Shown in pieces: positions 1 through 64,000 of a DNA stretch of 64,000 nucleotides; positions within the stretch are counted from its first letter, which is position 1, and each line of letters begins with the position of its first letter. The DNA lies in the IMG/VR virus record IMGVR_UViG_3300028412_000003; one strand, 5' to 3'. The notes beneath the pieces were generated by a model. The model did not search any database. It had not been told where the DNA came from and saw only the letters and a program-made list of their open reading frames with translations. Origin of the DNA: a virus. Its lineage: Duplodnaviria > Caudoviricetes. The position numbers and the translations under genes were made by a program.

Positions 1-2
1 GT

Positions 3-653
3 GCAATCGACAGCACATGGAAGGTAGAAAACAGATGGAAGTTATATCATGTTAGTCCATATGAAGAAACTATTGTTATGGATACTGATATGCTCGTGCT
101 ACAAGACCTTACAGCGTGGTGGAATTTTTTAAGCAGTTACAGCGTGTATTTTGTAAGCAACCCCTGTACATACCGCGCACAAACGGTTACAAGCATGTAT
201 TATCGTGGGGGCTTTGTTGCTAATGACCTCGCTAATTTGTACTCAGGATTTCATTATTTTAAAAAGTGTGATCAAGCTAAATTACTTTATAAATGGATAG
301 AGTTTATAACACAAAATTGGGAAAGATTTTATGGAGAATTTCATTCTGAAAAATATCCCAATAGAGTATCAATGGATGTAACCGCAGCAATAGCAGCTAA
401 GATACTTAATATTGAAAATGAAATAATAAATTCGTTAGCAAAATATCCAACTTTTACACATATGAAACCTCATTGTCAAGACTGGCAGTTTCCTAAAGAT
501 TCGTGGCGCAAAGTTGTTGATGTTCATTTAACTCCTGAACTTGATTTGTTTATAGGTAATTTTAGACAAAGTGGAATTTTTCATTACACAGAAAAAGAAT
601 TTGTAACAGATAAAATAATTAAAATTTATGAGGATTATTTGAATGAACTTTAA
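3..653 (+). CDS. Glycosyltransferase-like protein (GT-A fold, GT8/mannosyltransferase-like), 5' truncated by window edge
   Basis: Frame is open from base 3 (AIDSTWKVENRWKLYHVSPYEETIVMDTDML); the SPYEETIV.DTD segment carries a DxD motif; C-terminal FHY motif. Confidence 0.65.
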   Translation, partial: AIDSTWKVENRWKLYHVSPYEETIVMDTDMLVLQDLTAWWNFLSSYSVYFVSNPCTYRAQTVTSMYYRGGFVANDLANLYSGFHYFKKCDQAKLLYKWIEFITQNWERFYGEFHSEKYPNRVSMDVTAAIAAKILNIENEIINSLAKYPTFTHMKPHCQDWQFPKDSWRKVVDVHLTPELDLFIGNFRQSGIFHYTEKEFVTDKIIKIYEDYLNEL

Positions 654-1254
654 GATAGGGAAATATAAATTAGAACAACGAACAATAGAACCAACTAGTT
701 TCTATGTCTATTTTGATCCTGCAAAATTAAAAATTGAGAAGATAACAAATTTACCTGCGGAAAATTATGAAGAGATTTCTTTTTTTCTAACTACACATGA
801 TGTAGTTAAAAACTTTTTAGACGGAACAAGAAAAATCGAAGATGCTAAAATTTCTTTTAATCCAGAATTAAAAGAATTTGAGATTGTAAAACTCAATCAA
901 AAAGAATTAACAGTACACGATTATATATATGAATTACTTGAGTGTGAGGATGCAGACATTTCTCTCATACTTGATTATTCTAATACATGTTGGAAGATAT
1001 TGCTAAGTGAAAGATTTATGATATCGCTTTCTCTTAATAATGTTATAATCGATTCATTGTTGCAGTTTTCGGTAACAGAAAAAGGAAATCCTAATATACT
1101 TCATAAGATGATAAAAGTTCCTTTTGACCATTTGGGATCGAATAATTATTATATTATTCCGTTTGATTCTCAATTTGAACTTGACAAAACACCGGTTTCA
1201 ATTTACACTATGAAGAAGTTTAATTCGTATTCTTTTGAGGTAATAGATGAGTAA
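643..1254 (+). CDS. Hypothetical protein
   Basis: 203-aa ORF overlapping both neighbours in the coupled operon; no motif recognised. Confidence 0.6.
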   Translation: MNFKIGKYKLEQRTIEPTSFYVYFDPAKLKIEKITNLPAENYEEISFFLTTHDVVKNFLDGTRKIEDAKISFNPELKEFEIVKLNQKELTVHDYIYELLECEDADISLILDYSNTCWKILLSERFMISLSLNNVIIDSLLQFSVTEKGNPNILHKMIKVPFDHLGSNNYYIIPFDSQFELDKTPVSIYTMKKFNSYSFEVIDE

Positions 1255-2170
1255 AAAATTTCGAGTAATAGATTATGACATAATATATCTAAGTTATGAT
1301 GAACCAAATGCTGAAAAAAATTATAATGATTTGTGTCGTAAAGTGCCCTGGGCAAAAAGAGTACACGGAGTAAAAGGGTCTGATGCTGCTCACAAGGCTT
1401 GTGCAGAGTTATCAGAAACCGATCGGTTTATAACAGTAGACGGGGACAATATAATTCGAGCAGACTTTCTTAGCCAAGAGATAGATTTTGAAGAACATCG
1501 AGATTTAGAAAAGTCTGTTATATCTTGGTGCGGAAATAATGTAGTAAATGGATTAATGTATGGCAATGGTGGATTAAAATGTTGGTCAAAGCAATATGTA
1601 TTAGATATGAAGACACACGAAAATGCAGATCAGGATAATCCACATGCACAAGTTGATTTTTGTTGGGACGTAGAGTACATACAAATGAATTCATGTTATT
1701 CGGATGTGTATAATAATTCTACTCCCCATCAGGCATGGAGAGCAGGATTTCGTGAAGGTGTTAAGATGAGTTTAGATCGTGGCATTCGACCTACAAAAGA
1801 AGAATTCTTAAAGAATCACTGGAAGAATTTACATCGGCTTTATATATGGTTAATGGTAGGAAAAGATATAAAGAATGGTAACTGGGCAATAATGGGCGCA
1901 AGACACGGATTATATATGACAATGTGTACTGGTAACAATTGGGATTATATACAGGTAAGAGATTTTGAATATCTTAATGAGTTATGGGAACAAACAAAAA
2001 CAGAATACGAAGTTAATGAGTTTTCAGAAGAATTAGGAAAAATGATAATTAAAGAATTAGAAATTCCTATATCAGCAATTCCTCTAAATTCAGAACAGAG
2101 TTTGTTCTTTAAAGAAGTTTATCAAAATCCAGCTAGGTCGTCAACTCAGCAATTTATAGACAAGGAATAG
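1247..2170 (+). CDS. Glycosyltransferase-like protein (GT-A/GT2-like)
   Basis: LSYDEPNAE N-terminus, AHKACAELS, ITVDGDN (DxD), YGNGGLK; paralog of 8571-9596. Confidence 0.65.
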   Translation: MSKKFRVIDYDIIYLSYDEPNAEKNYNDLCRKVPWAKRVHGVKGSDAAHKACAELSETDRFITVDGDNIIRADFLSQEIDFEEHRDLEKSVISWCGNNVVNGLMYGNGGLKCWSKQYVLDMKTHENADQDNPHAQVDFCWDVEYIQMNSCYSDVYNNSTPHQAWRAGFREGVKMSLDRGIRPTKEEFLKNHWKNLHRLYIWLMVGKDIKNGNWAIMGARHGLYMTMCTGNNWDYIQVRDFEYLNELWEQTKTEYEVNEFSEELGKMIIKELEIPISAIPLNSEQSLFFKEVYQNPARSSTQQFIDKE

Positions 2171-2171
2171 T

Positions 2172-3461
2172 ATGGAATCAAAAACATTTTGCGCAATGCC
2201 TTTTATAGGTATTATGCTCAACACAGATACATTTATACGATTTTGTTGTATAGCTTCTGGTCCAGAAGCTATACTTAGAGACGAAAATGGAAAAAAGTTA
2301 GCAGTTGGAACATCTAGTATTGAGGAAGCCTGGAACAGCGAAAGCATGGTAGAAGTAAGGCGTGCAATGATAGAGGGTAAAAAGGTTACAGCTTGTAGTC
2401 ATTGTTATAAGCAAGAAGATATTGGCAAAACAAGTTTTCGTGAAATGATGACAAACGAATGGAAGCATCGTTTAGGCGAATCATTTTATGATTATGTGCA
2501 AGAAGCTGTCGAAAATGATATGAAGATTAAATTGCCTCCTGTATATTTAGATTTGCGACTAGGTAACCTTTGTAATTTAAAATGTCGTATGTGTAATCCA
2601 TTTAATAGTAGCCAAATTGCTAAAGAACATTTTCCTTTGTATGAACAAGATGAAGGATATAAATCCGTTTGGACTTCTGAATTTGGAAATAATCCAATAC
2701 ATTTAAAAGAAGAAGAAGTTGTTTTTGATAGTAATTTTTTATGGAATGAAATTATAGGAATGATACCTAAGCTTCAAAAAGTTTATATGACAGGTGGAGA
2801 ACCTACTCTTATTAAGAACAATTACAGATTTATGGAAGAGTGTGTTGCAGCAGGATATAACGATCAAATAGAATTATTCTTTAACATCAATTGCACTAAC
2901 GTAACTGATAAATTTCTTGACTTAGTTTCAAAATTTAAAAGTATAAAGATTAATTGCAGTATTGACGGTATAGGATCAGTAAATGATTATATTAGATCTC
3001 CTAGTAATTGGAACAAAGTTGATACTAATTTTAGAAAATTAGCATCCTTGTCTAATGTAAGACTTGGAATGAGTCCAGTAATTCAAGTCTATAATATCTT
3101 AGATTGTCATAACATACTTGAGTATGCTAATCAAGTATCAAAAGAATATAATAAATCTATTAGTGTTGATTTTTTGATAAATGATCATCCAACATATTTA
3201 GATGTAACTATTATACCTTTAGAAATACGAAAAAAAGGAATAGAAAACCTTTTAGCCTTTAAACAACAGAATAAAATTGAAGACCATATAACACAAAATA
3301 GTATAAATGGAATAGTAAATTTATTTGGAAGACCATTGAGAGATAATCACAAAGAGATTTATCAAAATTTTATAACTATGACAAAAGCATTAGACAAATC
3401 AAGGAAAGAAAATTTTACTAATTCTATACCAGATCTAGCAAAGGAGTTAAATTTTGAATAA
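2172..3461 (+). CDS. Radical SAM protein with N-terminal SPASM/twitch-like Cys domain
   Basis: CNLKCRMC, MTGGEP; N-terminal FCAMPF..CC..CSHC. Confidence 0.9.
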   Translation: MESKTFCAMPFIGIMLNTDTFIRFCCIASGPEAILRDENGKKLAVGTSSIEEAWNSESMVEVRRAMIEGKKVTACSHCYKQEDIGKTSFREMMTNEWKHRLGESFYDYVQEAVENDMKIKLPPVYLDLRLGNLCNLKCRMCNPFNSSQIAKEHFPLYEQDEGYKSVWTSEFGNNPIHLKEEEVVFDSNFLWNEIIGMIPKLQKVYMTGGEPTLIKNNYRFMEECVAAGYNDQIELFFNINCTNVTDKFLDLVSKFKSIKINCSIDGIGSVNDYIRSPSNWNKVDTNFRKLASLSNVRLGMSPVIQVYNILDCHNILEYANQVSKEYNKSISVDFLINDHPTYLDVTIIPLEIRKKGIENLLAFKQQNKIEDHITQNSINGIVNLFGRPLRDNHKEIYQNFITMTKALDKSRKENFTNSIPDLAKELNFE

Positions 3462-4707
3462 CTCAAAAACTTTTTGCGTTCTACCTTGGACACATATGGC
3501 AACATGGACAGATGGTAGCGCCTTACTTTGTTGTGTAGCAAAGAATAGTCATAAGTTAAATCTTAATGATAACACTGTTTCTGAAATCTGGAATAGTGAT
3601 CATTTTAAAGAAGCCCGTGTTAAGATGTTAAACGGAGAAAAAGTTTCAGCATGTGAATCTTGTTACAAGGAAGAAGCAGTTGGAATTAGAAGCCATCGTA
3701 TAAATGAAAATAATCTATGGATTAAAAAATTAGGGCAAGAAAAGATTGATAGTCTAATTGAAGCAACCGACGTTGACGGAACGTTAAATGAAGATTTAGT
3801 TACGTTAGATTTTAGATTAGGTAATACCTGTAATTTACAATGTGTGATGTGCCGTCCTCAAGATAGCAGTATGTGGTTAAACAATGCTAAAAAACTAAAG
3901 GATATACTTGAAACTGAAGCTAAATGGGATTGGCAACACAAAGCAGACATTGATACAACAAGATTTGATTGGTATAAAAATGAAAAATTATGGGCTGATT
4001 TTAACGGTATGTTTTCTAATATACGCCACATTATATTTGCCGGCGGAGAACCATTATTAATTAAAGAACATCTTCGATTAATAAAAAAATTAGTTGAATC
4101 AGGGCATAGTAAAAATATTGAATTACGTTATCACACAAATGGAACTACATTAACTGAAGAAATAATAGATCTTTGGAAAGAATTTAAGTTTGTTGAATTG
4201 ATGGTAAGTATTGATGCATGGGGAAAACATCATGATTATGTTAGATATCCGGCAGACTGGCAGCAAATAATAACTAATCTAAATAGATTAGATAATACAC
4301 CAGATAATATCGATGTTAAGATTTTAGCAACCATACATGCTATGAATATATATTATATTCCGGATTTTGCAACTGAGTTACTTAAACAGGATTTTAAGAA
4401 GATAGGAAAGTTGCATCATGAAGGGTTGTTTCACGCAGGAACCGTACACTGGCCTCGTTATCTTAATATACAAATCTTCCCACAGTGTATTAAACATAAA
4501 ATAAGAGAAAAATGGGAAAGTTATATCGAGTTAAATAAAAATTACCAATGGACTAGTAAAATTAAAAGTCAATTAGAATTTATGGATTCTGAAGATCATT
4601 CAGATTTGTTCCTTCAATATATTGATTATATTGACAAACTTGACAAAATAAGGCATACAGATTTTAGTAAAGTTTTTCCAGAATTTAAGGATATATTAGA
4701 TGGATGA
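3454..4707 (+). CDS. Radical SAM protein with N-terminal SPASM/twitch-like domain
   Basis: CNLQCVMC, FAGGEP; FCVLPW..CC..CESC. Confidence 0.9.
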   Translation: MNNSKTFCVLPWTHMATWTDGSALLCCVAKNSHKLNLNDNTVSEIWNSDHFKEARVKMLNGEKVSACESCYKEEAVGIRSHRINENNLWIKKLGQEKIDSLIEATDVDGTLNEDLVTLDFRLGNTCNLQCVMCRPQDSSMWLNNAKKLKDILETEAKWDWQHKADIDTTRFDWYKNEKLWADFNGMFSNIRHIIFAGGEPLLIKEHLRLIKKLVESGHSKNIELRYHTNGTTLTEEIIDLWKEFKFVELMVSIDAWGKHHDYVRYPADWQQIITNLNRLDNTPDNIDVKILATIHAMNIYYIPDFATELLKQDFKKIGKLHHEGLFHAGTVHWPRYLNIQIFPQCIKHKIREKWESYIELNKNYQWTSKIKSQLEFMDSEDHSDLFLQYIDYIDKLDKIRHTDFSKVFPEFKDILDG

Positions 4708-6067
4708 ATTAGATAAGTTAAGAAGAGATATATTAGAGAGTGAAACATTCTGTTTTTATCCGTTTCTTGAAGTAAGCACAAGACCAAATGGAGTAGTTTT
4801 TCCATGTTGTTATTGGAATGAAAATGATCATTTATCTTTAGAAAAAAGATTAGATGATAAAAATTCTCTTGATACATTCTGGAACAACAAAAAAGTAATT
4901 GATACTAGAAATAAAATATCAAACGGAACTAAAGTTAAGGGTTGTAAAATATGTTATAGAGATGGTGCATCTAGCATGAGGGCTAGAAGTATAAAGGAGC
5001 ATATAAATGATAGAGATAAATTACAGATAGTAAAAGATACTTTAAACAATGAAGGTGTAGCAAAACATTCACCAAAAAAGATAGAACTTAAACCAAGCAA
5101 TCTTTGTAATTTGAAATGTCTAATTTGCAATGCTTATGATTCTTCTCAGATTGAAAAAGAGTTGTCAGACTTAGATGAAAAGTTTAATGGAATTAAAACA
5201 ATAGGTGGAACATTCTCAAGAATAGTAGGAAATCAGTCTGGTGTGTGGGAAGGTAATGTAGGACAATATGTTTTGAATGCTAATTCTAAATCTAAATGGG
5301 CAGAGTCAGATCGATTCTGGGAAGAATTAAAGATATTGCTACCAAAGATAGAAGTTTTAAGTTTTGCAGGAGGCGAACCAACTCTTAATCCTATAGTCAA
5401 TAAAATACTAACCTATTGTGTTGAAACAAAAATATCTAAAAATATCACCGTTTTTATCAGTAGTAATTTTACCAATCTTAATCCTAAATTTCTTTCAAAT
5501 ATGAATAACTTTAAAAAGTTTGAATTAATTGCTAGTATAGATGGTACAGAAAAGGTACAAGAATATACACGGTTTCCTTCTAATTGGAATAAAATAAAAG
5601 AAAACTTTGAAGAAGCTAAGACCTATATGCAAGGCACGGAAATTAAGATATTAACGAATATAACGGTAAGCATAATGAATATATTTCAATTACATGATTT
5701 GTTTTGGTATATTGATGAACAAAGTAGTAAACATCCTTATTACAACGAATGGCCATTTAATATTAATTTAATTAATTTTCCGGAACAGCAACGCATATCG
5801 ATTATACCTCCGGAATTTAGACAAGAGATAATTGATAATCTTAATCATTATCTTGAAAATGGAGATATCATTAAATTCTTTCCTGATTTAAAGATTAAAA
5901 TTGAAATGTTAATACATGAATTAAATAATGAATGGGACAAAGAAGATTCCGTTTTCCAATTAACTAAATTAAAAACTATGTTGGTTACTTTAGATGAGCA
6001 TAGAAAAGTGTCCTATAAGGATGCAATACCAAAACTAGATGAAATATTTAAGGAATACGTAAAATGA
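4700..6067 (+). CDS. Radical SAM protein with N-terminal SPASM/twitch-like domain
   Basis: CNLKCLIC, FAGGEP; FCFYPF..CC..CKIC. Confidence 0.9.
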   Translation: MDELDKLRRDILESETFCFYPFLEVSTRPNGVVFPCCYWNENDHLSLEKRLDDKNSLDTFWNNKKVIDTRNKISNGTKVKGCKICYRDGASSMRARSIKEHINDRDKLQIVKDTLNNEGVAKHSPKKIELKPSNLCNLKCLICNAYDSSQIEKELSDLDEKFNGIKTIGGTFSRIVGNQSGVWEGNVGQYVLNANSKSKWAESDRFWEELKILLPKIEVLSFAGGEPTLNPIVNKILTYCVETKISKNITVFISSNFTNLNPKFLSNMNNFKKFELIASIDGTEKVQEYTRFPSNWNKIKENFEEAKTYMQGTEIKILTNITVSIMNIFQLHDLFWYIDEQSSKHPYYNEWPFNINLINFPEQQRISIIPPEFRQEIIDNLNHYLENGDIIKFFPDLKIKIEMLIHELNNEWDKEDSVFQLTKLKTMLVTLDEHRKVSYKDAIPKLDEIFKEYVK

Positions 6068-7047
6068 AAAAACCAGTAACATTAAGTGGAATTGAATATA
6101 CAAAGATTGAGAATAGATCAAATAGTTTGTATCTTACATGGGTGATGAATAATATCTGTACTAATAGTTGTTCTTATTGTCCTGAAGATTTACACACTGG
6201 AAAAAATCATCATTATGAATGGAATCATGCTAAAAAGTTTCTGAAAGATTGCTTCGATCGTTATGGTAAAGTGCAATGTAGCATCTCCGGCGGCGAACCA
6301 ACAGTTAGTCCTTTTTTTAAAGAAATAGTAGATCTTATATACGACAATGGTGGATTGGTAGTATTAACTACCAATTTTGCAAGGTCTGTTTCGTGGTGGA
6401 AAGATGTGGCCCCAAAGATCAGTAGTTTATCATGTAGCTATCATCCAGAGTTTATGCCCACAAAAGAATTTGACGACAGTCTAATTGAGAAAATAACAGA
6501 AGCAGCGAAGGTAACTTGTGTTACGGTTCGAGTGATGATGCATCCAGATTATTGGGATCAATGTATGAATTTTTTTAAACGTATACAAGATTCCGGTATA
6601 GAATGTTCTGCAGAAATTGTCCGTATATTGGACAATTTTGGAATAGGAGAGGCTTTTTGTGTTATTAATTACACCGAAGAACAAGAACGCATCTTACGTG
6701 AAGTAAAACCCTACATAAATTGGCCAAATAACCTTCCGGATACATATCGACATAATGTACTGAATTCTTATTTGATTTCAGAAACTAACGAAATAATGTT
6801 AGATTTCCCGATAGCGTCGGAAATATCTAATACTATGAATAATGACTTTAATGGTTGGAATTGTAAAATTGGACTGGAAAGTCTATTTGTGCATTATGAT
6901 GGAAATGTGCAAAGGGGCAACTGTGGAGTAGGAGGTCATCTTGGCAATATTACCACCAAAATAAACTGGCCGACTGAAAGTATTATCTGTAATAAAACAG
7001 TTTGTCATTGTTTAGCAGACGTATTGATGTCAAAGGAGATAACATGA
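6064..7047 (+). CDS. Radical SAM protein with C-terminal Cys-rich (SPASM/twitch-like) domain
   Basis: CTNSCSYC, ISGGEP; C-terminal WNCKIG..GNC..CNKTVCHC. Confidence 0.9.
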   Translation: MKKPVTLSGIEYTKIENRSNSLYLTWVMNNICTNSCSYCPEDLHTGKNHHYEWNHAKKFLKDCFDRYGKVQCSISGGEPTVSPFFKEIVDLIYDNGGLVVLTTNFARSVSWWKDVAPKISSLSCSYHPEFMPTKEFDDSLIEKITEAAKVTCVTVRVMMHPDYWDQCMNFFKRIQDSGIECSAEIVRILDNFGIGEAFCVINYTEEQERILREVKPYINWPNNLPDTYRHNVLNSYLISETNEIMLDFPIASEISNTMNNDFNGWNCKIGLESLFVHYDGNVQRGNCGVGGHLGNITTKINWPTESIICNKTVCHCLADVLMSKEIT

Positions 7048-7805
7048 CAAAAATATTATTAGTTGCTGGATGTAGTCATTCTAATGGCTCCGAAATAACA
7101 GCACCGGGATCTCATAGAGATCCTAATGATTTAGAAAGATGTTTTGGAAATAAAATTGCACAACGGAATAACATGACAATGGTAAACATTGCATATGCCG
7201 GAGCATCAAATAAATTAATTGAATCTAGTATAGTAAAGAATCTCAATAAGCTAATATCAGAAGGACATAAATCAGAAGATATCATAGTGTTAATTGGATG
7301 GACTAGTCATCCGAGAGAATATGTGGTAGAGAACGGAAAGTATTACGGATTTACTCTTAATCAACATAACATGTCATCGTGGAAAAGATTTGCAACTTTA
7401 AATCTTAGGAAGTTTTATAAAGTATGGTTGAGGTTTGTAAATTATGAATTATTGTCGATTGAACATGTTATTCGACATTTAACAATAACCGGATACCTTA
7501 AGAATAAAGGTATAAAATATTATGCTTTTAACGCAGTTGACAGAATAGTTCCGCCGGCAAACGAATTTGATCCTATTAATTTTTTTAATAATTACAAAAT
7601 AGACGAAGTAGGATATAACGAAATAGAAAAAGATATTTATTATAGAAAACCTTTTTCTTATAATGATTCTTATTTCCAAACTTTAATGCTTGATTATAAA
7701 TTAGATCCAACGGATAATAACCGTTGGTATCATTATGCGGAAAATGGTCATGAGATATGGGCAACCATATTAGAAAAAGAAATGAAGTTACTTGGATTAT
7801 TATGA
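7044..7805 (+). CDS. SGNH/GDSL hydrolase-like protein
   Basis: LVAGCSHSNG nucleophile-like block, NIAYAGASN block, C-terminal HY..NGH; start moved to the ATG at 7044 (GGAG RBS, ATGA overlap). Confidence 0.55.
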   Translation: MTKILLVAGCSHSNGSEITAPGSHRDPNDLERCFGNKIAQRNNMTMVNIAYAGASNKLIESSIVKNLNKLISEGHKSEDIIVLIGWTSHPREYVVENGKYYGFTLNQHNMSSWKRFATLNLRKFYKVWLRFVNYELLSIEHVIRHLTITGYLKNKGIKYYAFNAVDRIVPPANEFDPINFFNNYKIDEVGYNEIEKDIYYRKPFSYNDSYFQTLMLDYKLDPTDNNRWYHYAENGHEIWATILEKEMKLLGLL

Positions 7806-8578
7806 TGAAAATAAAATCATCTTTTTCTAATATAAAATTAAATGATTTAAAAGATCTAACAACACCGGGTCTAAAAAATACTAGACCTGTATTTCTAGGA
7901 AGGTGGGAAGAACATGCAACTACTATTGATAAAAAATGGACTTATTATATAAATGAAATAGGATTTAGAAATTCTTGGCCGGAAAAAATGAAAGATCATA
8001 TTGTTGGAATATATGGATGTAGTAATATCTTTGGTGTTGGAGTTCCAGACGACCTTGTTTGTACTTCTCTATTACAAGAGAAATTTCCCGAAAAAACATT
8101 ATTAAACTTTGGAGTAATGGGCGCTTCTGTCTCGCATATAGCTAGGATATTTCTTATATCTAGTCAACTATTTAAAATTAAAACGGCATTTTTTAGTCTT
8201 CCTAGTATATATAGGATTCTAATGGTAAATGAAGCTGGATATTATAATCTACATCCGGGAACTAATTCCTTAAACAAAGATGGATTAGAAAAAAGAAGAA
8301 AACAATACTATCAATCGATAAACGAAGAAACCTTATTAATGAATTATTTAGACATAGTGGATCATATTATATTAATTGGAAAAGAATTTGGAATTAGGAT
8401 ATATTTTAGTTCATACGAAGAAATAGTACACAAAATATTAATAGAAAATTATAATGACAGTTATATAACAAAACCGATGTATAATAGTAGAAAGGCTACA
8501 GATAATAATCATCCTTGTTATCTTTGTCATAAGGATTATGCAACGATAATTGAAAAGAAATTATTAACTAATGTATGA
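7802..8578 (+). CDS. SGNH/GDSL hydrolase-like protein
   Basis: GIYGCSNIFGVGV, NFGVMGAS, DNNHP (DxxH); start moved to 7802. Confidence 0.6.
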   Translation: MMKIKSSFSNIKLNDLKDLTTPGLKNTRPVFLGRWEEHATTIDKKWTYYINEIGFRNSWPEKMKDHIVGIYGCSNIFGVGVPDDLVCTSLLQEKFPEKTLLNFGVMGASVSHIARIFLISSQLFKIKTAFFSLPSIYRILMVNEAGYYNLHPGTNSLNKDGLEKRRKQYYQSINEETLLMNYLDIVDHIILIGKEFGIRIYFSSYEEIVHKILIENYNDSYITKPMYNSRKATDNNHPCYLCHKDYATIIEKKLLTNV

Positions 8579-9596
8579 TATTGTATTCTTTGGAGAAAGA
8601 AATAATAATTGGGATATTCTTAAAGAAAGATTTCCAACGGCAAAAAATATAACTAATTTAGAAAATATCAACAAGATAACATTCACTAAAATGTATTGGT
8701 TAGTTTATGATGATCTAATTATAAACGAAGACTTTAATTTTGATTATAAAATAGAAGAATGGGATCAAAAATATGTTCATTCTTTTCTCAATAATGGAAA
8801 TTATAATGGAATATCTTTAATACCTAAAACGAAAAATATATCAAAACGAGAAGCAGAATATAGGTTTTTCGTAGACAAGAAAGAAATTCCAATTGAAGCA
8901 TCAACTCCAAATCCATATGATGTAGTTTTTATATCATACAATGAACCTAATGCTGATAAGAATTATAAGAAATTACTTGAGATCGTTCCTTGCGCAAAAA
9001 GAGTAAACGGGATAAACGGGATACACCAAGCTCATATAGAAGCAGCAAAAATATCAGATACTAAAATGTTATGGATTGTTGATGCTGATGCTATAGTTGT
9101 AAATGAATTTAATTTCTCTTATTTGCCATCCGTTTGGGAACAAGACGCCGTTCATGTCTGGAGGTCAAAAAATCCTATTAATGGATTATCTTACGGATAT
9201 GGTGGAATAAAACTTTTTCCGAGAGATCTTACTTTGTCACTTGATATTAACACACCAGATATGACTACTAGCATAAGTGATAGATTTAGAATACACGAAG
9301 ATATTTCTAATCTAACAGAATTTAATACTGATCCTTTTAACACTTGGAAATCAGCTTTTCGTGAATGTGTAAAATTGTCATCTCGAACAATAACAAGACA
9401 AAATGAAAAAGAAACACAAGACCGTTTACAAATCTGGATGACGGTTGGTGCTGATATGCAATATGGTATATATTGTATAGACGGAGCTCGTAGTGGAAAC
9501 GAGTACGGAATAAAAAACAAGGATGATAAAAAGGCCCTTGCAATGATTAACAATTTTGATTGGTTAAAAGAAAAATTTGATGAGCAATGTAATTAA
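8571..9596 (+). CDS. Glycosyltransferase-like protein (GT-A/GT2-like)
   Basis: ISYNEPNAD, AHIEAAK, WIVDADA (DxD), YGYGGIKL; paralog of 1247-2170 with an extra N-terminal region. Confidence 0.65.
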   Translation: MYDIVFFGERNNNWDILKERFPTAKNITNLENINKITFTKMYWLVYDDLIINEDFNFDYKIEEWDQKYVHSFLNNGNYNGISLIPKTKNISKREAEYRFFVDKKEIPIEASTPNPYDVVFISYNEPNADKNYKKLLEIVPCAKRVNGINGIHQAHIEAAKISDTKMLWIVDADAIVVNEFNFSYLPSVWEQDAVHVWRSKNPINGLSYGYGGIKLFPRDLTLSLDINTPDMTTSISDRFRIHEDISNLTEFNTDPFNTWKSAFRECVKLSSRTITRQNEKETQDRLQIWMTVGADMQYGIYCIDGARSGNEYGIKNKDDKKALAMINNFDWLKEKFDEQCN

Positions 9597-10257
9597 GATA
9601 TTAAATGGATTAGAAGAAATTTATCAAGACAATTTTATAATTCACCTAAAACGAACATTAGAAAAGAATCCAGAGGTAGAAGATGCAATGTCTGATGCAC
9701 TTAGCATTGGACAAATAAAAAGTAAAGAATGGTTGATTGATCATTTACCAAAAGAACTTGGAAAAGTTTTTATTTGTGCAGGTTGGTACGGAACTCTTGC
9801 AGCAATGATGTTCCGAGCTAACCTTAATATAACAGAGATAAGGACGTTTGATGTTGACCCAAGTTGTGCTGTCATAGCAGAAAATATGAATAGAACAGAA
9901 GTGCAACAAGAATGGAAGTTTAAAGCCAGTACATTAGACATATTAGATATGACATATCCAACAAAATATGTTACTTATAGGGCAAACGGAACTTCGGTAC
10001 TACTTGAAGAAATGCCAGACACTATTATCAATACTAGTTGTGAACATATTAAATATTTTCAAGAATGGTATGATCATATACCAACAGGAACAACATTAGT
10101 TCTTCAAAGTAACAATTACTTTGAACACAATCAACATATAAATTGTGTTCCTTGTTTAAAGGAATTTAAAAAGAGGGCACCTATGTCGGAGATATTTTAC
10201 GCAGGAGAATTATTTCTTCCAAAATATACTAGGTTTATGTTAATAGGAAAAAAGTAA
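9580..10257 (+). CDS. Class I SAM-dependent methyltransferase-like protein
   Basis: ICAGWYG motif I-like, FDVDP acidic motif II-like, IINTSCEH. Confidence 0.55.
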   Translation: MSNVIKILNGLEEIYQDNFIIHLKRTLEKNPEVEDAMSDALSIGQIKSKEWLIDHLPKELGKVFICAGWYGTLAAMMFRANLNITEIRTFDVDPSCAVIAENMNRTEVQQEWKFKASTLDILDMTYPTKYVTYRANGTSVLLEEMPDTIINTSCEHIKYFQEWYDHIPTGTTLVLQSNNYFEHNQHINCVPCLKEFKKRAPMSEIFYAGELFLPKYTRFMLIGKK

Positions 10258-11321
10258 TGTATCAAATACAAGACATACGAACTATTCATCTTGAAGTGAC
10301 ACAAAAATGCCAAGCAGCTTGTCCAATGTGTGATAGAAATATGCGCGGTGAAGGAATAAATCCTCACATTAATTTAGACGAACTAACACTTGAAGATTGT
10401 AAAAAGATATTTTTACCCGAATTTATTAAACAACTCAATACTATGTATATGTGTGGCAACTTAGGAGATCCAATCATAGCAAAGGATACCCTTGCAATAT
10501 TTTCGTATTTTCGAGATCATAATCCTACCATGTGGCTTAGTATGAATACAAACGGAGGCGCAAGAGATGTTCGGTGGTGGCAAGAGCTTGCTGACACAAT
10601 AGGTAAAAATGGTGCAGTTATATTTTCAGTCGATGGACTAAGAGACACTAACCATTTATATCGTCAGGGTGTAAATTGGGATTTAGTACAACGAAATATG
10701 AATGCTTATATAAATCATGGTGGCCGAGCAAGGTGGGATTTTTTAGTTTTTGAATATAATCAACATCAAGTAGAAGAAGCAAGACAGCTCTCGTTACGGT
10801 GGGGAGTAGAAAGGTTTATTGCAAAAAAGACTGCCCGATTTGTTAAATCAAATTCGGAAGCTAAAGAAGAACACCAAGCTAAAGATCACAAAGGTAATGA
10901 TACCACAAATATTAAGAAACCAGAACCTCAATACCAAAATGAAGAATTAAAGAAACAAGCATTGCTAATTGAACAATATGGATCAATGGATGCGTATTAT
11001 GAGCAGGTCCCTATAAAATGTAAGGTAAAAGACGAAGGAAGTTTGTTTATAACAGCCGAGGGATTAGTTATGCCATGTTGTTGGACTGCAGGTCGAATGT
11101 ACAAATGGTGGCATAAAGATCCTAAAGTAGAACAAATTTGGGCATTTATTGAGATGTCCGGAGGAAAAGAAGCATTAGATGCACGACAAGGGTTAGATAA
11201 AGTATTTCAAACTGGAATATTTGATCGAATTGAAAATGCTTGGAATAAGAATGATCGATTAAAAGTTTGTGCTATGAAATGTGGGATCGCCTTTGATCCC
11301 TTTACTGCTCAATTTCAATAA
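10257..11321 (+). CDS. Radical SAM protein with C-terminal Cys-rich domain
   Basis: CQAACPMC, CGNLGDP, FSVDGL; C-terminal IKC..MPCC..CAMKC. Confidence 0.88.
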   Translation: MYQIQDIRTIHLEVTQKCQAACPMCDRNMRGEGINPHINLDELTLEDCKKIFLPEFIKQLNTMYMCGNLGDPIIAKDTLAIFSYFRDHNPTMWLSMNTNGGARDVRWWQELADTIGKNGAVIFSVDGLRDTNHLYRQGVNWDLVQRNMNAYINHGGRARWDFLVFEYNQHQVEEARQLSLRWGVERFIAKKTARFVKSNSEAKEEHQAKDHKGNDTTNIKKPEPQYQNEELKKQALLIEQYGSMDAYYEQVPIKCKVKDEGSLFITAEGLVMPCCWTAGRMYKWWHKDPKVEQIWAFIEMSGGKEALDARQGLDKVFQTGIFDRIENAWNKNDRLKVCAMKCGIAFDPFTAQFQ

Positions 11322-11329
11322 GTATTAAT

Positions 11330-12718
11330 ATGACATTACCATCTAATACATTTTGTATCCTTCCGTGGATACACCTTTCTTCTCGACCAGACGGAAAGAT
11401 GCGAACTTGTTGTACCAGTAACGCATCATCGGTTCAAGATCCAGATTCAAATAAAAAAATAGGAGGGGGAGAAGTAGGCGTAGTTAAAACCGATGCAGGA
11501 ATACCAGCTAATTTTAATCATACTACTCTAGAAGAAGCATGGAATTCAGAATACATGAGAAACGTTCGAAAAACAATGTTGCGTGGAGAAAAACCTGCAC
11601 CATGTTTAAAGTGTTATAAAGAAGAAGAATCTGGACATCTTTCAAAGCGTAATTGGGAAACAGCATATTGGGAAAAGAGATACAGTGTAGATGAGTTAGT
11701 TAATTCTACAAATGAAGATGGATCTTTGCCAACAAAAATACGTTATATCGATTTGAGATTAGGATCTAAATGTCAATTGGCTTGTGTGATGTGTTCACCA
11801 CATGATAGCTCAGGTTGGATTAAGGAATGGCAAACTATACATCCGCAAATACAAAATGAACGATTAAAGAATACAAGTAAGTGGGAAAACAAAGGTCGTA
11901 ATAACGGAGCAAGTTACAACTGGCATAAAAATAACCCAAGGTTCTGGAATGAACTTATGGATCAAATACCACATATGTACCAATTGTATTTTGCCGGAGG
12001 CGAAAGCCTCATTATAGACGAACATTATGAGTTACTTGAAGAATGTATAAAACGTGGATATGCTAAAGATATTGAACTACGCTATAATTCAAATGCAGTA
12101 GAATGGAGAGATGACCTTTTTGATCTATGGGCAGAATTTAAACGAGTAAGATTTCATTATTCTATTGATGCATATGGAAAACAAAATGATTATATTAGAT
12201 TCCCTTCAAAATGGGAACATCAAGAAAAGATATTTTGGCAACTTGACCAAACTACTGACAATGTAGAGATAACAACTGCAACAACGGTGATGGCATTAAA
12301 CGTTGGATATTTGCCCGAATTAGTTAAATGGAAAGTTGAACAAGGATTTAAAAAAATTAATAAGTGGCCATTTGGTGCGGGATTGATTAATATGCACTTC
12401 GCATACTGGCCACCTCAACTTAATGTAAAAACATTACCAAAAGATTATAAGAATTGGGTACAAAAAAAATATGAGAATGAATTCTATCCTTGGCTTGAAG
12501 ATAACTGGCAAAAATCTACAGGTGTTGAGGATGTTTCATACGATCAATGGAAAGATGCTCCGTATGGAATAAAAAGATATAAAGGAATTATTAATTTTAT
12601 GCAAAGTGAAGATTGGAGCGAACGTGTTCCTGAATTACAAGAATGGTTAAAATTAATAGACCAAAGTAGAGGATTAGACAGTGGGGAGATCTTTCCAGAT
12701 CTACGAAAGTATATATGA
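11330..12718 (+). CDS. Radical SAM protein with N-terminal SPASM/twitch-like domain
   Basis: CQLACVMC, FAGGES; FCILPW..CC..CLKC. Confidence 0.9.
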   Translation: MTLPSNTFCILPWIHLSSRPDGKMRTCCTSNASSVQDPDSNKKIGGGEVGVVKTDAGIPANFNHTTLEEAWNSEYMRNVRKTMLRGEKPAPCLKCYKEEESGHLSKRNWETAYWEKRYSVDELVNSTNEDGSLPTKIRYIDLRLGSKCQLACVMCSPHDSSGWIKEWQTIHPQIQNERLKNTSKWENKGRNNGASYNWHKNNPRFWNELMDQIPHMYQLYFAGGESLIIDEHYELLEECIKRGYAKDIELRYNSNAVEWRDDLFDLWAEFKRVRFHYSIDAYGKQNDYIRFPSKWEHQEKIFWQLDQTTDNVEITTATTVMALNVGYLPELVKWKVEQGFKKINKWPFGAGLINMHFAYWPPQLNVKTLPKDYKNWVQKKYENEFYPWLEDNWQKSTGVEDVSYDQWKDAPYGIKRYKGIINFMQSEDWSERVPELQEWLKLIDQSRGLDSGEIFPDLRKYI

Positions 12719-13686
12719 CAGAATTAGTTCGAATTGAGCATATTGATAAGAAATATAAAGAATGGGTTCGTGTAGAATGGAATCTTGGTAAAAGATGTAA
12801 CTTTGATTGTAGTTATTGCCCACCTGATCTACATGACAATTCAAGCGGTCACGCAGATCTAAAAAGCTTTGACAATACTATTCAAAAAATAAGAGAATCA
12901 TATATTGATAAAAAAGTAAGAATGAGTATAACAGGTGGAGAACCATTTGTGCATCCTCGCATTCTTGAAATACTTTCTTTGTTTTCAAAATATAATATAG
13001 ATGAAGTTTCTACTATTACTAATGGTAGTTTACCATTAGTAAAATATGAAGCCTCTTTTGAACATCTTGATCATTTAATTTTTAGTTGGCATTATGAACA
13101 TTTAAAAGAAGAACATATGAGGAATGTTTTATATGGATTAAAGGATCGACCAATACATGTACATCTTATGTTTTTACCTGGACGTTTAGAAGAGATTAAA
13201 AATACGGTTAGTTGGTTAGAAGATAACGGAATTAGATATAACATAAGAAGGATCAGACCTTTATTTACACCAGTTGGTGGATTTAATCTTCCTGGCTCAA
13301 GTGGAATGGAAGGAATACATTCAAAACAATCACCTGATGGTTATTATTCTCAAGAAGAGTTAGAATATTTAGATACCTTTTCAAAAGCAGGTACAAGTCA
13401 AGATAATGCTGAATTTTTTACAACAGAATCTAGTTGGTTTGATAATGTAAACACGTTATTAAAGAATAGGCAAAATTCTTTTGTAGGATGGAAATGCATG
13501 GCAGGAATTGAAACATTGTATATAGAGAATGATGGAAATATTTTTAGGGCAACTTGCAAACAAGGTGGTCCGATTGGAAACATAAGTGAAGATTTTAAAA
13601 TTCCAAATAATCCAATTATTTGTGCTAAACAATGGTGTAATTGTGCAGCTGATCTAAACACAACAAAATGGAATAAAAATGGCTAG
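12715..13686 (+). CDS. Radical SAM protein with C-terminal Cys-rich domain
   Basis: CNFDCSYC, ITGGEP; WKCMAG..ATC..CAKQWCNC; paralog of 6064-7047. Confidence 0.9.
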   Translation: MTELVRIEHIDKKYKEWVRVEWNLGKRCNFDCSYCPPDLHDNSSGHADLKSFDNTIQKIRESYIDKKVRMSITGGEPFVHPRILEILSLFSKYNIDEVSTITNGSLPLVKYEASFEHLDHLIFSWHYEHLKEEHMRNVLYGLKDRPIHVHLMFLPGRLEEIKNTVSWLEDNGIRYNIRRIRPLFTPVGGFNLPGSSGMEGIHSKQSPDGYYSQEELEYLDTFSKAGTSQDNAEFFTTESSWFDNVNTLLKNRQNSFVGWKCMAGIETLYIENDGNIFRATCKQGGPIGNISEDFKIPNNPIICAKQWCNCAADLNTTKWNKNG

Positions 13687-14761
13687 TTTTTGCAAAGCAA
13701 TCGATCATCATGTGTCAATTAATAGTCAAGGGTTAGTTCGTCCTTGTTGTTGGTTTAAGGGCGGAACAAATAGCGACATAAGTGAAGCAAGATCTAATTT
13801 TAAAAAAGAAATTAAAAGTATTGATCATCCAGGTTGTATCAAATGTAAAAATTCTGAATTAATCGGAGTAAAAAGTCGGCGCATTTTTTATGAAGAAAGT
13901 TGGCCTGCTTCTTCGGGATTGAATTATTTAGATATAAGTTTCGCTAACACTTGCAATCTTGAATGTTTGATGTGTAATTCAAGTAATTCAAGTAAATTGT
14001 ATAAAAGAGATATAGAACTAAAGGGCAATGATTTTCCTGTTTCGGCACACAAACATGCTACGATGGATTTTAATCGCATCAAAGAATTAGCAGAAATATG
14101 TAATAGCTCAATTGGAGAATTTTTAATTGATGTAAAAGGAGGAGAACCAATGGTAACTCCAGAATTTGTATTATTTTTGTCTATGCTTGATATAGAATTT
14201 AAAAAAAGATGCACGTTAAAGATTATTACAAATGGAACTAGGATAATGAAAGAACTTCCTTCAAATTTTAAAAAGGTAAAATATCTTTTTAGCATAGAAG
14301 CATTAGGGCAATTATATCAATATATAAGAGGTGGTAAAGAATTTACATCAGATCAAATGTTTGATATTATAGAAATGATAAAAACTGAAAATATTAAAAA
14401 CTTTCAAGATGCTTCATATAATTTTAGCATAACCGTTATGTCCTACAATCTTTTTAATCTTGTAGAATTAGATAATGAGATTGCAGATAGAGGATTTTGG
14501 CCTCCTACTTATAACACCATATTAGTAAATCCAGATTTTTTAAGTTTTGGGATTTTACCACAACAGTTATCAAATATGATGATAGAAAAATTAAAAGAAG
14601 AAGATGTAAAATTCAAACCAGTTATTACTGCATTAAAGAACATGGAAAAACTTGACAATAATAAAGTTGAGATGTTTATTAGATATACTCGTATGATGGA
14701 AAAAAGAAATAAAATGCCACCAATTGAAGAAATAGTGCCAGAGTTTAGGACTATGTTATGA
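13679..14761 (+). CDS. Radical SAM protein with N-terminal SPASM/twitch-like domain
   Basis: CNLECLMC, VKGGEP; FCKA..PCC..CIKC. Confidence 0.88.
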   Translation: MASFCKAIDHHVSINSQGLVRPCCWFKGGTNSDISEARSNFKKEIKSIDHPGCIKCKNSELIGVKSRRIFYEESWPASSGLNYLDISFANTCNLECLMCNSSNSSKLYKRDIELKGNDFPVSAHKHATMDFNRIKELAEICNSSIGEFLIDVKGGEPMVTPEFVLFLSMLDIEFKKRCTLKIITNGTRIMKELPSNFKKVKYLFSIEALGQLYQYIRGGKEFTSDQMFDIIEMIKTENIKNFQDASYNFSITVMSYNLFNLVELDNEIADRGFWPPTYNTILVNPDFLSFGILPQQLSNMMIEKLKEEDVKFKPVITALKNMEKLDNNKVEMFIRYTRMMEKRNKMPPIEEIVPEFRTML

Positions 14762-15936
14762 GTAATTTTTGTTCCCTGCCATTTACACATTTTAGCACAC
14801 GTCCGAATGGCGACGTTCTTCCTTGTTGTAGATATCCTGGAAAATTAGGAAATATAAAAGATAATTCATTAGAAGAAATATGGAACGGAGAACAGATGAA
14901 AGAACTCCGAAAGCAATTTCTTGCAAATGAAAGACCAGAAAAATGCTGGCCTTGTTGGCAACTTGAGGACTCAGGCGGAACAAGTATGAGACAAACTATG
15001 AATCAAAATCGAAATTATGAGTTTGAACTTTTACCGGAACAACCATTTAAGATTCCAGTCATTGAACTTAAACTTAGTAACCTTTGTAATTTTCGTTGTC
15101 GTACATGTAAACCTGATTTGAGTACTACATGGCTCAAAGATTGGCATACTGTCTCTAATATGTACTATGACAGCAATATCTCTATAAACACTGAAAAAGC
15201 TAATTTTTTCGATACAGAAGAGTTCCTCTACAACATGTTGCGCCTTGCACCTACCATAGAGATACTAGAGTTTGCGGGTGGGGAACCTTTAATGGATCCA
15301 TTGCATTATATGGTTCTTAATGCACTAAAGAGCGAAGCAAGTCATATAGAAATTAAATATTCTACTAACCTAAGCAGATTGCAGATAGGTAAATGGGACG
15401 TGTTTGATTATTGGAAAGATTATAAAAGTGTTGATGTATCTTTGTCAATGGATGGATATCCGGATCTCAATGATTACATACGATCAGAATCAAATACAAA
15501 GTCAATAGAAGAAAACTTAAAATTAGTAAGAAAAGAATTAGGTGATAAATTTAAAGGAAGGATTGCATTATGTTTTTCGGCATTTAATGCTTATTACCTA
15601 CCCGAGAGTTATTCTTATTTTGTTAGAGAATTAGATATGCCAGTTCATGGAAACATAGCATACGATCCACCGTTTATTAATCCTCAATTATTACCAATTG
15701 ACATTAAACAAAAAATTATCACTAGATACAATGTATTTAGAGAAACAATAAATGATATGAGTAAGTATCATCAAAAAAGGATTGATCGATTCTTAACAAC
15801 TAATGGAAATTATATGATGAGTGAAGACAAGTCTCATTTGTTAGATCAATTCTTAAAATATACTTCAATATTAGATAAGTCAAGAAATACTAATTTTTTG
15901 ACAATAGCAAAGGAATTTTTAAATGACATGGGATAA
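14758..15936 (+). CDS. Radical SAM protein with N-terminal SPASM/twitch-like domain
   Basis: CNFRCRTC, FAGGEP; FCSLPF..PCC..CWPC. Confidence 0.9.
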   Translation: MSNFCSLPFTHFSTRPNGDVLPCCRYPGKLGNIKDNSLEEIWNGEQMKELRKQFLANERPEKCWPCWQLEDSGGTSMRQTMNQNRNYEFELLPEQPFKIPVIELKLSNLCNFRCRTCKPDLSTTWLKDWHTVSNMYYDSNISINTEKANFFDTEEFLYNMLRLAPTIEILEFAGGEPLMDPLHYMVLNALKSEASHIEIKYSTNLSRLQIGKWDVFDYWKDYKSVDVSLSMDGYPDLNDYIRSESNTKSIEENLKLVRKELGDKFKGRIALCFSAFNAYYLPESYSYFVRELDMPVHGNIAYDPPFINPQLLPIDIKQKIITRYNVFRETINDMSKYHQKRIDRFLTTNGNYMMSEDKSHLLDQFLKYTSILDKSRNTNFLTIAKEFLNDMG

Positions 15937-17194
15937 ATCAAAAGCAGAACAAACATATTGTCCATTACCTTGGTTGCATTTAGCAACTAATGCAACTGGT
16001 AGATTGCGAGTATGTTGCAATAGCTTTACCGGAAACAACAAATTATTACATGATAATGGATCTTTCGTAAAAGCAACAGACATTAAACAAGTAAGTGACT
16101 TGGATAAAAACAAGACATTAATGGAATTAAGAAGACAAATGTTAAATGGTGAAAGACCAGACACTTGCAGAAGATGTTTCCATGAAGAAGATAATGGAAT
16201 TATTAGTTCTAGAATGGTTTATAATGAACAATTTGGAGAAATTGATGTTGCTCTCAAAGAGACTAAGTCTACCGGTGAAGCTCCGCATAAATTTCAATAT
16301 CTTGATCTAAGGTTAGGCAACTTGTGCAATTTAAGATGCCGGATGTGTAATCCTTATACCAGTAGCCAATTAGTTGACGAATCTGCAGAACTTGGAATAA
16401 TTTCTGCAGAAGATGTAGCATTTCTTAAGAATATGGATTGGCCAGAGTCTACTAAATTATGGGATTTATTAGAAAGTAATCTATCTACAATAGATCTAAT
16501 ATACCTAACAGGTGGAGAACCAACATTAATATTGGAACAACTCCGTCTTCTTAAAGCTTGTATAGATAGAGGTTATGCAAAGAATATCACTTTGAAATAT
16601 AATACCAATGTTACAAATATTCCAAAGAAATTCCTTGATTATTGGAAAGAATTTAAGAAGGTAAAAATTAATTGTTCAGTTGACGGATTAGATGATGTAT
16701 GTCGTTATATAAGAAATCCAAGTAACTGGAAAGCGATTGATAAAAATTTAAAGATGATTGATCAAATTGCAGGTACACATTCTAATATAGATGTTGAAAT
16801 ACACACAACGGTACAAGTTGCAAATATAACAAGGTTGATTGAAATATTTGATTATTTTTCAAAATTTAAGAATATCACTAATTTTCCTTTTTTAAACTTG
16901 CTTACTAATCCACCTTATTACAATATAAAGATTTTACCACAACACATTAAGGATGAAGTGTCTAATGAGTTATTAACTTGGTACGAAGAAAACAAAAGCA
17001 AATATGAAGGAACACATGCATCTTCTCCAAACAAGATACATAAAATACCAGGTCTAATAAGTTATATGAAAATGGATGATTGGTCTCACCATGCTAAAGA
17101 ATTTAAGAAATACACAGTATGGTTTGATAAAAGTAGAGATGAAGAGTTTGTTTCAGTTGCTCCTCGATTAAAGGATTGGTATGAATCAATATAA
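15923..17194 (+). CDS. Radical SAM protein with N-terminal SPASM/twitch-like domain
   Basis: CNLRCRMC, LTGGEP; YCPLPW..VCC..CRRC. Confidence 0.9.
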   Translation: MTWDKSKAEQTYCPLPWLHLATNATGRLRVCCNSFTGNNKLLHDNGSFVKATDIKQVSDLDKNKTLMELRRQMLNGERPDTCRRCFHEEDNGIISSRMVYNEQFGEIDVALKETKSTGEAPHKFQYLDLRLGNLCNLRCRMCNPYTSSQLVDESAELGIISAEDVAFLKNMDWPESTKLWDLLESNLSTIDLIYLTGGEPTLILEQLRLLKACIDRGYAKNITLKYNTNVTNIPKKFLDYWKEFKKVKINCSVDGLDDVCRYIRNPSNWKAIDKNLKMIDQIAGTHSNIDVEIHTTVQVANITRLIEIFDYFSKFKNITNFPFLNLLTNPPYYNIKILPQHIKDEVSNELLTWYEENKSKYEGTHASSPNKIHKIPGLISYMKMDDWSHHAKEFKKYTVWFDKSRDEEFVSVAPRLKDWYESI

Positions 17195-17375
17195 GAAACT
17201 TTGTTCTCAGCCATTTTTAAATTTAACAATAGACAAGACGGGTAAACTAAGTCCTTGTTGTCGAATTCCCTCTTTTTTGAATAGCAACATTAATGAATTT
17301 AGAGAACAAGAAAAAGAAAAGAACATAAAATTTTTAGATTATTGTCCTGAATTTAAGGAATGGTTTGATGTCTAA
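17181..17375 (+). pseudogene. Internally deleted radical SAM paralog remnant (N-terminal SPASM-like start fused to the C-terminal tail)
   Basis: LCSQPF..SPCC matches paralog N-termini, DYCPEFKEWF matches the end of 17368-18504; no CxxxCxxC core. Confidence 0.65.
17337..17366 (+). repeat. 30-bp direct repeat, copy 1 (copy 2 at 18463-18492)
   Basis: GATTATTGTCCTGAATTTAAGGAATGGTTT vs GATTATTGTCCGGAATTTAAGGAATGGTTT, 1 mismatch. Confidence 0.85.
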
Positions 17376-18504
17376 GTATAATTCAAATACCCTTTGTCCT
17401 TTTCCTTTTTCTGGTTTCTGTATAGAACCATCAGGAGTAGCAAAAATGTGTTGCCGGTCAATGCCTTTAACTGATGATAATGGAAAGTTTATCAATATAA
17501 AGGATTATTCTTTTGAAGAAATAAAAAATTTAAAACAAATAAAAGAAGTTCAAGAGTCTATGTTAAAAGGAGAAAAACCCCAAGCATGTCAAAAATGTTG
17601 GAATCAGGAAGCAAAAGGGGTAAAATCTCTCAGGAACTTTATAAGAGGAAGGTCCTGGCATGGAGATTATATATACGATAAAAAAGAATTAATTTATTTA
17701 GATTTAAGACTGAGTAATAAATGTAACCTCAAATGTATTATGTGTTCTCCTGATTCAAGTGATCAAATTGGGATTGAACAAGGAATAGAAAGTGCTTATC
17801 AATCAGCAGAGGTTGCCGAAGAGGTTATTAAACATAGCCCTTATTTAAAAGAAATTTATTTTGCCGGCGGCGAACCTATGCTAGATAACGATCATTTTAA
17901 GATAATAGAACATCTAGTGAAAACTGGAGAAGCAAAGAACGTTGAATTAAAATATAGTACCAATTGTACGACAATAAGAGATAAGTGGTTTGACTTAGCC
18001 AAACACTTTAAGACGATAAAGATGCAACTTAGTATTGATTCAATCGGTTCTAGAGCATTCTATGTTCGGCATCCTAGCAAATGGGATATAATAGAAAAAA
18101 ACATTGATAGGTTGTTGTTAGAAAAACCCAAAAACACTAGACTTTCGATAGATACTGCATTGCATAATATGACGTTATTTGGAATACCAGAATTAATGTT
18201 ATGGGCGGAAAATAAAGGAATAAAACAGAACTTTATAGAAGTAACTTCTCCTAGATATCTACAGATACATATATTACCTAATATTCAAAAAGAAATAATA
18301 ATAGAGCAATTACATAATTCAAATAAAACAAAAAATTTAGTTGATAATAAATGGTTATCTCGTATAGAAGAGATGATAAAGAAAGACCCAACAGTGGAAG
18401 AGGTTCGGCAGTTTAAAGAATATATAAAATATACTGAGAATTTTCGTAATATAAAGATTAATGATTATTGTCCGGAATTTAAGGAATGGTTTAATGAGTT
18501 ATGA
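17368..18504 (+). CDS. Radical SAM protein with N-terminal SPASM/twitch-like domain
   Basis: CNLKCIMC, FAGGEP; LCPFPF..MCC..CQKC. Confidence 0.9.
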   Translation: MSKYNSNTLCPFPFSGFCIEPSGVAKMCCRSMPLTDDNGKFINIKDYSFEEIKNLKQIKEVQESMLKGEKPQACQKCWNQEAKGVKSLRNFIRGRSWHGDYIYDKKELIYLDLRLSNKCNLKCIMCSPDSSDQIGIEQGIESAYQSAEVAEEVIKHSPYLKEIYFAGGEPMLDNDHFKIIEHLVKTGEAKNVELKYSTNCTTIRDKWFDLAKHFKTIKMQLSIDSIGSRAFYVRHPSKWDIIEKNIDRLLLEKPKNTRLSIDTALHNMTLFGIPELMLWAENKGIKQNFIEVTSPRYLQIHILPNIQKEIIIEQLHNSNKTKNLVDNKWLSRIEEMIKKDPTVEEVRQFKEYIKYTENFRNIKINDYCPEFKEWFNEL

Positions 18505-19570
18505 TTTTACAAAGATCCCGTTTGAAGATATAGTACGGCTTGGGCAACGCACTATGATACACCGTGACCTTTTTACAGTGAGTTGGTTACTTGGTCGTTT
18601 TTGTAATTATCGTTGTTCATATTGTTGGCCGTATGCCAGGAGTGATCGAAAAGATCACCGTCCTACAGAACTCTGTTTAACAACAATAGATGAGATTAAA
18701 CGACAAGCTAGAAACAATGGATTTAATTCTTTTCATTTTAGTTTTAGTGGAGGTGAACCAACCTTTCATCCGGGTTATTTAGATATATTAAAATACCTAG
18801 CAGATGATGTTTCTAATACAAACGGAACAACAATTCATATGACATCAAATTGTTCTCGTAATATGAAATGGTTTGAGGAATATACAGAAACAGCAAAGTC
18901 TTTTCAGCGTGCTAGTATCACAGCAAGTTTACACACCGAACATGTTAATACTCCGGAAAAGATGCAAGACTTTGCAGACAAATTGATATTTGCTCAAGAA
19001 CAAGATATACAAGTAACTATCAATATGGTAATGGTACCAGAATGGTTTGAACAATCATGGGAAAACGCATTATTCTTTCACAATCAAAATATCAATGTTA
19101 CACTTAAACCACAAAGCGATCCGACCGCATCTCGTATAGTAGATGGATATACAGATGACATGCTTGATAAACTTCATAACGGAATGCCTCAAGAAAATTT
19201 TACAACAATAAAGAGTAAATTTTACAATCGTCCTAAACAGAAAATCTCTATCCCTCAAGACGTTCCTTCTAATATGCAAGTAGAAATGGAAGATTCTAAT
19301 GGAAAGAAATGGTATATAGATCAAGCAGAAAGATTTAATGCTTTTAATTTTAACAAATTTGAAGGCTGGAGTTGTAATGCAGGATATCAGGGTATCATAA
19401 TAAGAGAACCGGATGGTAGTGTTAAGCGTTCATATTCATGTAAAGATCAACCATTAGGTAATATCAAAACAGGATTTAAAATATTTGATACACCTATGCC
19501 GTGTATTACACCGACTTGTGTTTCAAGTGCAGATAGCAAAATACCAAAGAAGAAGAAGAAGAAGATATGA
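18494..19570 (+). CDS. Radical SAM protein with C-terminal Cys-rich domain
   Basis: CNYRCSYC, FSGGEP; WSCNAG..YSC..CITPTC; start moved to the ATG at 18494 (AAGGA RBS). Confidence 0.9.
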   Translation: MSYDFTKIPFEDIVRLGQRTMIHRDLFTVSWLLGRFCNYRCSYCWPYARSDRKDHRPTELCLTTIDEIKRQARNNGFNSFHFSFSGGEPTFHPGYLDILKYLADDVSNTNGTTIHMTSNCSRNMKWFEEYTETAKSFQRASITASLHTEHVNTPEKMQDFADKLIFAQEQDIQVTINMVMVPEWFEQSWENALFFHNQNINVTLKPQSDPTASRIVDGYTDDMLDKLHNGMPQENFTTIKSKFYNRPKQKISIPQDVPSNMQVEMEDSNGKKWYIDQAERFNAFNFNKFEGWSCNAGYQGIIIREPDGSVKRSYSCKDQPLGNIKTGFKIFDTPMPCITPTCVSSADSKIPKKKKKKI

Positions 19571-20427
19571 TTATAAATGTAAACGAAGTACCTCAAGATA
19601 AAGAAATACTTAGTTTTATAAAGAAACAATTACCAGGAAACGAAGAGGATAGAGTTGGTCCTTTTATTTTTGAAGAGTTAGATGTTTGTGAACTCGGAGT
19701 TAAAACGTCTAATCTTTTAACTTCAGTTGAACAGATTGAAAGATTACATGGGCTTGAAGGATGGCAAAAACAACACGGATATTCAACTCCGCATTATAGA
19801 GGGTTTTCATTAACTTACAACAAGGAGTTTAATGATAAAAGCAGGAGCCAATATCATCAAACTTTTGGATCTAAATTTATAAAAGATTCCTTCTCTCGAG
19901 AAGCGTCTGGAGTAGTTACTATGAAAAATACATATTATGATACATATGCTTTCCGACATTTAAATTCAACAATAAAAGAACATTTTAGCGGGTTATTTTC
20001 TCGCATAAAAGGGGCAATATTACGAAGTCGTGTTGCGTATTTATATTCCGGAGAAATTGACTTAAATACATTTAAAGGAGGATGGCATATAGATGAACCT
20101 CAGTATATGATGTTGAGGTTAGTTATACCCCTTAAGACAAATGAAAATTATTATTTAAGATTTGATGGAGATGATAATCTAGGTAATCAAGCATCGTTTG
20201 ATAAGATACTCGAATACGACAAAGCATACATCTGGAATAACCGTATTCCACATGAGGTTGGGTGTTATAAAAGTGATCCACTTACAGACCCCCGGATTAA
20301 TATGATTGTTGGGTTTTCTCCGTGGTTTGACTACGATGAAGAAAATGATAGATTCGTTTCAAATAGTAATTTTGGAATACCAGTTTCTAGAATAATAAAG
20401 GATAGGTTATTTTTAAATGACAGCTGA
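19567..20427 (+). CDS. 2OG-Fe(II)/cupin oxygenase, Asp/Asn beta-hydroxylase-like
   Basis: WHID (HxD)...RLVIPL...IPHEV distal His. Confidence 0.6.
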   Translation: MIINVNEVPQDKEILSFIKKQLPGNEEDRVGPFIFEELDVCELGVKTSNLLTSVEQIERLHGLEGWQKQHGYSTPHYRGFSLTYNKEFNDKSRSQYHQTFGSKFIKDSFSREASGVVTMKNTYYDTYAFRHLNSTIKEHFSGLFSRIKGAILRSRVAYLYSGEIDLNTFKGGWHIDEPQYMMLRLVIPLKTNENYYLRFDGDDNLGNQASFDKILEYDKAYIWNNRIPHEVGCYKSDPLTDPRINMIVGFSPWFDYDEENDRFVSNSNFGIPVSRIIKDRLFLNDS

Positions 20428-21136
20428 CACAAAAATTAAGTTATTAGCTATACTGAATCACCTACTCTTTATAGGAGGAGTAGTATATTCATTTTCATGG
20501 ACAGGATTATTATATGGATTTATCATTTACTTGTTAATAGTCACGATTGGAACAAGCATTGGCTATCATAGGTATTACACTCACAAATCATTTAATACCA
20601 ATAAGACATGGGAATTAATTTTCCTTTTCTTCGGAAGCATAGCTTTTTTAGGTCCAGTTATAGCTTGGTCTGGAATACATCGTATACATCATGCTAAGTC
20701 TGATACAAATGAAGATCCACACAGTCCTTTGAATGGGTTTTTTAACACCTGGTTCCATATATTTCCTAATAAGAACATATCACCGAAGTACATAGCAGAT
20801 CTTATAAAAGATCCATGGCTAAAGTTCCAACACAAATGGTATTTTTGCATGGTCACGATTTATTTGGTGTTAGGATATCTAGCAATCGGACATTGGGCAG
20901 TTTATATAATCTCAATGCCAGCTGTGTTGATGTATCATGTAACTGGATTTATCAATAGCGTTAACCATATGATAGGAGAACAAAAATCAAAACATGATCG
21001 ATCAACTAATATTCCTATCTTATCTTTAGTTACTGGAGGAGAATCTTATCATTCTAATCATCATGTGCGTCCAGGAAGTTCGGTTTTTGGTAAGTACGAT
21101 ATAGCTAAGATTTTTTTACCGTGGATTATAAAATGA
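20417..21136 (+). CDS. Membrane fatty-acid (delta-9-like) desaturase
   Basis: Three His boxes HRYYTH, HRIHH, HSNHH; DPHSP; hydrophobic TM segments. Confidence 0.85.
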   Translation: MTADTKIKLLAILNHLLFIGGVVYSFSWTGLLYGFIIYLLIVTIGTSIGYHRYYTHKSFNTNKTWELIFLFFGSIAFLGPVIAWSGIHRIHHAKSDTNEDPHSPLNGFFNTWFHIFPNKNISPKYIADLIKDPWLKFQHKWYFCMVTIYLVLGYLAIGHWAVYIISMPAVLMYHVTGFINSVNHMIGEQKSKHDRSTNIPILSLVTGGESYHSNHHVRPGSSVFGKYDIAKIFLPWIIK

Positions 21137-22020
21137 ATTATTATGAACTTGAACCAGAAGAAAATACATTTAAAACACTTGTAGTGGACATTACTCATAA
21201 GTGTAATATGGAATGTGCCAATTGTTATATTCCAAATAGAGATATTCCAGATATGGATCTAGATCGTCTTTATGATCTAGCGAAGAGGCTACCTCGGCGC
21301 ACAGAGTTTCGATTGATGGGAGGAGAACCGACTATGCACAAAGATCTACCAGACATAATTTCTACTCTCCGCACGCTAGGTCACAGGCCTACAATACTTA
21401 CTAACGGACTCAGGCTAGGCAATTTAGACTACTGTAAGACGCTTAAAAACGCGGGCTTGCACAGTTTAAACATAAGTCTCAACGGCGCTGATGACGACAA
21501 CATCTATGTTATAACAGATGAACTTAAATGTGCAGAACGTAAAATGAAAGCATTAAGGAATGTCGTTTCTTTAAATATGTTCATCAATATCAATTGTATC
21601 ATACAAAAAGGCGTAAGTGAACCCGTGCCTGGACGGTTAATTGATATATTCCAAAATGAGTTAAACTATCCCGGTGTATTACGATTCCGCAATGTTGGAC
21701 AGATTGGCCGGTTTTCTTTAGGAAAAGAAGACAATTATACCTTTGATGAATTGATAGAGTTCATGGGTAAAGTTACTGGAAAAGATCCTGATTGGATACG
21801 TCAATGGAAACAAGTTGAAGGTTACGACGAAGAACACAACGTACTCTTTCCATTAGATGAAACAAAGAAGAGATCGACCCAGTGGATTAAAATTACGGAT
21901 TGGAGCCCTTCTTTATCTGATATTCCTGATCCAAATAGTATTAGGAGAGGAAGGATCACTCAAGATTTTAAGCTGGCACCTTTCTTTGAGCACGTTAAGG
22001 AAAACGAATTTGGATACTAA
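21133..22020 (+). CDS. Radical SAM protein (MoaA-like core, no SPASM)
   Basis: CNMECANC, LMGGEP, LTNG, ISLNG; start at 21133 by ATGA overlap. Confidence 0.85.
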   Translation: MNYYELEPEENTFKTLVVDITHKCNMECANCYIPNRDIPDMDLDRLYDLAKRLPRRTEFRLMGGEPTMHKDLPDIISTLRTLGHRPTILTNGLRLGNLDYCKTLKNAGLHSLNISLNGADDDNIYVITDELKCAERKMKALRNVVSLNMFININCIIQKGVSEPVPGRLIDIFQNELNYPGVLRFRNVGQIGRFSLGKEDNYTFDELIEFMGKVTGKDPDWIRQWKQVEGYDEEHNVLFPLDETKKRSTQWIKITDWSPSLSDIPDPNSIRRGRITQDFKLAPFFEHVKENEFGY

Positions 22021-22645
22021 TTTTAAGAAATATAGAGGAAAGGTGATACTAGCCATAAGCTATTTTTCTTTTGTTATAGGATTTTTTTTCTATAATTGGA
22101 TGTGGATATTTCCTGCGATAGTAGCTGGGTATCTCAGTGTAGCGATCAGTCATTATATTTTGCATTTACATTTTGGCCACAAGACATATAAAGACACCAT
22201 ACAAAATAAATTATTGAGTTTAAGTTGCTTGTTTACTGGGATCGGCACTCCTCTCGAATACGCACTGATACACCGACAGCATCACAAATATAGTGATAAA
22301 AAAGGTGATCCACATTCTCCTGTGCTTGAAGGATTTTGGAACGTGTTATTCTTAAAGATGAATTCAACTAAAATGGAACTTAATTTGATTAGAGATTTCA
22401 TCAAGAGTGAATTCCAACGGAAATTAAATTTACATTTTTTTAAGATATGGATTCTAATTTTTCTTTCAGTATTGATAATTTATCCTCCTGTGGCTTTGTT
22501 TATTATCGCACCAATGTGTATACATGCAACTACGTCAGCTCAACTAATAACAGCGTGTTGTCATAGTAATGGATACGCTGAAAATGTCCCATGGATAGCA
22601 ATTATCAATCCATGGGCGTGGAATCATGGAGATCATCATGAATGA
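22010..22645 (+). CDS. Second membrane desaturase-like protein (short or degenerate)
   Basis: HLHFGH, HRQHH, DPHSP, ends NHGDHHE; probable TTG start at 22010 with AAGGA RBS. Confidence 0.7.
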   Translation: MDTNFKKYRGKVILAISYFSFVIGFFFYNWMWIFPAIVAGYLSVAISHYILHLHFGHKTYKDTIQNKLLSLSCLFTGIGTPLEYALIHRQHHKYSDKKGDPHSPVLEGFWNVLFLKMNSTKMELNLIRDFIKSEFQRKLNLHFFKIWILIFLSVLIIYPPVALFIIAPMCIHATTSAQLITACCHSNGYAENVPWIAIINPWAWNHGDHHE

Positions 22646-23390
22646 TACAATTAAACCAGATCTTAATAAATGGTATGAGCCTTATACAAGTTGGAAAATT
22701 CCAACTAAAAATTGGGCAAAACTAAACGAAAAATATAGTTTTGATCTTGATCTTATGAGATCAAATATAATAGACATAATGCAAAATTATGAACTTAAAC
22801 CGTTTCCTAGTTTCGCTGCGGGACGTTGGGGCCACAACGAGAAAACTAGATTTGATTATAATGGCATTGGGCTTACTTGTAGAGAGGATGCCACAGATCC
22901 TCTCTACGATGCCTTAAATACTTTTAATAGAAGAGAAGTAAAAGACAAGAAATATACAGAAAACGGAATAGTTAATACGTTAACATATGAACGCAATTTT
23001 ACTCAGCGTACTGATGCTTGCACTCCGTATCTAAGTGAGATATTAGATAGATTCAGTTCAACTATGTGTAAAGCCCGTATATTAGAACTTAAACCCGGAG
23101 GGATAATATTTCCACATGTAGATTTTCCTTATTATGAACAAGTGAGATTACATGCACCGATATTCTCAAATGAAGAAACTTTTTGGGAGGTGAATGGTGA
23201 AAGATTTCAGATACCAGAAGATGGAAATTTTTATTGGTTTGACACCGGCAAATATCATTCAGTTGTAAACAAAGGAACCAACCCAAGGATTATGCTATCT
23301 GTAAATTTGTCTATCTACAAAGATAGAAATGATAATTTAATTAACACAGAAGAAAATATAGATGAAATTATAATATCGGATAAAATATAA
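22638..23390 (+). CDS. Asp/Asn beta-hydroxylase-like 2OG-Fe(II) oxygenase (tandem copy 1)
   Basis: KARILELKPGGIIFPHVD, RLHAPI, YHSVVN, PRIML. Confidence 0.8.
   Translation: MNDTIKPDLNKWYEPYTSWKIPTKNWAKLNEKYSFDLDLMRSNIIDIMQNYELKPFPSFAAGRWGHNEKTRFDYNGIGLTCREDATDPLYDALNTFNRREVKDKKYTENGIVNTLTYERNFTQRTDACTPYLSEILDRFSSTMCKARILELKPGGIIFPHVDFPYYEQVRLHAPIFSNEETFWEVNGERFQIPEDGNFYWFDTGKYHSVVNKGTNPRIMLSVNLSIYKDRNDNLINTEENIDEIIISDKI
22998..23277 (+). repeat. 280-bp perfect direct repeat, copy 1
   Basis: Base-by-base identical to 23777-24056 (offset 779). Confidence 0.95.
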
Positions 23391-24169
23391 TGAGTATAGA
23401 TAAATTTGACACTTCAACAAAGGACATAGGCGATTACAATAATTGGTATCAACCACACACTAAATGGAAAATTCCAGATAGAAATTGGTGTAAGACCCAT
23501 AAGAAATTTAGCTTTGATTTAGATCGTATTCGAGAAGATGTATTGGAAATAAAAGAAACTTTTGGATTTAAAGGATTTCCAATAAAAGGAAAAAAACGTA
23601 GATGGGCATATCAAGGTATTGGATTAACTACACGTCCAGAAGCATCAGATCCTTTGTATGATGCGTTACATACTTATAATAAAGATGACGAAGTTTGTAT
23701 TGATAAGTTTTTTGTTGATCAAGCAACATATGTAAAAGAAGATGAAAAATATGCTCGTTATACCTACGAAAAAAACTTTACTCAGCGTACTGATGCTTGC
23801 ACTCCGTATCTAAGTGAGATATTAGATAGATTCAGTTCAACTATGTGTAAAGCCCGTATATTAGAACTTAAACCCGGAGGGATAATATTTCCACATGTAG
23901 ATTTTCCTTATTATGAACAAGTGAGATTACATGCACCGATATTCTCAAATGAAGAAACTTTTTGGGAGGTGAATGGTGAAAGATTTCAGATACCAGAAGA
24001 TGGAAATTTTTATTGGTTTGACACCGGCAAATATCATTCAGTTGTAAACAAAGGAAAAGAGAGTCGTTTTGTTTTAAGTATAAACCTTTCTTTGTATTAT
24101 GACAAAGACGAAAACCCAACTAATCATGAGATAGATATAGATGAATTCCTTTCTTCAGACAGATTATAA
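23390..24169 (+). CDS. Asp/Asn beta-hydroxylase-like 2OG-Fe(II) oxygenase (tandem copy 2)
   Basis: Same catalytic core as copy 1, with divergent N- and C-termini. Confidence 0.8.
   Translation: MSIDKFDTSTKDIGDYNNWYQPHTKWKIPDRNWCKTHKKFSFDLDRIREDVLEIKETFGFKGFPIKGKKRRWAYQGIGLTTRPEASDPLYDALHTYNKDDEVCIDKFFVDQATYVKEDEKYARYTYEKNFTQRTDACTPYLSEILDRFSSTMCKARILELKPGGIIFPHVDFPYYEQVRLHAPIFSNEETFWEVNGERFQIPEDGNFYWFDTGKYHSVVNKGKESRFVLSINLSLYYDKDENPTNHEIDIDEFLSSDRL
23777..24056 (+). repeat. 280-bp perfect direct repeat, copy 2
   Basis: Identical to 22998-23277. Confidence 0.95.
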
Positions 24170-24788
24170 AACTATTGATATAAAAAAAGATGATAATTGG
24201 AGAGAGATCTTTGAAAATTACCGCAATGAAATTTTACAAGCAGATGATGCATTAATAAGGAATTATGCTAAAGACAGGCTTAAAGTTGATGACCATTCTG
24301 GCTTCTTTATCACAATAAATAATTCTTTGGATATTGTTGCTTTCTATGGTGTCTATAAAAGAGACTGGTGGCCCGAAGGATTTTTTAGGATAGGAAATAG
24401 GACTTGGGTTGATCCTCGTTATCGTTCAAAATCTGCAAGGCATCACACAGGATATCCTTTTAGGTTAGGATGGTTATTTACACATGGGCATGATCCTATG
24501 ATTGAATGCTGTAAAGAAAACGGTGGTCTGATTGCGTTTGCATCAAAAGAAAATACCGGACGTAAAAAGAATGTGTTTGTTTATACCGCAGGAATAGAAT
24601 TACCAAAATTAAGACCAGAATGGAGTTTACTTGATGGATACTATAATGTAGTTGGAGTAAACGATACTAAAGATTGCTGGCAGAAAATAACATATAGACA
24701 ACTAACAAATAATGATATTTCCTTTGTTGGATTTGATCATATAAGCGACGAAGAATTTGAAGAGAGATTTATTAATGAAAGTATATAA
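24141..24788 (+). CDS. Hypothetical protein, possible GNAT-like fold
   Basis: IVAFYGV..RIGNRTWVDPRYR resembles GNAT motif A; weak match, start uncertain. Confidence 0.4.
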   Translation: MNSFLQTDYKTIDIKKDDNWREIFENYRNEILQADDALIRNYAKDRLKVDDHSGFFITINNSLDIVAFYGVYKRDWWPEGFFRIGNRTWVDPRYRSKSARHHTGYPFRLGWLFTHGHDPMIECCKENGGLIAFASKENTGRKKNVFVYTAGIELPKLRPEWSLLDGYYNVVGVNDTKDCWQKITYRQLTNNDISFVGFDHISDEEFEERFINESI

Positions 24789-25629
24789 TGAAAATTTTGC
24801 AGGATTAGATTATAAGTCTTGGGAATTTGAACAAGTTGGATTAAAAGGTGTTGGAACAAATCACATTCCTATTTTAGGAATGGACAAATACATAGACACT
24901 TCTATGAACGAAGAATTACATGCTGAATGTAGCATTGGATTAGCGTTATGTAACACAATGAAAATGGGAGGATTTTCTGGATCGATTCCTCCTTTTGAAC
25001 AAGAAAAATATGATGGGTTGAACACATGGACTGAGTTGTTAAGAGAAATAGAAAAGTATGATCCAACTGGTTTCCATACAAAGAACATTGAGGAAATATT
25101 AAGGCGTACTAGTAAGAACAACGTTAAAGCGGTTTATCGTTATGTGTATTTTGCAATGGGTGCTCCAATTCCGTGGTTCTTTGCTGTGTATCTTTTAAAT
25201 AATAGCTTTGGTAATAAGACAAATGAAAGTAAAGATTATACCGAAGATGCAAAATATTTTCCTAAGTTAATTGAGTATATAAACAGTTTACCTTTTAAAC
25301 AAATTGGAAGGATACTTTTCTTTACAACATTTCCACATGCTGAAGTAGTGACACACAGAGATGGTCCTATGATAGCACACCGGGATCATAACATAAATCT
25401 ATTCTTTGTTGAATCACGTAAATCATTTGTGTGGAATGATACCGCCAACGAACGGCATTACCTAGACCTTGACCAAAGAAGTTATTTTTTTAATAATAGA
25501 GATTACCATGGTGTAGAAGCAGAAAAAAAGTTCCGTTACACTTTGCGAGTAGACGGAACTTTTGAAGATTGGTTACAAGAGGATTTAGGACTTGTAGATG
25601 GATACACTTGGCATCCATCTTATGACTGA
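24775..25629 (+). CDS. Hypothetical cupin/2OG-Fe(II)-like oxygenase
   Basis: THRD (HxD) and FFNNRDYHGV distal His; last gene of the + strand island. Confidence 0.5.
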   Translation: MKVYNENFAGLDYKSWEFEQVGLKGVGTNHIPILGMDKYIDTSMNEELHAECSIGLALCNTMKMGGFSGSIPPFEQEKYDGLNTWTELLREIEKYDPTGFHTKNIEEILRRTSKNNVKAVYRYVYFAMGAPIPWFFAVYLLNNSFGNKTNESKDYTEDAKYFPKLIEYINSLPFKQIGRILFFTTFPHAEVVTHRDGPMIAHRDHNINLFFVESRKSFVWNDTANERHYLDLDQRSYFFNNRDYHGVEAEKKFRYTLRVDGTFEDWLQEDLGLVDGYTWHPSYD

Positions 25630-26853
25630 TTATGCAGCAGTACCATCGTCTAAGTTAATCCATGCACTGTTTTGATAACCATTAAATCTATTAGTTGTGG
25701 TGTTATAAACTATCATGCCGTTTGCAGCAGCTATTTCATCTCTTGTAGTTGTAGTATAAGAACCAAACTGTATGTATCCTCCTGATGTTATCGTATTATT
25801 AATTGCATCAATCATTATAGTTGAATCATCCGAAACAAGCGATCCACGGAAAGAAGCAGCATCAATTGTTCCGGAGATTATAGCATCCCCTACAATTTCA
25901 AGTCCTGCTTGCGGATTTACAGTACCCCATCCGATACCTGTATTGGTGATATTGAAAGTTTCTTCGGCTACTACGATTCCGTCGTTAGTAACAGAAAATA
26001 ACATACGTTCGTTACCACCAAGTATTAATGAAGTAGTTACATTATTAACGTCATCTTCTCTTTCAAAGTAGATAGCACCATAATATGCACCAATTCCTGA
26101 AATGTCACCGGTTGACTGTCTTGATAATTTAAGAATACTTCGATTGTCGTCTGATAAGATTCTTAATTCAGAACGAGCTTGGTCAGTTAATATCGTAATT
26201 TCGTTTGTTGATTTTATTTTTTCTGTGTAAACAGTTCTTTGATTAGCATCGTAAAATACAGTACTATCACCAGTTAGTATTCTAGAGACAGTTATGTTTC
26301 CGGTTACCATGTCTCCGGATGTAACATCAACCATTGCTCCAATATTTGGAGAGTTAACGTTACCATTCAACTCCCCAAACACATTGCCTGTTAGGTCACC
26401 TGTAAAAGTTCCAACACCTGCATTAACTAAGATAGTACTTCCGTCTGCTGATATAACATTACCAAATAAATTTCCAGTAATATCACCAAATAAATCGCCA
26501 ATTATAGTATTAGTAGTAGTATCAACTATAACGCTGCTATCGTCTCCAACTATATTAATTCTATAGTTTGATCCTTCAACAACACCCGAGCTTGTTGCGG
26601 TTTCTTCGGCAGGTATCCAATTAGAACCATCCCATTTTAATACCCATCCTGTAACAGGTGATATACTCTGGGTGTCTACATCTTGTAATGAATTAATACT
26701 TTGAAGTGAGTTAGCATCAACTGGAATTCCTCCTGCAGTGGTGCCATCACCAACATAGAGATTTTTTGTATCTGATGTATAATAAGGCTCACCCGCAGCC
26801 AGCGTAATAATTTGCCTTTCTGCATCGGTGCCTCTTCTTAAGCGTAGCGCCAT
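25630..26853 (-). CDS. Tail fibre/virion structural protein (Mtd_N-like N-terminus)
   Basis: MALRLRRGT..GEPYYTSDTKNLYVGDG..GG N-terminus, G-D/N-rich repeats (GDLFGDITGNLFGNV), C-terminal GMIVYNTTTNRFNGY. Confidence 0.65.
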   Translation of the reverse strand: MALRLRRGTDAERQIITLAAGEPYYTSDTKNLYVGDGTTAGGIPVDANSLQSINSLQDVDTQSISPVTGWVLKWDGSNWIPAEETATSSGVVEGSNYRINIVGDDSSVIVDTTTNTIIGDLFGDITGNLFGNVISADGSTILVNAGVGTFTGDLTGNVFGELNGNVNSPNIGAMVDVTSGDMVTGNITVSRILTGDSTVFYDANQRTVYTEKIKSTNEITILTDQARSELRILSDDNRSILKLSRQSTGDISGIGAYYGAIYFEREDDVNNVTTSLILGGNERMLFSVTNDGIVVAEETFNITNTGIGWGTVNPQAGLEIVGDAIISGTIDAASFRGSLVSDDSTIMIDAINNTITSGGYIQFGSYTTTTRDEIAAANGMIVYNTTTNRFNGYQNSAWINLDDGTAA

Positions 26854-26893
26854 TTAGAACTCCTCGTTAACCTTTTTGTTACTTGTATTTATG

Positions 26894-27214
26894 TCATTTC
26901 TGTTTCTTCATGAAGATCCTAGTTCGTCGTTTTATATCATTTTTAACGCGTTCGGTATCTAAACGAAAATCAACATGTACGATGACATCTTCAAATTCTG
27001 CAAAAAGTTCTTCGAGGTCGTCTTCGATTGCTCTAGCTACATCTTCTGTGTTTTTGTTAAGTTTTCGATTATCAAATTCAATTTCCCAAACTCGACCATC
27101 ATCAAATGTAACGTAAATGGCATGAAGATACTCAACGGGTATAACACTTATTTCTACATCCGCAAGTACTTCAGGCCATTGTTCTATAGCTTCGTCAGGC
27201 AGTTTGCGAGACAT
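26894..27214 (-). CDS. Hypothetical protein
   Basis: 106-aa ORF, coupled to the upstream gene. Confidence 0.55.
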   Translation of the reverse strand: MSRKLPDEAIEQWPEVLADVEISVIPVEYLHAIYVTFDDGRVWEIEFDNRKLNKNTEDVARAIEDDLEELFAEFEDVIVHVDFRLDTERVKNDIKRRTRIFMKKQK

Positions 27215-27843
27215 TAGCCCGTTTCTTCAACGGTGTCGGCTGTGTCAGATAGCTCTTTAGCCATCTTTCTTAAACGTTGTGCCTCTTTAAACATAGCATC
27301 CGCTTGAGAACGATAAGACTTAGCAAGGTCTTCATCCGACAAAGGCTTCTCTTCAATTGTTATAGCTTCGTCAACTGTTCCATCTGGCTTGATTGCATAT
27401 TCTGCAGCAGACTGACTAGCATCCATTTTAGGAGAGGAGTCTTCTGCCTTCTTTTTTACTTGATCCGCACCTAATGCTAGATCGGCAACAGTTACACCTT
27501 TTTGTTCGGCTATGAGTTTGTTAAGCTCATTCAACATAATCGAAGTTTGATTGTTTGGAATCATTTCAACTATATTAGTTGGCAACTTTGTTAGCTTACC
27601 TTCCTTGTGAAAGGCACGAAGCATATTGCGTCCATCAGGAATAGTAGAACGATTCATTGCTTCTGCAAACTCGTATACCGTTTGTCCTGTGTTAGACTCT
27701 AACACACGCATCATCGCATCATGATAATCTGAATTTAAGCTATCAGTTTGTACTACAAGACAGCTATCAGCATCACCCGGAATAACTCGATAAGCCACTA
27801 CTAGCTTACGTCGGTTATTTTTTAGTCTTCCTACATGCTTCAT
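27214..27843 (-). CDS. Hypothetical protein
   Basis: 209-aa ORF, ATGA overlap. Confidence 0.6.
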   Translation of the reverse strand: MKHVGRLKNNRRKLVVAYRVIPGDADSCLVVQTDSLNSDYHDAMMRVLESNTGQTVYEFAEAMNRSTIPDGRNMLRAFHKEGKLTKLPTNIVEMIPNNQTSIMLNELNKLIAEQKGVTVADLALGADQVKKKAEDSSPKMDASQSAAEYAIKPDGTVDEAITIEEKPLSDEDLAKSYRSQADAMFKEAQRLRKMAKELSDTADTVEETG

Positions 27844-28073
27844 TGTGCTGCTCCTCCATTTTGTTGAGCAGTCAGTGCATTGATTATTGCATCTATCTTG
27901 TTATAAACTTGTCCAACTGATTCAAGTTCGCCTGCTTTAAATGCTCCGCGTTGTGACGCTACGTCAATTATACTACGGATAGTAGCTAGGTCTTTTATAC
28001 TGATGTCGGAGTGATTTCCGCTTTCAGTTTGAGAAACAGGTTGTTCCTCTTTTGTAGTTTCTTTTGTTGACAT
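27840..28073 (-). CDS. Small hypothetical protein
   Basis: 77-aa ORF with AGGAGG RBS. Confidence 0.65.
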   Translation of the reverse strand: MSTKETTKEEQPVSQTESGNHSDISIKDLATIRSIIDVASQRGAFKAGELESVGQVYNKIDAIINALTAQQNGGAAQ

Positions 28074-28084
28074 CTATGCCTCCT

Positions 28085-28117
28085 AATATGCGTCATTTAG
28101 TACGCATATTATTTATC
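28085..28117 (-). promoter_or_regulatory. GATAAATA late-promoter-like box followed by a 9-bp leader hairpin
   Basis: Inverted repeat AATATGCGT (28085-28093)/ACGCATATT (28102-28110), 8-nt loop; TATTTATC at 28110-28117. Confidence 0.55.
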
Positions 28118-28124
28118 ACATAGA

Positions 28125-28394
28125 TTAATTTGGATATGAAATTATGAAGTAGCTTAATTCACTAGGCTTTTCAAATCCTATTTTTTTAGTGGTGATTATG
28201 TTACCATCTATTATTTCAGTAGTGTCATCAAAATAATAACGTCCGGATAGTTTACGTTCAATCCATTCAATTACATTAGATTCCCAATACTTTAAAATAA
28301 CAGTATTAAGGATTTCGTATTCGAAGTGAGGAGGGGCAACCGGCACCCTCCTCACTCCAAAGTAATCCAATGGATTAGGTTTCTTAAGCTTCAT
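28125..28394 (-). CDS. Hypothetical protein
   Basis: 89-aa ORF directly after the VWA gene. Confidence 0.55.
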   Translation of the reverse strand: MKLKKPNPLDYFGVRRVPVAPPHFEYEILNTVILKYWESNVIEWIERKLSGRYYFDDTTEIIDGNIITTKKIGFEKPSELSYFIISYPN

Positions 28395-28395
28395 C

Positions 28396-29649
28396 TTATT
28401 CTTCGTAATGAGCAGTTACACCAAACGGTGCTTGCAGAGATTTATTTGAATTACCATGAATGATAAACAATGTATCACAGTATTCAGGATCACCCCATGA
28501 ATTATAAGGATACCCGTCAGTAAACATGATAAACAATTTAGGTGCAATTTCTTTGTTTTTCATAAAACTCCAATTTGCATCAAAATCAGTTCCGCCGCCG
28601 CCTTTAATAGAATAGCTACCAATGTCACGACCGTCGTCACCGTTAAACTTATCATGGTTATAAACAGCAGTATCAAAACACCATACGTCAATTTCGTAGT
28701 CTTGAAACTCTTCAACAATGCCTTTTATTTCTGACATAAAATCAGAAGCTTGTTTGTCACCAATAGATCCAGACATGTCAATGCCAATTGCAACCTCGAT
28801 ACGAGTTTGATTGGCACTACCTGGAAGAATAGCACCGCTCTGTTGACCTTTTCGACTTGGTCGCATAAACGTAAAGTCATCCTTTCGAAGACTTTTGATC
28901 TGTTGTTGAATCAATTCTCTCCAATTTATCTTAGGTTCGGTTAACTCACGGATCATACGCTGTATCCCTGCTGGGGTATTTCCAGCACCTGCTCCCATTG
29001 CAGCAGCAATCATATCCTTTTTAATTTCGTCTCGGATCCGACGTAATTCTTCTCTGGTATAACGAGGCTGACCGTTTGCATCAATTCGACCACCACCTTT
29101 ACCGGTTTCGTCTTCCCAATCTAGATGATCATCTAGCAATTGACCAAGTGCGTCTAGTTCGGCGTCGTCCATCTTATTAAAAATATCATCATATACTTCT
29201 TCAGAAGTCCAGTTGTCATATTTCTTATCAATATAGATTTGAATCTGATCAACCATGTCACCAATTCTATCACGAACGAGCAATCCGTTGATTACATAGT
29301 CCGATGCAATATTAAAGATTCGGTGATCACGATCTTCTTTACGCAATCCGTGTTCAAACATGCAATGATAAATCTCATGTGCGATAACAAATTCAGTCTG
29401 CTTAATACTAAGCTGATTAAAGAACTCGACATTATAGTAAAGATTTTTACCGTCTGTTGCAGCAGTATTGCAAAATGCACCACCTTCTTGAATTTTCAAT
29501 CGAGTTGACATATTGCCAAAAAATGGATGTCGAAGCAAGAGTGCAATCCGCGCCGTGATAATCTTATCAACTACTTCTGGTCGCATTGCTTCAATTTCAG
29601 CTTCGGTAATATCGGGATTAGGCTTCCAACTCTTAATATTGACAGTCAT
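28396..29649 (-). CDS. Metallopeptidase-like/VWA domain protein (DUF2201-like), MoxR partner
   Basis: TAATDG, HEIYH (HExxH), IDMSGS MIDAS motif, GGGTDF, FTDG; start moved to the ATG at 29649 (GGAG RBS). Confidence 0.8.
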   Translation of the reverse strand: MTVNIKSWKPNPDITEAEIEAMRPEVVDKIITARIALLLRHPFFGNMSTRLKIQEGGAFCNTAATDGKNLYYNVEFFNQLSIKQTEFVIAHEIYHCMFEHGLRKEDRDHRIFNIASDYVINGLLVRDRIGDMVDQIQIYIDKKYDNWTSEEVYDDIFNKMDDAELDALGQLLDDHLDWEDETGKGGGRIDANGQPRYTREELRRIRDEIKKDMIAAAMGAGAGNTPAGIQRMIRELTEPKINWRELIQQQIKSLRKDDFTFMRPSRKGQQSGAILPGSANQTRIEVAIGIDMSGSIGDKQASDFMSEIKGIVEEFQDYEIDVWCFDTAVYNHDKFNGDDGRDIGSYSIKGGGGTDFDANWSFMKNKEIAPKLFIMFTDGYPYNSWGDPEYCDTLFIIHGNSNKSLQAPFGVTAHYEE

Positions 29650-29677
29650 AGAACACTCCTCTGTTACTTTATATTTA

Positions 29678-29706
29678 ATTATAAAGCAAATTTCGCAATT
29701 AATCAA
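29678..29706 (-). promoter_or_regulatory. Sigma70-type promoter
   Basis: TTGATT-17-TATAAT on the - strand upstream of the VWA gene. Confidence 0.55.
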
Positions 29707-29709
29707 GAG

Positions 29710-29741
29710 AAAAGACGGATGTTTTTCAACACCCGTCTTTT
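29710..29741 (-). terminator. Intrinsic terminator-like hairpin after the MoxR gene
   Basis: AAAAGACGGGTGTT-GAAA-AACATCCGTCTTTT, 14-bp stem with one G-U pair. Confidence 0.7.
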
Positions 29742-29745
29742 TAGT

Positions 29746-30840
29746 TTATGCTCGATTTGCAGCCGTGATGTACTTACCGTACTTATTGTGAAACTTCTCA
29801 AAGTGCGGTGCTTCATCAACGTCTACTACTAGACCGTATTGAGTCATAGCAATCTTGACTCCCATAACAACCATTTCTGTATCAAAGTTGTCCATGGAAA
29901 ACTTTAGGAAGCGATCAAACTTTTTAGCGAAGACCTTTTCGTCGTCTTTCTCGTTTGAGTCTTTTAGTTCGTAGCAAAGAGCTACTGTTAAGGAGTACAT
30001 AGCACTGACTTCCTTAGTAGAAATCTTCTCTACCTTCCCGCTCAAGATATCAGTTGGGTTAGGAAGTCCTGCGGAATTCCTACGGTGACCCATGAATTTA
30101 ATAGCAAGCCCCTCACCAATTGAACCGCTCACGAGGTCCATAGTTGTCTCTTCGTTGTCGTCGTCGTAAATCAATTCACTAACAAACGACCAAGAACGAG
30201 GAGTTGCAAAAGAACGACCACTGTTAGGACGGAAATCGTTCAACGAAGCCTTGTCAAATGTAATGTAACCAATAACATCTGGATGTTCACCGTTCTTAAC
30301 AGCCCATTCAAACCAATCATCATAAGATGAAATCATCTCAATGTGAACGAATCGATTAGCAAGAGGAGCAGGCATACGGTTAACAACACCGCGATCACCT
30401 TCGCGGTTACCTGCTGCAATAATGTAAACATTATCGGGCAAAGTGTAAGTACCAACCTTTCGATTAAGAATAAGCTGGTAAGCAGCAGCCTGCACAGAAG
30501 GTGCAGCTGAATTCATCTCGTCTAAAAACAAGATGATATTCTTGTGTTGAGAAGCAAGTTCTTGATCTGGAAGTTCAACCGGGGAACCCCATACCATCTT
30601 CTTAATCTCTGGATCAAAATATGGGATACCCTTAATATCAGTTGGTTCCCACAAAGACAACCGAACGTCAATGACATGAGCATTAAGATCGTCACCTAGT
30701 TGATTAACAATGTCAGACTTACCAATACCTGGCTGACCCCACAAGAAGATAGGACGCTTGCGTCGGTGTGCCCGTAGAATTGCTCGCTTGGCACCCTTAG
30801 GGGTAACCTGACGAACGTTAATATCAATATCTGTAGCCAT
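29746..30840 (-). CDS. MoxR-like AAA+ ATPase
   Basis: Walker A GQPGIGKS, Walker B LFLDE, AAGNR, PLANRF, TPRSW. Confidence 0.85.
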   Translation of the reverse strand: MATDIDINVRQVTPKGAKRAILRAHRRKRPIFLWGQPGIGKSDIVNQLGDDLNAHVIDVRLSLWEPTDIKGIPYFDPEIKKMVWGSPVELPDQELASQHKNIILFLDEMNSAAPSVQAAAYQLILNRKVGTYTLPDNVYIIAAGNREGDRGVVNRMPAPLANRFVHIEMISSYDDWFEWAVKNGEHPDVIGYITFDKASLNDFRPNSGRSFATPRSWSFVSELIYDDDNEETTMDLVSGSIGEGLAIKFMGHRRNSAGLPNPTDILSGKVEKISTKEVSAMYSLTVALCYELKDSNEKDDEKVFAKKFDRFLKFSMDNFDTEMVVMGVKIAMTQYGLVVDVDEAPHFEKFHNKYGKYITAANRA

Positions 30841-30885
30841 TTGTGTCTCCTTAAATTTTAAACGTCAGTGCTTAATTGTTTTAAA

Positions 30886-30914
30886 ATTATAACAGCACAT
30901 TCTAAGGTTGTCAA
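30886..30914 (-). promoter_or_regulatory. Perfect-consensus sigma70 promoter
   Basis: TTGACA (30914-30909), 17-nt spacer, TATAAT (30891-30886). Confidence 0.8.
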
Positions 30915-31333
30915 GTGTCTTTATTGATATCTTCGATATCTATGTCTACATTTTCACCTAATGTTTTTTTCATAGCTTTGTTTAGACCGTATTTGAGAAG
31001 GTTTCCTGAAAACATTGTTAATTCTACTGCCTTTCGCTCTCCTGCTACATATATAGATCTCTCATTAACATAATACGGACAATCAATAAATTTATCAAGG
31101 AATATTAAAACTTGAGTAGTCATTTTTAGTTTATCATAAAATGGGATTTCATAAAGTCTTAAATCAAGATCTCTAACCATGTTAAGTCCATCTTCTGTCA
31201 GACGTAATCCACCCATAGTTTCTCGATGACGTGTGTTCTTAAACCACCTATGGTGATGTTCTTTTATAGACGGTTCATTAACTGCTATATTATTGGCTTT
31301 AAGAAAAATCTTCGTATATGTTTCAGAGTTCAT
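30911..31333 (-). CDS. Hypothetical protein
   Basis: ORF with start moved to MNSETY. Confidence 0.55.
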   Translation of the reverse strand: MNSETYTKIFLKANNIAVNEPSIKEHHHRWFKNTRHRETMGGLRLTEDGLNMVRDLDLRLYEIPFYDKLKMTTQVLIFLDKFIDCPYYVNERSIYVAGERKAVELTMFSGNLLKYGLNKAMKKTLGENVDIDIEDINKDT

Positions 31334-31616
31334 CTCGAAGCATGATTCCTTCAACTAGTTGATAGACACTAAACTCTGTTGTTTTAAAAAGATCATTCAT
31401 CTTTTTAGCTAAATTTCTAGCATGTCCTGGATTAGAAAAGGAAACCTTCTTATACTTTGGACCAGGATAACTGGTTAACATATTAGATGATTTTAAATTG
31501 AAAGGTTTTCCTTTATAGTAGACTGCCCATATAGCATCTGCTTCTAATATCTGTTCTACTTTGTATGTTTCTCGGTCAGTGTGTTCTAATAATATTGTAG
31601 GCTTTGGTCTTGACAT
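31323..31616 (-). CDS. Hypothetical protein
   Basis: 97-aa ORF preceded by a GATAAATA box and hairpin. Confidence 0.65.
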   Translation of the reverse strand: MSRPKPTILLEHTDRETYKVEQILEADAIWAVYYKGKPFNLKSSNMLTSYPGPKYKKVSFSNPGHARNLAKKMNDLFKTTEFSVYQLVEGIMLRDEL

Positions 31617-31617
31617 T

Positions 31618-31649
31618 TGCGTAGTCCCCTTTAACTACGCATATTTATC
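31618..31649 (-). promoter_or_regulatory. GATAAATA box followed by an 8-bp leader hairpin holding the RBS
   Basis: TGCGTAGT (31618-31625)/ACTACGCA (31634-31641), sense loop TAAAGGGG; TATTTATC at 31642-31649. Confidence 0.55.
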
Positions 31650-31667
31650 ATTTTTATATTCGTATTT

Positions 31668-31907
31668 TTACCATCCTGTTTTACTTCCTACTTCAACCTT
31701 AATTATTTCAGTTGCAGTTTCATTTGATTCTTTTACAAGTCTCTCTAAGTCACCTTCCATTCGCGACATAACTAGACCAATTGTAAATGCAAGGTCTTTG
31801 GCTTCGTTCATCGAAAGCTTAACTTCCTTTGCATTTGAACGATCAGCCGTTTTAACACGTTGCAGGTATTGTTGTAATGGTAATGTATTAAGTGGTTCTA
31901 TTGGCAT
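31668..31907 (-). CDS. Hypothetical protein
   Basis: 79-aa ORF in the coupled series. Confidence 0.55.
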   Translation of the reverse strand: MPIEPLNTLPLQQYLQRVKTADRSNAKEVKLSMNEAKDLAFTIGLVMSRMEGDLERLVKESNETATEIIKVEVGSKTGW

Positions 31908-32364
31908 TCTTCAACGCTGCTTTCATTTCAATTTCTGTCTTAAAAGGACCTTTGTATTCATATCCTTCAATTGTTGATACTTTTGGACAAAAAGATTTAA
32001 CCCATCCTTTGTCAAAGTTTATTATATAATAACCAGCACAATACAAACTTTTTGATTTTTCACTCTTTGTAAAGAGAGGAAGCTTTCTTTTTATGTCAAA
32101 CATTGCGGTTGCAGACTTTGTACTAATAGGAAATCCATAAATTTCATTTATCTTTATTTCAGTTTTATCTTCAACTTCCGTTGAAGTCCAAACAATTTTT
32201 CCTAAATGTTTCTTTAACTTGCTTTCGTTGTCAAACACAATGGTACCGGTTTGACATTGGTAGACAAACCTATCTTCTTCTTTTGTAATTGTACCTAAGC
32301 TCTTATCGTTTTCGTTAACGATCCAAAATTTGCCTTTAAGCAGAGATTTTGCATTTATTGTCAT
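31888..32364 (-). CDS. Hypothetical protein
   Basis: 158-aa ORF. Confidence 0.55.
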   Translation of the reverse strand: MTINAKSLLKGKFWIVNENDKSLGTITKEEDRFVYQCQTGTIVFDNESKLKKHLGKIVWTSTEVEDKTEIKINEIYGFPISTKSATAMFDIKRKLPLFTKSEKSKSLYCAGYYIINFDKGWVKSFCPKVSTIEGYEYKGPFKTEIEMKAALKNANRTT

Positions 32365-33346
32365 TTAAATACCTCGAACTATATTGTTCATTATATGTAA
32401 GGATGTTATCACTAACGCGACGAAGATCCCATTTGGCACAAAATTTTGCCAATAATATACCAACTTGACTAACATCCTTTGGATTATTAGTAGATTCGCT
32501 GATAGTTTCGTTTATCATTTCTTGTACATGATCCGGTTGTGCAGTAAGATCACAAAGTTCAACGTTTCTTTTATAATCGTCTATAACTCTATGTTCTACA
32601 TCGTTATGATCAGTCCAGCGTTGCAACATGAAATTGTTCCAGTTATATCCTTTTGTATTTTTGTCTTCAAAAGCTTCTAACATTCCAACCTTTTTTGCAG
32701 TACCCTTTTTTCGTGCGCCGGGATAAGCAGGGAACACATTATCACTCTTGTCGCCACGTATGCACTTTTCAAATAACAACCAGTTAGGATTAGGTGCAGG
32801 CTTTTCTTTTTTAGTTTTTTTATCGATTATAGGCTTGCCTTTATCGTCAAAATATCCTTCGTGTGTAATGGTAGTATTCGTAACACCATTGTATTGTGAT
32901 ACAGTAGGGGATATCAATTGAGCAAAATCACCATCGGTAGAAAGTACAACATGGTTATCATCAGGATGAGCACGAATCCATCCTGCAATAAGATCATCAG
33001 CTTCTAAATTAGGATGTCTCAAAACAGTACAGTTTGTCTTTTCGTTTATAAAATCTTTAAACTCATCAAACACTTCCCAGAAGAGTTTTTCTTCTTCTTG
33101 TTCCTTTGCAGACATAGCTGCTCTATCTTCTGATCTATTCTTTTTATAAGGTTCGTAATAATCCTTTCGCCAAGATCGACCTTCTAAACAAAAGACCACA
33201 TGTTTCCCATCAAAATCCTTCCATGCTTTTCTTATAGCATTGAGGGTAATATGAAAACACATACCTATTTTTGTATCTAAATCACCCCTAACAACATGTC
33301 GAGCGCGAAAGAATAAGTTGGCGGTATCTACTATAATATAAGTCAT
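32336..33346 (-). CDS. rnh: T4 RNase H-like / 5'-3' exonuclease (PIN/FEN fold)
   Basis: IIVDTAN, LEADDLIA, LSTDGDFAQL, IRGDKSDNV acidic motifs. Confidence 0.85.
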   Translation of the reverse strand: MTYIIVDTANLFFRARHVVRGDLDTKIGMCFHITLNAIRKAWKDFDGKHVVFCLEGRSWRKDYYEPYKKNRSEDRAAMSAKEQEEEKLFWEVFDEFKDFINEKTNCTVLRHPNLEADDLIAGWIRAHPDDNHVVLSTDGDFAQLISPTVSQYNGVTNTTITHEGYFDDKGKPIIDKKTKKEKPAPNPNWLLFEKCIRGDKSDNVFPAYPGARKKGTAKKVGMLEAFEDKNTKGYNWNNFMLQRWTDHNDVEHRVIDDYKRNVELCDLTAQPDHVQEMINETISESTNNPKDVSQVGILLAKFCAKWDLRRVSDNILTYNEQYSSRYLNDNKCKISA

Positions 33347-33723
33347 GAAATTTCGCTTCTGCCTTTTCTACTACTTGGTACTATTTTAATATATCCTGCA
33401 TCTCTCGGAGTATCGTTGAGACCTTCTTCTTCTAACATTTGAGTTATCAATGTAACAAACCAAGCGTTGATGATTTCTTCATTTGATTCTCCGTTATAAC
33501 CGGCATCTACCAATTGCTCAATAAATTCGTTATTCCAGTCAAGTTCAAAAAATCCATTCTTAATGTCGTGTGGATTTACGTGCGTGTCTAAAACAGCTAC
33601 CCAAGCTTCGCCTTTTTTTGTAGCGGTTTCTTTTTCTTTAGCTAAAGCTTCTCGCCTTATATCTTCCTCTGTCTTTATACCTTTGACTTCTTCACTGCCA
33701 AAGATTTTGCGTAACCATTTCAT
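33343..33723 (-). CDS. Hypothetical protein
   Basis: 126-aa ORF, ATGA overlap. Confidence 0.55.
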   Translation of the reverse strand: MKWLRKIFGSEEVKGIKTEEDIRREALAKEKETATKKGEAWVAVLDTHVNPHDIKNGFFELDWNNEFIEQLVDAGYNGESNEEIINAWFVTLITQMLEEEGLNDTPRDAGYIKIVPSSRKGRSEIS

Positions 33724-33887
33724 AATTTATCCTTGTATGTATTTTCTAATCCTGTTACAATTTCTTCGAGAGGATTAACAATTTTTTGTTCAATCTGTTG
33801 TAACTCTTCTTTTGTAAATTTCTTAGTTTTAATCTCTTCCATTATATGAACAAGTTTGTTAACTAAGTCTTGTGTTGATATTTTCAT
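33720..33887 (-). CDS. Small hypothetical protein (55 aa, not in the ORF track)
   Basis: MKISTQDLVNKLVHIMEEIK...TYKDKL; GGAAAG upstream; its stop overlaps the next ATG (ATGA). Confidence 0.5.
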   Translation of the reverse strand: MKISTQDLVNKLVHIMEEIKTKKFTKEELQQIEQKIVNPLEEIVTGLENTYKDKL

Positions 33888-33932
33888 TTACTTTCCTATT
33901 GCTTTGAATACATAAATGCTTTGATACTGGCA

Positions 33933-34802
33933 TCATGTTCCCCATGCGTTTCCGAAGACTTCGACATGGAGCCTTGGGGTATATCTCCAACCTTCTTGCA
34001 TCGCAATTTCAACGATTCTATCTTTATTGAGATAATATTCTTCACTTCTTCCACCCAGCGGCATAAGGTAGACAGGACAATTAATACCGGCTTTGCGGTA
34101 AGCATCAACAGCACGACGAACATCTTCCACATCATCGTCATTAGCGACAACAAACTTAAAATACATGTCGCTATTAGGAACATCAAAGTATTGACGAGCA
34201 ATATCAGGCTGTATTGCAGCATTCCAAGATTCGCCGCTAACTGTGAGCTTAGGCGAACATGAGAACGTAATTCGTATGTGGTCTTGATATCCGAAGAACT
34301 CTTTAAGATTTGATTGAAGATGTTGTGTAGTGTTAGTCTCGAAAGTAACATTTTTTAGATCCTTCATGTTAGGATGGTTAAACAACTCAACATACAATTT
34401 TTGCCAACCAAGCAAAGGTTCACCGCCTGTTAAAATAAAATGTATATCTTGTCCATTATCTAAAGACCATTTGCCGGTTGGAGTTAATTTCAATAAATTA
34501 TCAACTACGTCGTTTACTGTTTCATTTTTCATAAAACGTTTAAATTCAGGATAGATACTAGCATAAGTGTCACATCCTGTGTGTATAATCGGAAGGTCTT
34601 CAAATTTTTCATATTGGTCAATACCATTCTCTAGAAGTTGTTCTACTTCTGGATTATATTTTCCAACTTCTTGATCTTTAGGAAGACCAAATTTCTTGCA
34701 TCGAAAATTGCAACCAAAAGTTCGAAGAAATACACTAGGCACTCCAACAAACTTACCTTCACCTTGTATAGAATAAAATGCTTCGCTATATCTTAATTTC
34801 AT
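33933..34802 (-). CDS. queE: 7-carboxy-7-deazaguanine synthase QueE (radical SAM)
   Basis: YSEAFYSIQGEG..GVPSVFLRTFGCNFRC, CDT, LTGGEPL, FETN, SPKL, PRLH; adjacent to folE; start at 34802 by ATGA overlap. Confidence 0.85.
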   Translation of the reverse strand: MKLRYSEAFYSIQGEGKFVGVPSVFLRTFGCNFRCKKFGLPKDQEVGKYNPEVEQLLENGIDQYEKFEDLPIIHTGCDTYASIYPEFKRFMKNETVNDVVDNLLKLTPTGKWSLDNGQDIHFILTGGEPLLGWQKLYVELFNHPNMKDLKNVTFETNTTQHLQSNLKEFFGYQDHIRITFSCSPKLTVSGESWNAAIQPDIARQYFDVPNSDMYFKFVVANDDDVEDVRRAVDAYRKAGINCPVYLMPLGGRSEEYYLNKDRIVEIAMQEGWRYTPRLHVEVFGNAWGT

Positions 34803-35485
34803 CTTGGTGCCCACTGTTGTTGTAGTTTGATGTTATCAAAGAATTCTTGCTTTGTGGCAGGATCATGTTTAAATGCACCTTTTAGCACAGTAGTCTGTGT
34901 CAAACTAGAATGTGCCATTATGCCTCTGTTTTCGCAACATCCGTGAGTTGCTTGTATGTAAACTCCGACATCATTGCTGCCTGTTGCAGAAATTATTTCT
35001 TTTGCAATATCATTACATAATTCTTCTTGTAATGTACCACGTCTTGCACACCATTGTGCAATTCTTGTATATTTGCTGAGTCCTATCAATGTTTCTGCAG
35101 CAATAATTCCAATGTAAGCAACACCTGTAACAGGTTGATGGTGATGCGAGCAAACTGATTTAATTTCACTTCGCACCACCAACATTCCTGTATAACCATC
35201 TTCGACTTCGTTTGGGAACGAAGTTGCATCTGGCATTGGATAATATCTTCCACGCATTAATTCGTGTATATACATTTTCGCTAGTCTTCTACCTGTGTCC
35301 TTGCTATTAGGATCATTTAATCGATCTATAACAAGCGAGTCAAGCACTGCTTCAAATTTTTCTGTGAGCTCGTCAGTTAATTCTTCTAGCTCACCTTCTT
35401 GAATATGTTGGCTGATATTATCTCCAGCCCAATATGTATTACCTTCTTTTAAAATTCTATTCTTAATAATATTAGAGATAGTCAA
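34799..35485 (-). CDS. folE: GTP cyclohydrolase I
   Basis: SVCSHHHQP, GLSKYTRIA, LQEEL, HGCCENRG; TTG start. Confidence 0.92.
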   Translation of the reverse strand: MTISNIIKNRILKEGNTYWAGDNISQHIQEGELEELTDELTEKFEAVLDSLVIDRLNDPNSKDTGRRLAKMYIHELMRGRYYPMPDATSFPNEVEDGYTGMLVVRSEIKSVCSHHHQPVTGVAYIGIIAAETLIGLSKYTRIAQWCARRGTLQEELCNDIAKEIISATGSNDVGVYIQATHGCCENRGIMAHSSLTQTTVLKGAFKHDPATKQEFFDNIKLQQQWAPR

Positions 35486-35537
35486 TAAATTTCCTTTCCG
35501 AGTTATTAAAGACGAGGATGTCTTGTAAGTATATTTT

Positions 35538-35565
35538 ATTATACACTTTATTTAGGTTTTGTCAA
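35538..35565 (-). promoter_or_regulatory. Sigma70-type promoter for folE-queE
   Basis: TTGACA-16-TATAAT on the - strand. Confidence 0.65.
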
Positions 35566-35568
35566 GAA

Positions 35569-35820
35569 TTAACCGTCAAACCTACTATCTTTTACTTGTT
35601 GTTCAGCCCATGCCTTTTCTTCGGGAGCAACAGTGTTAAATTCAATTACCCGAAATCTTTTCCAAATAGCACCTGCTTCTTTTGCTTCCTGTTCGGAATT
35701 GTAAGTAACAACAATTCTATCACCTACAATACCATTTGGATGTTCGGTTGTTACATAAATCCAATCATCATGGCCTTCTTCATCCTTACTAAACGGTATT
35801 TGTATTGAATATACTTTCAT
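35569..35820 (-). CDS. Hypothetical protein
   Basis: 83-aa ORF. Confidence 0.5.
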   Translation of the reverse strand: MKVYSIQIPFSKDEEGHDDWIYVTTEHPNGIVGDRIVVTYNSEQEAKEAGAIWKRFRVIEFNTVAPEEKAWAEQQVKDSRFDG

Positions 35821-36317
35821 TATTCAGACTCCCAAGGATAAACTAACCAAACGTTTTCTTCGTTCTTATCAATCTCTTCAAATACATAATTAACAGAACC
35901 AAATCCACTTGATATGTTATCGGTCATTACTGCAAAACGAACGTTTCCACCCCATATAGTTCCATCGGTCCATTTACCGTCAAGTGGACAACACGAAGAA
36001 TTCCAATCTTTTTGTATCCATTCAAAAGTAGCACCTTTATCGTTTATGTCATCTACTATAAGTATTTTTTTTCCATTAAACGCATCTTCTGCCATCCAAA
36101 GATTTGATTCAACGTCGTCTGGATTACTTCTAAGGCTAACATTAAGAGTGTGACACGGAATTTGGATAATATGAGACAACATAACTGCGAGTGTAAGTCC
36201 ACCCCTTGTTATACCAACAATATAATCAGGTTTCCATTCATCTCGTAACATTTGTTTGAGAAAAGTGTTACAAGCATCGTCAACGTCGTTCCAGTCATAA
36301 TATTGTTTATTTTTCAC
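35820..36317 (-). CDS. Purine phosphoribosyltransferase (Gpt/Hpt-like type I PRTase)
   Basis: IVGITRGGL, PRPP-binding ILIVDDINDKGAT, C-terminal WLVYPWE; probable GTG start at 36317. Confidence 0.8.
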   Translation of the reverse strand: MKNKQYYDWNDVDDACNTFLKQMLRDEWKPDYIVGITRGGLTLAVMLSHIIQIPCHTLNVSLRSNPDDVESNLWMAEDAFNGKKILIVDDINDKGATFEWIQKDWNSSCCPLDGKWTDGTIWGGNVRFAVMTDNISSGFGSVNYVFEEIDKNEENVWLVYPWESE

Positions 36318-36636
36318 CTTTGATAATCTCCAATGTTTCGTATTTGTTTTTAATTTCAACATACCGAGTACCTGCTCTTTTAAGTTCGGGGTACTTTTCT
36401 TCCATTACAAGATCTCTTTCAACTATTAATAGTCGTTCTTGCAAATTGCGTATAGCTTCATCTACGTTTTCTATATTTGCTGTAGATAGATATGATGAAA
36501 AGAGTACATCAGCGTCTATTCTATCACATCTTATATTACCATTAATTCTCACTTCTGGAATAGAATCAAAGTTATTACGAATAGTATCAGATATTTTTGT
36601 TCCCGAACTTGCTATTGGATTAATTGTTAATCCCAT
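36307..36636 (-). CDS. Hypothetical protein
   Basis: 109-aa ORF. Confidence 0.5.
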   Translation of the reverse strand: MGLTINPIASSGTKISDTIRNNFDSIPEVRINGNIRCDRIDADVLFSSYLSTANIENVDEAIRNLQERLLIVERDLVMEEKYPELKRAGTRYVEIKNKYETLEIIKGEK

Positions 36637-36950
36637 TATATTTCACCTCTGTCTTTTCTTCCATCGTAATCATCTTTTGACATCATATACAATAATTTAA
36701 ATTTTTCATATTGAGAAGCTAATGGAGGATAATGTTCACACATTTCTTTTATCTTTTCGAGTGGAGGCATATAATTTTCAAAATCTATTTCCTTTTCATC
36801 TATACCTGTTTTTATAGTATAAATGATATCAGATGTGTTTATTTTATTGATCGTCATACTAGGCTGATAGTACATATTAAAATCGGTATAATAATTTAAA
36901 TCTGTACTTATATTGAAAACCGTGTCATAGTTCTTATCGCTCGAATTCAT
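36636..36950 (-). CDS. Hypothetical protein
   Basis: 104-aa ORF. Confidence 0.5.
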   Translation of the reverse strand: MNSSDKNYDTVFNISTDLNYYTDFNMYYQPSMTINKINTSDIIYTIKTGIDEKEIDFENYMPPLEKIKEMCEHYPPLASQYEKFKLLYMMSKDDYDGRKDRGEI

Positions 36951-38028
36951 TTATTACCTCGTAAATTCTATCTCCATTAAAGAATTCTTGCTCTAACATC
37001 CTACATTGAATTGCAATTTTAGGAATGTATGTAGAATAATTCTCTATATATTCTTTAATTTGATTTTTAATCAGTTCTTGATTTTCTATATAATTGTCAA
37101 AACTAGAAGTCCAATTAGAAGGATATTTAAAATCATATATTGCCATTTCAGTGTATGAAAGACGATTTGGTACCATTGGAATACAATTAACTTGAAGTCC
37201 TTCATACCAACTTATGCCTAGTGTTTCTTGTAGGTTAGCAGAAAAAACTATTTTAGCTCTTCCTAAGAGATTATAATATTCGTTCTTTGTAAGAGTTTGA
37301 TCTTGACAAACAATAAACTCATATTCTGGCATATGCTGTTTGAGATCACGAAAGATCTCAACTTGTTTTTCGGGTGCAATGCGATGGGGGAAAAGAATTA
37401 AATTTTCTTTTGGCATTCCTTTATATTGTGTTAATGATCCTGATAGATATTCCATCGGCCATCCTGCACGAACAATAGTGTCATTTGCTAATTTAGGATC
37501 AGTTATATCCCATCCTTTACCATTATCCCATCCAAATATTCCATTAGAAAACATTTGGATATGGTAATCGGTTGCAAAGAAGTTATGATCGTAACTGCTG
37601 AACATTGAATGTTCAGCAGAACGAATCCAGGGTTGGTCACCAATTAATCGACCAAGGAAATCTTGTGGATCATAACTTCCTGCATGCCACATCCCACCAA
37701 TTTTAATGTGTATTCCTAGCAAGGAAGCCATATACTTTAATTGTATAACGGTTGGATTCCATGCATCAGTGTACAAGAAATAATCATTATTCTTTATTTG
37801 ACCATTACAAAACAATTCACCAATTTGCATTAACTGATTGCTTTTGTAGATATTAGTTCCGCCAAAGTTTAAAAAGGCACCTGGCGTTGTAGATTGAGGA
37901 ACATCTCCTCCAGAGATTACAACTACTTCTTCAGTTGTTCTCTTTTGTATTTGCTTTGGAAGATACTCTTTCCATTGTTTAGTATAGCGATTATCAACCG
38001 CCTCAATATCTACAATATAAATGGTCAT
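36934..38028 (-). CDS. GT-B fold glycosyltransferase (GT4-like)
   Basis: FPHRIAPEKQ (R..K donor site) and ETLGISWYE (EX7E). Confidence 0.75.
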   Translation of the reverse strand: MTIYIVDIEAVDNRYTKQWKEYLPKQIQKRTTEEVVVISGGDVPQSTTPGAFLNFGGTNIYKSNQLMQIGELFCNGQIKNNDYFLYTDAWNPTVIQLKYMASLLGIHIKIGGMWHAGSYDPQDFLGRLIGDQPWIRSAEHSMFSSYDHNFFATDYHIQMFSNGIFGWDNGKGWDITDPKLANDTIVRAGWPMEYLSGSLTQYKGMPKENLILFPHRIAPEKQVEIFRDLKQHMPEYEFIVCQDQTLTKNEYYNLLGRAKIVFSANLQETLGISWYEGLQVNCIPMVPNRLSYTEMAIYDFKYPSNWTSSFDNYIENQELIKNQIKEYIENYSTYIPKIAIQCRMLEQEFFNGDRIYEVINEFER

Positions 38029-38213
38029 CTCTTGTACCTATTATCTCTTGTTTGCCGTGGTCTACCTTTGCTTCTAGTATAAACCTGGTATGCTCTCCAA
38101 CTATCACTAGAATTCTTATAAAGATCTGCCTCATTAAAAACCTTGCCATTAAAACGACAATAATCTCGGAATTGATCTAAATCATCAAATATCCGTTCGA
38201 GTTCAATTTTCAT
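38025..38213 (-). CDS. Small hypothetical protein
   Basis: MKIELERIFDDLDQFRDYCRF; start moved to 38213. Confidence 0.5.
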   Translation of the reverse strand: MKIELERIFDDLDQFRDYCRFNGKVFNEADLYKNSSDSWRAYQVYTRSKGRPRQTRDNRYKR

Positions 38214-38637
38214 TCTCATCCTTTCTTGGATAAAATAGTGTGGCACCATTTTCGCCGTCTTCTGCTACTTCTATTTCTACAAAGCGACCGGGGTACCTTT
38301 TATTAATTTGCTTATATAAATCATCTGCTATCATTTCGCAAGACCTATGATTTAATTCAAGTTTTTCTTGATATAATGATTCTAACCAACGCTTAAATTG
38401 TATAAATTCAATATCTCTATCGTTGTGAAACACTTCAATTCGAACACGAAAATGAAATAAATGTCTATGTTCGTATCCTAAGAAACTAACATCATATTCA
38501 TCTCCGGTCGCAAGAGCAGCATTAGTGTCTGCTCCGGGATAAAAATGTATTCCTTCTTTCCTAAAAGTAATCCAAATACTTCTTATTGGATCTAAGTTAT
38601 TCTTTTCTGGTTCTTTATTAAACCAATAATTCTTCAT
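38203..38637 (-). CDS. dpdL: QueD-paralog T-fold protein (DpdL-like, putative CDG decarboxylase)
   Basis: FLGYEHRHLF fits the LxxxHRHxF signature I recall for DpdL; RDIEFIQFK, SCEMIA; lies in a deazaguanine locus. The symbol is tentative. Confidence 0.6.
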   Translation of the reverse strand: MKNYWFNKEPEKNNLDPIRSIWITFRKEGIHFYPGADTNAALATGDEYDVSFLGYEHRHLFHFRVRIEVFHNDRDIEFIQFKRWLESLYQEKLELNHRSCEMIADDLYKQINKRYPGRFVEIEVAEDGENGATLFYPRKDENEN

Positions 38638-39170
38638 TATGATATTATCTCGTCTTTTGTATATTTTGACCAGTCTGTAAATACTCGTCTGTCTTGTAAA
38701 TCATGGATTGGATGAACCCATACGCCTGGATTTGATTTACGAAAGTCACTGTCATCTATTTTTAGGCAGGCGTTATAATTTAATGATTTAATGTTTGGTA
38801 TCTTTACACTTATGAGAGGAATAAAACGATCATACTCTCCCCAACAAAACTCAGTTACAAACTCGTGATATTTAATATCATAATCGAGTGTAAACCACAT
38901 TTCACTCTTTGATAGCTCTTTCATTAAATTAGTCCAATATTTTATTTCTTCGTCTGTACCATTTGGTAAAGTAGGATTAAACGATTGATTAGCCCCAAGA
39001 TAAATGTGTTCACAACCTTTTATTCTAGCATATTCTAATATATCTTCTGCTAGTGGTTTCTTAGTAAGAAACAATGTTTTCATTCCATAAGCAGGAGTAT
39101 GTTCTACTTCAACACCTATAAAAGTGGAAACATCATTAGAAGTTACGTTTCCTGAGTATTGTCTTTCCAT
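38637..39170 (-). CDS. Uncharacterised protein in the deazaguanine locus
   Basis: 177-aa ORF coupled between the TGT-like and DpdL-like genes. Confidence 0.6.
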   Translation of the reverse strand: MERQYSGNVTSNDVSTFIGVEVEHTPAYGMKTLFLTKKPLAEDILEYARIKGCEHIYLGANQSFNPTLPNGTDEEIKYWTNLMKELSKSEMWFTLDYDIKYHEFVTEFCWGEYDRFIPLISVKIPNIKSLNYNACLKIDDSDFRKSNPGVWVHPIHDLQDRRVFTDWSKYTKDEIIS

Positions 39171-39337
39171 TGTAATTCTTTCTCTACTTTAAATAATTCA
39201 TCTTTTATTGCTAATTTTTTGATTTTAAGTTTGCTTATTTCTTCTGTAGGCAGTTTATTATTATAAGCGTCTTTCACTTGTTTGTCAAGAATATTATGTT
39301 TTTCAGTTAATGATTCTATACGATTAGTCAAGGTCAT
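39143..39337 (-). CDS. Small coiled-coil protein (DUF465-like)
   Basis: LTEKHNILDKQV..LKIKKLAIKDEL. Confidence 0.55.
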   Translation of the reverse strand: MTLTNRIESLTEKHNILDKQVKDAYNNKLPTEEISKLKIKKLAIKDELFKVEKELQWKDNTQET

Positions 39338-40922
39338 TCTCTAATTTCTCCAATAACTCTTCATTTTCTTCTGTGAAGGTTTCTTCTTGTGTAACAGTTT
39401 CTTCTTCTTCAAAAAGACTATGAAAAAATGTTGTTGAGTTAATGGTCTTCTTACCAATTGCACCTCGTGTACCAGGAATATCCATCCAATATGCACGATG
39501 CTCTTCAACTAACGCTTCTGCCTTTTCTCTGTCGTCTGTAGCAAAAATATCTTCAACTATATCACGAAAAAATTCTCTCTTATAAGTTCGAAACTTCTTT
39601 CCGTGTAATTTCGAAGCAATTAGCATATGTGGAAATGTACCAGAATCACACATTCTATTAGCTTCCTGTACTGCATTGATATGAGACCAAACATTATGTC
39701 CCATTTGTATAGCATATGAAAAGCTGTCCCAAGAAGTTCTTCCTTCTTTACCTATTTTATTTAGGTCTCCCGGCTTATAGATACACACGTCTGATACCCC
39801 TAATCCATCTGTTATAGGAGAATCAACGAAGTCTCTAGTTATTAATACATTGCCGGCTGAATCTTTCTTATCAAAAATACCATCTTGTAAAACAGTATCA
39901 CGAAATCCACGAGGATCAGTTGCATATTTTTTGTTATCAATACTTGGTAACATTCGATATGTCCATTTACCCATAGGTTCTGTTTCAGTCTGTAAATAAA
40001 TTTGTCCATTAGCAGTAGCTAAGAAAGGACTTGCACAATCAAATGTTATTGTATAATTTTCATTATGATGTTTTCGAACTGCACGCTGTATATCTGTTAA
40101 CAAACATGCCCATTCTAATTTTGAAGTACCCAAAAAGTGCATAAAATCATGAACACCCTTTTCTAAATATCCATCAAAACGAAGTGCAATCAAACGCTTT
40201 AACACAAGGTGGACATCACACATATTTTGTCCACCCATTGACCATCCTTCAAAATGTTCATTTGGATATTTCTTTGGATCACAAAAATCACGCATCTGAA
40301 AATACCAATCGTCGGCTTCTTGAAATGTTTCACCCTGCAGAACGTTTAGAAATTTACAATTACCATTTCTATTCTTAATAAAATAATCATTATTAATTCT
40401 AGTAGCGTCAACTGCTCCTTGATATGAATTAATACCTGTTGCCGCTGCACCTGCAGGTGAACGAGCTACCCAGGCCGGAATATCTAATATCATTCCGTAA
40501 TCCATATATTTGTCCATCCAACTAAGAACATCTGTTCTTTTCTTCATTGCTTTAGGACAACTTGGATCCTTCCAATTGCCTTCCCACACTCCCTTACCAA
40601 TCTGGAAACCACCACTGTCACCAAGTACCCAAGAATTTTCACGATCTCTATTTCGGATCATATCTTCTTTAGGTGAATCCTTATTAACATCTAATTCAGC
40701 ATGTCCTGCTGAATAAAGTGACCATTTGTAATGAAATGCTCCTTCTTTTTTATTTAGGTAATTGAGACTTTCAACTCCGTTGTTAAAATTAGAAGGTATA
40801 CGAGTCTTATCTACATATTCACCAAAGCGTTGTTTACCTACATAAGTGGCATAGAAACCACTTAATGCAGGAAGAAAAAACGCATAATCGTTTTGTGTTG
40901 AGGTTAAATCTCTGTTAATCAT
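39324..40922 (-). CDS. dpdA: TGT-superfamily transglycosylase, DpdA-like (deazaguanine insertion)
   Basis: LGDSGGFQ (TGT catalytic Asp motif), NVLQG, GWSMGG, HFLG, TFDCASP; clustered with folE/queE. Confidence 0.78.
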   Translation of the reverse strand: MINRDLTSTQNDYAFFLPALSGFYATYVGKQRFGEYVDKTRIPSNFNNGVESLNYLNKKEGAFHYKWSLYSAGHAELDVNKDSPKEDMIRNRDRENSWVLGDSGGFQIGKGVWEGNWKDPSCPKAMKKRTDVLSWMDKYMDYGMILDIPAWVARSPAGAAATGINSYQGAVDATRINNDYFIKNRNGNCKFLNVLQGETFQEADDWYFQMRDFCDPKKYPNEHFEGWSMGGQNMCDVHLVLKRLIALRFDGYLEKGVHDFMHFLGTSKLEWACLLTDIQRAVRKHHNENYTITFDCASPFLATANGQIYLQTETEPMGKWTYRMLPSIDNKKYATDPRGFRDTVLQDGIFDKKDSAGNVLITRDFVDSPITDGLGVSDVCIYKPGDLNKIGKEGRTSWDSFSYAIQMGHNVWSHINAVQEANRMCDSGTFPHMLIASKLHGKKFRTYKREFFRDIVEDIFATDDREKAEALVEEHRAYWMDIPGTRGAIGKKTINSTTFFHSLFEEEETVTQEETFTEENEELLEKLENDLD

Positions 40923-41650
40923 TTAGCCTGCGCTGGAAGAATATAATCGTATGTAGCTAATCCGCTATCAACAGATATCTTCATTGCGCCCTGATCTGAT
41001 AATCTCATAGTTATCTTACCATCTAAGCTAAGTATAGCAAGGGTTTGAGCAACAGGCCAAGACCATGTGTGCTTTAATTCACCTGTTATATTACTTTGAA
41101 AAATAAATTTTCCTGCATGTGATGATTCATCACCAAATGTCATTACTAATGCACCGTCTTCGGTTTTAACATTAACTATTAATTCATCTGGATTTCCAGC
41201 AGCCTGTAACTTCATTCTTCTTATAGAATCAATAGCGGGTTCAAGTTCAACGTTCCATGTTGCTCCCTTAAACTTCACATTCTTTAATTTTTCTTCAATG
41301 TGAGCTTGATTCATAAATCTATAATCATTTTCAAAATCACCATTTGAATTCTCAAAATGAATATGTGTATTGATAGTTTCTCCCTTTCGAACATCAGTCT
41401 TAATTTCAAGAACACTATCTTTTTCGTATTCTGGATTTTTTAGATGAAAAGCCAGAAGTCCTAAGTTTGGCATGCCAAACGTACCAATAAATTCATCAAC
41501 CTTATTTTTAGTTGCAGCCATTAGTATAACTGTTCTATCTTCAGACATAGTTTCAATTTTAGTCTTGTCTTCTTCGTTTGTCACCTTAACTAGGGATAAG
41601 AACCCCAATGAATGTGTATGCGCTATAATATCTTTAAGTATATCTTTCAT
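40919..41650 (-). CDS. DNA polymerase sliding clamp (gp45/PCNA-like)
   Basis: 243 aa, directly after polB, C-terminal SGLATYDYILPAQ; start moved to MKDILKD (GGAG RBS). Confidence 0.7.
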   Translation of the reverse strand: MKDILKDIIAHTHSLGFLSLVKVTNEEDKTKIETMSEDRTVILMAATKNKVDEFIGTFGMPNLGLLAFHLKNPEYEKDSVLEIKTDVRKGETINTHIHFENSNGDFENDYRFMNQAHIEEKLKNVKFKGATWNVELEPAIDSIRRMKLQAAGNPDELIVNVKTEDGALVMTFGDESSHAGKFIFQSNITGELKHTWSWPVAQTLAILSLDGKITMRLSDQGAMKISVDSGLATYDYILPAQAK

Positions 41651-41672
41651 ATTATTCTCCGTATGATTTATT

Positions 41673-41701
41673 ATATTACTATGAATTTTTCGTATTGTCA
41701 A
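41673..41701 (-). promoter_or_regulatory. Sigma70-type promoter for the clamp-dpdA operon
   Basis: TTGACA-17-TAATAT on the - strand. Confidence 0.55.
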
Positions 41702-41718
41702 GAAAAATCATCTTTTGA

Positions 41719-44385
41719 TTAATCTCCAAAATCAAATAAACTTCCAAATGTTGTGTCTTGTTTTGTAGATTCGATGTCATAATTCAAGACACCTATTAAG
41801 TTATCAATTTTATTATCAATGATAGTATTTTCCATTGCTCTGTCATCAAAAGGTAAATCCTTAAACCATTGCGGTAAGCGTAGTTCGTCTGTTGGAAATG
41901 CAACACTTGTAAATCCTAATGGATTTGGCCTTAGTTTACAAACGATAACTTTCATTCCATCAACTATGTCTTGGCTGTAACGATCACTATTCATTCTTTT
42001 TAAAGTATTCCAATTAAGTGATGCACGAACGTGTCCTGGCATATTTGCCTTTCCTTTTTCTTCTTCTAAATCTCGAAATTTACTTAGGTTGTTAACACGT
42101 TTGGGAGTTCCTTTTTCCCAACCAGGCCGTTCCTTAAATAGACTACGAAAATCTTCAATCTTTTTTAAAATTTCGTTTTCGTCTTTTGTTGTTAAAACCA
42201 TAAGTAGAATATCCTTAAGGAAGTCTTGCATAAAAACCGGAGTATCTGATCGCCGCAAATCTAATCCCATTGCTTTAACCTTACCAATTTGACCGTCTAT
42301 ATCTTTTCTGTTACCGTCGTCGTCAATTACTAGGGCAGCATATCTTTTCTTAGTAATATACAATCCACTCTGTGCAACAATTTCTCTACCTGCTGCAATA
42401 ACACCTGAGCGAGATTTAGGACAATGATATGCATCAGCCATAAATCTAGTAAATGATTTATTTGTTTCTTCTGCTACTTGATCATATAACTGAATTATAC
42501 GTTCCTTTTCCCAAGGAATAGTACCATTGTCTATTTCGTCTTTTAGTATAGGATAAGCACTAAAATAAACAGAATCGGTATCACCGTATATAACAGCCTT
42601 ACCAACGTGGTCATATTCTCCTGTTATTACTTCGTTTGCCTTTGCACTCATATGTTGAACAATTCCTCTACCAGTAAGTGTAGTTGATTGACCAATTCTT
42701 TTATCAAAGAACCTACAACCTGGATTTAAGATAGCACCATATAAGCTATTCAAATTAATCTTCTTAACAAGCTGACGCTTGTCCCAAAAGGCTATTTCGG
42801 TTTTATTGTTGGCATCAATTGCCTTTTTTAATTTTGCTTGTAATTCTTTACGTTCTGAATACCAACGTTTTAGAAGTCCAGGAATGACAGCTTCGAATTC
42901 ATTTGTAAAAATAGTACCATTAGCACTAATCATCCAAGGATTGTTACTATTGAATATAAGTTCGTAGGTTTCTGCACCGCTAAGTACATCAACATCTCCG
43001 TTCTCCCAATCGATGGTAATATCTTTACCTCTATTTTTTTCTATCATATGTTTGTATTCAATAGAACTAAACAATCCTTCCCATGCTCCTGCAAAAGACT
43101 TCTTCTCAAAAGTCATCTTTTCTTTTATATAAGCATCGGTATCGGTTGGTCGTAATTGGCCAACTACTGCTTCCGGAGCCATATTCAATGCACGAATAAC
43201 AGATGGATATAGTGAATTTAAATCCATTGATGCTAACCACATATGCAAGCCTTTCTTTGGATAAGCAACATATGCTCCGGCTGCACTTGAATTCTCTCGG
43301 TCAACAACTGGACGATTAGGAACTACCATTCCTCTATCATGTGCTTCGTTTATGATAGCCTGTTCGGTAACTGCAACTGCTCCCATAGTAGTTTGCAATA
43401 AAACAGTATTAGAATGAGCTAGTTCGTTTGACAAATCAATAAAGCGAAGTTTACGATCAAGTTTATCAAGCAACGAAGTATCTTGTCTGTTATATTCAAT
43501 AAACTTTTTAAAGTCATTATTATATAATTGATCAAGTGTTCCTTCGTATACTGTTTTGTTTTCACCTATTTCAATTTCACCAATAGCATCCAACCGATAA
43601 GAATGTCTTTCTTCATAATTATATTTACGATACAATTCTAAACTATCGAGATGAACTCTGCCAATTAAATCAAATGTTACTGCTTCTTTACCGTATTTTT
43701 CATAGAGTCGTTTCTTTGGAAGTTGATCCCATAAACAAAATCTTCTAGTATCATTCTTACTTAATACTCTTGCAACACGGTTAACTGTATACGGAATATC
43801 ATATCCTTCACTATTCCAACCAGTTAACATATCGGCATCTTCTATTAGATCAAGAAATGCAGATAACATTTCACCTTCGTCACTGTAGAGATAGGTATTA
43901 GGAAAATCTTTAACTTGCTCTTCTGCATCTTTCATACTAAGCCCCTTTGGAGGCATAGCAAGGGTGACTAGTGTATCCATCCATTGTAAACAAACACTAA
44001 TAGCAGTGATTGGCATAAATGGATCACTTGGCTGAGCAAATCCTTTTTCTGGATCAAAGTCAGTCTCAATATCAAAAAATGCAATATTAAGTTCTGGTGC
44101 ATCTGCAGTGAGGTAATTCTCACTTAAACATTGAAAAATAGGATTAATGTCGCTTTCAAATAAAGTTTTGCTTTTATTGATCGCTACTTCTTTTCTAAAT
44201 TCCTTTGTATTTTTACAAACTATTCTTGTTACTGGATCACCGTAAACACTTCGTTGTTTACCAGCTGGATCCTTATAATAGAATGTATATTTAATAGGAT
44301 ATTCTTTAAATATCCTCTTGCCTTCTTTACGTTCAACGACACGAATAATATCCGCATCTCTATCAAACATTGCATCAATGTACAT
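41719..44385 (-). CDS. polB: Family B DNA polymerase
   Basis: ExoI FFDIETD, motif A DLNSLYPS, motif B KINLNSLYG, motif C YGDTDS, KKRYA; no intein visible. Confidence 0.95.
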   Translation of the reverse strand: MYIDAMFDRDADIIRVVERKEGKRIFKEYPIKYTFYYKDPAGKQRSVYGDPVTRIVCKNTKEFRKEVAINKSKTLFESDINPIFQCLSENYLTADAPELNIAFFDIETDFDPEKGFAQPSDPFMPITAISVCLQWMDTLVTLAMPPKGLSMKDAEEQVKDFPNTYLYSDEGEMLSAFLDLIEDADMLTGWNSEGYDIPYTVNRVARVLSKNDTRRFCLWDQLPKKRLYEKYGKEAVTFDLIGRVHLDSLELYRKYNYEERHSYRLDAIGEIEIGENKTVYEGTLDQLYNNDFKKFIEYNRQDTSLLDKLDRKLRFIDLSNELAHSNTVLLQTTMGAVAVTEQAIINEAHDRGMVVPNRPVVDRENSSAAGAYVAYPKKGLHMWLASMDLNSLYPSVIRALNMAPEAVVGQLRPTDTDAYIKEKMTFEKKSFAGAWEGLFSSIEYKHMIEKNRGKDITIDWENGDVDVLSGAETYELIFNSNNPWMISANGTIFTNEFEAVIPGLLKRWYSERKELQAKLKKAIDANNKTEIAFWDKRQLVKKINLNSLYGAILNPGCRFFDKRIGQSTTLTGRGIVQHMSAKANEVITGEYDHVGKAVIYGDTDSVYFSAYPILKDEIDNGTIPWEKERIIQLYDQVAEETNKSFTRFMADAYHCPKSRSGVIAAGREIVAQSGLYITKKRYAALVIDDDGNRKDIDGQIGKVKAMGLDLRRSDTPVFMQDFLKDILLMVLTTKDENEILKKIEDFRSLFKERPGWEKGTPKRVNNLSKFRDLEEEKGKANMPGHVRASLNWNTLKRMNSDRYSQDIVDGMKVIVCKLRPNPLGFTSVAFPTDELRLPQWFKDLPFDDRAMENTIIDNKIDNLIGVLNYDIESTKQDTTFGSLFDFGD

Positions 44386-44395
44386 ATATTTCTCC

Positions 44396-44674
44396 TTAAC
44401 TGTTAGATGGGGTAGTCATAAAATATTTTGTTATTTCAATATCCTTTATGACTATTAGATCTTTTGGATATTTCATTGAAATAGATCTCCAACTTTGATA
44501 TTCTGTTGAAGCAGGTTTAACAGAAATCATTTTAGGATTAATACTTTCAACAGAACATATACGAAGATCTCTAGTACCATAAGGTGCTGCAACAAAATCA
44601 CCTACCTTGATAATTTTACCTAATTTGTCTTTGTGTTCTATAACTGGTTTAACGGTTTTACTGGTCTTTGCCAA
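44396..44674 (-). CDS. Hypothetical protein
   Basis: 92-aa ORF. Confidence 0.55.
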   Translation of the reverse strand: MAKTSKTVKPVIEHKDKLGKIIKVGDFVAAPYGTRDLRICSVESINPKMISVKPASTEYQSWRSISMKYPKDLIVIKDIEITKYFMTTPSNS

Positions 44675-44918
44675 CGGTTACTACAATCGTTTCTAAATCT
44701 TCAAACTCATCATGATGCTTATCCCAATCACGCTTGTGCGCAATCTTTATAGCCTTCTTTATGAGTGATGGTTTAACTTCTAGTTCTTCTGCTACTGCTT
44801 TAATTGTTTCACTTAGACCTTCGGTTAGGTCTTCGATTTCTTGGAGCACAGTGACTCCTTCATTAACTAAGCGCTCTAGCTTAGCCTTTTCTTCTGTACC
44901 ATAAGTACGACTTGACAT
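44658..44918 (-). CDS. Small dsDNA-binding protein (T4 DsbA/GapR-like)
   Basis: Helical pattern EIEDL.E.L.E.IKAVAEELEVKPSLIKKAIK; GGAGG RBS. Confidence 0.5.
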   Translation of the reverse strand: MSSRTYGTEEKAKLERLVNEGVTVLQEIEDLTEGLSETIKAVAEELEVKPSLIKKAIKIAHKRDWDKHHDEFEDLETIVVTVGKDQ

Positions 44919-44943
44919 TTAATACCTCCTAGTAATATAATTA

Positions 44944-44972
44944 AATATACTAGAGATATCATCATTTGTCAA
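44944..44972 (-). promoter_or_regulatory. Sigma70-type promoter for the polB operon
   Basis: TTGACA-17-TATATT on the - strand. Confidence 0.6.
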
Positions 44973-44975
44973 TCA

Positions 44976-45806
44976 TTATTTTTTATTAGAAGTTTCCATT
45001 GGAATCTTACCACGAGCAGCTTTTTTATTGGCAGTTTTCTTTTTATCTGCCATAGAGCTGGTAGGCTTATGAAATGTATTTCTGTTCTTAACACGATCCT
45101 TATCAGGATCCCCTGTTAATCCCTTTCCTTTAAGATACGATTTGTTCATTGTATCTTTTTTAGCTTCGTCGATTGAATTCATAGAATTCAATCTTTCTTC
45201 TAAAGATCCCTTGTATTCATCGCCGCCTGCTTCGAATGCCTTACGAACTCTTTCCTTAGCTTCCATTCTAGCATTAGTTTCAAGATTTTCATATTCTAAA
45301 TGATGATAAACAGAATCAAGGAATTCAGCAGACTTGGTTATCTTAGCTTGTACCCAACTTTCTAAATCAGTATGCGGATCCATTGCTTTCATCATCTCGT
45401 GTAGCTTAATTGCATATTTTGCTATCTTATATAATTCCGAACGAGCCATCTGTACTTCGTGATCTTTTTCAGCATTGTGAGCCATATCACCAAGGCCTTC
45501 TTTAACATTAGATGATTCTAATTTGCTGCTATTCTTTCTCATGTAATCATATGCAGCATCTTTACTTGGTAATGTTTTCACCGTCTTCCCCTTAGAATTA
45601 ACAACGCGCCAGCGGTATTTCCCCATTCTGACAACATTTGGTTTTTTACTTTTTACAGAAACAGGACTTTTCTTCTTTTCATCTTTTCCTAAGAACGCAT
45701 CAACTGCTTTTTCGGCACGATCCGTCCCAAGACCACCGCCGGCTTTTGCCGCCTTGTAGCCAGTACCTACTGTCCAGTCGCTCATTTTTTCTGTAACATA
45801 TCTCAT
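44976..45806 (-). CDS. Putative internal head/virion protein
   Basis: Lys/Glu-rich, low-complexity segments; GATAAATA box 4 nt upstream of the ATG. Confidence 0.5.
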   Translation of the reverse strand: MRYVTEKMSDWTVGTGYKAAKAGGGLGTDRAEKAVDAFLGKDEKKKSPVSVKSKKPNVVRMGKYRWRVVNSKGKTVKTLPSKDAAYDYMRKNSSKLESSNVKEGLGDMAHNAEKDHEVQMARSELYKIAKYAIKLHEMMKAMDPHTDLESWVQAKITKSAEFLDSVYHHLEYENLETNARMEAKERVRKAFEAGGDEYKGSLEERLNSMNSIDEAKKDTMNKSYLKGKGLTGDPDKDRVKNRNTFHKPTSSMADKKKTANKKAARGKIPMETSNKK

Positions 45807-45813
45807 AACGTAT

Positions 45814-45999
45814 TTATCGTTTAACTACAGCACCACCCATTAGATTGTCTTTGCTATCTAATGCGTTTTTTGCAGTTCTATTTTTATTCTTTTTTTGATT
45901 AGTATTTTTCTTTGATTTAGGATTGGCAACAACTGCAATTGCTCCTGCGCTTGATCCCCCAGCGCTGGCTGTTTCTATCATTATTTCATATATTTTCAT
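45814..45999 (-). CDS. Small hypothetical, putative packaged protein
   Basis: MKIYEIMIETASAGGSSAGAIA. Confidence 0.5.
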   Translation of the reverse strand: MKIYEIMIETASAGGSSAGAIAVVANPKSKKNTNQKKNKNRTAKNALDSKDNLMGGAVVKR

Positions 46000-46463
46000 G
46001 TTATTTCCTTGTATAATGGTCCGCTTATGTAATTTGAACTACGTTCTGCTGTCGCACCTTGTATCATTTTATCTTTTATCTCAGGTGTAAGATGTCTTGC
46101 TCTCATACCATTACTTAGCAAAAGATGAACTTCGATTAGATCATTGCCTTCCAATTTCATTATTGCTTTCATTCTGTTTCGACCTTCGTGACCTATTATC
46201 TTTAATGGTTGATCAAAATTACCTTCTTCCCATTCTTGAGGAATATTGATCAAGAGAAAAGGGGCGCCAATTGCCCCTCCTTGTCTTATATGATTTATGA
46301 TCTTGTCTTCTGGTTCTTTATCTAACGGAGCTGCTAGTTTTAAGAAAGTGCTAGGACGCATAAGAACTTTCATCCCTTTATAATCAACTTCTTGATTATC
46401 TGGAACTGCTCCTATACCTCTAACATTATCAATCTTAACTTCTAGTATTTCTTTAAATCTCAT
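45996..46463 (-). CDS. ParB/Srx-like N-terminal domain protein (putative)
   Basis: IIGHEGRNRM resembles the ParB GxxR motif; N-terminus MRFKEILE. Confidence 0.45.
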   Translation of the reverse strand: MRFKEILEVKIDNVRGIGAVPDNQEVDYKGMKVLMRPSTFLKLAAPLDKEPEDKIINHIRQGGAIGAPFLLINIPQEWEEGNFDQPLKIIGHEGRNRMKAIMKLEGNDLIEVHLLLSNGMRARHLTPEIKDKMIQGATAERSSNYISGPLYKEIT

Positions 46464-46467
46464 TAGG

Positions 46468-47031
46468 TTACCACTTCTTGCAACTCCAATATCTTGCTTT
46501 TGTGCGAGGTCCTGGATTGTCGCAATTATGTCTTGCTCTAAAACTTTTCCTGCGTTTAGGATTGCTTTTCTTTATTCGCATATTAGGATCACCAAAGTTA
46601 ACCTTTTTTACATTACCTGTACTAGGATCCTTTACATATACTTTGAATTTTTTAACATCACCCTGCATAGGTTTACCAAGTGTTACTGATCGACCTTGAT
46701 ATTCTGCTTCGTCTAATTGTTCGTCTTCGTTAAACCAAAGTTCACCGTATGCTTCATAGAATTCATCTCCGTTGTATGTTTCTTCTGCATCTTCGATTTC
46801 TGCCTTAGCAAGTCTGTCATAATAATCAGGAAATTCAGCGAGATGATCTCGAGCAATTTCCGCAGCAAGAATTTTATCTTTTGTGTGTTCTATCTCAATC
46901 CTAATACCTTTGCCTAATTGAGATAGTATTACATCACGATCAACACCATGCTTTTCTGCAATTTCATTTACACTAGGAGTCTTAACTCCAAGTTGATCTT
47001 CTTCATTATTAAACAGTTCTCTAAGTTTCAT
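46468..47031 (-). CDS. Two-domain phage protein (DUF5661-like plus basic C-terminal domain)
   Basis: EHT..LAAEIARDHLAEFPDYYDRL; C-terminal KVNFGDPNM..RKSFRARHNC..ARYWSC. Confidence 0.55.
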   Translation of the reverse strand: MKLRELFNNEEDQLGVKTPSVNEIAEKHGVDRDVILSQLGKGIRIEIEHTKDKILAAEIARDHLAEFPDYYDRLAKAEIEDAEETYNGDEFYEAYGELWFNEDEQLDEAEYQGRSVTLGKPMQGDVKKFKVYVKDPSTGNVKKVNFGDPNMRIKKSNPKRRKSFRARHNCDNPGPRTKARYWSCKKW

Positions 47032-47249
47032 TTACGTCTTCCTCTAAATCCACTGGTACCTTGCATAGCAGGAAGACTAAACCAAAGATCAAACCATTCT
47101 TGAGAACCGGGTTTTATTCCTAATTCTCGTTCTTTTTGTTTAAGAGCCGTTGCAGTATAACTCATATTTTCAATCACTTCTGATTGATTCATTGGTGCTC
47201 GAGGATTATTAACTCCGGCTAGTCTTTTAATTGCATCAAGATCATCCAT
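47028..47249 (-). CDS. Hypothetical protein
   Basis: 73-aa ORF. Confidence 0.55.
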   Translation of the reverse strand: MDDLDAIKRLAGVNNPRAPMNQSEVIENMSYTATALKQKERELGIKPGSQEWFDLWFSLPAMQGTSGFRGRRK

Positions 47250-47987
47250 TTATTTCTTCTTATAGTTCTTAATTAACTCTTGCACAAATCGAGGAGAAAG
47301 GTTAAACTCATTTGCAGCTATTTGAATGCCATCCTTTAATGCAGCTTTGATAACTTTCTCTTTTGTATGTGGCGGCAGGGCTACATTCATAGCAACATTC
47401 TTAAAATTAATTTCGTTAATGCCCATACCTTCACGAACCGCATCGTATAATTCCTCTGCTAATGCAGGAGCACCAGATTTAAAATAAGTAAAATTACCAT
47501 TTTTGGCAGCAGTTCGCATTTTGCTGGCACTCATTCCAGCGGTACCCTTTGTATTAGGATCTCTATCTCCTGCACTGATTACTTGTATAGATTCAAACTC
47601 AAATGGAATCACACCCTTCTTGTCTGATTTTCCATTATAAGAATCAAATAATTTTTGAAATTGTTCAATCCGATCGGAGCCTGCAACATAGATAATTTTA
47701 GTATAACCTTGTTCTTGCAATCTCTGAAGCATCTGTACAGGATTTTTTACATCTGAGTTACCCACAGTAATTTCAGGAAAAAATTGTTCTACAAATTTTA
47801 TTTTGGTATTAAAATCTAAAGGATTATTATCTAATTCCTGTGTTTGACTTAAGAAAAGAAAATGATCTCCTTTTATAGATTTAATGGTCTCAACTAATTT
47901 AGCATGACCGATTGTAGGAGGATTCATACGACCGAAGGCAACTACTGCTGTTTTACCTTTTGGTTCAACTAGCTCACTTAAAATCAT
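47250..47987 (-). CDS. HxGH-class nucleotidyltransferase (cytidylyl/NMN adenylyltransferase-like)
   Basis: FGRMNPPTIGH, YVAGSDR, MSASKMR. Confidence 0.7.
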   Translation of the reverse strand: MILSELVEPKGKTAVVAFGRMNPPTIGHAKLVETIKSIKGDHFLFLSQTQELDNNPLDFNTKIKFVEQFFPEITVGNSDVKNPVQMLQRLQEQGYTKIIYVAGSDRIEQFQKLFDSYNGKSDKKGVIPFEFESIQVISAGDRDPNTKGTAGMSASKMRTAAKNGNFTYFKSGAPALAEELYDAVREGMGINEINFKNVAMNVALPPHTKEKVIKAALKDGIQIAANEFNLSPRFVQELIKNYKKK

Positions 47988-48322
47988 TAGTATTCTCCGT
48001 TTCTGATTTCGTCTTCTTCTTCTGCAACTATCATCTCTATTATACTATTTTTATCATCGTCTGTAAATATATCTTTTGGTGCACGATTGATTTTATATTT
48101 TTTCATATACATAGGAATAGCACGATCAATTAATGTTGAAAGATCACTTTTGTCTATTTTCTTTTTCTTTTTATAGATGTCAGACATTTTAGCCATCGTT
48201 GGATAATAATATCGACGATAAAAACTAGGATCGTTTCTCATATAGACAACAAGGTCATCTCGGACATCAAAATCCATACCTTTGTCGTCATCTTTAACAA
48301 ATCCCATTTCGACTAATTTCAT
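47987..48322 (-). CDS. Hypothetical protein
   Basis: 111-aa ORF. Confidence 0.55.
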   Translation of the reverse strand: MKLVEMGFVKDDDKGMDFDVRDDLVVYMRNDPSFYRRYYYPTMAKMSDIYKKKKKIDKSDLSTLIDRAIPMYMKKYKINRAPKDIFTDDDKNSIIEMIVAEEEDEIRNGEY

Positions 48323-48615
48323 TCGGAACCTCCGTCACCTGATACATATATATCAAATTCAGTGTGTCCGTGATCAAATAATTTGTCTGCTAACTTATTT
48401 ACGATCACGTCGGCTTGTTCATTTGTAAGATCACCCGGCATCTTAATCATCAAGATTTCTTCATCTTTATCGTTGCCTTCGGCAATAGCCATTTCTGATA
48501 CAAATCCTGATTCATAAAGTAGATCGGTCATGTTCAATAAAGATTCAACAATTCCATCATCTTTCAATTTTTCTAATTTGTATTTGTTTATACCAACGCC
48601 AATAAAATGTTCCAT
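48319..48615 (-). CDS. Hypothetical acidic protein
   Basis: 98-aa ORF. Confidence 0.5.
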   Translation of the reverse strand: MEHFIGVGINKYKLEKLKDDGIVESLLNMTDLLYESGFVSEMAIAEGNDKDEEILMIKMPGDLTNEQADVIVNKLADKLFDHGHTEFDIYVSGDGGSE

Positions 48616-48623
48616 CTTTTTCC

Positions 48624-48986
48624 TTAGTGGTTTAATAATATGTTACGGATACTTCCGTCTGTCCAATCTTGGACAATAACTCGCACCCAAACAAAGTTTC
48701 CTGTAAAGTTATAAATGAATGCACCCGAAGCATTAGTACCATCCGACTCTTCACTGGAATGTGTTGCAGGATTGATTGTAAACCAATCAGCCTCAACTGG
48801 CATAACTGCCAAAGATGCTTGCATACTAATAGTTCCTATAAAACCATTAAGATTGTATTGGACCGTATGCAATCCGTCTGCTCGTCCATAATAACCGTCA
48901 CCTTTAAATTTTTCACCTGTTATAGATTCAGTTGAACTATCTCCTGGGTGTACTTCGTTAGATAGAATAATTTGGCTGTTTTCCAT
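48624..48986 (-). CDS. Hypothetical beta-rich, possibly structural protein
   Basis: Start moved to MENSQIIL; GATAAATA 5 nt upstream. Confidence 0.55.
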   Translation of the reverse strand: MENSQIILSNEVHPGDSSTESITGEKFKGDGYYGRADGLHTVQYNLNGFIGTISMQASLAVMPVEADWFTINPATHSSEESDGTNASGAFIYNFTGNFVWVRVIVQDWTDGSIRNILLNH

Positions 48987-49005
48987 GTAAATATTTATCA
49001 AAGAT

Positions 49006-49683
49006 TTAGTTATGTTCTAATTCATAAACTTTCTTTATCTTATCAGATATTCTCATATTGAGAACAGTCAGCATTATATCGTCTCTTACATATATTTGAA
49101 GAGAAGATATAACATGACCATTTTTTAATTCTTTAGCTCCCCCTTCTGAAATCTTTATCTTACCTTTGTTATTCTCTACCCATTTAGGAAATTTACTATC
49201 TGAAATATTATTTACTATCACTTTGTACTTATAATCCTTAAATGCATCTGATACTATTAATTTACCAGATTCTAAAGAAGACAAATTATTTGGATCTGGT
49301 TCAGTTAAATCAATTGCTAAATTAGCCTTAATAAGTTTGTTAGGAATATCCATATCGTTTGTATAGATCATTAGTTCGTTATTTTCTTTTCTTAAAGAAA
49401 AATCTTTATTTTTAGTTAAAATCTCTTTTAATTTTAGAGCATCTTGATATTCTTTAAACGATATATTAATTGTTCTTTTTACTGGTACTAATGGATTAAT
49501 ACAAATTTCAGTATCGGGATACGGCTTACTATTTAACTCGTTAAATTTATTATCTATTCTATCAAGTAATGCGTTGGTTGTTTTATATTTTGGATAATCA
49601 AGCCAACGGGTTAGGCAATGCCTAACCCGTGTTCTGTAGAGATATTTACCATAGAATAATTTTTTGGTCTTATACCTCTTCAA
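49006..49683 (-). CDS. Hypothetical protein
   Basis: 225-aa ORF, TTG start overlapping the clpA end. Confidence 0.55.
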   Translation of the reverse strand: MKRYKTKKLFYGKYLYRTRVRHCLTRWLDYPKYKTTNALLDRIDNKFNELNSKPYPDTEICINPLVPVKRTINISFKEYQDALKLKEILTKNKDFSLRKENNELMIYTNDMDIPNKLIKANLAIDLTEPDPNNLSSLESGKLIVSDAFKDYKYKVIVNNISDSKFPKWVENNKGKIKISEGGAKELKNGHVISSLQIYVRDDIMLTVLNMRISDKIKKVYELEHN

Positions 49684-51919
49684 TTGTTAGCACCTCATGC
49701 GTAATGTCAAACTCTAGTGCATCATTATGAGCGTTAATTGTAACAGTTCCGCCATTCTTAAGAAGACCAAATAGCATTTCTTTAGCTAGAGGGCGTTTGA
49801 TCTCGTCGTTTATTAGACGCTTAAGAGGACGGGCACCATACATTGGGCTAAATCCTTTTTCTGCAAGATAATCAAAGGCTTCGCCAGTCATTTCAATATT
49901 GACTCCCTTTTCTTTTACTTTAAGTTTTAGCTCACGCATGAATTTTCCAACTATCTTAATTATGATTTCCTTAGGCAACTTGCCAAACTTGATAATACCA
50001 TCAAGTCTGTTACGGAATTCAGGAGCAAAGAATTTTTCAACAGCTTTTAAATCATATTCCTTATCTAAAGGAGTGCTAAAGCCAATGTTTTTCTTTTCTG
50101 CATCTGATGCACCAAGGTTAGTGGTAATGATAAGAGTTACGTTACGAAAATCTGCAACCTTATTATTTGCACCAGTTAACTTTCCATTATCCATAATCTG
50201 CAACAATATTTGAGAAACATCAGGGTGTGCTTTTTCTATTTCGTCAAGCAATAACACACAGTTAGGATTTTCTTGAATTGCTGTGATGAGCGCACCTGCA
50301 TTGTCTTCAAATCCAACGTAGCCTGGAGGAGAACCAATCAACCTAGATACAGAGTGTTTCTCCATATATTCTGTCATGTCAAACCTTACTAGCTTAACGC
50401 CTAGTTCTTCTGACAAAGCCTTTGCTGTTTCAGTCTTACCTACACCAGTTGGTCCCATAAAGACAAAAGAACCAATTGGCTTATCATCTTCTTGCAATCC
50501 AGCTTGTGCAATAATAACCTTATCAACTAGTGCAGTAACAGCAGAATCTTGACCATATACCTTGCCTAAGATATTCTTTTCAAGGTTAGCCATATTCTCG
50601 CTTTCTTTTTCAGCAATTCGATCAGCATCTATGTTAACCATATGAGACAGTTCGCGTTGAATATTTTCAACATCTACTGTCTTGTTTTCAGTTTGATTTA
50701 TCAATTTAAATCGAGAACATGCAACATCAATAAGATCTATTGCCTTATCAGGCAATTTCTTATCTGGTTGATATTTAACTGACAATTTAATTGCTTCTTT
50801 AATAGCACCGTCTGTAATAACAGCATCATGAAATTCTTCATAATACTGTTTGATAGACAGAAGAATTTCTTCTGCTTCAGATGCACTAGGTTCATTAACT
50901 GTAACACGTTGAAAGCGCCTCATTAATGCACGATCCTGTTCAAAATACTTTCTGTATTCTTCCCATGTAGTAGAAGCAACAACCTTAACATCGCCCTTAC
51001 CTAATGCAGGTTTAAGCATATTAGCCAAGTCATTTGCATTATTAGAAGAACCAGACCCAGCACCATTCATCATATGTGCTTCATCAATAAACAAAACACA
51101 CTTACCTTTTTTAACAATGGCACTCAATACTGCCTTAAAGCGTTCTTCAAAGTCACCTCGGTATTTAGATCCTGCAAGCATTGAACTTATATCAAGGTTG
51201 TAAACTGTGTAATCTTTTAGAAATTCTGGAACATCACCATTTACAATCTTGTATGCTAGTCCTTCAACAATTGCAGTCTTACCTACACCAGGATCACCAA
51301 CAAGAATTACGTTATTCTTATTACGCCTACCAAGTGAAAGTGCAATACGATCAAGTTCTGCACTACGGGCAATAACAGGATCAATCTTTTTCTGTTTTGC
51401 TCTTCTGTTCAGGTCAACGGTAAAAGTCTTTAGTGCTTTTTGTTCACCTTGTGTGATCTCTTCAGCTTCTATTGCTTCTTCAATTTCTGTATTAACAAAT
51501 TCAGCAAAAGATGATCGGTCAATACCAGCTTGAGTCAAATAATAATAACACATTGACTTCTTTTCATGCAACATACTTATGAGTACATCAGTAAGTTCCA
51601 TTGTACGACCGCCACTAAACAAGACCTGTGTAAATGAACGATTTAATACTCGCTCAACTGTTTGAGTCTTCTTTGGCTTATATTTTGTAATTGAAGAATC
51701 AACCTTGATATCATCTAGCTTAGTCTTAAGCATCTTATCTAAATTAGTTTGAACGTAGTTTACCTCTGTTCCGTATCCCTCAAGCAATTTTACAAAATTT
51801 TCTTCTGTAAGCATTGCGAACAATAGATGCTCTAACGTCACATATTCATGACGTAAATTCTTTGCTATTTCTACTGCTTTTTCGAAAATAGAAGATAGTT
51901 CTTTAGACGGTTCGACCAT
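49670..51919 (-). CDS. clpA: ClpA-like two-AAA-domain Hsp100 chaperone
   Basis: Clp-N HEYVTLEHLL, GDPGVGKT, LFIDEAH, GPTGVGKT, LLDEIEKAHP, GARPLKR; about 750 aa with no ClpB middle domain. Confidence 0.9.
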   Translation of the reverse strand: MVEPSKELSSIFEKAVEIAKNLRHEYVTLEHLLFAMLTEENFVKLLEGYGTEVNYVQTNLDKMLKTKLDDIKVDSSITKYKPKKTQTVERVLNRSFTQVLFSGGRTMELTDVLISMLHEKKSMCYYYLTQAGIDRSSFAEFVNTEIEEAIEAEEITQGEQKALKTFTVDLNRRAKQKKIDPVIARSAELDRIALSLGRRNKNNVILVGDPGVGKTAIVEGLAYKIVNGDVPEFLKDYTVYNLDISSMLAGSKYRGDFEERFKAVLSAIVKKGKCVLFIDEAHMMNGAGSGSSNNANDLANMLKPALGKGDVKVVASTTWEEYRKYFEQDRALMRRFQRVTVNEPSASEAEEILLSIKQYYEEFHDAVITDGAIKEAIKLSVKYQPDKKLPDKAIDLIDVACSRFKLINQTENKTVDVENIQRELSHMVNIDADRIAEKESENMANLEKNILGKVYGQDSAVTALVDKVIIAQAGLQEDDKPIGSFVFMGPTGVGKTETAKALSEELGVKLVRFDMTEYMEKHSVSRLIGSPPGYVGFEDNAGALITAIQENPNCVLLLDEIEKAHPDVSQILLQIMDNGKLTGANNKVADFRNVTLIITTNLGASDAEKKNIGFSTPLDKEYDLKAVEKFFAPEFRNRLDGIIKFGKLPKEIIIKIVGKFMRELKLKVKEKGVNIEMTGEAFDYLAEKGFSPMYGARPLKRLINDEIKRPLAKEMLFGLLKNGGTVTINAHNDALEFDITHEVLTIEEV

Positions 51920-51950
51920 AATTACTCCTTTAAAATAAAGTTTATGTTAT

Positions 51951-51978
51951 ATTGTATACTATATTCATAAAATGTCAA
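51951..51978 (-). promoter_or_regulatory. Sigma70-type promoter for clpA
   Basis: TTGACA-16-TACAAT on the - strand. Confidence 0.55.
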
Positions 51979-52811
51979 GAATTTAAATCTTTTCTTAATT
52001 CTCTTAACTTATCCATAACTTCATTGGATTCTATTTTAGGAATATTTGCGTGTACTTTGACTAATAATCTGCCTCTTATTTTATTGTTTATATTTGGTAA
52101 TCCGTGATTGCTTACTCCAAAAACAGTTCCATTTTTAGTACCAGCAGGAATTTTAACTTTGACTTTTTTCTTTTCAATAGTAGTGACTTCGTGACTACAT
52201 CCAATTATTAAATCTAGTGCATTAATATCACTTATGACAATTAAATCATCGTCTTGTCTAATCCATTTTTGATCTGGAATTATTATTATTTTAACAAAGA
52301 GATTTCCTCTTTGTACACCCTGAATTCCTTCGTCGCCTAATCCTGCATATCTCATAGTTGTGCCATCTTTTATTCCGGGCGGCACATTAATAGTAACAGT
52401 TTCGGTTCTACCTGTTCGTAATCTATAATTAGCTATAATTTCTTTACCTTCTAATACATCAATAAGATCAATATTTGCTGCTATTGTTATATCTGGATTT
52501 CTCATTTGTTGATTACGTCCTGCATTTCTACGGAAAAGATCATAGAATAAATCATCTACATTATGAACATATGCATCGTCTCTAAATCCACCTTGATGAT
52601 GTCCGCTATTAAAAGGATTTTGAGGAGCATCATACTTTGCTCTTCTGTCAGGATCTTTTAACGTATCGTATGCTGAACTTATTTCTTTAAATTTGTTTTC
52701 GTCTCCGCCGGCATCAGGATGGTGTTTTGCTGCTAGTTTTCGAAAAGCAGATTTAATTTCTTCTTGTGAGGCAGTTTTTTGTACTCCGAGTGTCTTGTAA
52801 TGATCATCCAT
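51975..52811 (-). CDS. dnaJ: DnaJ/CbpA-like co-chaperone (J domain plus C-terminal domain, no zinc finger)
   Basis: HYKTLGV..KHHPD J domain; G.G.PG..RGNLFV C-terminal domain. Confidence 0.88.
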   Translation of the reverse strand: MDDHYKTLGVQKTASQEEIKSAFRKLAAKHHPDAGGDENKFKEISSAYDTLKDPDRRAKYDAPQNPFNSGHHQGGFRDDAYVHNVDDLFYDLFRRNAGRNQQMRNPDITIAANIDLIDVLEGKEIIANYRLRTGRTETVTINVPPGIKDGTTMRYAGLGDEGIQGVQRGNLFVKIIIIPDQKWIRQDDDLIVISDINALDLIIGCSHEVTTIEKKKVKVKIPAGTKNGTVFGVSNHGLPNINNKIRGRLLVKVHANIPKIESNEVMDKLRELRKDLNS

Positions 52812-52823
52812 ACTGTACTTAAC

Positions 52824-53255
52824 TTATTCGTCTGGATTCTTTCGCCTTCCTGATCCAACATACAGACCAAACCAAGCTGCTCCAGCACCTACTATTATAG
52901 ATACTAATCCAGATTGTTCAAGAGATAAATTTTCTACTTCCATGGCCCAAATCACAACTTCGTAAAGCAGATAGATATAAACAGAAATGAATATCCGTGG
53001 AAAAATTCTCCAAGAGTCTAACGCCCTTGCAAGGTGTATTAGATTTTTAAAAGGATTAACACCTAAATCCTTAATAGAAGTATCAACTTCTAAGTCAAGT
53101 TTAACTTTTTTGGTTGTACCGTTTTCATTCATTTCAACTACAACGGCATCGTCGTAAATTTCTTCATTTTTAACTTCTTGCTTCGTTCTTCCAGTCCAAT
53201 ATCTCGTTTCTGATTCTGAATACGGCTCGAAGTCTTCTGGTCTTTGTCTTGGCAT
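52824..53255 (-). CDS. Putative holin
   Basis: Two C-terminal TM segments, basic tail GRRK, last gene of the lysis cassette. Confidence 0.5.
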   Translation of the reverse strand: MPRQRPEDFEPYSESETRYWTGRTKQEVKNEEIYDDAVVVEMNENGTTKKVKLDLEVDTSIKDLGVNPFKNLIHLARALDSWRIFPRIFISVYIYLLYEVVIWAMEVENLSLEQSGLVSIIVGAGAAWFGLYVGSGRRKNPDE

Positions 53256-53282
53256 CGAACCCTCCCTCTATGTTAATATTTA

Positions 53283-53750
53283 TCAGAAGGGATTAATTGT
53301 TTCAAAGAATGATTTTTGGTCTCTTGATTTATTTTCTTTTTCTACTTGTTGATTAACGGATTGAACTTCTCGTTGAGCACGACTAAGAGCTACTTCTGCA
53401 TCTTTATAATATCTTTCGTATGCAGCAATGATAGTTTTTTGTTGTTGGATAAATGCTCTTACATCACTTAAATTAAGAGATAAATTTTCGTATCCTTTAT
53501 CAGATAGTCCAAATAAAACAGGATCATTCCCTGTTTCTCTTAATTGAGAAAATACTTCTTCGTAATTTTCTTCAGTTATAATAACCCAGTCAATTATACG
53601 CAAATTGAGTTGATCAGCAGAAGGTAGAACAAGTTCTGGCCTGTCTATTGGCTTAGCTGAAATTTCTAATGGTTTAACTGAGCTACATCCACTAAGGACG
53701 AGAATCACCAGTCCACAAAAAAGGACATTCACTATTGAACGATCTTGCAT
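53283..53750 (-). CDS. o-spanin (Rz1-like lipoprotein)
   Basis: Signal peptide with lipobox LSGC, Pro-rich segment; overlaps the 3' end of the i-spanin in another frame. Confidence 0.7.
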   Translation of the reverse strand: MQDRSIVNVLFCGLVILVLSGCSSVKPLEISAKPIDRPELVLPSADQLNLRIIDWVIITEENYEEVFSQLRETGNDPVLFGLSDKGYENLSLNLSDVRAFIQQQKTIIAAYERYYKDAEVALSRAQREVQSVNQQVEKENKSRDQKSFFETINPF

Positions 53751-54168
53751 TTTTTGCATTCCTTTCTTTATCTGTAAGAGGCGCTCCACTTAATATTTCG
53801 AGACATCTACCTGCTTTTTCACTGGCATTATTGATTACACGTTCAACTAATTTTGGTTTTGCATTACCAAGTGCACCTATATCATGTTTTCCTAATCTAT
53901 CACGTAATTCATTATTTTGAATACGTATGTTTTGAAATTCTTCATTTACTCTACGGAGTTCAGACGCTATCTTTTCTTGATCAGCCTTCATGCTAGAAAT
54001 CGTCTCTTCGTTTATACTTACTGCGGTTTCTAGTTTGGCATTGTTTTCAGATAGCGTCTGAATTCTTGATTGTGAATCAGTATAATACCAATAAAATCCA
54101 CCAATCATAACAATGACTGCAACACCAATTATAGCATAAATTTTAAGAGACCCTAAAAAAGGTATCAT
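53692..54168 (-). CDS. i-spanin (Rz-like)
   Basis: N-terminal TM (IYAIIGVAVIVMIGGFYWY) then coiled coil; start at 54168 by ATGA overlap with the endolysin stop. Confidence 0.7.
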   Translation of the reverse strand: MIPFLGSLKIYAIIGVAVIVMIGGFYWYYTDSQSRIQTLSENNAKLETAVSINEETISSMKADQEKIASELRRVNEEFQNIRIQNNELRDRLGKHDIGALGNAKPKLVERVINNASEKAGRCLEILSGAPLTDKERNAKNARSFNSECPFLWTGDSRP

Positions 54169-54998
54169 CTCAATAATACCGATATTGTTTTTGGTCCTGC
54201 TATTCCGTCTGCTACTAGGCCATTCTCCATCTGCCACCGGCGCAGGTGTGCTTCGGTTCCGCTTCCAAAGATTCCATCTGCTGTTATTCCCAATGCCTCT
54301 TGTATCTTCTTTACTGTTTCTCCACGAGATCCCTTTTTCACCGTTTGGGGATATCGACGGATCGCCGAACGGTGTGAGGAAAAAAGGTCTAATGCAGACT
54401 CCCAACGGCGTTTGCGATCAGCTAATCCATGATCACCACCATTTATCAATCGAGTCATTTCGTATATGTCATATTCATCTGCATGTTGGTTTAAATTTCG
54501 AGAATCCCAAAACCAACATGCAGAATCTATTGCACCTTTTTTAGTTTCAATATATTCAATTACTTCATCTAAGTTCATGTCCATTACACGAGCAAATGCT
54601 TGATAGTTATTCTTACCGGTTAATTGTATAATTCCACGACCTCGAAATTTCCATCCGTCACCTGTTGACTCTGGTCCATTACCCATTCGACCACCATAAA
54701 CTACATTGGCAATTTTTTCAGGTTGTCGATGGTAGTTGTTTGCATCTCTGCCAGCGAGACGAAAATATTTTGGAAATACAACATTTAATCTTTCTGCAGA
54801 GTAATTTAAATTTTCATTTAGTCTACGATATCCATTACTCTCGTGTGCAGTCTGTGCGATAAATCCAGCCACTCGTTGTGGAGTATTAATACTCCACAAC
54901 GGTAATATTTCAACCATTGCTTCGTACCATTCGTCTGATTCTGAATTGTTTAGTAATTCTCTAACTTGATCTTTAGTAAAATCAAAAGTAAATCTCAT
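54165..54998 (-). CDS. Endolysin, GH19 lysozyme/chitinase-like with C-terminal peptidoglycan-binding domain
   Basis: AQTAHES, ENLNYSA, DGWKFRGRGIIQLTGKNNY; C-terminal ADGIFG..T..WQ..GLVADGIAG. Confidence 0.9.
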   Translation of the reverse strand: MRFTFDFTKDQVRELLNNSESDEWYEAMVEILPLWSINTPQRVAGFIAQTAHESNGYRRLNENLNYSAERLNVVFPKYFRLAGRDANNYHRQPEKIANVVYGGRMGNGPESTGDGWKFRGRGIIQLTGKNNYQAFARVMDMNLDEVIEYIETKKGAIDSACWFWDSRNLNQHADEYDIYEMTRLINGGDHGLADRKRRWESALDLFSSHRSAIRRYPQTVKKGSRGETVKKIQEALGITADGIFGSGTEAHLRRWQMENGLVADGIAGPKTISVLLR

Positions 54999-55011
54999 AT
55001 CTTGTCCTGTC

Positions 55012-55725
55012 TTAAAGTCGATTAAGGACTAGTGTCTTACCTTCGTTTTCAATAGTAAGTTTCTGTCCATATTTGCTAATATTATAATCTCCGAGGTATT
55101 TAGTAAGGTATATAATTTCAGCCCAGTCATTAAAATTAAGTGATTCGGTTATTGCCTCGTTCATTTCTACACTGTCGCCAAAATCAAGAACTCGAAATGA
55201 TATAGGTTGAGAATATATTTTTCTTATAGTTAAGATATCATCCATTAATTCTATGCTATCAACAAATGAACGATTGAAAAAATTCTTATAATTATCCATA
55301 GTCGATTCGTTTATATTTAATAGGTAAGCATCTGGATCAGTTGGAATTTCTCCTTCTAACTCTTCTCTTGAAGCGTTGTTGCTTCTAAACTTTTTGTGAT
55401 ACCGAAATCGCCAATTATCTACATCTGCTAATTTACCAACACCGTCTAATATATCTACTATTTGATCAATTGCATCCTTTGTTCTTTCTAGTTCAACAAA
55501 CACTCTGTATTTTGCATCTTCTTGCTCACCATCGGTTTCATCTGCATCCAAAACAAACTCATACCCACCTTCAATAAATCTTACTAAATCTTTTGCAGGG
55601 TCCTTATCTCTAACCACAAAACTAATAGTTACGATATCCTTGTCGTCTCCCATCTTTGAAGAATAGGTATCTATTTCTATTACATTATGAACTAAACTAC
55701 GAAGGTCCCCTTTTCTTAAACTCAT
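55012..55725 (-). CDS. Hypothetical protein
   Basis: 237-aa ORF. Confidence 0.6.
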   Translation of the reverse strand: MSLRKGDLRSLVHNVIEIDTYSSKMGDDKDIVTISFVVRDKDPAKDLVRFIEGGYEFVLDADETDGEQEDAKYRVFVELERTKDAIDQIVDILDGVGKLADVDNWRFRYHKKFRSNNASREELEGEIPTDPDAYLLNINESTMDNYKNFFNRSFVDSIELMDDILTIRKIYSQPISFRVLDFGDSVEMNEAITESLNFNDWAEIIYLTKYLGDYNISKYGQKLTIENEGKTLVLNRL

Positions 55726-56273
55726 TATATTGCACCTCTAATATCTTCTCCGGTCTCCATGTCGCCACCTATATCATCAGTCTGTGCAGCTTCAACATCA
55801 GCATCTTGTGCAACAGGTGCTGCTTCTTCTCTGGATTGAATTTCTTGATCAAGAATTTCTTTATGTCCGCTAAACACATCCTTCATCAATTTCTTTGGCA
55901 TTTCAATTTCAACAATCCAAACTTCTTTTCGATCCATCTTACCTTTTTTTGTACCGGGTCTTAAATCATTAGGGCTTTCAATCTTTCTTGGTATCATTAA
56001 ACTTTCTTTAGCATATCTAACTTTACAATCATAATCAAGGAGTCGTTTTCCGCCCATTGGATCTGGCATCTTATCACGGTCCCACATGAACCCACAAGTG
56101 ATCCAATATCTTTCAACTTTTGGTCCCATAGCAAGTTCGCCATCTTCCCAGTTTTCATAAACATATAAATCTAATTCATCTAACACTCTTTCAAAGTCTT
56201 TTAAAATTTGAAAAGAGTTAGGATTTTCAGTTATGGTCTCAATATTTTTGAGTAAGTCAAGTATATCTTTCAT
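55725..56273 (-). CDS. Hypothetical protein
   Basis: 182-aa ORF; GATAAATA at 56294-56301 upstream. Confidence 0.6.
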   Translation of the reverse strand: MKDILDLLKNIETITENPNSFQILKDFERVLDELDLYVYENWEDGELAMGPKVERYWITCGFMWDRDKMPDPMGGKRLLDYDCKVRYAKESLMIPRKIESPNDLRPGTKKGKMDRKEVWIVEIEMPKKLMKDVFSGHKEILDQEIQSREEAAPVAQDADVEAAQTDDIGGDMETGEDIRGAI

Positions 56274-56347
56274 TTGAGTTCCTATCTTAAATGTATTTAT
56301 CGTATAATGATTTATAAACTTCTAGTTTTACTCTTATTAATGATCGG

Positions 56348-56400
56348 TAAATATCATTGTAGGACTAAGAGATGTCCTACTTATATTTCCATAAGGAGGA
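56348..56400 (+). promoter_or_regulatory. TAAATA box, 7-bp leader hairpin and strong RBS for phoH
   Basis: TAAATA 56348-56353; GTAGGAC/GTCCTAC stem 56359-56380 with 8-nt loop; AAGGAGGA. Confidence 0.5.
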
Positions 56401-56405
56401 AATTT

Positions 56406-57113
56406 ATGAGTGCAAAGAGGAAGGCCGCTCGCCAAGAACGGTTCTCAAACGTAGTGAATGTAGATTTTGAAAAGAAAAAAGAAGTAAAAATCTTACCAAG
56501 AAGCATACACCAAGAAGATTACGTCCTCAAGCTACTTGATCCAGAAAAAAGCATAGTGTTTGGGATCGGACCTGCGGGAACGGGTAAAACCATGCTGGCT
56601 GTTTTGGCAGGGGTTAAGAAGTTTAAGGATGGTAACGTTGACAAGATTATTATTACTCGTCCAGCAGTTAATGCTGACGAAGATCTTGGATTTTTGCCAG
56701 GGACATTAGAAGAAAAAATGGCTCCATGGACAAGACCAATGTTTGATGTACTTCGAGATTATTTCACTGCACGTGATCTTCAAAGCATGATAGAAGAAGG
56801 TGTTTTAGAAATTGCACCACTTGCTTATATGAGAGGTAGAACTTTTAAAGATTCATTTATCATTGCAGACGAAATGCAAAACGCAACTCCAAGTCAAATG
56901 AAAATGCTATTAACTAGAATTGGTGAAAATTCAGAAATGGCAGTTACTGGAGACCTAGCACAAGCAGATCGACAGGCAGACAATGGATTAATTGATTTTA
57001 TTACATTATTAAATCGACGCAATACAAATTATATTGACATAGTTAAATTTACAGACAATGATATTGAAAGACATCAAGCTGTTAAAGAAGTATTAAACAT
57101 ATACGGTGATTAG
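56406..57113 (+). CDS. phoH: PhoH-like ATPase
   Basis: GPAGTGKT, ITRP, LGFLPG, LAYMRGRTF, ADEMQN, TGDLAQ; start moved to 56406. Confidence 0.92.
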   Translation: MSAKRKAARQERFSNVVNVDFEKKKEVKILPRSIHQEDYVLKLLDPEKSIVFGIGPAGTGKTMLAVLAGVKKFKDGNVDKIIITRPAVNADEDLGFLPGTLEEKMAPWTRPMFDVLRDYFTARDLQSMIEEGVLEIAPLAYMRGRTFKDSFIIADEMQNATPSQMKMLLTRIGENSEMAVTGDLAQADRQADNGLIDFITLLNRRNTNYIDIVKFTDNDIERHQAVKEVLNIYGD

Positions 57114-57115
57114 AA

Positions 57116-57146
57116 TATATGGGGTGGGTTAATCCCACCCCATATA
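57116..57146. terminator. Perfect 13-bp hairpin between the convergent phoH and sufT genes
   Basis: TATATGGGGTGGG-TTAAT-CCCACCCCATATA. Confidence 0.65.
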
Positions 57147-57431
57147 CATTCTAGTTTCTTCGGGAACCATGTCAATAGTAAACGGTGGTTCAAATGTGAG
57201 ATCTATTTCACACGAGGTTGCTCCGGTGTCTTGCATACCTGCTTCTTTTATCATTTCCATAATAAATTCAGCAAAAGGACACATTGGACTAGTTAGTGTA
57301 TGAGTGATCTTTAAGACGTCATCGTTTGTTTCAATATTATATATTAATCCAAGATCGTAAACATTAACAGTTGGCATTTCAGGATCATAAACTTCACGAA
57401 GATTAGATATTACCTTTTCAACATCTATCAT
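57129..57431 (-). CDS. sufT: SufT/PaaD-like (DUF59/MIP18) Fe-S maturation protein
   Basis: VYDPE..VNVYDLGLIY, TLTSPMCP, LTFEPP. Confidence 0.85.
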   Translation of the reverse strand: MIDVEKVISNLREVYDPEMPTVNVYDLGLIYNIETNDDVLKITHTLTSPMCPFAEFIMEMIKEAGMQDTGATSCEIDLTFEPPFTIDMVPEETRMYMGWD

Positions 57432-58294
57432 ACTGCCATCTCTGCATTTATAGCCGAATGATGTTGATAATTTTCTAATTTAAAATCAGATGGAGTTAAT
57501 TTCAATACATCTTCTAATGTTTCAAATTCTGGCATTATGAGTTTAGGTTCTTTGTATGGTTGCCGCGATAATTGTTCGTCAACTGCATCAAGATGGTTTT
57601 GATATATATGAACATCTCCACCATTCCATATAAATTCTCCTACAGTAAATCCTGCAATCTTTGCTATGATATGGGTAAGCAAACTGTAACTAGCGATGTT
57701 AAAAGGAACACCTAAAAACAGATCACAAGACCTTTGGTATAATTGACACGAAAGTTCGTTGTCTAATACATGAAACTGGAATAAACAATGACAAGGAGGT
57801 AATGCCATTAAATCAATTTGATCCGGGTTCCAAGAAGAAACAATGTGTCTTCTACTATTTGGAGCAAGTTCAAGCGAATCAAGAAGTTTTGAAATTTGAT
57901 CTACATGTCCCAACTTTGCATCCCAGTTTCTCCATTGACTACCATATACTGGCCCAAGGTTCTTATCTATATCATTATTGATATAACCAAGTGCTCTTCC
58001 TTGAGCATCTGCATTTGCAGTCCATATAGTATTCTTACCTATTAATTCACCTCTTGGTTTTCCATAGTGTATTTCAGCTAACCTACGTTCATCAGTAGAA
58101 CCTTCAAGCATCCATAATAGTTCGCTTACAACACTCTTCCACGCTAATTTTTTAGTCGTAACTGCTGGGAATGTTTCTCGCAAATCAAATCTCATTTGAT
58201 AACCAAAAACTGTTTTAGCCGGTATATCCGTTCTATTACTTCTCCATTTACCGTTGTCTCTTACATATTCTAAAGCCTTAAGATATTCTATCAT
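57428..58294 (-). CDS. thyA: Thymidylate synthase
   Basis: ELLWML, LGPVYGSQWR, ALPPCH, YQRSCD, GVPFNIASY; start at 58294 by ATGA overlap. Confidence 0.95.
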   Translation of the reverse strand: MIEYLKALEYVRDNGKWRSNRTDIPAKTVFGYQMRFDLRETFPAVTTKKLAWKSVVSELLWMLEGSTDERRLAEIHYGKPRGELIGKNTIWTANADAQGRALGYINNDIDKNLGPVYGSQWRNWDAKLGHVDQISKLLDSLELAPNSRRHIVSSWNPDQIDLMALPPCHCLFQFHVLDNELSCQLYQRSCDLFLGVPFNIASYSLLTHIIAKIAGFTVGEFIWNGGDVHIYQNHLDAVDEQLSRQPYKEPKLIMPEFETLEDVLKLTPSDFKLENYQHHSAINAEMAV

Positions 58295-58773
58295 ATTTTC
58301 TTTTTCTCCCATATTTCAAACGATGCAGTCCTAACATCAGTTATTAATATTTTATTGAAATTTTTATCTATTATATTTAAATCAATAAAAGTATCAGCAT
58401 CAAATTCACCAGGTATACGAGTTAGATAAAGTTGAGATATAACCGGTAATAGATTTTCAAATAAATGTGATCCTCCTATTACCCATATAATAAGATTTGG
58501 AAATTCTTCTTCCAAGTTCTTTATTTCTTCTAACAAGTTTTTACCAATTACTCTAAATGCACCCTCATATATTTCTGGAGATTTTTTAGAAACTACTACA
58601 TTCTTTCGATTTGGTAGAGGAGAACCAAGCCAAGTTTTAGACCCCATAACTACAATGTGTCCGGTTGTTTGGTCCTTAAACCAAGACATGTCTTCTTTAT
58701 TCTTTGGCCACGGTAAACTTTTATTTAGACCAATAGCACCTTTGTCATCACATGCTAGTATAGCTTTAATCAT
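58291..58773 (-). CDS. folA: Dihydrofolate reductase
   Basis: AIG..SLPW, VVMGSKTW, PLPNRKN, VIGG, ADTF. Confidence 0.9.
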   Translation of the reverse strand: MIKAILACDDKGAIGLNKSLPWPKNKEDMSWFKDQTTGHIVVMGSKTWLGSPLPNRKNVVVSKKSPEIYEGAFRVIGKNLLEEIKNLEEEFPNLIIWVIGGSHLFENLLPVISQLYLTRIPGEFDADTFIDLNIIDKNFNKILITDVRTASFEIWEKKKI

Positions 58774-59687
58774 TATATTCTTCCTAATTTAATTAGTGTT
58801 GCTGCAAGGTTGATCTCAGGATCAACAACTAAAGTATGATCAACCAAACCTTGTTTAATTATAATAACGGCTTTATCTTGATTTTCTCTTTCACCAAATA
58901 ATTCTATGTTATCATAAAGCCATCGATAGATAACTTCCATTTCTTCAGGACGAACTCGACCACATAGCAATTTTCTTGCTTTGTATATTTCGCCCGCTTT
59001 AAATAAGTCTACCATTTCTATCATCCAGTCTTGGCTACCAGTATCGGCTTGACTAGGTGATATTAATTTACCATCCGAACAGTTCATCTGTACCATATTA
59101 ATACATTTTCTTAAATCTGGATAGGTAGCTTTAACATATGTATCGAGTATATCTAGATCTGGATTAACTCCTTCTGATATAAGAATTTCTGCAACTCTGG
59201 CAGTAAATTCAGTTTGGTCTATCTTTGAAATATGAAATCCTTGGCACCGTGAATGCAATGCAGGAATAACCCTATTTGGATAATTACATGTTAAGATAAA
59301 TCTTGCCGTTGTGTGATATTCTTCCATAACTCCACGAAGTGCAGCTTGTGCATTTGGTGAAAGATAATCAGCCTCATCAAGTAAGACCACTTTAAAGTCA
59401 CCAAAAGGAATCATTTGTACAAAACGTACGATCTTATCTCTTACATCTTCAACTGAGTTAGTTCTCGAAGCGTTTATCTCAAGTATGTCTAAATCATTCA
59501 CTTCAAGTTCATTAAGCAAAAGTTTAGCAAGGGTAGTTTTGCCAATACCTGCATGTCCTGAGAAAAGCAAATGTGGAATACTCTTATCTTTAATCCAAGT
59601 ATCTATTTGTTTTTTCTGGGCCTCATCTCGAAAGACATATCCCGTTGCTGTTTTTGGTCGATATTTTTCAGTCCATAATTCTTTCAT
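58773..59687 (-). CDS. Clamp loader subunit (RFC small/gp44-like)
   Basis: LWTEKYRP, GHAGIGKTT, EINAS, LLDEAD, AQAALR, FILTCNY, SRC. Confidence 0.9.
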   Translation of the reverse strand: MKELWTEKYRPKTATGYVFRDEAQKKQIDTWIKDKSIPHLLFSGHAGIGKTTLAKLLLNELEVNDLDILEINASRTNSVEDVRDKIVRFVQMIPFGDFKVVLLDEADYLSPNAQAALRGVMEEYHTTARFILTCNYPNRVIPALHSRCQGFHISKIDQTEFTARVAEILISEGVNPDLDILDTYVKATYPDLRKCINMVQMNCSDGKLISPSQADTGSQDWMIEMVDLFKAGEIYKARKLLCGRVRPEEMEVIYRWLYDNIELFGERENQDKAVIIIKQGLVDHTLVVDPEINLAATLIKLGRI

Positions 59688-59938
59688 TTAGATAATAAAT
59701 CTCCTACATGGTATAGTCTGCTCATTTCATCCACACAAACATAGATAGCTCCACTACTTTCGTCTACTGGAATTAACATAAATTGATAACCATTTTCTTC
59801 ACAAACAGTTACAGATGCCTCGTATCTTAATTTTGATTTTTCAATATTATTAGGAATAAGAAGGAACACTGTATAAATTGCTACTAAAAAGAATGCAGAT
59901 GAGAATATACACATAAATATGTTTTCCGGTCTCATCAT
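59684..59938 (-). CDS. Small membrane-anchored hypothetical protein
   Basis: N-terminal hydrophobic segment. Confidence 0.5.
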   Translation of the reverse strand: MMRPENIFMCIFSSAFFLVAIYTVFLLIPNNIEKSKLRYEASVTVCEENGYQFMLIPVDESSGAIYVCVDEMSRLYHVGDLLSK

Positions 59939-60468
59939 TTTTGTTCCATAGTCTGATAAGCTATCTGTACTGCTTTGGCTTGATAGTATGCATCTGCTAG
60001 TGCATTGTGTTCATTGGTTTGGATACCCTTGCGCGGATCAATTCCCAATACTTTAAAAAGTGTTCTACTATCTAAAATTTGCCAAAATTGCCATGGAATG
60101 GGTTTTCCTACCATACGATACATATCTTCAAGAATAGTCATATCAAATCCATATCCTTGCCCCCAAATAGTATTAGATCCCCATATCCATTTAGTAAGTT
60201 GATCAAGCCCGTCTTCTACGGTAACACGTCCATCAGGGTCAAATGCAGCAGCTTGTGCTTCTGGAGATTGTTTTGCCCACCATTCAATAGTGTCATCACT
60301 TACACTTCGTCCTAAATCACTTTGTTGATCAATATCAAACTTTAAGTAAAGTTCGCTGTGTGGCTCTTCAAGAGAGTTTGGATCAAATTTTACAGCACCT
60401 AATGTAAGAACGGTGCAATTTGGTTTGGTATCTAATGTTTCAAGGTCAATCATTGCGTGTTGCGGCAT
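59935..60468 (-). CDS. DEDDh 3'-5' exonuclease
   Basis: MIDLETL, GYGFDMTIL, HNALADA. Confidence 0.8.
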   Translation of the reverse strand: MPQHAMIDLETLDTKPNCTVLTLGAVKFDPNSLEEPHSELYLKFDIDQQSDLGRSVSDDTIEWWAKQSPEAQAAAFDPDGRVTVEDGLDQLTKWIWGSNTIWGQGYGFDMTILEDMYRMVGKPIPWQFWQILDSRTLFKVLGIDPRKGIQTNEHNALADAYYQAKAVQIAYQTMEQK

Positions 60469-60637
60469 TCTTTTTCTTTCCTTCTGTTTCTTGGCCCATG
60501 CCAGCTATAATCAAGAGAATGTATAGGATGGGCCAAGCCCATCCTATAATATATCCTGTTGCATGTAAAACCATTAGTGCAATACCTGTTGCACCAGTAG
60601 TACCTATACCTGTTAATTTATCTGTACTTAATCTCAT
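60446..60637 (-). CDS. Small membrane protein
   Basis: 63 aa with two hydrophobic segments; TTGACA-16-TATTAT upstream (60670-60643). Confidence 0.5.
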   Translation of the reverse strand: MRLSTDKLTGIGTTGATGIALMVLHATGYIIGWAWPILYILLIIAGMGQETEGKKKNAATRND

Positions 60638-60666
60638 GCTTTATAATAGCGTAAATTTACAAAATG

Positions 60667-61197
60667 TCAAGTGATTAGATTTAGGTCTTTTAATTTTTCA
60701 AATATTTTATGTGGTGCGTTTACATCACCGTCTACTGTTTCATATGACAAGTTTCTTGTCTTAAGAAATTCTATTAAATCTTGATCAATCTTTCGAGCAC
60801 CATCTTCGTTTTGGTTTCTTCCAATCGGATTATATTTCTTAGTTCGGTTAATTAAGAAATTTGTATTTTCGTATTGATTCCAAAGTTCCATTAATAAGGG
60901 CTCATACGTGTCTGAAAGATATCCGGGAAGAGCATAATGTACACCTAACAGCAAAGGACTATCGGTAATTACTAAATCCATATTATGATTTAACAGTCGA
61001 GAGAGCCTTCGGTTCTGTTTTGCCGTAACATAAATTTGGTCGTTTAATATATTATGACGACCTTCCCAAGTCATGTCTTTAGCATATTCGGTTACTAATT
61101 CTACATTATAATCATTAGTCTTAAGTAAATAGAAAAGACCAGACGCAGTAGTAGATTTTCCAGCACCTGGTCCAGCCCAAAGATTAATAACTTTCAT
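60667..61197 (-). CDS. P-loop NTPase/kinase (AAA_28/NadR-like)
   Basis: GPGAGKST, VTEYAK, ITDSPL, GRNQ. Confidence 0.7.
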   Translation of the reverse strand: MKVINLWAGPGAGKSTTASGLFYLLKTNDYNVELVTEYAKDMTWEGRHNILNDQIYVTAKQNRRLSRLLNHNMDLVITDSPLLLGVHYALPGYLSDTYEPLLMELWNQYENTNFLINRTKKYNPIGRNQNEDGARKIDQDLIEFLKTRNLSYETVDGDVNAPHKIFEKLKDLNLIT

Positions 61198-61880
61198 TAT
61201 TTTCGTTCTCCTAATAGGTTCATCAACATCTGGAAAAGATTGATAAAGTTTAGATATAGATTGATTGCAACATCATATACGCCTTTATCTTGCTCTTCAC
61301 CCGAAGTCTTAGAATAAATTTCTTTTGCATATTGCACATCCCAAGCAGTTAATCCTGTAAAGATAACCACTCCTGATATGCTGATAATAAACATCAACAT
61401 AGAAGATCCAAGAAAAATATTAACAATACTTGCGATGATAATTCCAATTAACCCAATGACTAAGAAAGATGCCATTGCAGTTAGATCTCGTTTAGTGGTA
61501 TAACCATATATACTTGCAGATCCAAAAACTGCCGAAGTAATAAAAAATACTTGAGCAATACTTACACCGGTATAAAGCATAAAGATGCTTGCCATACTAA
61601 CACCCATGACAGCGGTAAAAATATAATAAAAAGCCTTTATTCCATTAAGGCTCATACTTTGTCTACCTAGGAATGAATACCAAAGTATCATTCCTAGAGG
61701 AGCAAACATAGCTATCCATATTAATGGGGTTCCAAAGACAAGACTGGAAATTGCAGGTACAGATGCAACTATCCATGCAATTAATCCGGTAATACCAACT
61801 CCGATTGCAGTTTGATTAAATAGATTAATCATAAATTGACGCAATCCTTCGTCATACGTAATTGTTTGTGATGTGTTCAT
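61197..61880 (-). CDS. Bax inhibitor-1/YccA family membrane protein
   Basis: About 7 TM segments, YGYTTKRDL, FTGLTAWD, LYLNFINLF. Confidence 0.85.
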   Translation of the reverse strand: MNTSQTITYDEGLRQFMINLFNQTAIGVGITGLIAWIVASVPAISSLVFGTPLIWIAMFAPLGMILWYSFLGRQSMSLNGIKAFYYIFTAVMGVSMASIFMLYTGVSIAQVFFITSAVFGSASIYGYTTKRDLTAMASFLVIGLIGIIIASIVNIFLGSSMLMFIISISGVVIFTGLTAWDVQYAKEIYSKTSGEEQDKGVYDVAINLYLNFINLFQMLMNLLGERK

Positions 61881-62290
61881 TCTGAATCTCCATGATATTT
61901 ACTGACCATATTTGTATATAAATCAGTCATTGGTTGCACACTTAAAATTTCTTTTGCTAATATTTCTGGATTATAAAGTGCTAACCTACGTTGACATGAG
62001 TCAAGATACTGATCATATGATAATCCAAGAAGTGCAAGATGACTATGATATTTTTTCCAGTCTTCACGCAGTCTATATTTAGCAAGTGACGAGTCTCGAA
62101 GTTCAGCATTGAGATACCATTCTCCGGGACTCATTGGTATTGTTATAAAATGATTTTCACTTAATGAGGCTTTTATATTTTCAAAAGCCTGCCATTCTTT
62201 AGAGGTCGCCCTCTTTTCGATTTTCACTTCGGTAGATGTCGAAGGTTCCGCCTGGATACCGGCTTTCAAGTTTCTTGACATTTTCTGCAA
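61877..62290 (-). CDS. Hypothetical protein (true start uncertain, possibly 62134)
   Basis: The long form overlaps the MazG-like gene by 92 nt. Confidence 0.4.
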   Translation of the reverse strand: MQKMSRNLKAGIQAEPSTSTEVKIEKRATSKEWQAFENIKASLSENHFITIPMSPGEWYLNAELRDSSLAKYRLREDWKKYHSHLALLGLSYDQYLDSCQRRLALYNPEILAKEILSVQPMTDLYTNMVSKYHGDSE

Positions 62291-62606
62291 TTACTTCATT
62301 AGGATCAAGGTTAAGTGCTCGACAAGAATTAATCCAGTACCAAATAATATCGCCCAACTCTCTTTTAAGATGGTAGACAGTTGCGTCATCCATAGGCTTA
62401 CCTTGAAATGCACACTTTTTAACAATTTCACTGAATTCTCCTCCTTCACTAGCGATACCGCTAGAACCTGTTAACAATAAAGCTATATTAACAGTTTTAT
62501 CGAGTTCCTGCAACCTGGTTGTTAATGATTCTAAATTATTAGATTCATTTGAAGTTACTTCTTCTACAAATTCTTTATACCTGTTTAAATCTATTTTATC
62601 AGTCAT
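62199..62606 (-). CDS. MazG-like NTP pyrophosphohydrolase
   Basis: EGGEFSEIVKK..ELGDIIWY (ExxE..ExxD), NVKKLESRYP; start moved to MTDKID. Confidence 0.8.
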   Translation of the reverse strand: MTDKIDLNRYKEFVEEVTSNESNNLESLTTRLQELDKTVNIALLLTGSSGIASEGGEFSEIVKKCAFQGKPMDDATVYHLKRELGDIIWYWINSCRALNLDPNEVIAENVKKLESRYPGGTFDIYRSENRKEGDL

Positions 62607-62958
62607 AATCAATGGCCTTAGTTGGGTAGTCAGTTGGTTTTTCTTCACTTGTGCTTGCAAGCATTATCGACTTAGCTTCTACCATTCTTAATGTAATTTT
62701 AGAGCCGTCTTCTTCATTAAACACTACTCCTCGAGTCCACCTACCGTGTTCTACAAGAACCCAATTACCAACTTGGTATTCGTCTTTGTTAGTGGGTCCT
62801 TTTGCATAAACCTTACCCCAACGTGGTTTTATTCCTTCGCTTTTACCGTCGTCTGAACGAAGTACAAGTCCTGATTTGGTTATTTGCTCACCAAATTCCA
62901 TGTCTTGAACGATAACTCTGTCTTTAACAGGTCTTAGTCTTCCTGTAAATTTCTGCAT
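62599..62958 (-). CDS. groES: GroES-like co-chaperonin
   Basis: LRPVKDRVIV, TKSGLVL, GKVYAKGP, VGNWV; start moved to MQKFTG. Confidence 0.8.
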   Translation of the reverse strand: MQKFTGRLRPVKDRVIVQDMEFGEQITKSGLVLRSDDGKSEGIKPRWGKVYAKGPTNKDEYQVGNWVLVEHGRWTRGVVFNEEDGSKITLRMVEAKSIMLASTSEEKPTDYPTKAIDYD

Positions 62959-62959
62959 A

Positions 62960-63379
62960 TTACTTCCTTGTAAAATTTCCGTCTTCGTCTTCTTCCCATT
63001 CAGCTTCTTCTGCGGCTGTAGGAGCATCAACTGTTTCTGCAACAGCTTCTTCTTTCTTTGATCTCTTCTTAGAGCGATTAGGTGTATCCTCAGTAAGAAG
63101 ATTTTTATCCTCTAGGAATCTCTTTTCGATATGTTCTTTTTTAGAACCGGAAGAAATTTCATCCGGTACTAGACCTTCTTGACTTGTGTAGTAGTCTCTC
63201 ATTACATCTTCGCGTTTTCGAATTATCTTTCCGCCGGGTCCAATTTCGTCTCCGCGTGCGTTAACACGTTGGTTACCAACTGCTAATGTTAATTCATTAC
63301 GCTTGCGAAGCATATCCATATCAATAGTTTTTCCATTTGCTGTTCTGTGTGTTCTTCTTTGAGATTCTTTTGCTGGCAT
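62960..63379 (-). CDS. Hypothetical charged protein
   Basis: 139 aa; GGAGGA RBS, GATAAGTA box at 63400-63407. Confidence 0.6.
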   Translation of the reverse strand: MPAKESQRRTHRTANGKTIDMDMLRKRNELTLAVGNQRVNARGDEIGPGGKIIRKREDVMRDYYTSQEGLVPDEISSGSKKEHIEKRFLEDKNLLTEDTPNRSKKRSKKEEAVAETVDAPTAAEEAEWEEDEDGNFTRK

Positions 63380-63402
63380 TTAAAATGTCCTCCTATTTTT
63401 AC

Positions 63403-63918
63403 TTATCTCAGGAACTCTTTCCAGTCCAGGTTATACTGGATTGGATTAATCTTATGAATTCCTATAAGGAATAAGACAAAGCTCGCAACAGAGCTACCTC
63501 GTCCTACACCCCAAATTATTTTTTCTTTTCGCATAAATTCTACAAGATATAATAAAAATTGAAGTAATGGTATCATATCTCTTTTTTTAAATTCTTCATA
63601 TTCTTCTTTAACTCGTTCTTCTTGATCTTTGTTTTCACATAAAGATAAGCAATAGGTTAAAATATCTTTGTTTTTATATTCTTCTGGAATAAACCAAATA
63701 GATTGTAAATTAGAATCAAATTCTTCAATCGTGCAATCTTGAGGCTGATACAACCTCAATTGGTCTGTACCTAATGACTTTGCAGAATCGTTGTATTCTT
63801 TTATTTCTTTGCACTGTTCAAAGACCATATTAGGTACGGACTCTATCTTTCCTTGATAGAGTGTATCAATAATTTCGTTAAATGAAAAGCAAAGAACACC
63901 AAATTTGTCAATCTTCAT
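63403..63918 (-). CDS. Stand-alone DnaE (Pol III alpha)-like fragment
   Basis: RVKEEYEEF..WGVGRGSSVASFVLFLIGIHKINPIQYNL..EFLR resembles the DnaE GxGRGS...YxLxFERFL block. Confidence 0.65.
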   Translation of the reverse strand: MKIDKFGVLCFSFNEIIDTLYQGKIESVPNMVFEQCKEIKEYNDSAKSLGTDQLRLYQPQDCTIEEFDSNLQSIWFIPEEYKNKDILTYCLSLCENKDQEERVKEEYEEFKKRDMIPLLQFLLYLVEFMRKEKIIWGVGRGSSVASFVLFLIGIHKINPIQYNLDWKEFLR

Positions 63919-63927
63919 GCTTTTATT

Positions 63928-64000
63928 TTAGCTTATATTTATTAATCCGTCAAGTGAATCATCGTCTTTTTCTTGCATTTTTTTGAGTGCTAAAGATTGT
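63928..64000 (-). CDS. 3' end of a gene running off the window edge
   Basis: Open frame ...QSLALKKMQEKDDDSLDGLINIS-stop. Confidence 0.45.
   Translation of the reverse strand, partial: QSLALKKMQEKDDDSLDGLINIS

Follow-up and report, generated by a model that had tools for sequence, protein, structure and literature searches.

The locus described here is an unbroken run of tailoring-enzyme genes in a phage genome that may build a sugar decoration and then remodel it chemically. The window, the whole 64,000-nucleotide stretch that was analysed, belongs to a 228-kb contig whose PolB is 43–50% identical to those of Phosso, Atu_ph07 and Rak2-like phages; the source is a large lake phage, a jumbo phage related to T4. 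The island comprises 28 ORFs, all on the + strand, spanning positions 3–25629. Counted from longest-ORF starts, 25 junctions overlap, two abut and the widest gap is 8 nt, which agrees with the tightly packed single-strand arrangement given in the preliminary description. That description placed the start at base 1, where the run in fact does not begin: it continues for at least 4.2 kb upstream, unbroken, from the GT8-like gene at the window start, passing in turn a second GT8-like gene and ORFs of 115 and 296 aa before it reaches a fibre gene. At the other border the coding strand switches at 25629/25630, where the GC skew also flips and GC content passes from 0.29–0.36 to 0.33–0.39. Two desaturases are the only island proteins with TM segments; the analysis detected no transporter, flippase or polymerase family, no promoter motif is enriched, and a search for RNA runs containing this DNA found none.

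The island shares its operon with tail-fibre genes. The upstream fibre gene ends in an intramolecular-chaperone C-terminus (Peptidase_G2 IMC tail), and a 190-kb contig of a different sample, 42–68% identical to the island and with a Laminin_G_3 paralogue as its fibre, preserves the order fibre, GT8, GT8, GT2, radical SAM genes, as do at least ten IMG/VR contigs. A tail-fibre gene had been placed at the downstream end, and a convergent fibre-like or receptor-binding protein does adjoin the island there (25630–26853), with an Mtd_N match (PF18454, E 6e-10) above the cut-off of that family and a weak PHROG tail-fibre match (E 4e-4); however, it lies on the − strand. No DGR (TR/VR) repeat was found in the window. 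Both borders are as in the window in a 338-kb contig (L110), yet only about five radical SAM genes are present there, and a fibre homologue is absent within 10 kb in many IMG/VR loci that carry the cluster.

A structural model and sequence comparisons support four predicted GT-A transferases in the operon, two GT8-like (one upstream of the window) and two GT2-like, and the three claimed earlier are all recovered. The gene at 3–653 encodes the C-terminal 216 of 278 residues of a GT8-like enzyme whose start lies upstream of the window; the complete gene is present at L008:3384-4220, and the paralogue directly upstream is 27% identical. Its family profile (A3) matches glycogenin GT8 (E 7e-7), with NleB as a weak match; glycogenin is a protein-glucosylating enzyme. 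Pro-81, Asp-91, Asp-187 and His-256 are invariant in the family alignment, and the DTD (DxD-like) motif of the sequence is invariant only at its first Asp. The putative GT2-like enzyme at 1247–2170 is a paralogue of that at 8571–9596 (33% identity by BLAST), and its orthologues, 68% identical in locus L052 and 45–50% in at least 15 IMG/VR loci, invariably lie directly behind the GT8 pair. The 8571 protein carries an additional N-terminal alpha/beta domain, and its AF2 model (pLDDT 91) places a GT2/GT-A fold at residues 115–340, with Foldseek matches at probability 1.0 to K4CP, SunS, WrtF, RmlT, ppGalNAcT, RfbN and PgaC. Asp-171 and Asp-173 of the DxD motif are invariant in this family, which comprises 1392 representative clusters and is frequently repeated within giant proteins; the closest Atlas clusters are nearly all viral.

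The radical SAM enzymes, 13 as first counted, dominate the island. All are recognised by Pfam, NCBIfam and motif scan with an intact CX3CX2C motif, and seven or eight of them belong to NF033640 (cut-off 170 bits), a family already named in NCBIfam, with an N-terminal twitch domain. To this type belong radical SAM 1 (2172–3461, 360 bits), which has CX3CX2C at residue 134 and an N-terminal C-x17-CC...CxxC pattern and clusters in the tree with five tandem copies of a Bdellovibrionales chromosome (L036), and radical SAM 2 (3454–4707, 401 bits), sister to the orthogroup of radical SAM 6 (11330–12718, 418 bits). The last is the best-conserved member, at 78% identity in phage locus L004 and 54–57% in Bdellovibrionales, and its clade has 100% support. 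Radical SAM 3 (4700–6067, 283 bits) is divergent and sits on a long branch; radical SAM 8 (13679–14761), also divergent, scores 150 bits, slightly below the cut-off, and shares 33% identity with the positional orthologue of L004. Radical SAM 9 (14758–15936, 341 bits; model pLDDT 83) shows a SPASM domain at residues 5–67 (E 1e-15), has orthologues at 56% (L004) and 42–45% (bacterial locus L007), and has 525 homologues at E<=1e-5. Radical SAM 10 (15923–17194, 375 bits) matches two L007 copies at 48–49% and L004 at 42%, and radical SAM 11 (17365–18504, 312 bits) completes the twitch-type set. Three members are short, with a C-terminal Cys cluster: radical SAM 4 (6064–7047, Pfam E 3e-8), with weak STM4011- and viperin-like matches all under cut-off; radical SAM 7 (12715–13686), at 63% in L004 and 53% in L007; and radical SAM 12 (18461–19570), at 76% in L004 and 59–62% in Bdellovibrionales and present in about 38 of 80 IMG/VR loci. 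Radical SAM 5 (10257–11321) bears a twitch-like Cys pattern at the C-terminus, the unpermuted form (Cys-255, Cys-274/275, Cys-338 and Cys-342), and forms an orthogroup of its own (70% in L004, 41% in Bdellovibrionales). Radical SAM 13 (21121–22020, Pfam E 3e-18) has a MoaA/TrsS/Tes-like core without a twitch domain (TrsS 5e-24, MoaA 5e-21, Tes 1e-14, all far under the NCBIfam cut-offs).

Identity among these paralogues is 22–33%, and to positional orthologues 56–78%. In the tree, phage and bacterial members stand together within orthogroups. The paralogues are old, and for every one of them separate orthologues exist in other phages and in Bdellovibrionota. Fold and profile matches are generic, retrieving the peptide maturases CteB, SkfB, SuiB and anSME as readily as sugar enzymes. 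The best solved-sequence match of the twitch domain is BtrN, a sugar dehydrogenase, and the fold matches include the sugar-type BlsE, DesII and SpeY; CteB and SkfB, both peptide maturases, rank at the top, followed by anSME, SuiB and ChlB.

The remaining genes encode further predicted tailoring enzymes. The methyltransferase noted earlier (9577–10257) is supported as a class I SAM-dependent fold by Atlas structures (TM 0.66–0.78 to methyltransferase families); orthologues are 49% identical in L004 and 38–42% in Bdellovibrionales (L028, L039), and it is present in about 40 of 80 IMG/VR loci. For the two proposed SGNH-like proteins the evidence is uneven. The putative esterase or acyltransferase at 7002–7805 (probable start ATG 7044) is moderately supported by a match to DUF6071 (E 5e-5), a viral family overlapping Lipase_GDSL, and by Atlas neighbours in DUF6071, Lipase_GDSL and SGNH clusters (TM 0.77–0.84); the possible second one (7757–8578) is suggested by motifs (GCSN ... 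NFGVMGAS), with homologues of 24–28% identity in seven IMG/VR loci. Both desaturases stand (PF00487), each with four TM-like segments: a membrane His-box enzyme with a delta-9-like HRYYTHKSF box (20417–21136, E 1e-16) and a 29% homologue at the same position in L004, and a second desaturase-like protein (21857–22645, E 2e-9) whose true start is probably near 22010–22043, L001 and L002 having calls of 200 and 211 aa. Among the four proposed cupin/2OG oxygenases, two AspH/LpxO-like Fe(II)/2OG hydroxylases are firm members of Asp_Arg_Hydrox (PF05118), at 22626–23390 (E 7e-12) and as a 63% identical tandem paralogue at 23390–24169 (E 4e-12). The protein at 19567–20427, with no library match, is a distant AspH-like paralogue by BLAST to these two (E 1e-4), and the cupin-like protein at 24757–25629 has an HxD...H motif invariant in family alignment A4 (His-200, Asp-202 and His-251), a Pfam AspH match only at E 0.11, no PDB match, and homologues in about 25–30 of 80 IMG/VR loci. 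Two proteins have no assigned function: one of 203 aa (643–1254), with no match in Pfam or PHROGs and a 26% positional homologue in L052, and one of 215 aa (24141–24788), perhaps the protein proposed earlier as GNAT-like, with no match in any library and no homologue among the fetched loci.

The island is not unique, contrary to what had been implied. In IMG/VR, relatives are encoded on at least 552 stretches, and in 2017 Nishimura pointed out 12 radical SAM genes in a T4-like genome of marine origin (PMC5332604). Gene order and 1:1 orthology are kept among relatives, and the genes are not scattered. For seven of the island's genes, orthologues lie clustered in Bdellovibrionota chromosomes, which carry roughly 11–22 copies of the radical SAM family each, in arrays, with no fibre genes detected nearby. 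An orthologous Bdellovibrionales cluster holds a carbamoyltransferase (E 5e-69), KdoO-like and AspH-like genes; relatives include an inosamine-type amidinotransferase (E 1e-57) and Glycos_transf_2, and L004 encodes a small kinase-like protein. KVP40, a cultured phage, carries distant copies that adjoin NadV, QueC and a GT-B gene and have no fibre neighbour. As stated earlier, no characterised counterpart pathway was found.

With rather less than even confidence, we read the island as supplying the enzymes of a tail-fibre operon, for a pathway that would be expressed together with the fibres, build and then edit a sugar structure, and have the virion fibre as its likeliest acceptor. A short glycan would be assembled in the cytoplasm by the four transferases from host nucleotide sugars, most likely on the fibre or receptor-binding proteins whose genes directly precede the island. 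The methyltransferase, the SGNH-like acyl esterases or transferases, the AspH-like and cupin hydroxylases and the 13 radical SAM enzymes would then alter individual positions. By analogy with BtrN, SpeY, DesII and BlsE, the radical SAM chemistry may begin with H-atom abstraction from a carbon of the sugar, with oxidation, deamination/dehydration or decarboxylation as the next event. Further candidate steps, known from sugar-modifying radical SAM enzymes, are epimerisation and C–C bond formation. Since these enzymes are old, separately conserved orthologues, each probably performs one distinct step. The sub-block of desaturases, MoaA-like radical SAM enzyme and AspH-like proteins (20417–24169) may target an acyl substituent. 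The sequences themselves show the gene content, the packing of the operon, its linkage to fibres, the kept order and the orthology with Bdellovibrionota clusters; that the substrate is a sugar and the acceptor a fibre is what we infer, as is all of the chemistry. The accessory enzymes (GT8, GT2, methyltransferase and SGNH-like, with carbamoyltransferase, amidinotransferase and KdoO-like enzymes in relatives) point to carbohydrate or glycoconjugate chemistry. The scarcity of TM segments, with no transporter, flippase or polymerase detected, fits a protein that is modified in the cytoplasm ahead of assembly. The membrane desaturases and LpxO/KdoO-like hydroxylases, however, point to a lipid or LPS over a protein-linked glycan, and the Bdellovibrionota copies, the fibre-less IMG/VR loci and the KVP40 context count against a fibre acceptor. 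In these bacteria, where no fibre genes were detected near the clusters, something other than a phage fibre is the acceptor. The earlier proposal of a modified glycan, lipid or glycopeptide holds in part, as regards a conserved biosynthetic or tailoring cluster; the product may sit either on virion proteins or on the host surface.

Alternatively, the enzymes could act from the cytoplasmic side of the inner membrane, with the host's lipid A-core or some other glycolipid as substrate, which host machinery would then export. If so, the surface recognised by the neighbouring fibres would be altered, leading to superinfection exclusion or to progeny that do not stick to debris. Such envelope remodelling is rather unlikely. 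In its favour, the island has membrane acyl desaturases and AspH/LpxO-like hydroxylases, the orthologous Bdellovibrionales cluster adds the KdoO-like hydroxylase and carbamoyltransferase, L004 adds the kinase-like protein, and GT8 is a family of LPS core transferases. Bdellovibrionota are Gram-negative and could apply the enzyme set to their own LPS, and the topology argument is equally compatible, since Waa-type enzymes likewise have no TM segments. Yet the 22626 protein reaches only 21 bits with LpxO, whose cut-off is 500; searches of the window itself detected none of the KdoO, Waa or Lpx families; to our knowledge LPS is not a substrate of any radical SAM enzyme; and the packing with fibre genes suggests late expression, which would be late for altering the surface of a cell near lysis. 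More doubtful still is a pathway to a free metabolite, similar to an aminocyclitol, aminosugar or nucleoside, that serves in infection or predation without being attached to a macromolecule, comparable to the products of aminoglycoside-type clusters. Four glycosyltransferases and a constant fibre linkage are unexpected for a diffusible product, neither an exporter nor a resistance gene was found, and no library recognised a cyclitol synthase, aminotransferase, amidinotransferase or nucleotidyl-sugar enzyme in the window. This reading nevertheless gains from BtrN as the closest match of the twitch domain, from the fold matches to SpeY, DesII and BlsE, from the amidinotransferase and carbamoyltransferase of relatives and from a system common to two kinds of predator of Gram-negative cells. 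In the T4-like cyanophage S-SCSM2R, AHBA_syn-like ORF305, radical SAM ORF306 and amidinotransferase ORF309 lie close together and are interpreted by its authors as antibiotic synthesis genes (PMC12801897).

Modification of a protein or peptide in the manner of RiPPs, in which SPASM/twitch enzymes would cross-link, epimerise or alter side chains of a fibre or other protein, AspH-like enzymes would hydroxylate Asp/Asn and sugars would be added afterwards, is improbable. CteB and SkfB lead the fold matches, Asp_Arg_Hydrox by definition acts on protein Asp/Asn and the GT2 fold matches include SunS/ThuS, which glycosylate peptides at sulphur; however, a widest gap of 8 nt leaves no room for a precursor-peptide ORF in the island, the sole small ORF is a gene remnant, and Pfam and NCBIfam detect no RRE/PqqD-like domain in any of the 13 enzymes. 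The amidino- and carbamoyltransferases, SGNH enzymes and desaturases of the wider family are also atypical for RiPP clusters. Least probable is decoration of modified phage DNA bases by the transferases and radical SAM enzymes, as seen with the glucosyltransferases of T-even phages and in phages that hypermodify thymidine. Every one of the enzymes is cytoplasmic, a QueE-like gene of the same phage lies 8 kb away and the distant KVP40 members adjoin QueC-like and GT-B genes, but the island sits in a fibre operon with the replication and deazaguanine genes on the opposite strand, bacterial chromosomes carry the family in arrays, and neither desaturases nor AspH-like enzymes are known to act on DNA.

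The island also contains repeats and a gene remnant. A 295-nt block (22983–23277) is 98% identical to 23762–24056 in the tandem hydroxylase pair, and a 71-nt repeat joins 17322–17392 and 18448–18518. The 64-aa remnant at 17181–17375, for which both L002 and L003 carry a gene call, consists of a twitch-domain start fused to a radical SAM gene tail; by BLAST it matches the N-termini of the 14758 and 13679 proteins and the C-terminus of the 17365 protein.

The 28 + strand ORFs of the island, named here by their start coordinates, occupy bases 3 to 25629 in an almost gapless arrangement, with 25 of the 27 junctions overlapping, two abutting and a largest gap of 8 nt when the longest-ORF starts are used. 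The strand changes at 25629/25630 and nearly all genes from there to base 64000 lie on the - strand, while the sign of the GC skew reverses at about 26 kb. The window is AT-rich, with a GC content of 0.29-0.36 in the island versus 0.33-0.39 downstream. The preliminary description of a co-directional, radical SAM-rich block is confirmed and extended, although the run does not start at base 1 as proposed. In L008, a contig of the same phage reaching further upstream, it continues in the same direction for another 4.2 kb, through a GT8-like gene to a fibre gene. The order upstream is fibre gene, 296-aa ORF, 115-aa ORF and first GT8-like gene, all abutting or overlapping, and the C-terminus of the fibre protein matches the Peptidase_G2 intramolecular-chaperone domain. 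At the opposite border, the fibre-like gene at 25630-26853 displays an Mtd_N domain and a weak PHROG tail-fibre match; the island was said to converge on a tail-fibre gene, which these matches uphold, but the gene is on the - strand. Thus, a fibre gene and a fibre-like gene lie at the two ends and the enzyme block is embedded in a fibre module. The gene at 25630-26853 was also considered as an Mtd-type DGR target and rejected for the window, since it carries only the Mtd_N domain and the window contains no template/variable repeat pair.

Pfam identifies Radical_SAM domains in 13 island ORFs, the number initially counted, and the CX3CX2C motif is intact in all 13. Seven exceed the curated cut-off (170 bits, whole-protein score) of NF033640, the NCBIfam model N_Twi_rSAM for twitch domain-containing radical SAM proteins, scoring between 283 and 418 bits: ORFs 2172 (360), 3454 (401), 4700 (283), 11330 (418), 14758 (341), 15923 (375) and 17365 (312). 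ORF 13679, at 150 bits, falls slightly under the cut-off. In these eight enzymes a twitch/SPASM-type motif, C-x17-CC-x(28-63)-CxxC, precedes the radical SAM core in the sequence; Pfam assigns residues 5-96 to SPASM, with Radical_SAM C-terminal to it, and the predicted structure comprises a small N-terminal domain followed by a partial TIM barrel. The twitch order is permuted relative to BtrN, anSME and MoaA. NF033640, which is a named sequence model only, has in common with the island the N-terminal C-x17-CC...CxxC auxiliary-cluster motif preceding CX3CX2C, and no assignment of substrate or function to this family was found in the literature. The five radical SAM enzymes outside NF033640 include three of a shorter type with a different C-terminal Cys cluster (ORFs 6064, 12715 and 18461) and the MoaA/TrsS-like ORF 21121, which is devoid of a twitch-type domain. 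The fifth, ORF 10257 (10257-11321), displays the Cys pattern of its eight N-twitch neighbours (C...CC...CxxxC) at the C-terminus instead. Thus, permuted and unpermuted forms adjoin in one operon. Pairwise identity among the island radical SAM paralogues is only 22-33%. The best match of the twitch region among solved-structure sequences is BtrN (E 8e-4), and the fold search of the N-twitch model retrieves SpeY, DesII and BlsE, but CteB, SkfB and anSME match equally well, such that sugar and peptide substrates are not separated by this search. Aminoglycoside-type enzymes (BtrN and SpeY, as well as DesII and BlsE) possess a single auxiliary-cluster twitch domain, as in the island, a likeness that holds at the superfamily level only. 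A 64-aa in-frame ORF at 17181-17375 begins with the opening residues of a twitch domain and ends with the closing residues of the radical SAM gene that follows, and a 71-nt repeat connects 17322-17392 with 18448-18518; from its sequence, this ORF looks like a duplication scar with a later internal deletion.

The GT-A glycosyltransferase assignments of the preliminary description also hold. The predicted structure of ORF 8571 (pLDDT 91) displays a GT2-type GT-A fold at residues 115-340, with GT2 fold matches at probability 1.0, and D171xD173 is invariant in the family; mimivirus R699 is one of its fold matches, and ORF 1247 is a paralogue. The 278-aa protein whose C-terminal part is encoded from base 3 is complete in L008; its family profile matches glycogenin (GT8; E 7e-7), and D91, the first Asp of a DxD-like DTD motif, is invariant in that family. 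The GT2-like domain of ORF 8571 is tandemly repeated in other proteins of 1300-2160 aa (P0121-P0123 and P0171), with up to 15 matched stretches. Of the two SGNH-like proteins initially proposed, ORF 7002 is supported through DUF6071, a viral family overlapping GDSL/SGNH, while ORF 7757 is SGNH-like by motif only. ORF 9577 has a class I methyltransferase fold. ORFs 20417 and 21857 are membrane His-box desaturases and the sole island proteins with TM-like segments. ORFs 22626 and 23390 are AspH-like hydroxylases, 63% identical to each other, with ORF 19567 as a distant paralogue, and the ORF 24757 family contains an invariant HxD...H motif in its alignment. Within the two AspH-like genes, otherwise about 63% identical at the protein level, a 295-nt block (22983-23277 and 23762-24056) is 98% identical, a sequence pattern that suggests recent gene conversion across the metal-binding core. 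Profiles of the 8571 family, the 24757 family and the 320-aa family A5 found no match among solved structures, and a PLP-dependent assignment of A5, based on a single motif, was not adopted. Nine island ORFs have no match in Pfam at E<=5 or in PHROGs, and ORFs 643 and 24141 have no family assignment.

Positional orthologues of the island genes occur in other aquatic contigs at 42-78% identity with order kept, and both order and orthology are maintained in the related loci L004, L011, L021 and L046/L052/L053. The 190-kb contig behind L052 retains the whole run at 26-68% identity, in the order fibre, 310 aa, Laminin_G_3 fibre paralogue, 115 aa, GT8, GT8, 195 aa, GT2 and radical SAM genes, and its island is bigger, with extra B12-radical SAM, TauD and 2OG genes. 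An alignment-based scan identified relatives in at least 552 IMG/VR stretches; a single-protein scan of IMG/VR with ORF 14758 returned no match. Among 80 fetched IMG/VR loci, about 40 encode the methyltransferase, 25-30 a member of the 24757 family, 16 the GT8 pair, 13 a carbamoyltransferase and about 10 an amidinotransferase, and at least 10 show the order fibre/GT8/GT8/GT2/radical SAM. GT8, GT8 and GT2 directly follow fibre genes in this phage and in at least 11 other contigs. In the 338-kb contig L110, the island has the same flanks as in the window, fibre on one side and 27214 / 28396-HNH on the other, with only about five radical SAM genes between them. The 190-kb and 338-kb relatives indicate that the island is widespread in estuarine and lake samples. 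The island is thus a fixed, expandable locus within this phage lineage's fibre module, as opposed to auxiliary genes brought together by chance. Two contigs filed as Gammaproteobacteria/Rickettsiales MAGs, L011 (NZGL01000008.1) and L021 (NZHE01000012.1, with about 15 radical SAM genes), contain the phage-type cluster (52-78% identity) and probably represent phage sequence that was misbinned; no fibre homologue was found beside the cluster in either, nor within range in many viral (IMG/VR) loci. Vibrio phage KVP40 encodes three distant family members (127-146 kb, 22% identity) adjoining NadV, a QueC-like gene, a PF04095 protein and a GT-B gene, a setting unlike the fibre-linked island. With this identity and gene context, KVP40 was discarded as a cultured model, being a poor proxy.

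The system is not unique to this phage, contrary to what had been implied. Outside viral contigs, relatives of ORF 14758 are found almost entirely in Bdellovibrionota MAGs. Four Bdellovibrionales genomes each carry about 11-22 NF033640 copies above cut-off, largely in tandem arrays, versus none in 14 of 14 control genomes. Orthologues of ORFs 9577, 10257, 11330, 14758, 15923 and 18461 are clustered in the bacterial loci L012, L039, L028 and L016 at 34-62% identity, and that of ORF 12715 lies in a 2-Mb contig, L007 (53% identity). A wholesale match of the island to a bacterial pathway is thus found only in part, with seven of the 28 genes in common, and the Bdellovibrionota counterpart is itself uncharacterised. 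In a FastTree phylogeny of 111 proteins, which has long branches and from which only well-supported orthogroups were interpreted, every window paralogue falls in its own orthogroup and most orthogroups combine proteins from phages and bacteria, with local support of at least 97% for several of them. Thus, the enzyme set is old and has moved as one unit. Among the neighbouring genes in the bacterial clusters are those for a carbamoyltransferase (E 5e-69), an amidinotransferase, Glycos_transf_2, an arylsulfotransferase, a membrane SGNH-like protein, a 740-aa AspH-like protein that occurs in phage loci too and, in the Bdellovibrionales locus L012, a KdoO-like hydroxylase barely above cut-off (26.8 against 25). 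In contrast to the window, no fibre gene, GT8 pair or 1247/8571 homologue was seen in the bacterial loci read, whereas the carbamoyl- and amidinotransferases and the KdoO-like gene are absent from the window. In a 403-kb bacterial contig (L045:10001-11254), an F-type ATP synthase operon contains one N-twitch radical SAM gene and a nitroreductase gene, which separate the genes for its beta and epsilon subunits.

The preliminary description envisaged a pathway tailoring the virion or the host surface. The evidence partly supports this interpretation: a real, conserved, sugar-type tailoring island lies in a fibre operon, with the fibre as candidate acceptor and a putative attachment to the virion. 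Fibre-linked glycan assembly combined with radical editing is the favoured but tentative reading, with somewhat less than an even chance. Circumstantial evidence for a sugar pathway comes from the four GT-A transferases, from enzymes that occur among members of the family (methyl-, carbamoyl- and amidinotransferases, SGNH enzymes), from BtrN as the best solved-sequence match of the twitch domain and from the predicted-fold matches to BlsE, DesII and SpeY. Similarly circumstantial, the case for a fibre acceptor includes the unbroken, translationally coupled packing with fibre genes and its conserved linkage, the soluble enzymes with no export genes detected, and GT8 profile matches that may relate these transferases to the protein-glycosylating glycogenin and NleB. 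In a rather doubtful further proposition, a dozen individually conserved permuted-twitch radical SAM enzymes would rewrite sugars already on the phage receptor-binding proteins, generating an unusual, rapidly diversifiable fibre coat, and Bdellovibrio-like predators would employ the same toolkit. No fibre genes were seen in the bacterial clusters and no fibre homologue in range in many viral loci, which count against fibre-linked editing.

The desaturases and LpxO/KdoO-like hydroxylases, which suggest a lipid or LPS substrate, also count against it, and remodelling of the host LPS or envelope would accommodate them. This remodelling is nevertheless unlikely, as ORFs 22626 and 23390 reach only 21-22 bits against an LpxO cut-off of 500, and the KdoO cut-off is attained only in L012 (26.8 against 25) and not within the window. 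Similarly, a free aminocyclitol-like metabolite would fit the amidinotransferase of the relatives (family A6 against StrB1/HsvA, E 1e-57), but it is quite unlikely, with no cyclitol synthase, aminotransferase or amidinotransferase recognised in the window by Pfam or NCBIfam. The equal fit of the modelled fold to the peptide maturases CteB, SkfB and anSME, which likewise counts against the favoured reading, would be explained by peptide or protein modification without a sugar focus. For a RiPP pathway, however, gaps of at most 8 nt leave no room for a precursor peptide gene, the sole small ORF (17181-17375) being a radical SAM remnant, and no island protein carries an RRE/PqqD-like domain in Pfam or NCBIfam; such modification is improbable. 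DNA hypermodification as the role of the island is highly improbable.

Chlorovirus and mimivirus have glycan machinery of their own. Neither these systems nor those of mycobacteriophages are known to contain radical SAM enzymes, versus thirteen in the island; as in the island, soluble virus-encoded GT-A transferases and a methyltransferase adjoin structural genes without export machinery. The kinship is one of kind, as glycan machinery encoded by viruses, and the chance that the island holds new chemistry is substantial. Phage radical SAM enzymes are rare beyond nucleotide and queuosine chemistry, and here thirteen share one operon with fibre genes. The system, which is also present in predatory bacteria and in at least 552 viral stretches, is uncharacterised everywhere. 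Virion glycosylation is established in mycobacteriophages, with capsid and tail-tube glycans (Freeman 2023, as cited in PMC12619734). If the fibre is decorated, virion glycosylation would reach beyond giant viruses and a few mycobacteriophages into the aquatic jumbo phages, and radical tailoring would add a new layer to host-range and immune-evasion biology. Radical glycan editing, if true, would count as a new branch of carbohydrate chemistry carried out by radical SAM enzymes and would give viruses a new means to vary or protect the adsorption apparatus, while a host-envelope or small-molecule product would imply a new takeover function common to phages and bacterial predators. Either way, the N-terminal-twitch family offers more than 10 distinct, separately conserved enzymes for new chemistry. 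The T4-like marine environmental genome TARA_ERS488813_N000010, likewise from an aquatic phage, has 12 radical SAM genes (Nishimura 2017, PMC5332604), a likeness by published gene count; that paper gives the Fe-S protein count only, leaving cluster structure, fibre linkage and function undiscussed. A 2025 cyanophage paper (PMC12801897) describes AHBA_syn-like, amidinotransferase and radical SAM genes close together, termed antibiotic synthesis genes.

Outside the island, the window consists of T4-related phage DNA, and the island-bearing contig spans 228 kb. Its family B DNA polymerase is 43-50% identical to those of Sinorhizobium phage Phosso, Atu_ph07, Vibrio phage 2.275.O and Rak2-like jumbo phages. 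Window DNA is present in four lake-water DNA runs (metagenomes from three or four studies), and no RNA runs with the sequence were found. The T4 late-promoter octamer TATAAATA occurs once in the window against 12 occurrences expected from shuffles, a marked avoidance in an AT-rich genome. A 15-nt candidate promoter element shows no enrichment (with <=3 mismatches allowed, 9 matches versus 10.5 expected), and sigma-70-like sites and terminators occur at chance frequency. Other genes in this part encode an exonuclease, an HNH endonuclease, a QueE-like enzyme and a Lon-like protease. The last is a 749-aa ATP-dependent enzyme (49670-51919; PHROG E 5e-249) in the replication-side block. The QueE-like radical SAM gene (33933-34814, - strand; PHROG E 3e-48) and its neighbours point to 7-deazaguanine chemistry apart from the island.

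Follow-up and report, generated by a model that had tools for sequence, protein, structure and literature searches.

A T4-like jumbo phage of lake metagenomes with a conserved core and a phage-specific panel of radical SAM enzymes

Within 20 kb (2172-22020) of its DNA, an uncultured giant phage of lakes has 13 intact radical SAM ORFs, which are part of a plus-strand operon of about 25 kb with translational coupling (Table 1). The window, i.e. the whole stretch of 64,000 nucleotides analysed here, is from a T4-like jumbo phage of lake metagenomes. In related phages a core of genes is conserved, flanked by a panel of further radical SAM enzymes that differs in each phage. In the main enzyme family an auxiliary Fe-S (twitch) domain precedes the catalytic barrel. 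The system is common to phages and Bdellovibrionota chromosomes and is under purifying selection. As the most likely of several readings, we tentatively propose that the island tailors a sugar-based molecule in the cytoplasm.

The 13 CxxxCxxC ORFs originally predicted were all open, with a single such motif in each. The GGE(P/S) motif, claimed as well, was present in 12 of them, 10257 having the variant GNLGDP. For three of them two starts are given (17365/17368, 18461/18494 and 21121/21133). Counted over ORFs of 100 aa or more, CxxxCxxC occurred 13 times per 7317 residues between 2 and 22 kb, versus once per 16335 residues in the remaining window. Twelve of the 13 ORFs exceeded the gathering score of Pfam Radical_SAM; 11330 stayed at 25.6 (cut-off 29.5) and yet reached 418 bits with NF033640. 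To speak of thirteen paralogs was an overstatement, since BLASTP divided them into four groups (8 + 3 + 1 + 1). The largest, with 22-32% identity among its members, corresponds to the NCBIfam family NF033640 and has its twitch Fe-S domain ahead of the radical SAM core. Three ORFs with a C-terminal twitch (6064, 12715 and 18461) form a second family, and 10257 and 21121 are singletons; the latter lacks auxiliary Cys and stays far under equivalog cut-offs (TrsS 85 vs 490 bits, MoaA 75 vs 284). The C-terminal helix ascribed to most of the enzymes (LDKSR..F....PE[LF]) is real, but is confined to the eight N-terminal-twitch members. The statement that no precursor peptide is evident stands: island genes overlap or abut, and the sole intergenic gaps are 11322-11329 (8 nt) and 17195-17364 (170 nt), the second containing a 64-aa remnant of a family member. 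Neither a precursor peptide nor a tagged protein was found in the island.

Table 1. Features of the island and its border (ORFs are named in the text by their start; the NF033640 cut-off is 170 bits).
Coordinates	Strand	Feature	Remarks
3..653	+	first ORF of the operon	open at window 5' end, past which the island extends; no match in Pfam and PHROG searches; family present in 20 related phage loci
1247..2170	+	GT-A-like protein (nucleotide-diphospho-sugar transferase fold), DxD motif (VDGDN), paralog of 8571
2172..3461	+	N-terminal-twitch radical SAM (NF033640), variable member	360 bits; closest relative a Bdellovibrionota protein (42%)
3454..4707	+	N-terminal-twitch radical SAM (NF033640), variable member	401 bits; SPASM Pfam at residues 8-71, then Radical_SAM at 122-279
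4700..6067	+	N-terminal-twitch radical SAM (NF033640), variable member	283 bits
6064..7047	+	second-family radical SAM	C-terminal twitch-like Cys C267, C287, C309, C314, C316
7002..7805	+	DUF6071-like protein	23.4 bits, under the Pfam cut-off of 27
7757..8578	+	protein adjoining core genes	no match in family searches; homologs (37%) adjoin the core triad in two Bdellovibrionota loci
8571..9596	+	conserved core: protein with a GT-A-like domain, paralogous to 1247
9577..10257	+	conserved core: protein with a class I SAM-methyltransferase fold	TM 0.66-0.74 to methyltransferase clusters (ESM Atlas structure search); no match in Pfam search
10257..11321	+	conserved core: radical SAM enzyme with the motifs CQAACPMC and GNLGDP	auxiliary Cys at C terminus
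11317..11324	+	AATAAGTA box, candidate T4-type late promoter	5 nt upstream of 11330 start
11330..12718	+	conserved core: N-terminal-twitch radical SAM (NF033640)	418 bits
12715..13686	+	second-family radical SAM (C-terminal twitch)	counterparts at at least 50% identity in 7 other loci
13679..14761	+	divergent N-terminal-twitch radical SAM, orphan subfamily	150 bits, under family cut-off
14758..15936	+	N-terminal-twitch radical SAM (NF033640)	341 bits; SPASM Pfam E 1e-15, residues 5-67
15923..17194	+	N-terminal-twitch radical SAM (NF033640)	375 bits
17181..17375	+	64-aa remnant	first residues of a family member joined to last residues of the next gene
17365..18504	+	N-terminal-twitch radical SAM (NF033640)	312 bits
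18461..19570	+	core-associated second-family radical SAM (C-terminal twitch)
19567..20427	+	distant relative of two AspH/LpxO-like proteins	BLASTP E 5e-5 to 22626; no match in Pfam search
20417..21136	+	membrane His-box (fatty-acid-desaturase family) oxygenase	PF00487 61.8 bits; four TM-like segments
21121..22020	+	core-only radical SAM, MoaA/TrsS-like	PF04055 67 bits
21857..22645	+	second membrane His-box oxygenase	PF00487 37.9 bits; four TM-like segments
22626..24169	+	two tandem Asp/Asn-hydroxylase (LpxO-like) Fe/2OG oxygenases	PF05118 46-47 bits; 63% identical to each other, with a repeat of 295 nt (98% identity)
24141..25629	+	last two ORFs of operon
25633-26853		Mtd_N protein, fibre-type	adjoins island

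PolB of the window is 50% identical to that of Sinorhizobium phage Phosso and 43% to that of Atu_ph07; the window also encodes a clamp loader, a ClpB-type (Clp/Hsp100) AAA+ chaperone, DnaJ and the Mtd_N protein. Hundreds of related phages contain relatives of the main family, and so do predatory Bdellovibrio-like bacteria. In a sample of 80 related viral contigs or loci, the conserved core consisted of the GT-A-like transferases (1247 and 8571), the methyltransferase-fold protein 9577, the radical SAM enzymes 10257 and 11330 and, in some contigs, 18461. The GT-A-like domain of 8571 was found in 73 of 80 phage loci and in 4 bacterial ones. Orthologs of 10257 had 57-72% identity in 76 of 81 loci (41-48% in Bdellovibrionota), those of 11330 had 65-80% in the majority of the 80 viral loci retrieved and 67-79% in 119 further clusters (54-57% in Bdellovibrionota). 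Those of 18461 had 72-86% in related phage loci and 60-62% in Bdellovibrionota, where they adjoin the orthologs of 10257 and 11330. Among GenBank phages no ortholog of 18461 or 11330 was found. The turnover of radical SAM genes was heavy: the 80 viral loci held 5-13 CxxxCxxC ORFs of at least 200 aa per 21 kb, their 590 radical SAM proteins fell into 144 clusters at 50% identity, and 8 of the 13 window proteins had no counterpart at 50% identity or more in related viral loci. A 330-kb relative had 16 radical SAM matches, between 47 and 89 kb. For 13679, which retains every invariant Cys of the eight-member group, a search of 5.8 billion proteins gave, besides itself, no homolog above 29% identity.

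Of 53 distinct regions upstream of 11330 orthologs, 27 had ATAA[GA]TA (TATAAATA in some) within the 22 nt immediately ahead of the start codon, compared with 0.5% of random 22-mers. The box was present also where a different gene precedes, with the caveat that 10257 extends into part of it with its conserved end and stop codon. Together with the neighbouring fibre genes, this T4-late-type box suggests late expression, with a virion component as acceptor.

Bdellovibrionota carry the core triad with GT-A-like and methyltransferase genes at 37-62% identity. This core is chromosomal, one locus adjoining dnaG and rpoD, and the family was present in 49 of 201 Bdellovibrionota genomes, with up to 19 copies, and in none of 14 control genomes. 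The ClpB-type chaperone of the window is just 41-46% identical to Bdellovibrionota proteins. In a family tree of 202 representatives, none of the eight window copies paired with another; each stood beside sequences of Bdellovibrionota or other phages. Diversification of the array in place was not supported. Rather than arising by local duplication, it combines several old subfamilies in a mosaic.

As for the substrate, the context speaks for a sugar type rather than for the peptide or protein stressed in the original prediction. The AF2 model of 1247 (pLDDT 89) matched the GT-A fold in Foldseek (E 1e-4) and aligned with GT-A glycosyltransferases over 139 residues (VIA-align, Z 10.6, rmsd 3.1). 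Its D67 is invariant across 30 homologs, and it is 33% identical to 8571. In some relatives the 8571-type and 1247-type domains are fused in tandem, with some 270 further C-terminal residues. Islands of relatives also contain a carbamoyltransferase (19 phage and 3 bacterial loci), a UDP-glucose/GDP-mannose dehydrogenase (17), a PP-loop ATPase (26), a B12 radical SAM (11 and 9) and GT2 (4 bacterial loci). From the GT-A folds here and the UDP-sugar dehydrogenase, carbamoyltransferase and GT2 there, we infer sugar tailoring. The GT-A-like enzymes would draw on nucleotide sugars of the host to glycosylate an acceptor, possibly a virion component. Each radical SAM enzyme would cleave SAM at its CxxxCxxC cluster, and the resulting 5'-deoxyadenosyl radical would take a single hydrogen off the sugar scaffold. 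The enzyme, with its twitch cluster as a putative electron relay, would then carry out one reaction: an oxidation, an epimerisation, a deoxygenation or the formation of a C-C/C-X bond. Further decorations may come from the methyltransferase and the Fe/2OG and His-box oxygenases, and with panels differing among phages, each phage would end up with a product decorated in its own way. A cytoplasmic site is supported by the lack of TM segments in all island proteins but the two His-box oxygenases and of Pfam matches to a flippase, polymerase or transporter among the island ORFs scanned. Several observations speak against a sugar, however. Homology assigns no island enzyme to a substrate, the GT-A fold is common to nucleotidyltransferases (MobA and IspD, Z 9), and the UDP-sugar dehydrogenase and carbamoyltransferase genes of relatives are absent from the window. 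The top structural matches of the 11330 model (AF2 pLDDT 89.5) are the peptide maturases SkfB, CteB and SuiB, and the His-box and LpxO-like oxygenases point to a lipid rather than a sugar.

The maturase matches, by analogy with SPASM/twitch enzymes that act on peptides, could mean that proteins are the substrates of the array. Virion fibre or capsid proteins would be the most plausible targets; the array would cross-link them by radical chemistry (thioether, C-C), epimerise them or oxidise their side chains, and the GT-A-like enzymes would glycosylate the same proteins. The S-glycosyltransferases ThuS and SunS among the GT-A matches, weak NCBIfam matches to PapB and HxsB/HxsC, and the fibre-type neighbour with the late-type box would fit. 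We nevertheless consider protein substrates unlikely. The structural matches are superfamily-generic: for the 11330 model, SkfB, CteB and SuiB are on a par with anSME, viperin and BlsE, an enzyme of sugar nucleosides (all TM ~0.3). A PqqD/RRE-type leader-binding domain was detected in none of the 13, the island has no small ORF or precursor, and ORFs with HxS repeats, poly-Ser or RGRR tails were absent from the window and from within 10 kb of arrays in 155 phage and bacterial loci. Moreover, Bdellovibrionota chromosomes have the same core without phage fibres.

Remodelling of the infected cell's membrane lipid or lipid-linked glycan (e.g. lipid A/LPS or an aminolipid), altering the cell surface during infection, appears improbable. 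The operon does close with membrane His-box proteins of the desaturase family (two) and LpxO-like oxygenases (two or three), and in one Bdellovibrionota locus homologs of both types adjoin the 11330 ortholog; a PagP-annotated gene lies near a small array in Vibrio phage K566, and there are weak matches to the lipid radical SAM enzyme Tes. But these oxygenases are outside the conserved core and rare in relatives (2 phage loci, 1 bacterial locus), LpxO scores 21 bits against a cut-off of 500, and the radical SAM, GT-A-like and methyltransferase proteins are all soluble. There is an equally small chance that the enzymes act on nucleotides or phage DNA, by base hypermodification or by making modified nucleotides, extending known radical SAM steps of phage DNA modification. 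The phage is T4-like, and its window carries genes for two enzymes of the 7-deazaguanine pathway, GTP cyclohydrolase I and a QueE-like radical SAM; islands of relatives often have a PP-loop protein that weakly resembles QueC, a QueC-like gene adjoins the small array of KVP40, and similarity to viperin and MoaA was weakly detectable. However, FolE and QueE are 12 kb distant on the opposite strand, viperin and MoaA scores are far under cut-offs, and the Bdellovibrionota copies sit in scattered chromosomal loci, with no DNA-modification gene in the loci examined.

Retention by selection, as originally argued, was supported: 20 columns, including eight Cys and GGE, are invariant in all eight N-terminal-twitch copies despite their low identity, and dN/dS of array genes in related phages, core and variable alike, had medians of 0.06-0.09 and a maximum of 0.18. 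None of the 13 reached the cut-off of MoaA, QueE, NrdG, viperin, anSME, PqqE or another housekeeping or characterised equivalog. The 64-aa remnant indicates that copies do get lost and 13679 scores under its family cut-off, but the reading of most copies as functionless, decaying duplicates is extremely improbable and already contradicted by the invariant columns, the dN/dS values, the tight packing and translational coupling of the genes and the 13 open ORFs with retained cluster motifs.

Among known systems, virus-encoded cytoplasmic glycosylation resembles the proposed sugar tailoring in that export genes are unneeded and in that the 1247 model structurally matches, among others, its GT-A enzymes (chlorovirus PBCV-1 A64R, mimivirus R699, STIV A197), although at 10-13% sequence identity. 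To our knowledge, none of these pathways uses radical SAM arrays. Campylobacter phages CP220 and CPt10 are likewise T4-like with multiple radical SAM genes (11-12, five of which lie in an interchangeable module whose function is unknown; Timms et al. 2010, PMC2853527), but CP220 lacks NF033640 members, the best match in it reaching 31 bits in the core only. Several radical SAM enzymes cooperate in the HXS (His-Xaa-Ser) maturation system (PMC13128918), which window proteins match weakly (HxsB/HxsC, E 1e-8 to 1e-9, far under cut-offs), whereas the HxS-repeat precursor is absent from the window and the 155 related loci. KVP40-type vibriophages and Ralstonia phage RsoM2USA share the N-terminal-twitch architecture at 22-25% identity, with three to five matches per genome adjoining a GT1-annotated gene, nadV and a QueC-like gene. 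Their arrays are much smaller, however, most matches are under the family cut-off (KVP40 114-131 bits) and core orthologs of 10257, 11330 and 18461 are absent.

NF033640 itself (N_Twi_rSAM, 'twitch domain-containing radical SAM protein') is a named family for which no function was found, and the literature searched did not mention it or an N-terminal twitch/SPASM domain. Seven window proteins match its entire 398-position model (283-418 bits) and have their twitch Cys N-terminal to CxxxCxxC; 13679 misses the cut-off. The family definition says nothing of arrays, of a conserved core or of a distribution over phages and Bdellovibrionota. With the canonical SPASM/twitch enzymes (BtrN, BlsE, anSME, SkfB, CteB, SuiB, MoaA), the best structural matches, the array shares the radical SAM barrel and an auxiliary [4Fe-4S]-binding Cys domain. 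Identity to them is 12-16%, no equivalog cut-off is reached, and an RRE and a precursor are lacking. The canonical C-terminal order is kept in 6064, 12715, 18461 and 10257, whereas the eight main members are permuted, with Pfam SPASM at residues 5-96 and Radical_SAM from about residue 106.

The thirteen radical-SAM genes form part of a real, selected and lineage-wide tailoring island, in which a core common to predatory bacteria is combined with a hypervariable panel. On the plus strand, an unbroken series of overlapping or abutting ORFs runs from the window start to 25629, and the genes in it are named here by their ORF start. All motifs of the original prediction were found at the places named: each of the 13 ORFs carried a single CxxxCxxC, and GGE(P/S) was present in 12 of them, with GNLGDP replacing it in 10257. 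For ORFs of at least 100 aa in the window, CxxxCxxC occurred 13 times per 7317 residues between 2 and 22 kb vs once per 16335 residues elsewhere. Twelve of the proteins exceeded the Pfam gathering cut-off of 29.5 for PF04055 (Radical_SAM); the remaining one, 11330, reached 25.6 on that model and 418 bits on the NCBIfam model NF033640.

The thirteen had been taken for paralogs of one another. That there are 13 radical-SAM ORFs was confirmed, the single kinship was not, since BLASTP and NCBIfam sorted them into four groups of eight, three, one and one. Group 1 (2172, 3454, 4700, 11330, 13679, 14758, 15923 and 17365) goes with NF033640, a model named 'twitch domain-containing radical SAM protein', for which we used a whole-protein score of at least 170 bits across the full model as criterion. 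Besides 11330, 2172 (360 bits), 3454 (401), 4700 (283), 14758 (341), 15923 (375) and 17365 (312) scored above it, and 13679 stayed below with 150 bits. A search of 5.8 billion proteins returned, for this last one, its own copy from a 2.2-kb contig and otherwise nothing above 29% identity. The domain order of group 1 is reversed with respect to the canonical one, SPASM Pfam lying over the first 60-90 residues and Radical_SAM after it; the SPASM match ahead of Radical_SAM was seen in six of the eight proteins. Residues C9, C27, C28, C92 and C95 (11330 numbering) are invariant across the eight paralogs and 37 homologs. Pairwise identity within the group is 22-32%, with 20 invariant columns that include five N-terminal cysteines, CxxxCxxC and GGE. 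The shared C-terminal helix, LDKSR..F....PE[LF], was indeed present, as a trait common to these eight.

Group 2 (6064, 12715 and 18461) is a second family with C-terminal twitch-like cysteines, whereas 10257 is a singleton, its auxiliary cysteines also C-terminal, and 21121 a bare core, nearest to MoaA and TrsS and well under their cut-offs. Clustering with characterised housekeeping families, which had been named as a finding that would speak against the array, did not occur: none of the 13 reached the cut-off of a characterised or housekeeping equivalog (MoaA, QueE, NrdG, PqqE, anSME, viperin). The best score was 75 bits on MoaA, for 21121, with a cut-off of 284; all others were lower.

We followed the origin of the array with FastTree on 202 family representatives (clusters at 60% identity). 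None of the eight window copies paired with another window copy, giving eight label changes for eight rows. The nearest Bdellovibrionota protein was also closer than the nearest window paralog for 2172 (42 vs 31%), 3454 (43 vs 31%) and 4700 (35 vs 27%). Taken together, these observations argue for a mosaic of old subfamilies and against recent duplication in place, one of the two origins that the original prediction had left for a phylogeny to separate. Phage and bacterial sequences were interleaved in the tree, whose well-supported branches require at least 16-19 changes. As this is a fast tree with long branches, we keep the conclusion coarse. The 64-aa ORF in the Table is a deletion remnant within the array.

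The proposal that the copies are retained by selection held up. Median dN/dS on ortholog pairs of 75-97% identity from different related loci was 0.06 for 11330, 0.09 for 10257 and 0.07 for variable members (maximum 0.18). Eight window genes have no close orthologs outside; intact motifs at 22-32% identity argue that these unique copies, too, are probably under selection. The idea that most copies are decaying duplicates without function is contradicted by this evidence and can safely be set aside.

Features of the window, with position and strand
Feature	Position	Strand	Remark
13679, group 1 radical-SAM protein	13679-14761	+	
64-aa ORF	17181-17375	+	starts as the family N-terminal twitch; final 15 residues almost the same as the end of 17365-18504
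Direct repeat of 295 nt, 98% identity	22983-23277 and 23762-24056		within two tandem AspH/LpxO-like genes
Mtd_N (major tropism determinant) domain protein, fibre-type	25633-26853	-	directly after the island
209-aa ORF	27217-27843	-	sole other CxxxCxxC of the window (CNNQCTDC); no family match
MoxR-type AAA ATPase adjoining a DUF2201 metallopeptidase/VWA protein	28399-30840	-	
QueE-like radical SAM, GTP cyclohydrolase I (FolE) and phosphoribosyltransferase, side by side	33936-36362	-	
ClpB-type chaperone (749 aa) and DnaJ	49673-52811	-	

The window belongs to a jumbo phage of T4-like type. The family-B polymerase shares 50% identity with that of Sinorhizobium phage Phosso and 43% with those of Atu_ph07 and Rak2-type phages, and the window also codes for a clamp loader, a ClpB-type (Clp/Hsp100) AAA+ chaperone and DnaJ. 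DNA of this phage is present in lake-water metagenomes from three to four studies. No template/variable repeat pair linked to the Mtd protein was seen in 19-31 kb. The QueE-like gene and its neighbours probably belong to a 7-deazaguanine pathway like that of DNA-modifying phages; the QueE-like gene is the fourteenth of radical-SAM type in the window and does not have the CxxxCxxC spacing.

Aquatic metagenomes, including Tara, yielded another 119 protein clusters with orthologs of 11330 (67-79% identity), on contigs of up to 457 kb. In 80 IMG/VR loci, compared with 10-kb flanks each, the recurrent core consisted of an 8571-type GT-A-like protein, a 9577-type protein and orthologs of 10257 and 11330. 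The latter two were found in 76 of 81 loci (57-80% identity), and orthologs of 18461 (72-86%) and 1247 (about 70%) in part of the viral loci. Some phages have both GT-A-like types fused into proteins of ~830-910 aa with ~270 further C-terminal residues; ten of these large fusions gave no Pfam match. The number of radical-SAM genes per 21-kb viral locus ranged from 5 to 13. Their 590 proteins fell into 144 clusters at 50% identity, and eight of the 13 in the window had no counterpart at 50% identity or more in related loci. A 330-kb relative showed 16 radical-SAM matches, every one at 47-89 kb. No ortholog of 11330 or 18461 was found among GenBank phages.

Outside phages, we scanned prokaryotic genomes, one for each species, with a three-paralog alignment and found the family mostly in Bdellovibrionota. 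Of 201 sampled Bdellovibrionota genomes, 49 had NF033640 matches over the cut-off, a single genome carrying as many as 19 copies; the 14 control genomes had none. Several of these loci contain the core (18461 at 60-62% identity, 11330 at 54-57%, 10257 at 41-48%, 8571 and 1247 at 40-47%, 9577 at 37-42%), with arrays of extra family members adjoining it. The loci are chromosomal; one adjoins dnaG and rpoD, and others lie on contigs of 0.8-3.3 Mb. Loci L133 and L118, on one 1.9-Mb Bdellovibrionales chromosome, hold 16 family members, seven of them in a single head-to-tail run, and a MoxR/DUF58 pair flanks the core cluster in locus L102. The closeness to Bdellovibrionota is specific to the island genes, because the ClpB-type chaperone of the window shares only 41-46% identity with homologs from this phylum and, used as a host clue, gave no signal for it. 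This points to module transfer, and not general relatedness, as the link between phage and bacterial islands.

Among the other island genes, 1247 and 8571 are paralogs (BLASTP) and predicted transferases of GT-A-like fold. The AlphaFold model of 1247 (pLDDT 89) placed this fold at residues 4-156 and matched B4GALNT1 (VIA-align Z 10.6, rmsd 3.1 Å over 139 residues) as well as the viral GT-A proteins STIV A197 (Z 10.1) and mimivirus R699 (Z 8.6), with nucleotidyltransferases of the same superfamily nearly equal at about Z 9. Both proteins carry DxD motifs (VDGDN and VDADA), the second Asp (D67) being invariant in 30 homologs; with E values allowed up to 10, neither matched a curated GT family in Pfam or PHROG. 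The Atlas structure search gave 9577 a class I methyltransferase fold, and 7002 showed a weak likeness to DUF6071, under the Pfam cut-off. Family searches with Pfam (E up to 10), PHROGs and PDB sequences returned nothing for 78, 643, 1247, 7757, 8571, 9577, 19567 and 24141. At the operon end, 20417 and 21857 are membrane His-box proteins of the desaturase family and the sole island proteins with TM segments; 22626 and 23390 are Asp/Asn-hydroxylase (LpxO-like) oxygenases, to both of which 19567 is distantly related. The direct repeat in the Table looks like recent gene conversion between two AspH/LpxO-like genes, which otherwise share ~76% DNA identity at a second aligned stretch.

As to the substrate, our best-supported guess, held at somewhat less than an even chance, is that the island tailors a sugar-based scaffold. 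It is favored because two GT-A-like transferases and a methyltransferase sit in the conserved core, the transferases being fused in some relatives, and because the islands of relatives often add nucleotide-sugar or sugar-decoration enzymes. A UDP-glucose/GDP-mannose dehydrogenase was present in 17 related phage loci and a NodU/CmcH-type carbamoyltransferase in 19 phage and three bacterial loci; PP-loop ATPase (26), B12 radical SAM (11 and 9) and, in bacteria, GT2 were also found. Further arguments are that neither a leader-binding domain nor a precursor nor a tagged protein was found, that the His-box pair are the only enzymes not soluble, and that the search turned up no gene for export. The solubility and the missing export gene would imply that the product is assembled on an acceptor in the cytoplasm. 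Pfam gave no match to surface-polysaccharide genes (initiating transferase, flippase, transporter, polymerase) in the island ORFs scanned. By the established chemistry of radical-SAM enzymes, each of them would abstract one hydrogen via a 5'-deoxyadenosyl radical, with the twitch cluster as electron relay, a role known from BtrN and anSME.

Modification of proteins by the array appears unlikely. Fibre genes are nearby and SkfB, CteB and SuiB are among the best structural matches of the 11330 model, but these matches are generic (TM about 0.3), Foldseek did not tell peptide-acting from sugar-acting relatives, and no substrate signature was found. None of the 13 radical-SAM proteins had a Pfam match to an RRE (PqqD-like) leader-binding domain. 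The earlier remark that no precursor peptide is evident was correct: the genes are packed too tightly to leave intergenic room, and the sole small ORF of the island is a family remnant. Neither an HxsA-type precursor with His-Xaa-Ser repeats nor tagged substrate proteins were found in the window or around related arrays. Remodelling of lipid or LPS, in line with the His-box and LpxO-like genes in the operon, is quite improbable, as these genes are peripheral and rare in relatives. We see equally little chance for nucleotide or DNA modification: FolE and the QueE-like gene are in the window, but on the opposite strand, and the distribution among bacteria speaks against this reading.

Returning to the sugar scaffold, some indications concern when and on what it would be made. 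Upstream of 11330 orthologs, 27 of 53 distinct regions contained a box, ATAA[GA]TA (TATAAATA in some), within the 22 nt that precede the start codon; its frequency in random 22-mers is 0.5%. The box was present also in loci with a different preceding gene, and we take it to resemble the T4 late promoter. Together with the flanking fibre-type genes, the box suggests that expression is late and the acceptor part of the virion. This is the weakest step of the reading, because in many loci the box and the end of 10257 overlap. Over the entire window, the octamer of the T4 late promoter, TATAAATA, was strongly depleted (1 vs 12 ± 3.6 from shuffles), WATAAGTA was not enriched, and promoter and terminator scans gave no more than chance.

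A bolder and rather doubtful proposal is that jumbo phages and Bdellovibrionota, unrelated as predators of bacteria, have in common a modular 'radical diversification kit' and exchange it between them. Its fixed core would make the scaffold, and the rapidly reshuffled permuted-twitch panel, with hundreds of subfamilies of which some are unique to one genome, would write a lineage-specific pattern onto a molecule of the surface or the virion, under arms-race selection like that of O-antigen diversity but by radical chemistry.

Radical-SAM enzymes carry out chemically hard reactions, and a family with hundreds of subfamilies, none of them characterised, constitutes a large untapped source of enzymology. 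An NCBIfam model exists for NF033640, its function being undescribed, and a full-text literature search found no paper on it or on an N-terminal twitch/SPASM. Many uncultured aquatic jumbo phages have conserved these arrays, which implies a costly, selected infection function outside current models of phage biology. The closely related clusters in the chromosomes of predatory Bdellovibrionota offer a cultivable route to this function and raise the question why two kinds of bacterial predator have one system in common. The island is of high interest for both enzymology and phage biology.

In phages, NF033640 is concentrated in what are, to our knowledge, the largest radical-SAM enzyme arrays. 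RiPP radical-SAM/SPASM maturases are expected to come with an RRE and a precursor gene, and the island has neither. It likewise differs from the HXS system, which has the HxsA precursor together with HxsB/HxsC: the precursor is missing, and HxsB/HxsC scores were 32-37 bits vs NCBIfam cut-offs of 268-370. The Campylobacter phages CP220 and CPt10 resemble the window in having many radical-SAM genes per phage, 11-12, whose function is not known (PMC2853527); however, CP220 had no NF033640 member by the family profile. KVP40-type vibriophages and RsoM2USA do carry distant family members (22-25% identity), but in small groups, whereas the window combines a large array with a core.

What the first reader, a model, noticed from the sequence alone, without database searches (positions are those of the whole stretch)
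33933..41650. Extended 7-deazaguanine DNA-modification locus with extra enzymes: candidate new hypermodified guanine
Seen, in transcription order: clamp > TGT/DpdA-like (DSGGFQ) > DUF465-like > 177-aa unknown > QueD-paralog (LxxxHRHxF) > small ORF > GT4-like glycosyltransferase > 2 small ORFs > purine PRTase > small ORF > folE > queE. No QueC, QueF, Gat-QueC or canonical QueD is visible in the window. Established: FolE-QueD-QueE make CDG, and phage DpdA enzymes put 7-deazaguanines into DNA to evade restriction. From memory, to be verified: DpdL-type QueD paralogs with this signature are linked to CDG decarboxylation to 7-deazaguanine. Inference: the pathway branches at CDG/7-deazaguanine instead of preQ0/preQ1/G+, and the embedded glycosyltransferase, PRTase and unknown protein suggest an undescribed, possibly glycosylated, deazapurine in the genome.
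Basis: partly seen in the sequence, partly recalled or inferred. Interest (0 to 1): 0.92.

Follow-up and report, generated by a model that had tools for sequence, protein, structure and literature searches.

The report
Sugar-transferase-linked 7-deazaguanine DNA modification locus
A giant lake-water phage carries genes to swap the guanine in its DNA for 7-deazaguanine, and they sit beside a sugar-adding enzyme and a purine-salvage enzyme that recur with these genes in many unrelated phages, so the final DNA base may be a new, possibly sugar-decorated, one that nobody has yet measured.

Summary
All genes are on the minus strand and tightly packed: PolB, PCNA/gp45-like clamp, divergent TGT/DpdA-like protein (532 aa), DUF465, 177-aa orphan, DpdL (exact LxxxHRHxF), small ORF, GT4 glycosyltransferase (EX7E intact), two small ORFs, Gpt-like PRTase, small ORF, FolE, QueE.

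No QueC, QueF, Gat or canonical QueD lies in the 64 kb. Close relatives carry a canonical QueD 50-65 kb from the locus and no QueC, so CDG synthesis is probably complete and branches at CDG.

The key new result is comparative:
- The GT sits next to or near DpdL in about six cultured phage lineages (PA5oct group, Phosso, ACP17, X1/BUDD, BCSR5, BUCT-ZZ01) and in three of four divergent metagenomic contexts sampled.
- This holds with two different DpdA families.
- The PRTase recurs beside FolE/QueE in phages whose G is fully replaced (phiST, CP220, immuto).

PA5oct DNA is reported to carry an unidentified modified G. phiST has DpdL but no GT, and contains plain dDG.

Best reading: a DpdL-type deazaguanine module with an added glycosylation step. 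The chemistry is untested. This scan's first-stage notes flagged the same genes on this window. It is a new variant of a known kind, directly testable in cultured phages.

The parts
41719..44385 (-). Family B DNA polymerase (context; head of the gene array)
   Evidence: PF00136 1.4e-35 and PF03104 4.4e-18. Syntenic with PA5oct, Phosso and Vibrio phage 2.275.O.
40919..41650 (-). PCNA/gp45-like sliding clamp. Its stop overlaps the DpdA-like start by 4 nt.
   Evidence: Atlas structure TM 0.73-0.75 to PCNA and gp45 clamp clusters. phrog_12062. Gene call of 243 aa.
39324..40922 (-). Divergent TGT/DpdA-like transglycosylase (532 aa). Predicted to exchange guanine for the deazaguanine base.
   Evidence: - Conserved DSGGFQ, LDIP, GWSMGG, HFLG and FDCASP motifs.
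- hhalign to DpdA3: probability 89%, E 2.4e-6.
- Atlas TGT/DpdA clusters: feature score 0.93/0.89, TM 0.82.
- Its homolog in Vibrio phage 2.275.O lies next to QueF, YhhQ, QueC, Gat and FolE.
39143..39337 (-). DUF465 small coiled-coil protein
   Evidence: PF04325, E 2.5e-7, 31 bits against a cut-off of 25.
39260..39288 (-). Perfect sigma-70 consensus (TTGACA-17-TATAAT) upstream of the 177-aa gene
   Evidence: 12 of 12 match. This is a consensus match only.
38637..39170 (-). 177-aa orphan with enzyme-like conserved residues (conserved E, H, N, D)
   Evidence: - 2091 metagenomic clusters.
- Invariant E21, E23, H55, N61, D96, D139, D140.
- Homolog ACP17 gp122 lies beside DpdA3-GT-DpdL (E 2.5e-24).
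- AF2 pLDDT 84.
- No significant fold match.
38203..38637 (-). DpdL (QueD-paralog T-fold protein; proposed CDG decarboxylase)
   Evidence: - Motif LGYEHRHLF.
- 34-38% identity to phiST DpdL, 53-70% to ACP17, PA5oct and Phosso.
- All family-invariant residues present.
- phrog_17812, 1.8e-33.
38025..38249 (-). Small ORF (62-74 aa) between DpdL and GT
   Evidence: Conserved at 37-67% identity in the close lineage only. No family hit.
36934..38028 (-). GT4-like retaining glycosyltransferase (GT-B fold)
   Evidence: - AF2 pLDDT 94.
- Foldseek E 3e-9 and VIA Z 24-26 to SPS, BshA and MshA.
- Profile against PDB hits GT 8xsg, 6.5e-5.
- E268-x7-E276 and R216/K221 conserved.
- 1202 clusters at 50% identity.
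36636..36950 (-). Small ORF, 104 aa
   Evidence: Variably present in relatives. No family hit.
36307..36636 (-). Small ORF, 109 aa
   Evidence: Variably present in relatives. No family hit.
35820..36362 (-). Gpt-like type I purine phosphoribosyltransferase
   Evidence: - PF00156, 9.5e-14.
- Best NCBIfam hit is xanthine PRT, 5.6e-9, below the cut-off.
- Homologs lie beside FolE/QueE in BUCT-ZZ01, CP220 and StAshley, and are present in phiST and immuto phages.
35569..35820 (-). Small ORF, 83 aa
   Evidence: ORF only. Not found in relatives at E 1e-5.
35538..35565 (-). Perfect sigma-70 consensus (TTGACA-16-TATAAT) in the only intergenic gap, upstream of folE
   Evidence: 12 of 12 match. This is a consensus match only.
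34799..35485 (-). GTP cyclohydrolase I (FolE)
   Evidence: PF01227, 6.8e-38. NCBIfam FolE, 8.9e-40.
33933..34802 (-). Divergent QueE (CDG synthase, radical SAM)
   Evidence: - The five best NCBIfam hits are all QueE models, best 6.5e-13, all below their cut-offs.
- Invariant C-x3-C-xn-C-D and TGGEP motifs across phage QueEs.
- Gene call of 289 aa.

Best explanation
This is a QueC-less, DpdL-type 7-deazaguanine DNA-modification module of an abundant uncultured aquatic jumbo phage, related to Pseudomonas phage PA5oct and Sinorhizobium phage Phosso.

Proposed steps:
1. FolE, a canonical QueD encoded elsewhere in the genome, and the divergent QueE make 7-carboxy-7-deazaguanine (CDG). Inferred from established pathway knowledge.
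2. DpdL removes the carboxyl group to give 7-deazaguanine. Inferred from phiST, whose DNA is 100% dDG; the enzyme activity has never been shown.
3. The divergent DpdA-like transglycosylase, translationally coupled to the sliding clamp, puts the base into DNA in place of G. Inferred.
4. The Gpt-like PRTase either returns the released guanine to GMP, then GTP for FolE, or activates the deazapurine base with PRPP.
5. The GT4 enzyme keeps its NDP-sugar-binding and catalytic motifs and is genetically welded to DpdL across many lineages. I take it to add a sugar to the deazaguanine, either on the free base or nucleotide (as the GT4 enzyme HuiG does in huimycin) or on the DNA. The final base would then be a glycosylated 7-deazaguanine rather than plain dDG.

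That this is a deazaguanine DNA-modification module is about 0.9 likely. That the GT belongs to the pathway is about 0.7. That the DNA base is glycosylated is about 0.4-0.45.
For: - Gene identities.
- QueC is absent and canonical QueD is present elsewhere in PA5oct, Phosso and two long IMG/VR relatives.
- The window holds none of QueC, QueD, QueF or Gat.
- The DpdA-like family occupies the same PolB-clamp slot next to QueF, QueC, Gat and FolE in Vibrio phage 2.275.O.
- GT-DpdL linkage: 18 of 23 GT-bearing and 18 of 29 DpdL-bearing phage records overlap.
- GT and DpdL are adjacent in ACP17 and BUCT-ZZ01 and within 1-3 kb in PA5oct, Phosso, X1 and BCSR5.
- DpdL is directly upstream of GT in divergent metagenomic contigs L104, L105 and L106.
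- The linkage holds with two different DpdA families.
- GT keeps EX7E and the R/K diphosphate motif.
- PA5oct gp164, in the same cluster, is a short epimerase-family protein, and BUCT-ZZ01 has a second GT4 in its module.
- PA5oct virion DNA resists G-containing restriction sites and is sensed as hypermodified (PMC12191111).
- Precedents: a GT4 enzyme glycosylating a free 7-deazapurine base, and a CDG + PRTase + decarboxylase route without QueC (bioRxiv 10.64898/2026.04.15.718813).
Against: - There are no chemical data for any GT-bearing phage.
- 7-deazaguanine has no hydroxyl group, so the acceptor atom is unclear (N2, C7 or a carboxyl of CDG).
- phiST reaches 100% dDG with DpdL and no GT.
- RHph_I1_18 and Ahp1 carry close DpdLs (46-57% identity) without this GT, so the GT is an accessory, not obligatory.
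- Top structural neighbours of the GT act on small molecules, not DNA.
- DpdL and DpdA3 failed to give dDG in E. coli.
- QueD in the window's own genome is inferred from relatives only.
Confidence: 0.6

Rival explanations
1. The DNA base is plain 2'-deoxy-7-deazaguanosine, as in Cellulophaga phage phiST. The GT4 enzyme does something off-pathway or auxiliary. It might glycosylate a soluble intermediate for transport or protection, glycosylate a protein, or make a soluble deazapurine/pterin glycoside.
For: - phiST has DpdL, FolE, QueD, QueE, DpdA3 and PRTase without the GT, and its DNA is 100% dDG.
- Close DpdLs occur without the GT in RHph_I1_18 and Ahp1.
- The nearest structures to the GT (BshA, MshA, SPS, LmbT, BGluT) all use small-molecule acceptors.
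Against: - Tight and repeated DpdL-GT adjacency across unrelated phage families and two DpdA types is hard to explain without a shared substrate.
- PA5oct DNA is recognised by END nucleases, which that paper reports target only hypermodified phages.
Confidence: 0.25
2. The route is pre-replicative and tubercidin-like. The PRTase couples CDG or 7-deazaguanine to PRPP, and DpdL decarboxylates at the base or nucleotide level. Kinases and RNR then make the deaza-dGTP, MazG removes dGTP, and PolB incorporates the analogue. The DpdA-like enzyme only mops up residual G or recycles bases. This is compatible with a GT step on the nucleotide.
For: - PRTase homologs in 50,697 phage records are nearly confined to phages with complete 7-deazaguanine replacement (phiST group, Flavobacterium immuto, Campylobacter CP220/CPt10) or carrying DpdL (BUCT-ZZ01).
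- These homologs sit beside FolE/QueE.
- In StAshley the PRTase sits with RNR, dNMP kinase and FolE.
- phiST has MazG and a P-loop kinase flanking DpdL.
- The window has MazG at 62199-62660 and an AAA_28 kinase-like gene at 60667-61197.
- Tubercidin clusters use CDG + PRTase + decarboxylase + Nudix without QueC.
- ADG nucleoside was seen in CP220-infected cells, as cited in PMC10516641.
Against: - Every known deazaguanine phage has a DpdA, and the field's reading is post-replicative exchange.
- A Gpt-like enzyme recycling the guanine released by exchange explains the same co-occurrence.
- The PRTase is only weakly conserved in PA5oct (E 5e-9) and was not found in the ACP17 locus.
- MazG and the kinase-like gene are about 20 kb from the locus here.
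Confidence: 0.2
3. The locus makes a pterin glycoside. FolE, a PTPS-like T-fold protein and a GT4 enzyme would act as in the cyanobacterial tetrahydrobiopterin glucoside pathway. Alternatively the TGT-like enzyme modifies tRNA rather than DNA.
For: - Tetrahydrobiopterin glucosyltransferases are among the structural matches of the GT (Z 21).
- TGT-superfamily enzymes classically act on tRNA.
Against: - A QueE with its invariant radical-SAM triad is always in the module.
- DpdL lacks the catalytic Cys position of PTPS/QueD.
- The transglycosylase is coupled to the clamp and PolB.
- PA5oct DNA itself is restriction-resistant at G sites.
- BGluT ranks well below BshA, MshA and SPS.
Confidence: 0.05

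Closest known systems
Cellulophaga phage phiST dDG system (FolE, QueD, QueE, DpdL, DpdA3; Cui/Hutinet et al., NAR 2023, PMC10516641)
   Same: - QueC-less CDG pathway.
- DpdL with the LxxxHRHxF signature and all family-invariant residues.
- A TGT-superfamily transglycosylase and a Gpt-like PRTase in the genome.
   Different: - phiST has no GT homolog and no 177-aa protein.
- Its DpdA3 is short (259 aa) and only remotely related to the 532-aa protein here (hhalign E 2.4e-6; the DpdA3 HMM does not hit it).
- Its QueE is of the other, insert-less type.
Pseudomonas phage PA5oct (Wroclawvirus) gp162-gp168 cluster
   Same: Syntenic PolB-clamp-DpdA-like (37% identity)-GT (42%)-DpdL (63%)-...-QueE (32%)-exonuclease. 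QueD and FolE lie elsewhere and there is no QueC. This is the closest cultured relative of the whole module.
   Different: - PA5oct has a short epimerase-family protein (gp164) where this window has the 177-aa orphan.
- Its PRTase-like gp163 is only weakly similar.
- Its FolE is not in the cluster.
- Its DNA modification is reported only as 'modified G' from restriction patterns and has not been identified.
Acidovorax phage ACP17 and cyanophage BUCT-ZZ01 modules (DpdA3 + GT + DpdL + QueE)
   Same: - GT directly adjacent to DpdL.
- ACP17 also has the 177-aa homolog (gp122).
- BUCT-ZZ01 also has the PRTase next to QueE.
   Different: - They use DpdA3 rather than the DpdA-like family here.
- Canonical QueD lies inside the module.
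- BUCT-ZZ01 has a second GT4.
Huimycin (HuiG, GT4, UDP-GlcNAc) and tubercidin (CDG + PRTase + decarboxylase + Nudix) biosynthesis in actinomycetes
   Same: These are chemical precedents for a GT4 enzyme glycosylating a 7-deazapurine base, and for a QueC-less route that phosphoribosylates and decarboxylates CDG.
   Different: - They are secondary-metabolite clusters without DpdA.
- The tubercidin decarboxylase is UbiD-type, not a T-fold protein.
T4 alpha/beta-glucosyltransferases acting on 5-hydroxymethylcytosine DNA
   Same: A GT-B fold enzyme encoded beside a phage base-replacement pathway, plausibly adding a sugar as a second layer of anti-restriction.
   Different: - T4 enzymes glucosylate a pyrimidine hydroxymethyl group, and 7-deazaguanine offers no hydroxyl.
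- T4 GTs are not among the top 50 structural matches, which are all GT4/GT5-type enzymes.

Membership tests
DpdL (QueD-paralog, proposed CDG decarboxylase) | Signature LxxxHRHxF replacing the QueD CxxxHGH motif | tested here: met
   LGYEHRHLF in the 144-aa protein. The definition comes from PMC10516641. PA5oct and Ahp1 members have HFH at this position.
DpdL (QueD-paralog, proposed CDG decarboxylase) | Sequence homology to phiST CGPG_00067 | tested here: met
   tblastn 34% identity over 81% of the query, E 6e-9. Lineage HMM against phiST gives 8e-21. 17 invariant columns are shared.
DpdL (QueD-paralog, proposed CDG decarboxylase) | Occurs with FolE, QueD, QueE and a DpdA, without QueC | tested here: met
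   FolE, QueE and the DpdA-like gene are in the locus. QueD is found elsewhere in relatives. QueC is absent. QueD in the window's own genome was not seen directly.
DpdL (QueD-paralog, proposed CDG decarboxylase) | CDG decarboxylase activity | not testable with these tools
   Never shown experimentally for any member.
TGT/DpdA superfamily | TGT-type barrel with conserved Asp motifs (DSGG[FL]Q and the downstream [FY]D-x-[AST] motif) | tested here: met
   The motifs are invariant in the family and align to the DpdA3 motifs in hhalign. The Atlas structural match to viral TGT-like clusters has TM 0.82 by target. Equating these motifs with the TGT catalytic residues rests on my memory.
TGT/DpdA superfamily | Match to curated models (Pfam PF01702 TGT or PF23859 DpdA) | tested here: not met
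   No Pfam or NCBIfam hit at E 0.01/0.1, and no PDB hit even with a profile.
DpdA3 subfamily | Recognisable by a DpdA3 profile (phiST CGPG_00065, ACP17 gp123) | tested here: not met
   The DpdA3 HMM does not hit the window family, and the window-family HMM does not hit DpdA3. Only the profile-profile link exists. It is best treated as a separate DpdA-like subfamily.
TGT/DpdA superfamily | Guanine exchange in DNA | not testable with these tools
   Supported only by genomic context and by PA5oct restriction resistance.
GT4 retaining glycosyltransferases (GT-B fold) | Two-Rossmann GT-B fold | tested here: met
   AF2 pLDDT 94. Z 24-26, 300-320 residues aligned, rmsd about 3 A to SPS, BshA and MshA.
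GT4 retaining glycosyltransferases (GT-B fold) | EX7E motif and Arg/Lys diphosphate-binding pair | tested here: met
   E268 is nearly invariant and E276 invariant. R216 and K221 are nearly invariant in 52 sequences. Assigning roles to these residues rests on general GT4 knowledge.
GT4 retaining glycosyltransferases (GT-B fold) | Match to Pfam Glycos_transf_1 / Glyco_trans_4 | tested here: not met
   No Pfam hit for the single sequence. The profile reaches PDB GT 8xsg at 6.5e-5 over the C-terminal domain only.
GT4 retaining glycosyltransferases (GT-B fold) | Donor and acceptor identity | not testable with these tools
   A UDP-HexNAc or UDP-Glc donor is only suggested by the structural neighbours and by GlmS/BshB-like neighbours of a distant homolog in PhiXhv-15.
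Type I purine phosphoribosyltransferase (Gpt-like) | PRTase domain with PRPP-binding loop | tested here: met
   PF00156, 51 bits against a cut-off of 26. An acidic-hydrophobic PRPP loop is visible in the translation.
Type I purine phosphoribosyltransferase (Gpt-like) | Equivalog-level match to xanthine-guanine PRT | tested here: not met
   NF006613 scores 35.7 bits against a cut-off of 138. The substrate is therefore open.
QueE (CDG synthase) | Radical-SAM Cys triad and SAM-binding GGE motif | tested here: met
   C31, C35, C77 and TGGEP are invariant across seven phage QueEs, with a variable insert.
QueE (CDG synthase) | Curated QueE model above cut-off | tested here: not met
   The five best NCBIfam hits are all QueE models, best 48.9 bits against cut-offs of 200-300. 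Pfam Radical_SAM scores 22 bits against 29.5.

The most novel reading that the evidence does not exclude
A very abundant group of aquatic jumbo phages, and cultured phages of Pseudomonas, Acidovorax, Xanthomonas, Burkholderia, Sinorhizobium and Synechococcus, replace guanine with a sugar-decorated 7-deazaguanine made by a DpdL-GT4 pair. This would be the first glycosylated purine-type base in DNA. The pathway would work at least partly at the nucleotide level: the conserved PRTase would make it a tubercidin-like, pre-replicative route rather than pure post-replicative base exchange.
Probability: 0.35. Interest if true: 0.92.

Novelty: new variant of a known kind. Interest (0 to 1): 0.8.

Why it matters
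7-deazaguanine DNA modifications are a major phage counter-defence, and eight derivatives are known. None is glycosylated, and to my knowledge no glycosylated purine is known in DNA.

- The DpdL-GT4 pairing found here is not discussed in the defining paper, which mentions neither a glycosyltransferase nor a phosphoribosyltransferase, nor in any paper the library search returned.
- The pairing marks thousands of metagenomic clusters and several cultured phages. These include PA5oct, which has been tested against P. aeruginosa in airway infection models and whose G modification is still unidentified.
- It may also explain why DpdL plus DpdA alone failed to reconstitute dDG for ACP17.
- The PRTase pattern reopens the question of whether complete G replacement is pre- or post-replicative.
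- All of this can be tested directly by nucleoside mass spectrometry on available phages.

Tried and rejected
Steps that led nowhere:
- Own-genome search: no genome is held for this window.
- An exact 44-mer from the window is not in IMG/VR.
- Single-sequence Pfam, PHROG, NCBIfam and PDB searches gave nothing for the DpdA-like protein, GT, DpdL or the 177-aa protein. The only exceptions were two PHROGs of unknown function.
- A profile of the DpdA-like family against PDB sequences found nothing.
- Scanning 41 flanking ORFs through one alignment was swamped by AAA families and could not answer whether QueD or QueC is present. I replaced it with local HMM/phmmer six-frame searches.
- The 177-aa protein has no convincing fold match. 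Foldseek PDB best E is 0.04, AFDB finds only its own family, and VIA-wide best Z is 6.4, within noise. Three QueE structures at Z 5.3-5.5 are only a weak lead.
- Public runs holding the window are kept only as assembled contigs, so no read-level modification signal could be sought.
- A clamp profile against PDB found nothing.

Readings considered and rejected:
- The 177-aa protein as a QueD substitute. Canonical QueD exists elsewhere in relatives, and the model shows no T-fold.
- A tRNA-only TGT.
- A pterin-glycoside pathway.
- GT presence defining a DpdL subclade. GT-less RHph_I1_18 and Ahp1 DpdLs are as close to the window's DpdL as GT-linked ones.

Full report
**1. What is there**

All genes of the finding lie on the minus strand in one tightly packed array. 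Most neighbours overlap by 1-56 nt. The only intergenic gap is 83 nt, before folE.

Gene calls on an identical ENA metagenome contig give the same genes. In transcription order they are:

| Gene | Coordinates |
|---|---|
| PolB | 41719-44385 |
| Clamp | 40919-41650 |
| 532-aa TGT/DpdA-like protein | 39324-40922 |
| DUF465 | 39143-39337 |
| 177-aa orphan | 38637-39170 |
| DpdL-like protein | 38203-38637 |
| 62-74-aa ORF | 38025-38249 |
| 364-aa glycosyltransferase (GT) | 36934-38028 |
| Two small ORFs | 36307-36950 |
| PRTase | 35820-36362 |
| 83-aa ORF | 35569-35820 |
| FolE | 34799-35485 |
| QueE | 33933-34802 |

Two perfect sigma-70 consensus sites lie on the coding strand. One is upstream of the 177-aa gene and one is in the gap before folE. 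These are consensus matches only.

The window comes from lake-water metagenomes. No whole genome is held for it.

**2. Identity of each gene**

- **FolE and the PRTase** are clear: PF01227 7e-38 and PF00156 9.5e-14. The PRTase's best NCBIfam hit is xanthine PRT, far below the equivalog cut-off.
- **QueE** is divergent. Its five best NCBIfam hits are all QueE models, all below cut-off. The C-x3-C-xn-C triad and TGGEP are invariant across seven phage QueEs.
- **DUF465** passes Pfam's cut-off.
- **The clamp** has no sequence-level hit. The Atlas model matches PCNA/gp45 clamps at TM 0.73-0.75.
- **The DpdL-like protein** carries LGYEHRHLF, exactly the LxxxHRHxF signature that defines DpdL in PMC10516641. 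It is homologous to phiST DpdL and shares all 17 family-invariant columns.
- **The 532-aa protein** hits no Pfam, NCBIfam or PDB sequence, even as a profile. Three lines still tie it to TGT/DpdA:
  - Its conserved motifs (DSGGFQ, LDIP, GWSMGG, HFLG, FDCASP) align with those of phage DpdA3 in a profile-profile comparison: probability 89%, E 2.4e-6, 217 columns.
  - The Atlas links it to viral TGT-like and DpdA clusters.
  - Its homolog in Vibrio phage 2.275.O occupies the same PolB-clamp slot, directly beside QueF, a YhhQ-type transporter, QueC, an amidotransferase and FolE.

  I regard it as a separate DpdA-like subfamily, because the DpdA3 HMM and its own HMM do not cross-hit.
- **The GT** folds with pLDDT 94 into a GT-B enzyme.
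  - Its nearest structures are GT4 retaining transferases with small-molecule acceptors: sucrose-phosphate synthase, BshA, MshA, GlgM, LmbT and tetrahydrobiopterin glucosyltransferase, at Z 21-26.
  - The EX7E motif and the Arg/Lys pair are conserved over 52 homologs, so it is very probably an active NDP-sugar transferase.
- **The 177-aa protein** models reasonably (pLDDT 84) and has invariant acidic and His residues. It has no significant fold match.

**3. What is missing, and where it probably is**

An HMM of nine phage QueDs, and phmmer with phage QueC, QueF and Gat, find nothing in any of the window's six frames. The only score is the DpdL gene itself at E 0.025.

- PA5oct and Phosso have canonical QueD elsewhere in their genomes and no QueC.
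- Of five long IMG/VR relatives, each about 30-56% complete, two carry a canonical QueD 50-65 kb from the locus. None has QueC above cut-off.

The simplest reading is that QueD lies outside the window and the pathway stops at CDG.

**4. Relatives**

The GT and the DpdA-like protein each have at least 8000 90%-identity clusters at 65-82% identity in metagenomes, on contigs up to 374 kb. The GT family spans 1202 clusters at 50% identity.

In 80 IMG/VR loci the whole array is syntenic wherever the contig reaches: PolB-clamp-DpdA-177aa-DpdL-small ORF-GT-(small ORFs)-PRTase-FolE-QueE-exonuclease.

The nearest cultured relatives are the PA5oct group and Phosso.

**5. The key comparative result**

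Across 50,697 phage records, DpdL-like genes occur in 29 and GT homologs in 23. Eighteen records have both, with hypergeometric P about 1e-57 by record. Even under conservative lineage counts P stays around 1e-13 or lower.

Where the two genes sit:

| Phage or contig | Arrangement |
|---|---|
| ACP17 | gp122 (177-aa homolog), gp123 (DpdA3), gp124 (GT), gp125 (DpdL), gp126 (QueE) |
| BUCT-ZZ01 | QueE-PRTase-x-QueD-FolE-GT4-DpdA3-DpdL-GT |
| PA5oct, Phosso, X1, BUDD, BCSR5 | GT and DpdL a few genes apart |
| L104, L105, L106 (three of four divergent metagenomic GT contexts) | DpdL directly upstream of GT |
| L107/L108 (fourth context) | GT with a second GT4, a PRTase, a NUDIX and an ATP-grasp enzyme |

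The pairing holds with two different transglycosylase families. DpdL-GT therefore behaves as a unit.

It is not universal. phiST and relatives, RHph_I1_18, Ahp1 and others have DpdL without this GT. Their DpdLs are not a separate clade.

**6. The PRTase**

Its homologs in the phage collection are almost confined to two groups:
- phages known to replace G completely with a 7-deazaguanine (phiST group, Flavobacterium immuto, Campylobacter CP220/CPt10/CP21);
- phages that carry DpdL (BUCT-ZZ01).

The PRTase sits beside FolE or QueE in BUCT-ZZ01, CP220 and Brevundimonas phage StAshley. In StAshley it is joined by RNR and a dNMP kinase.

The defining paper does not mention it. Two readings fit:
- It recycles guanine released by base exchange into GTP for FolE.
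- It phosphoribosylates the deazapurine base, as in tubercidin biosynthesis (CDG + PRTase + decarboxylase + Nudix, no QueC).

phiST has MazG and a P-loop kinase flanking DpdL. The window has MazG and a kinase-like gene about 20 kb away.

**7. External evidence**

- phiST DNA is 100% dDG, and DpdL was proposed, not proven, as the CDG decarboxylase. Co-expression of DpdL and DpdA from phiST and from ACP17 in E. coli gave no dDG, and the authors note that other enzymes may be required.
[quoted passage not shown] It is targeted by END nucleases that sense hypermodified DNA. Its modification was attributed to G on the basis of QueE and a PTPS gene, but was not identified.
- A GT4 enzyme (HuiG, UDP-GlcNAc) glycosylating a free 7-deazapurine base is known from huimycin biosynthesis.
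- I found no paper linking a GT or PRTase to phage deazaguanine DNA.

**8. Mechanism I commit to**

1. FolE, QueD (elsewhere) and QueE give CDG.
2. DpdL gives 7-deazaguanine.
3. The clamp-coupled DpdA-like enzyme installs the base in DNA.
4. The PRTase closes the purine loop or activates the base.
5. The GT4 enzyme adds a sugar to the deazaguanine, on the free base or nucleotide or on DNA. The result would be a glycosylated 7-deazaguanine.

What is shown: the gene identities at the levels stated above, the absence of QueC, and the co-occurrence. Every catalytic step, the acceptor atom and the order of steps are inferred.

My estimates are about 0.9 that this is a deazaguanine DNA-modification module, about 0.7 that the GT belongs to it, and about 0.4-0.45 that the DNA base is glycosylated.

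**9. Verdict**

This is a new variant of a known kind. It combines a DpdL-type deazaguanine system with a conserved GT4 partner, a conserved PRTase, a 177-aa orphan and a new DpdA-like subfamily. The variant is widespread in aquatic jumbo phages and present in cultured phages, where it can be tested at once.

Noticed in passing
window 78-25629 (+ strand): Of 26 consecutive ORFs, 12 match Radical_SAM (best 2.8e-18), 3 also match SPASM, 2 are Asp/Asn beta-hydroxylases and 1 is a fatty-acid desaturase. This is an unusually large radical-SAM island for a phage. An Fe-S assembly protein lies at 57129-57431.
   Followed up: no
window 39260-39288 and 35538-35565 (- strand): Two perfect 12/12 sigma-70 consensus promoters lie inside the array, one before the 177-aa gene and one before folE. 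This suggests host-polymerase (early) expression of the base-synthesis genes.
   Followed up: no
window 62199-62660, 60667-61197, 57428-58773, 59935-60468: MazG pyrophosphohydrolase, an AAA_28 kinase-like protein (52% identical to a Phosso protein annotated as thymidylate kinase), ThyA, DHFR and an Rv2179c-like exoribonuclease. MazG and a P-loop kinase flank DpdL in phiST. An Rv2179c-like gene follows the GT in BUCT-ZZ01.
   Followed up: partly
L009 (Vibrio phage 2.275.O) 7905-14931: The DpdA-like homolog there (596 aa, with an insert of about 90 aa) is followed by an amidoligase-like protein, QueF, a YhhQ-type transporter, QueC, an amidotransferase and FolE. The same replisome slot thus hosts a different deazaguanine pathway, of preQ1 or G+ type.
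   Followed up: partly
L102 (Xanthomonas phage PhiXhv-15) 4738-7972: A distant homolog of the GT (24% identity) sits beside GlmS and a BshB-like GlcNAc-malate deacetylase, with no DpdL hit in that genome. This hints at a HexNAc donor for the family, or at a separate glyco-modification.
   Followed up: no
L107 / L108 (metagenome contigs): A divergent GT homolog lies next to a second, canonical GT4, a PurT-like ATP-grasp enzyme, a PRTase and a NUDIX hydrolase. The PRTase + NUDIX combination resembles tubercidin-type logic.
   Followed up: no
L002 (PA5oct) 12425-12943, gp164: A 172-aa protein in the PA5oct cluster matches the NAD-dependent epimerase/dehydratase family (PF01370, 6e-7, above the cut-off). 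This is a possible sugar-nucleotide tailoring step next to the GT.
   Followed up: no
window 38637-39170: In the unbiased structure search, three QueE crystal structures (B. subtilis, E. coli, B. multivorans) appear at Z 5.3-5.5 with 122-126 aligned residues. This is within noise, but curious for a protein encoded in a QueE-containing module.
   Followed up: partly
A8 alignment (DpdL family): Besides the published signature, the DpdL family has an invariant Ser-Cys-Glu motif (S99-C100-E101 in the window protein) and invariant H31, H71, R74 and E77. The PA5oct and Ahp1 members read HFH instead of HRH.
   Followed up: partly
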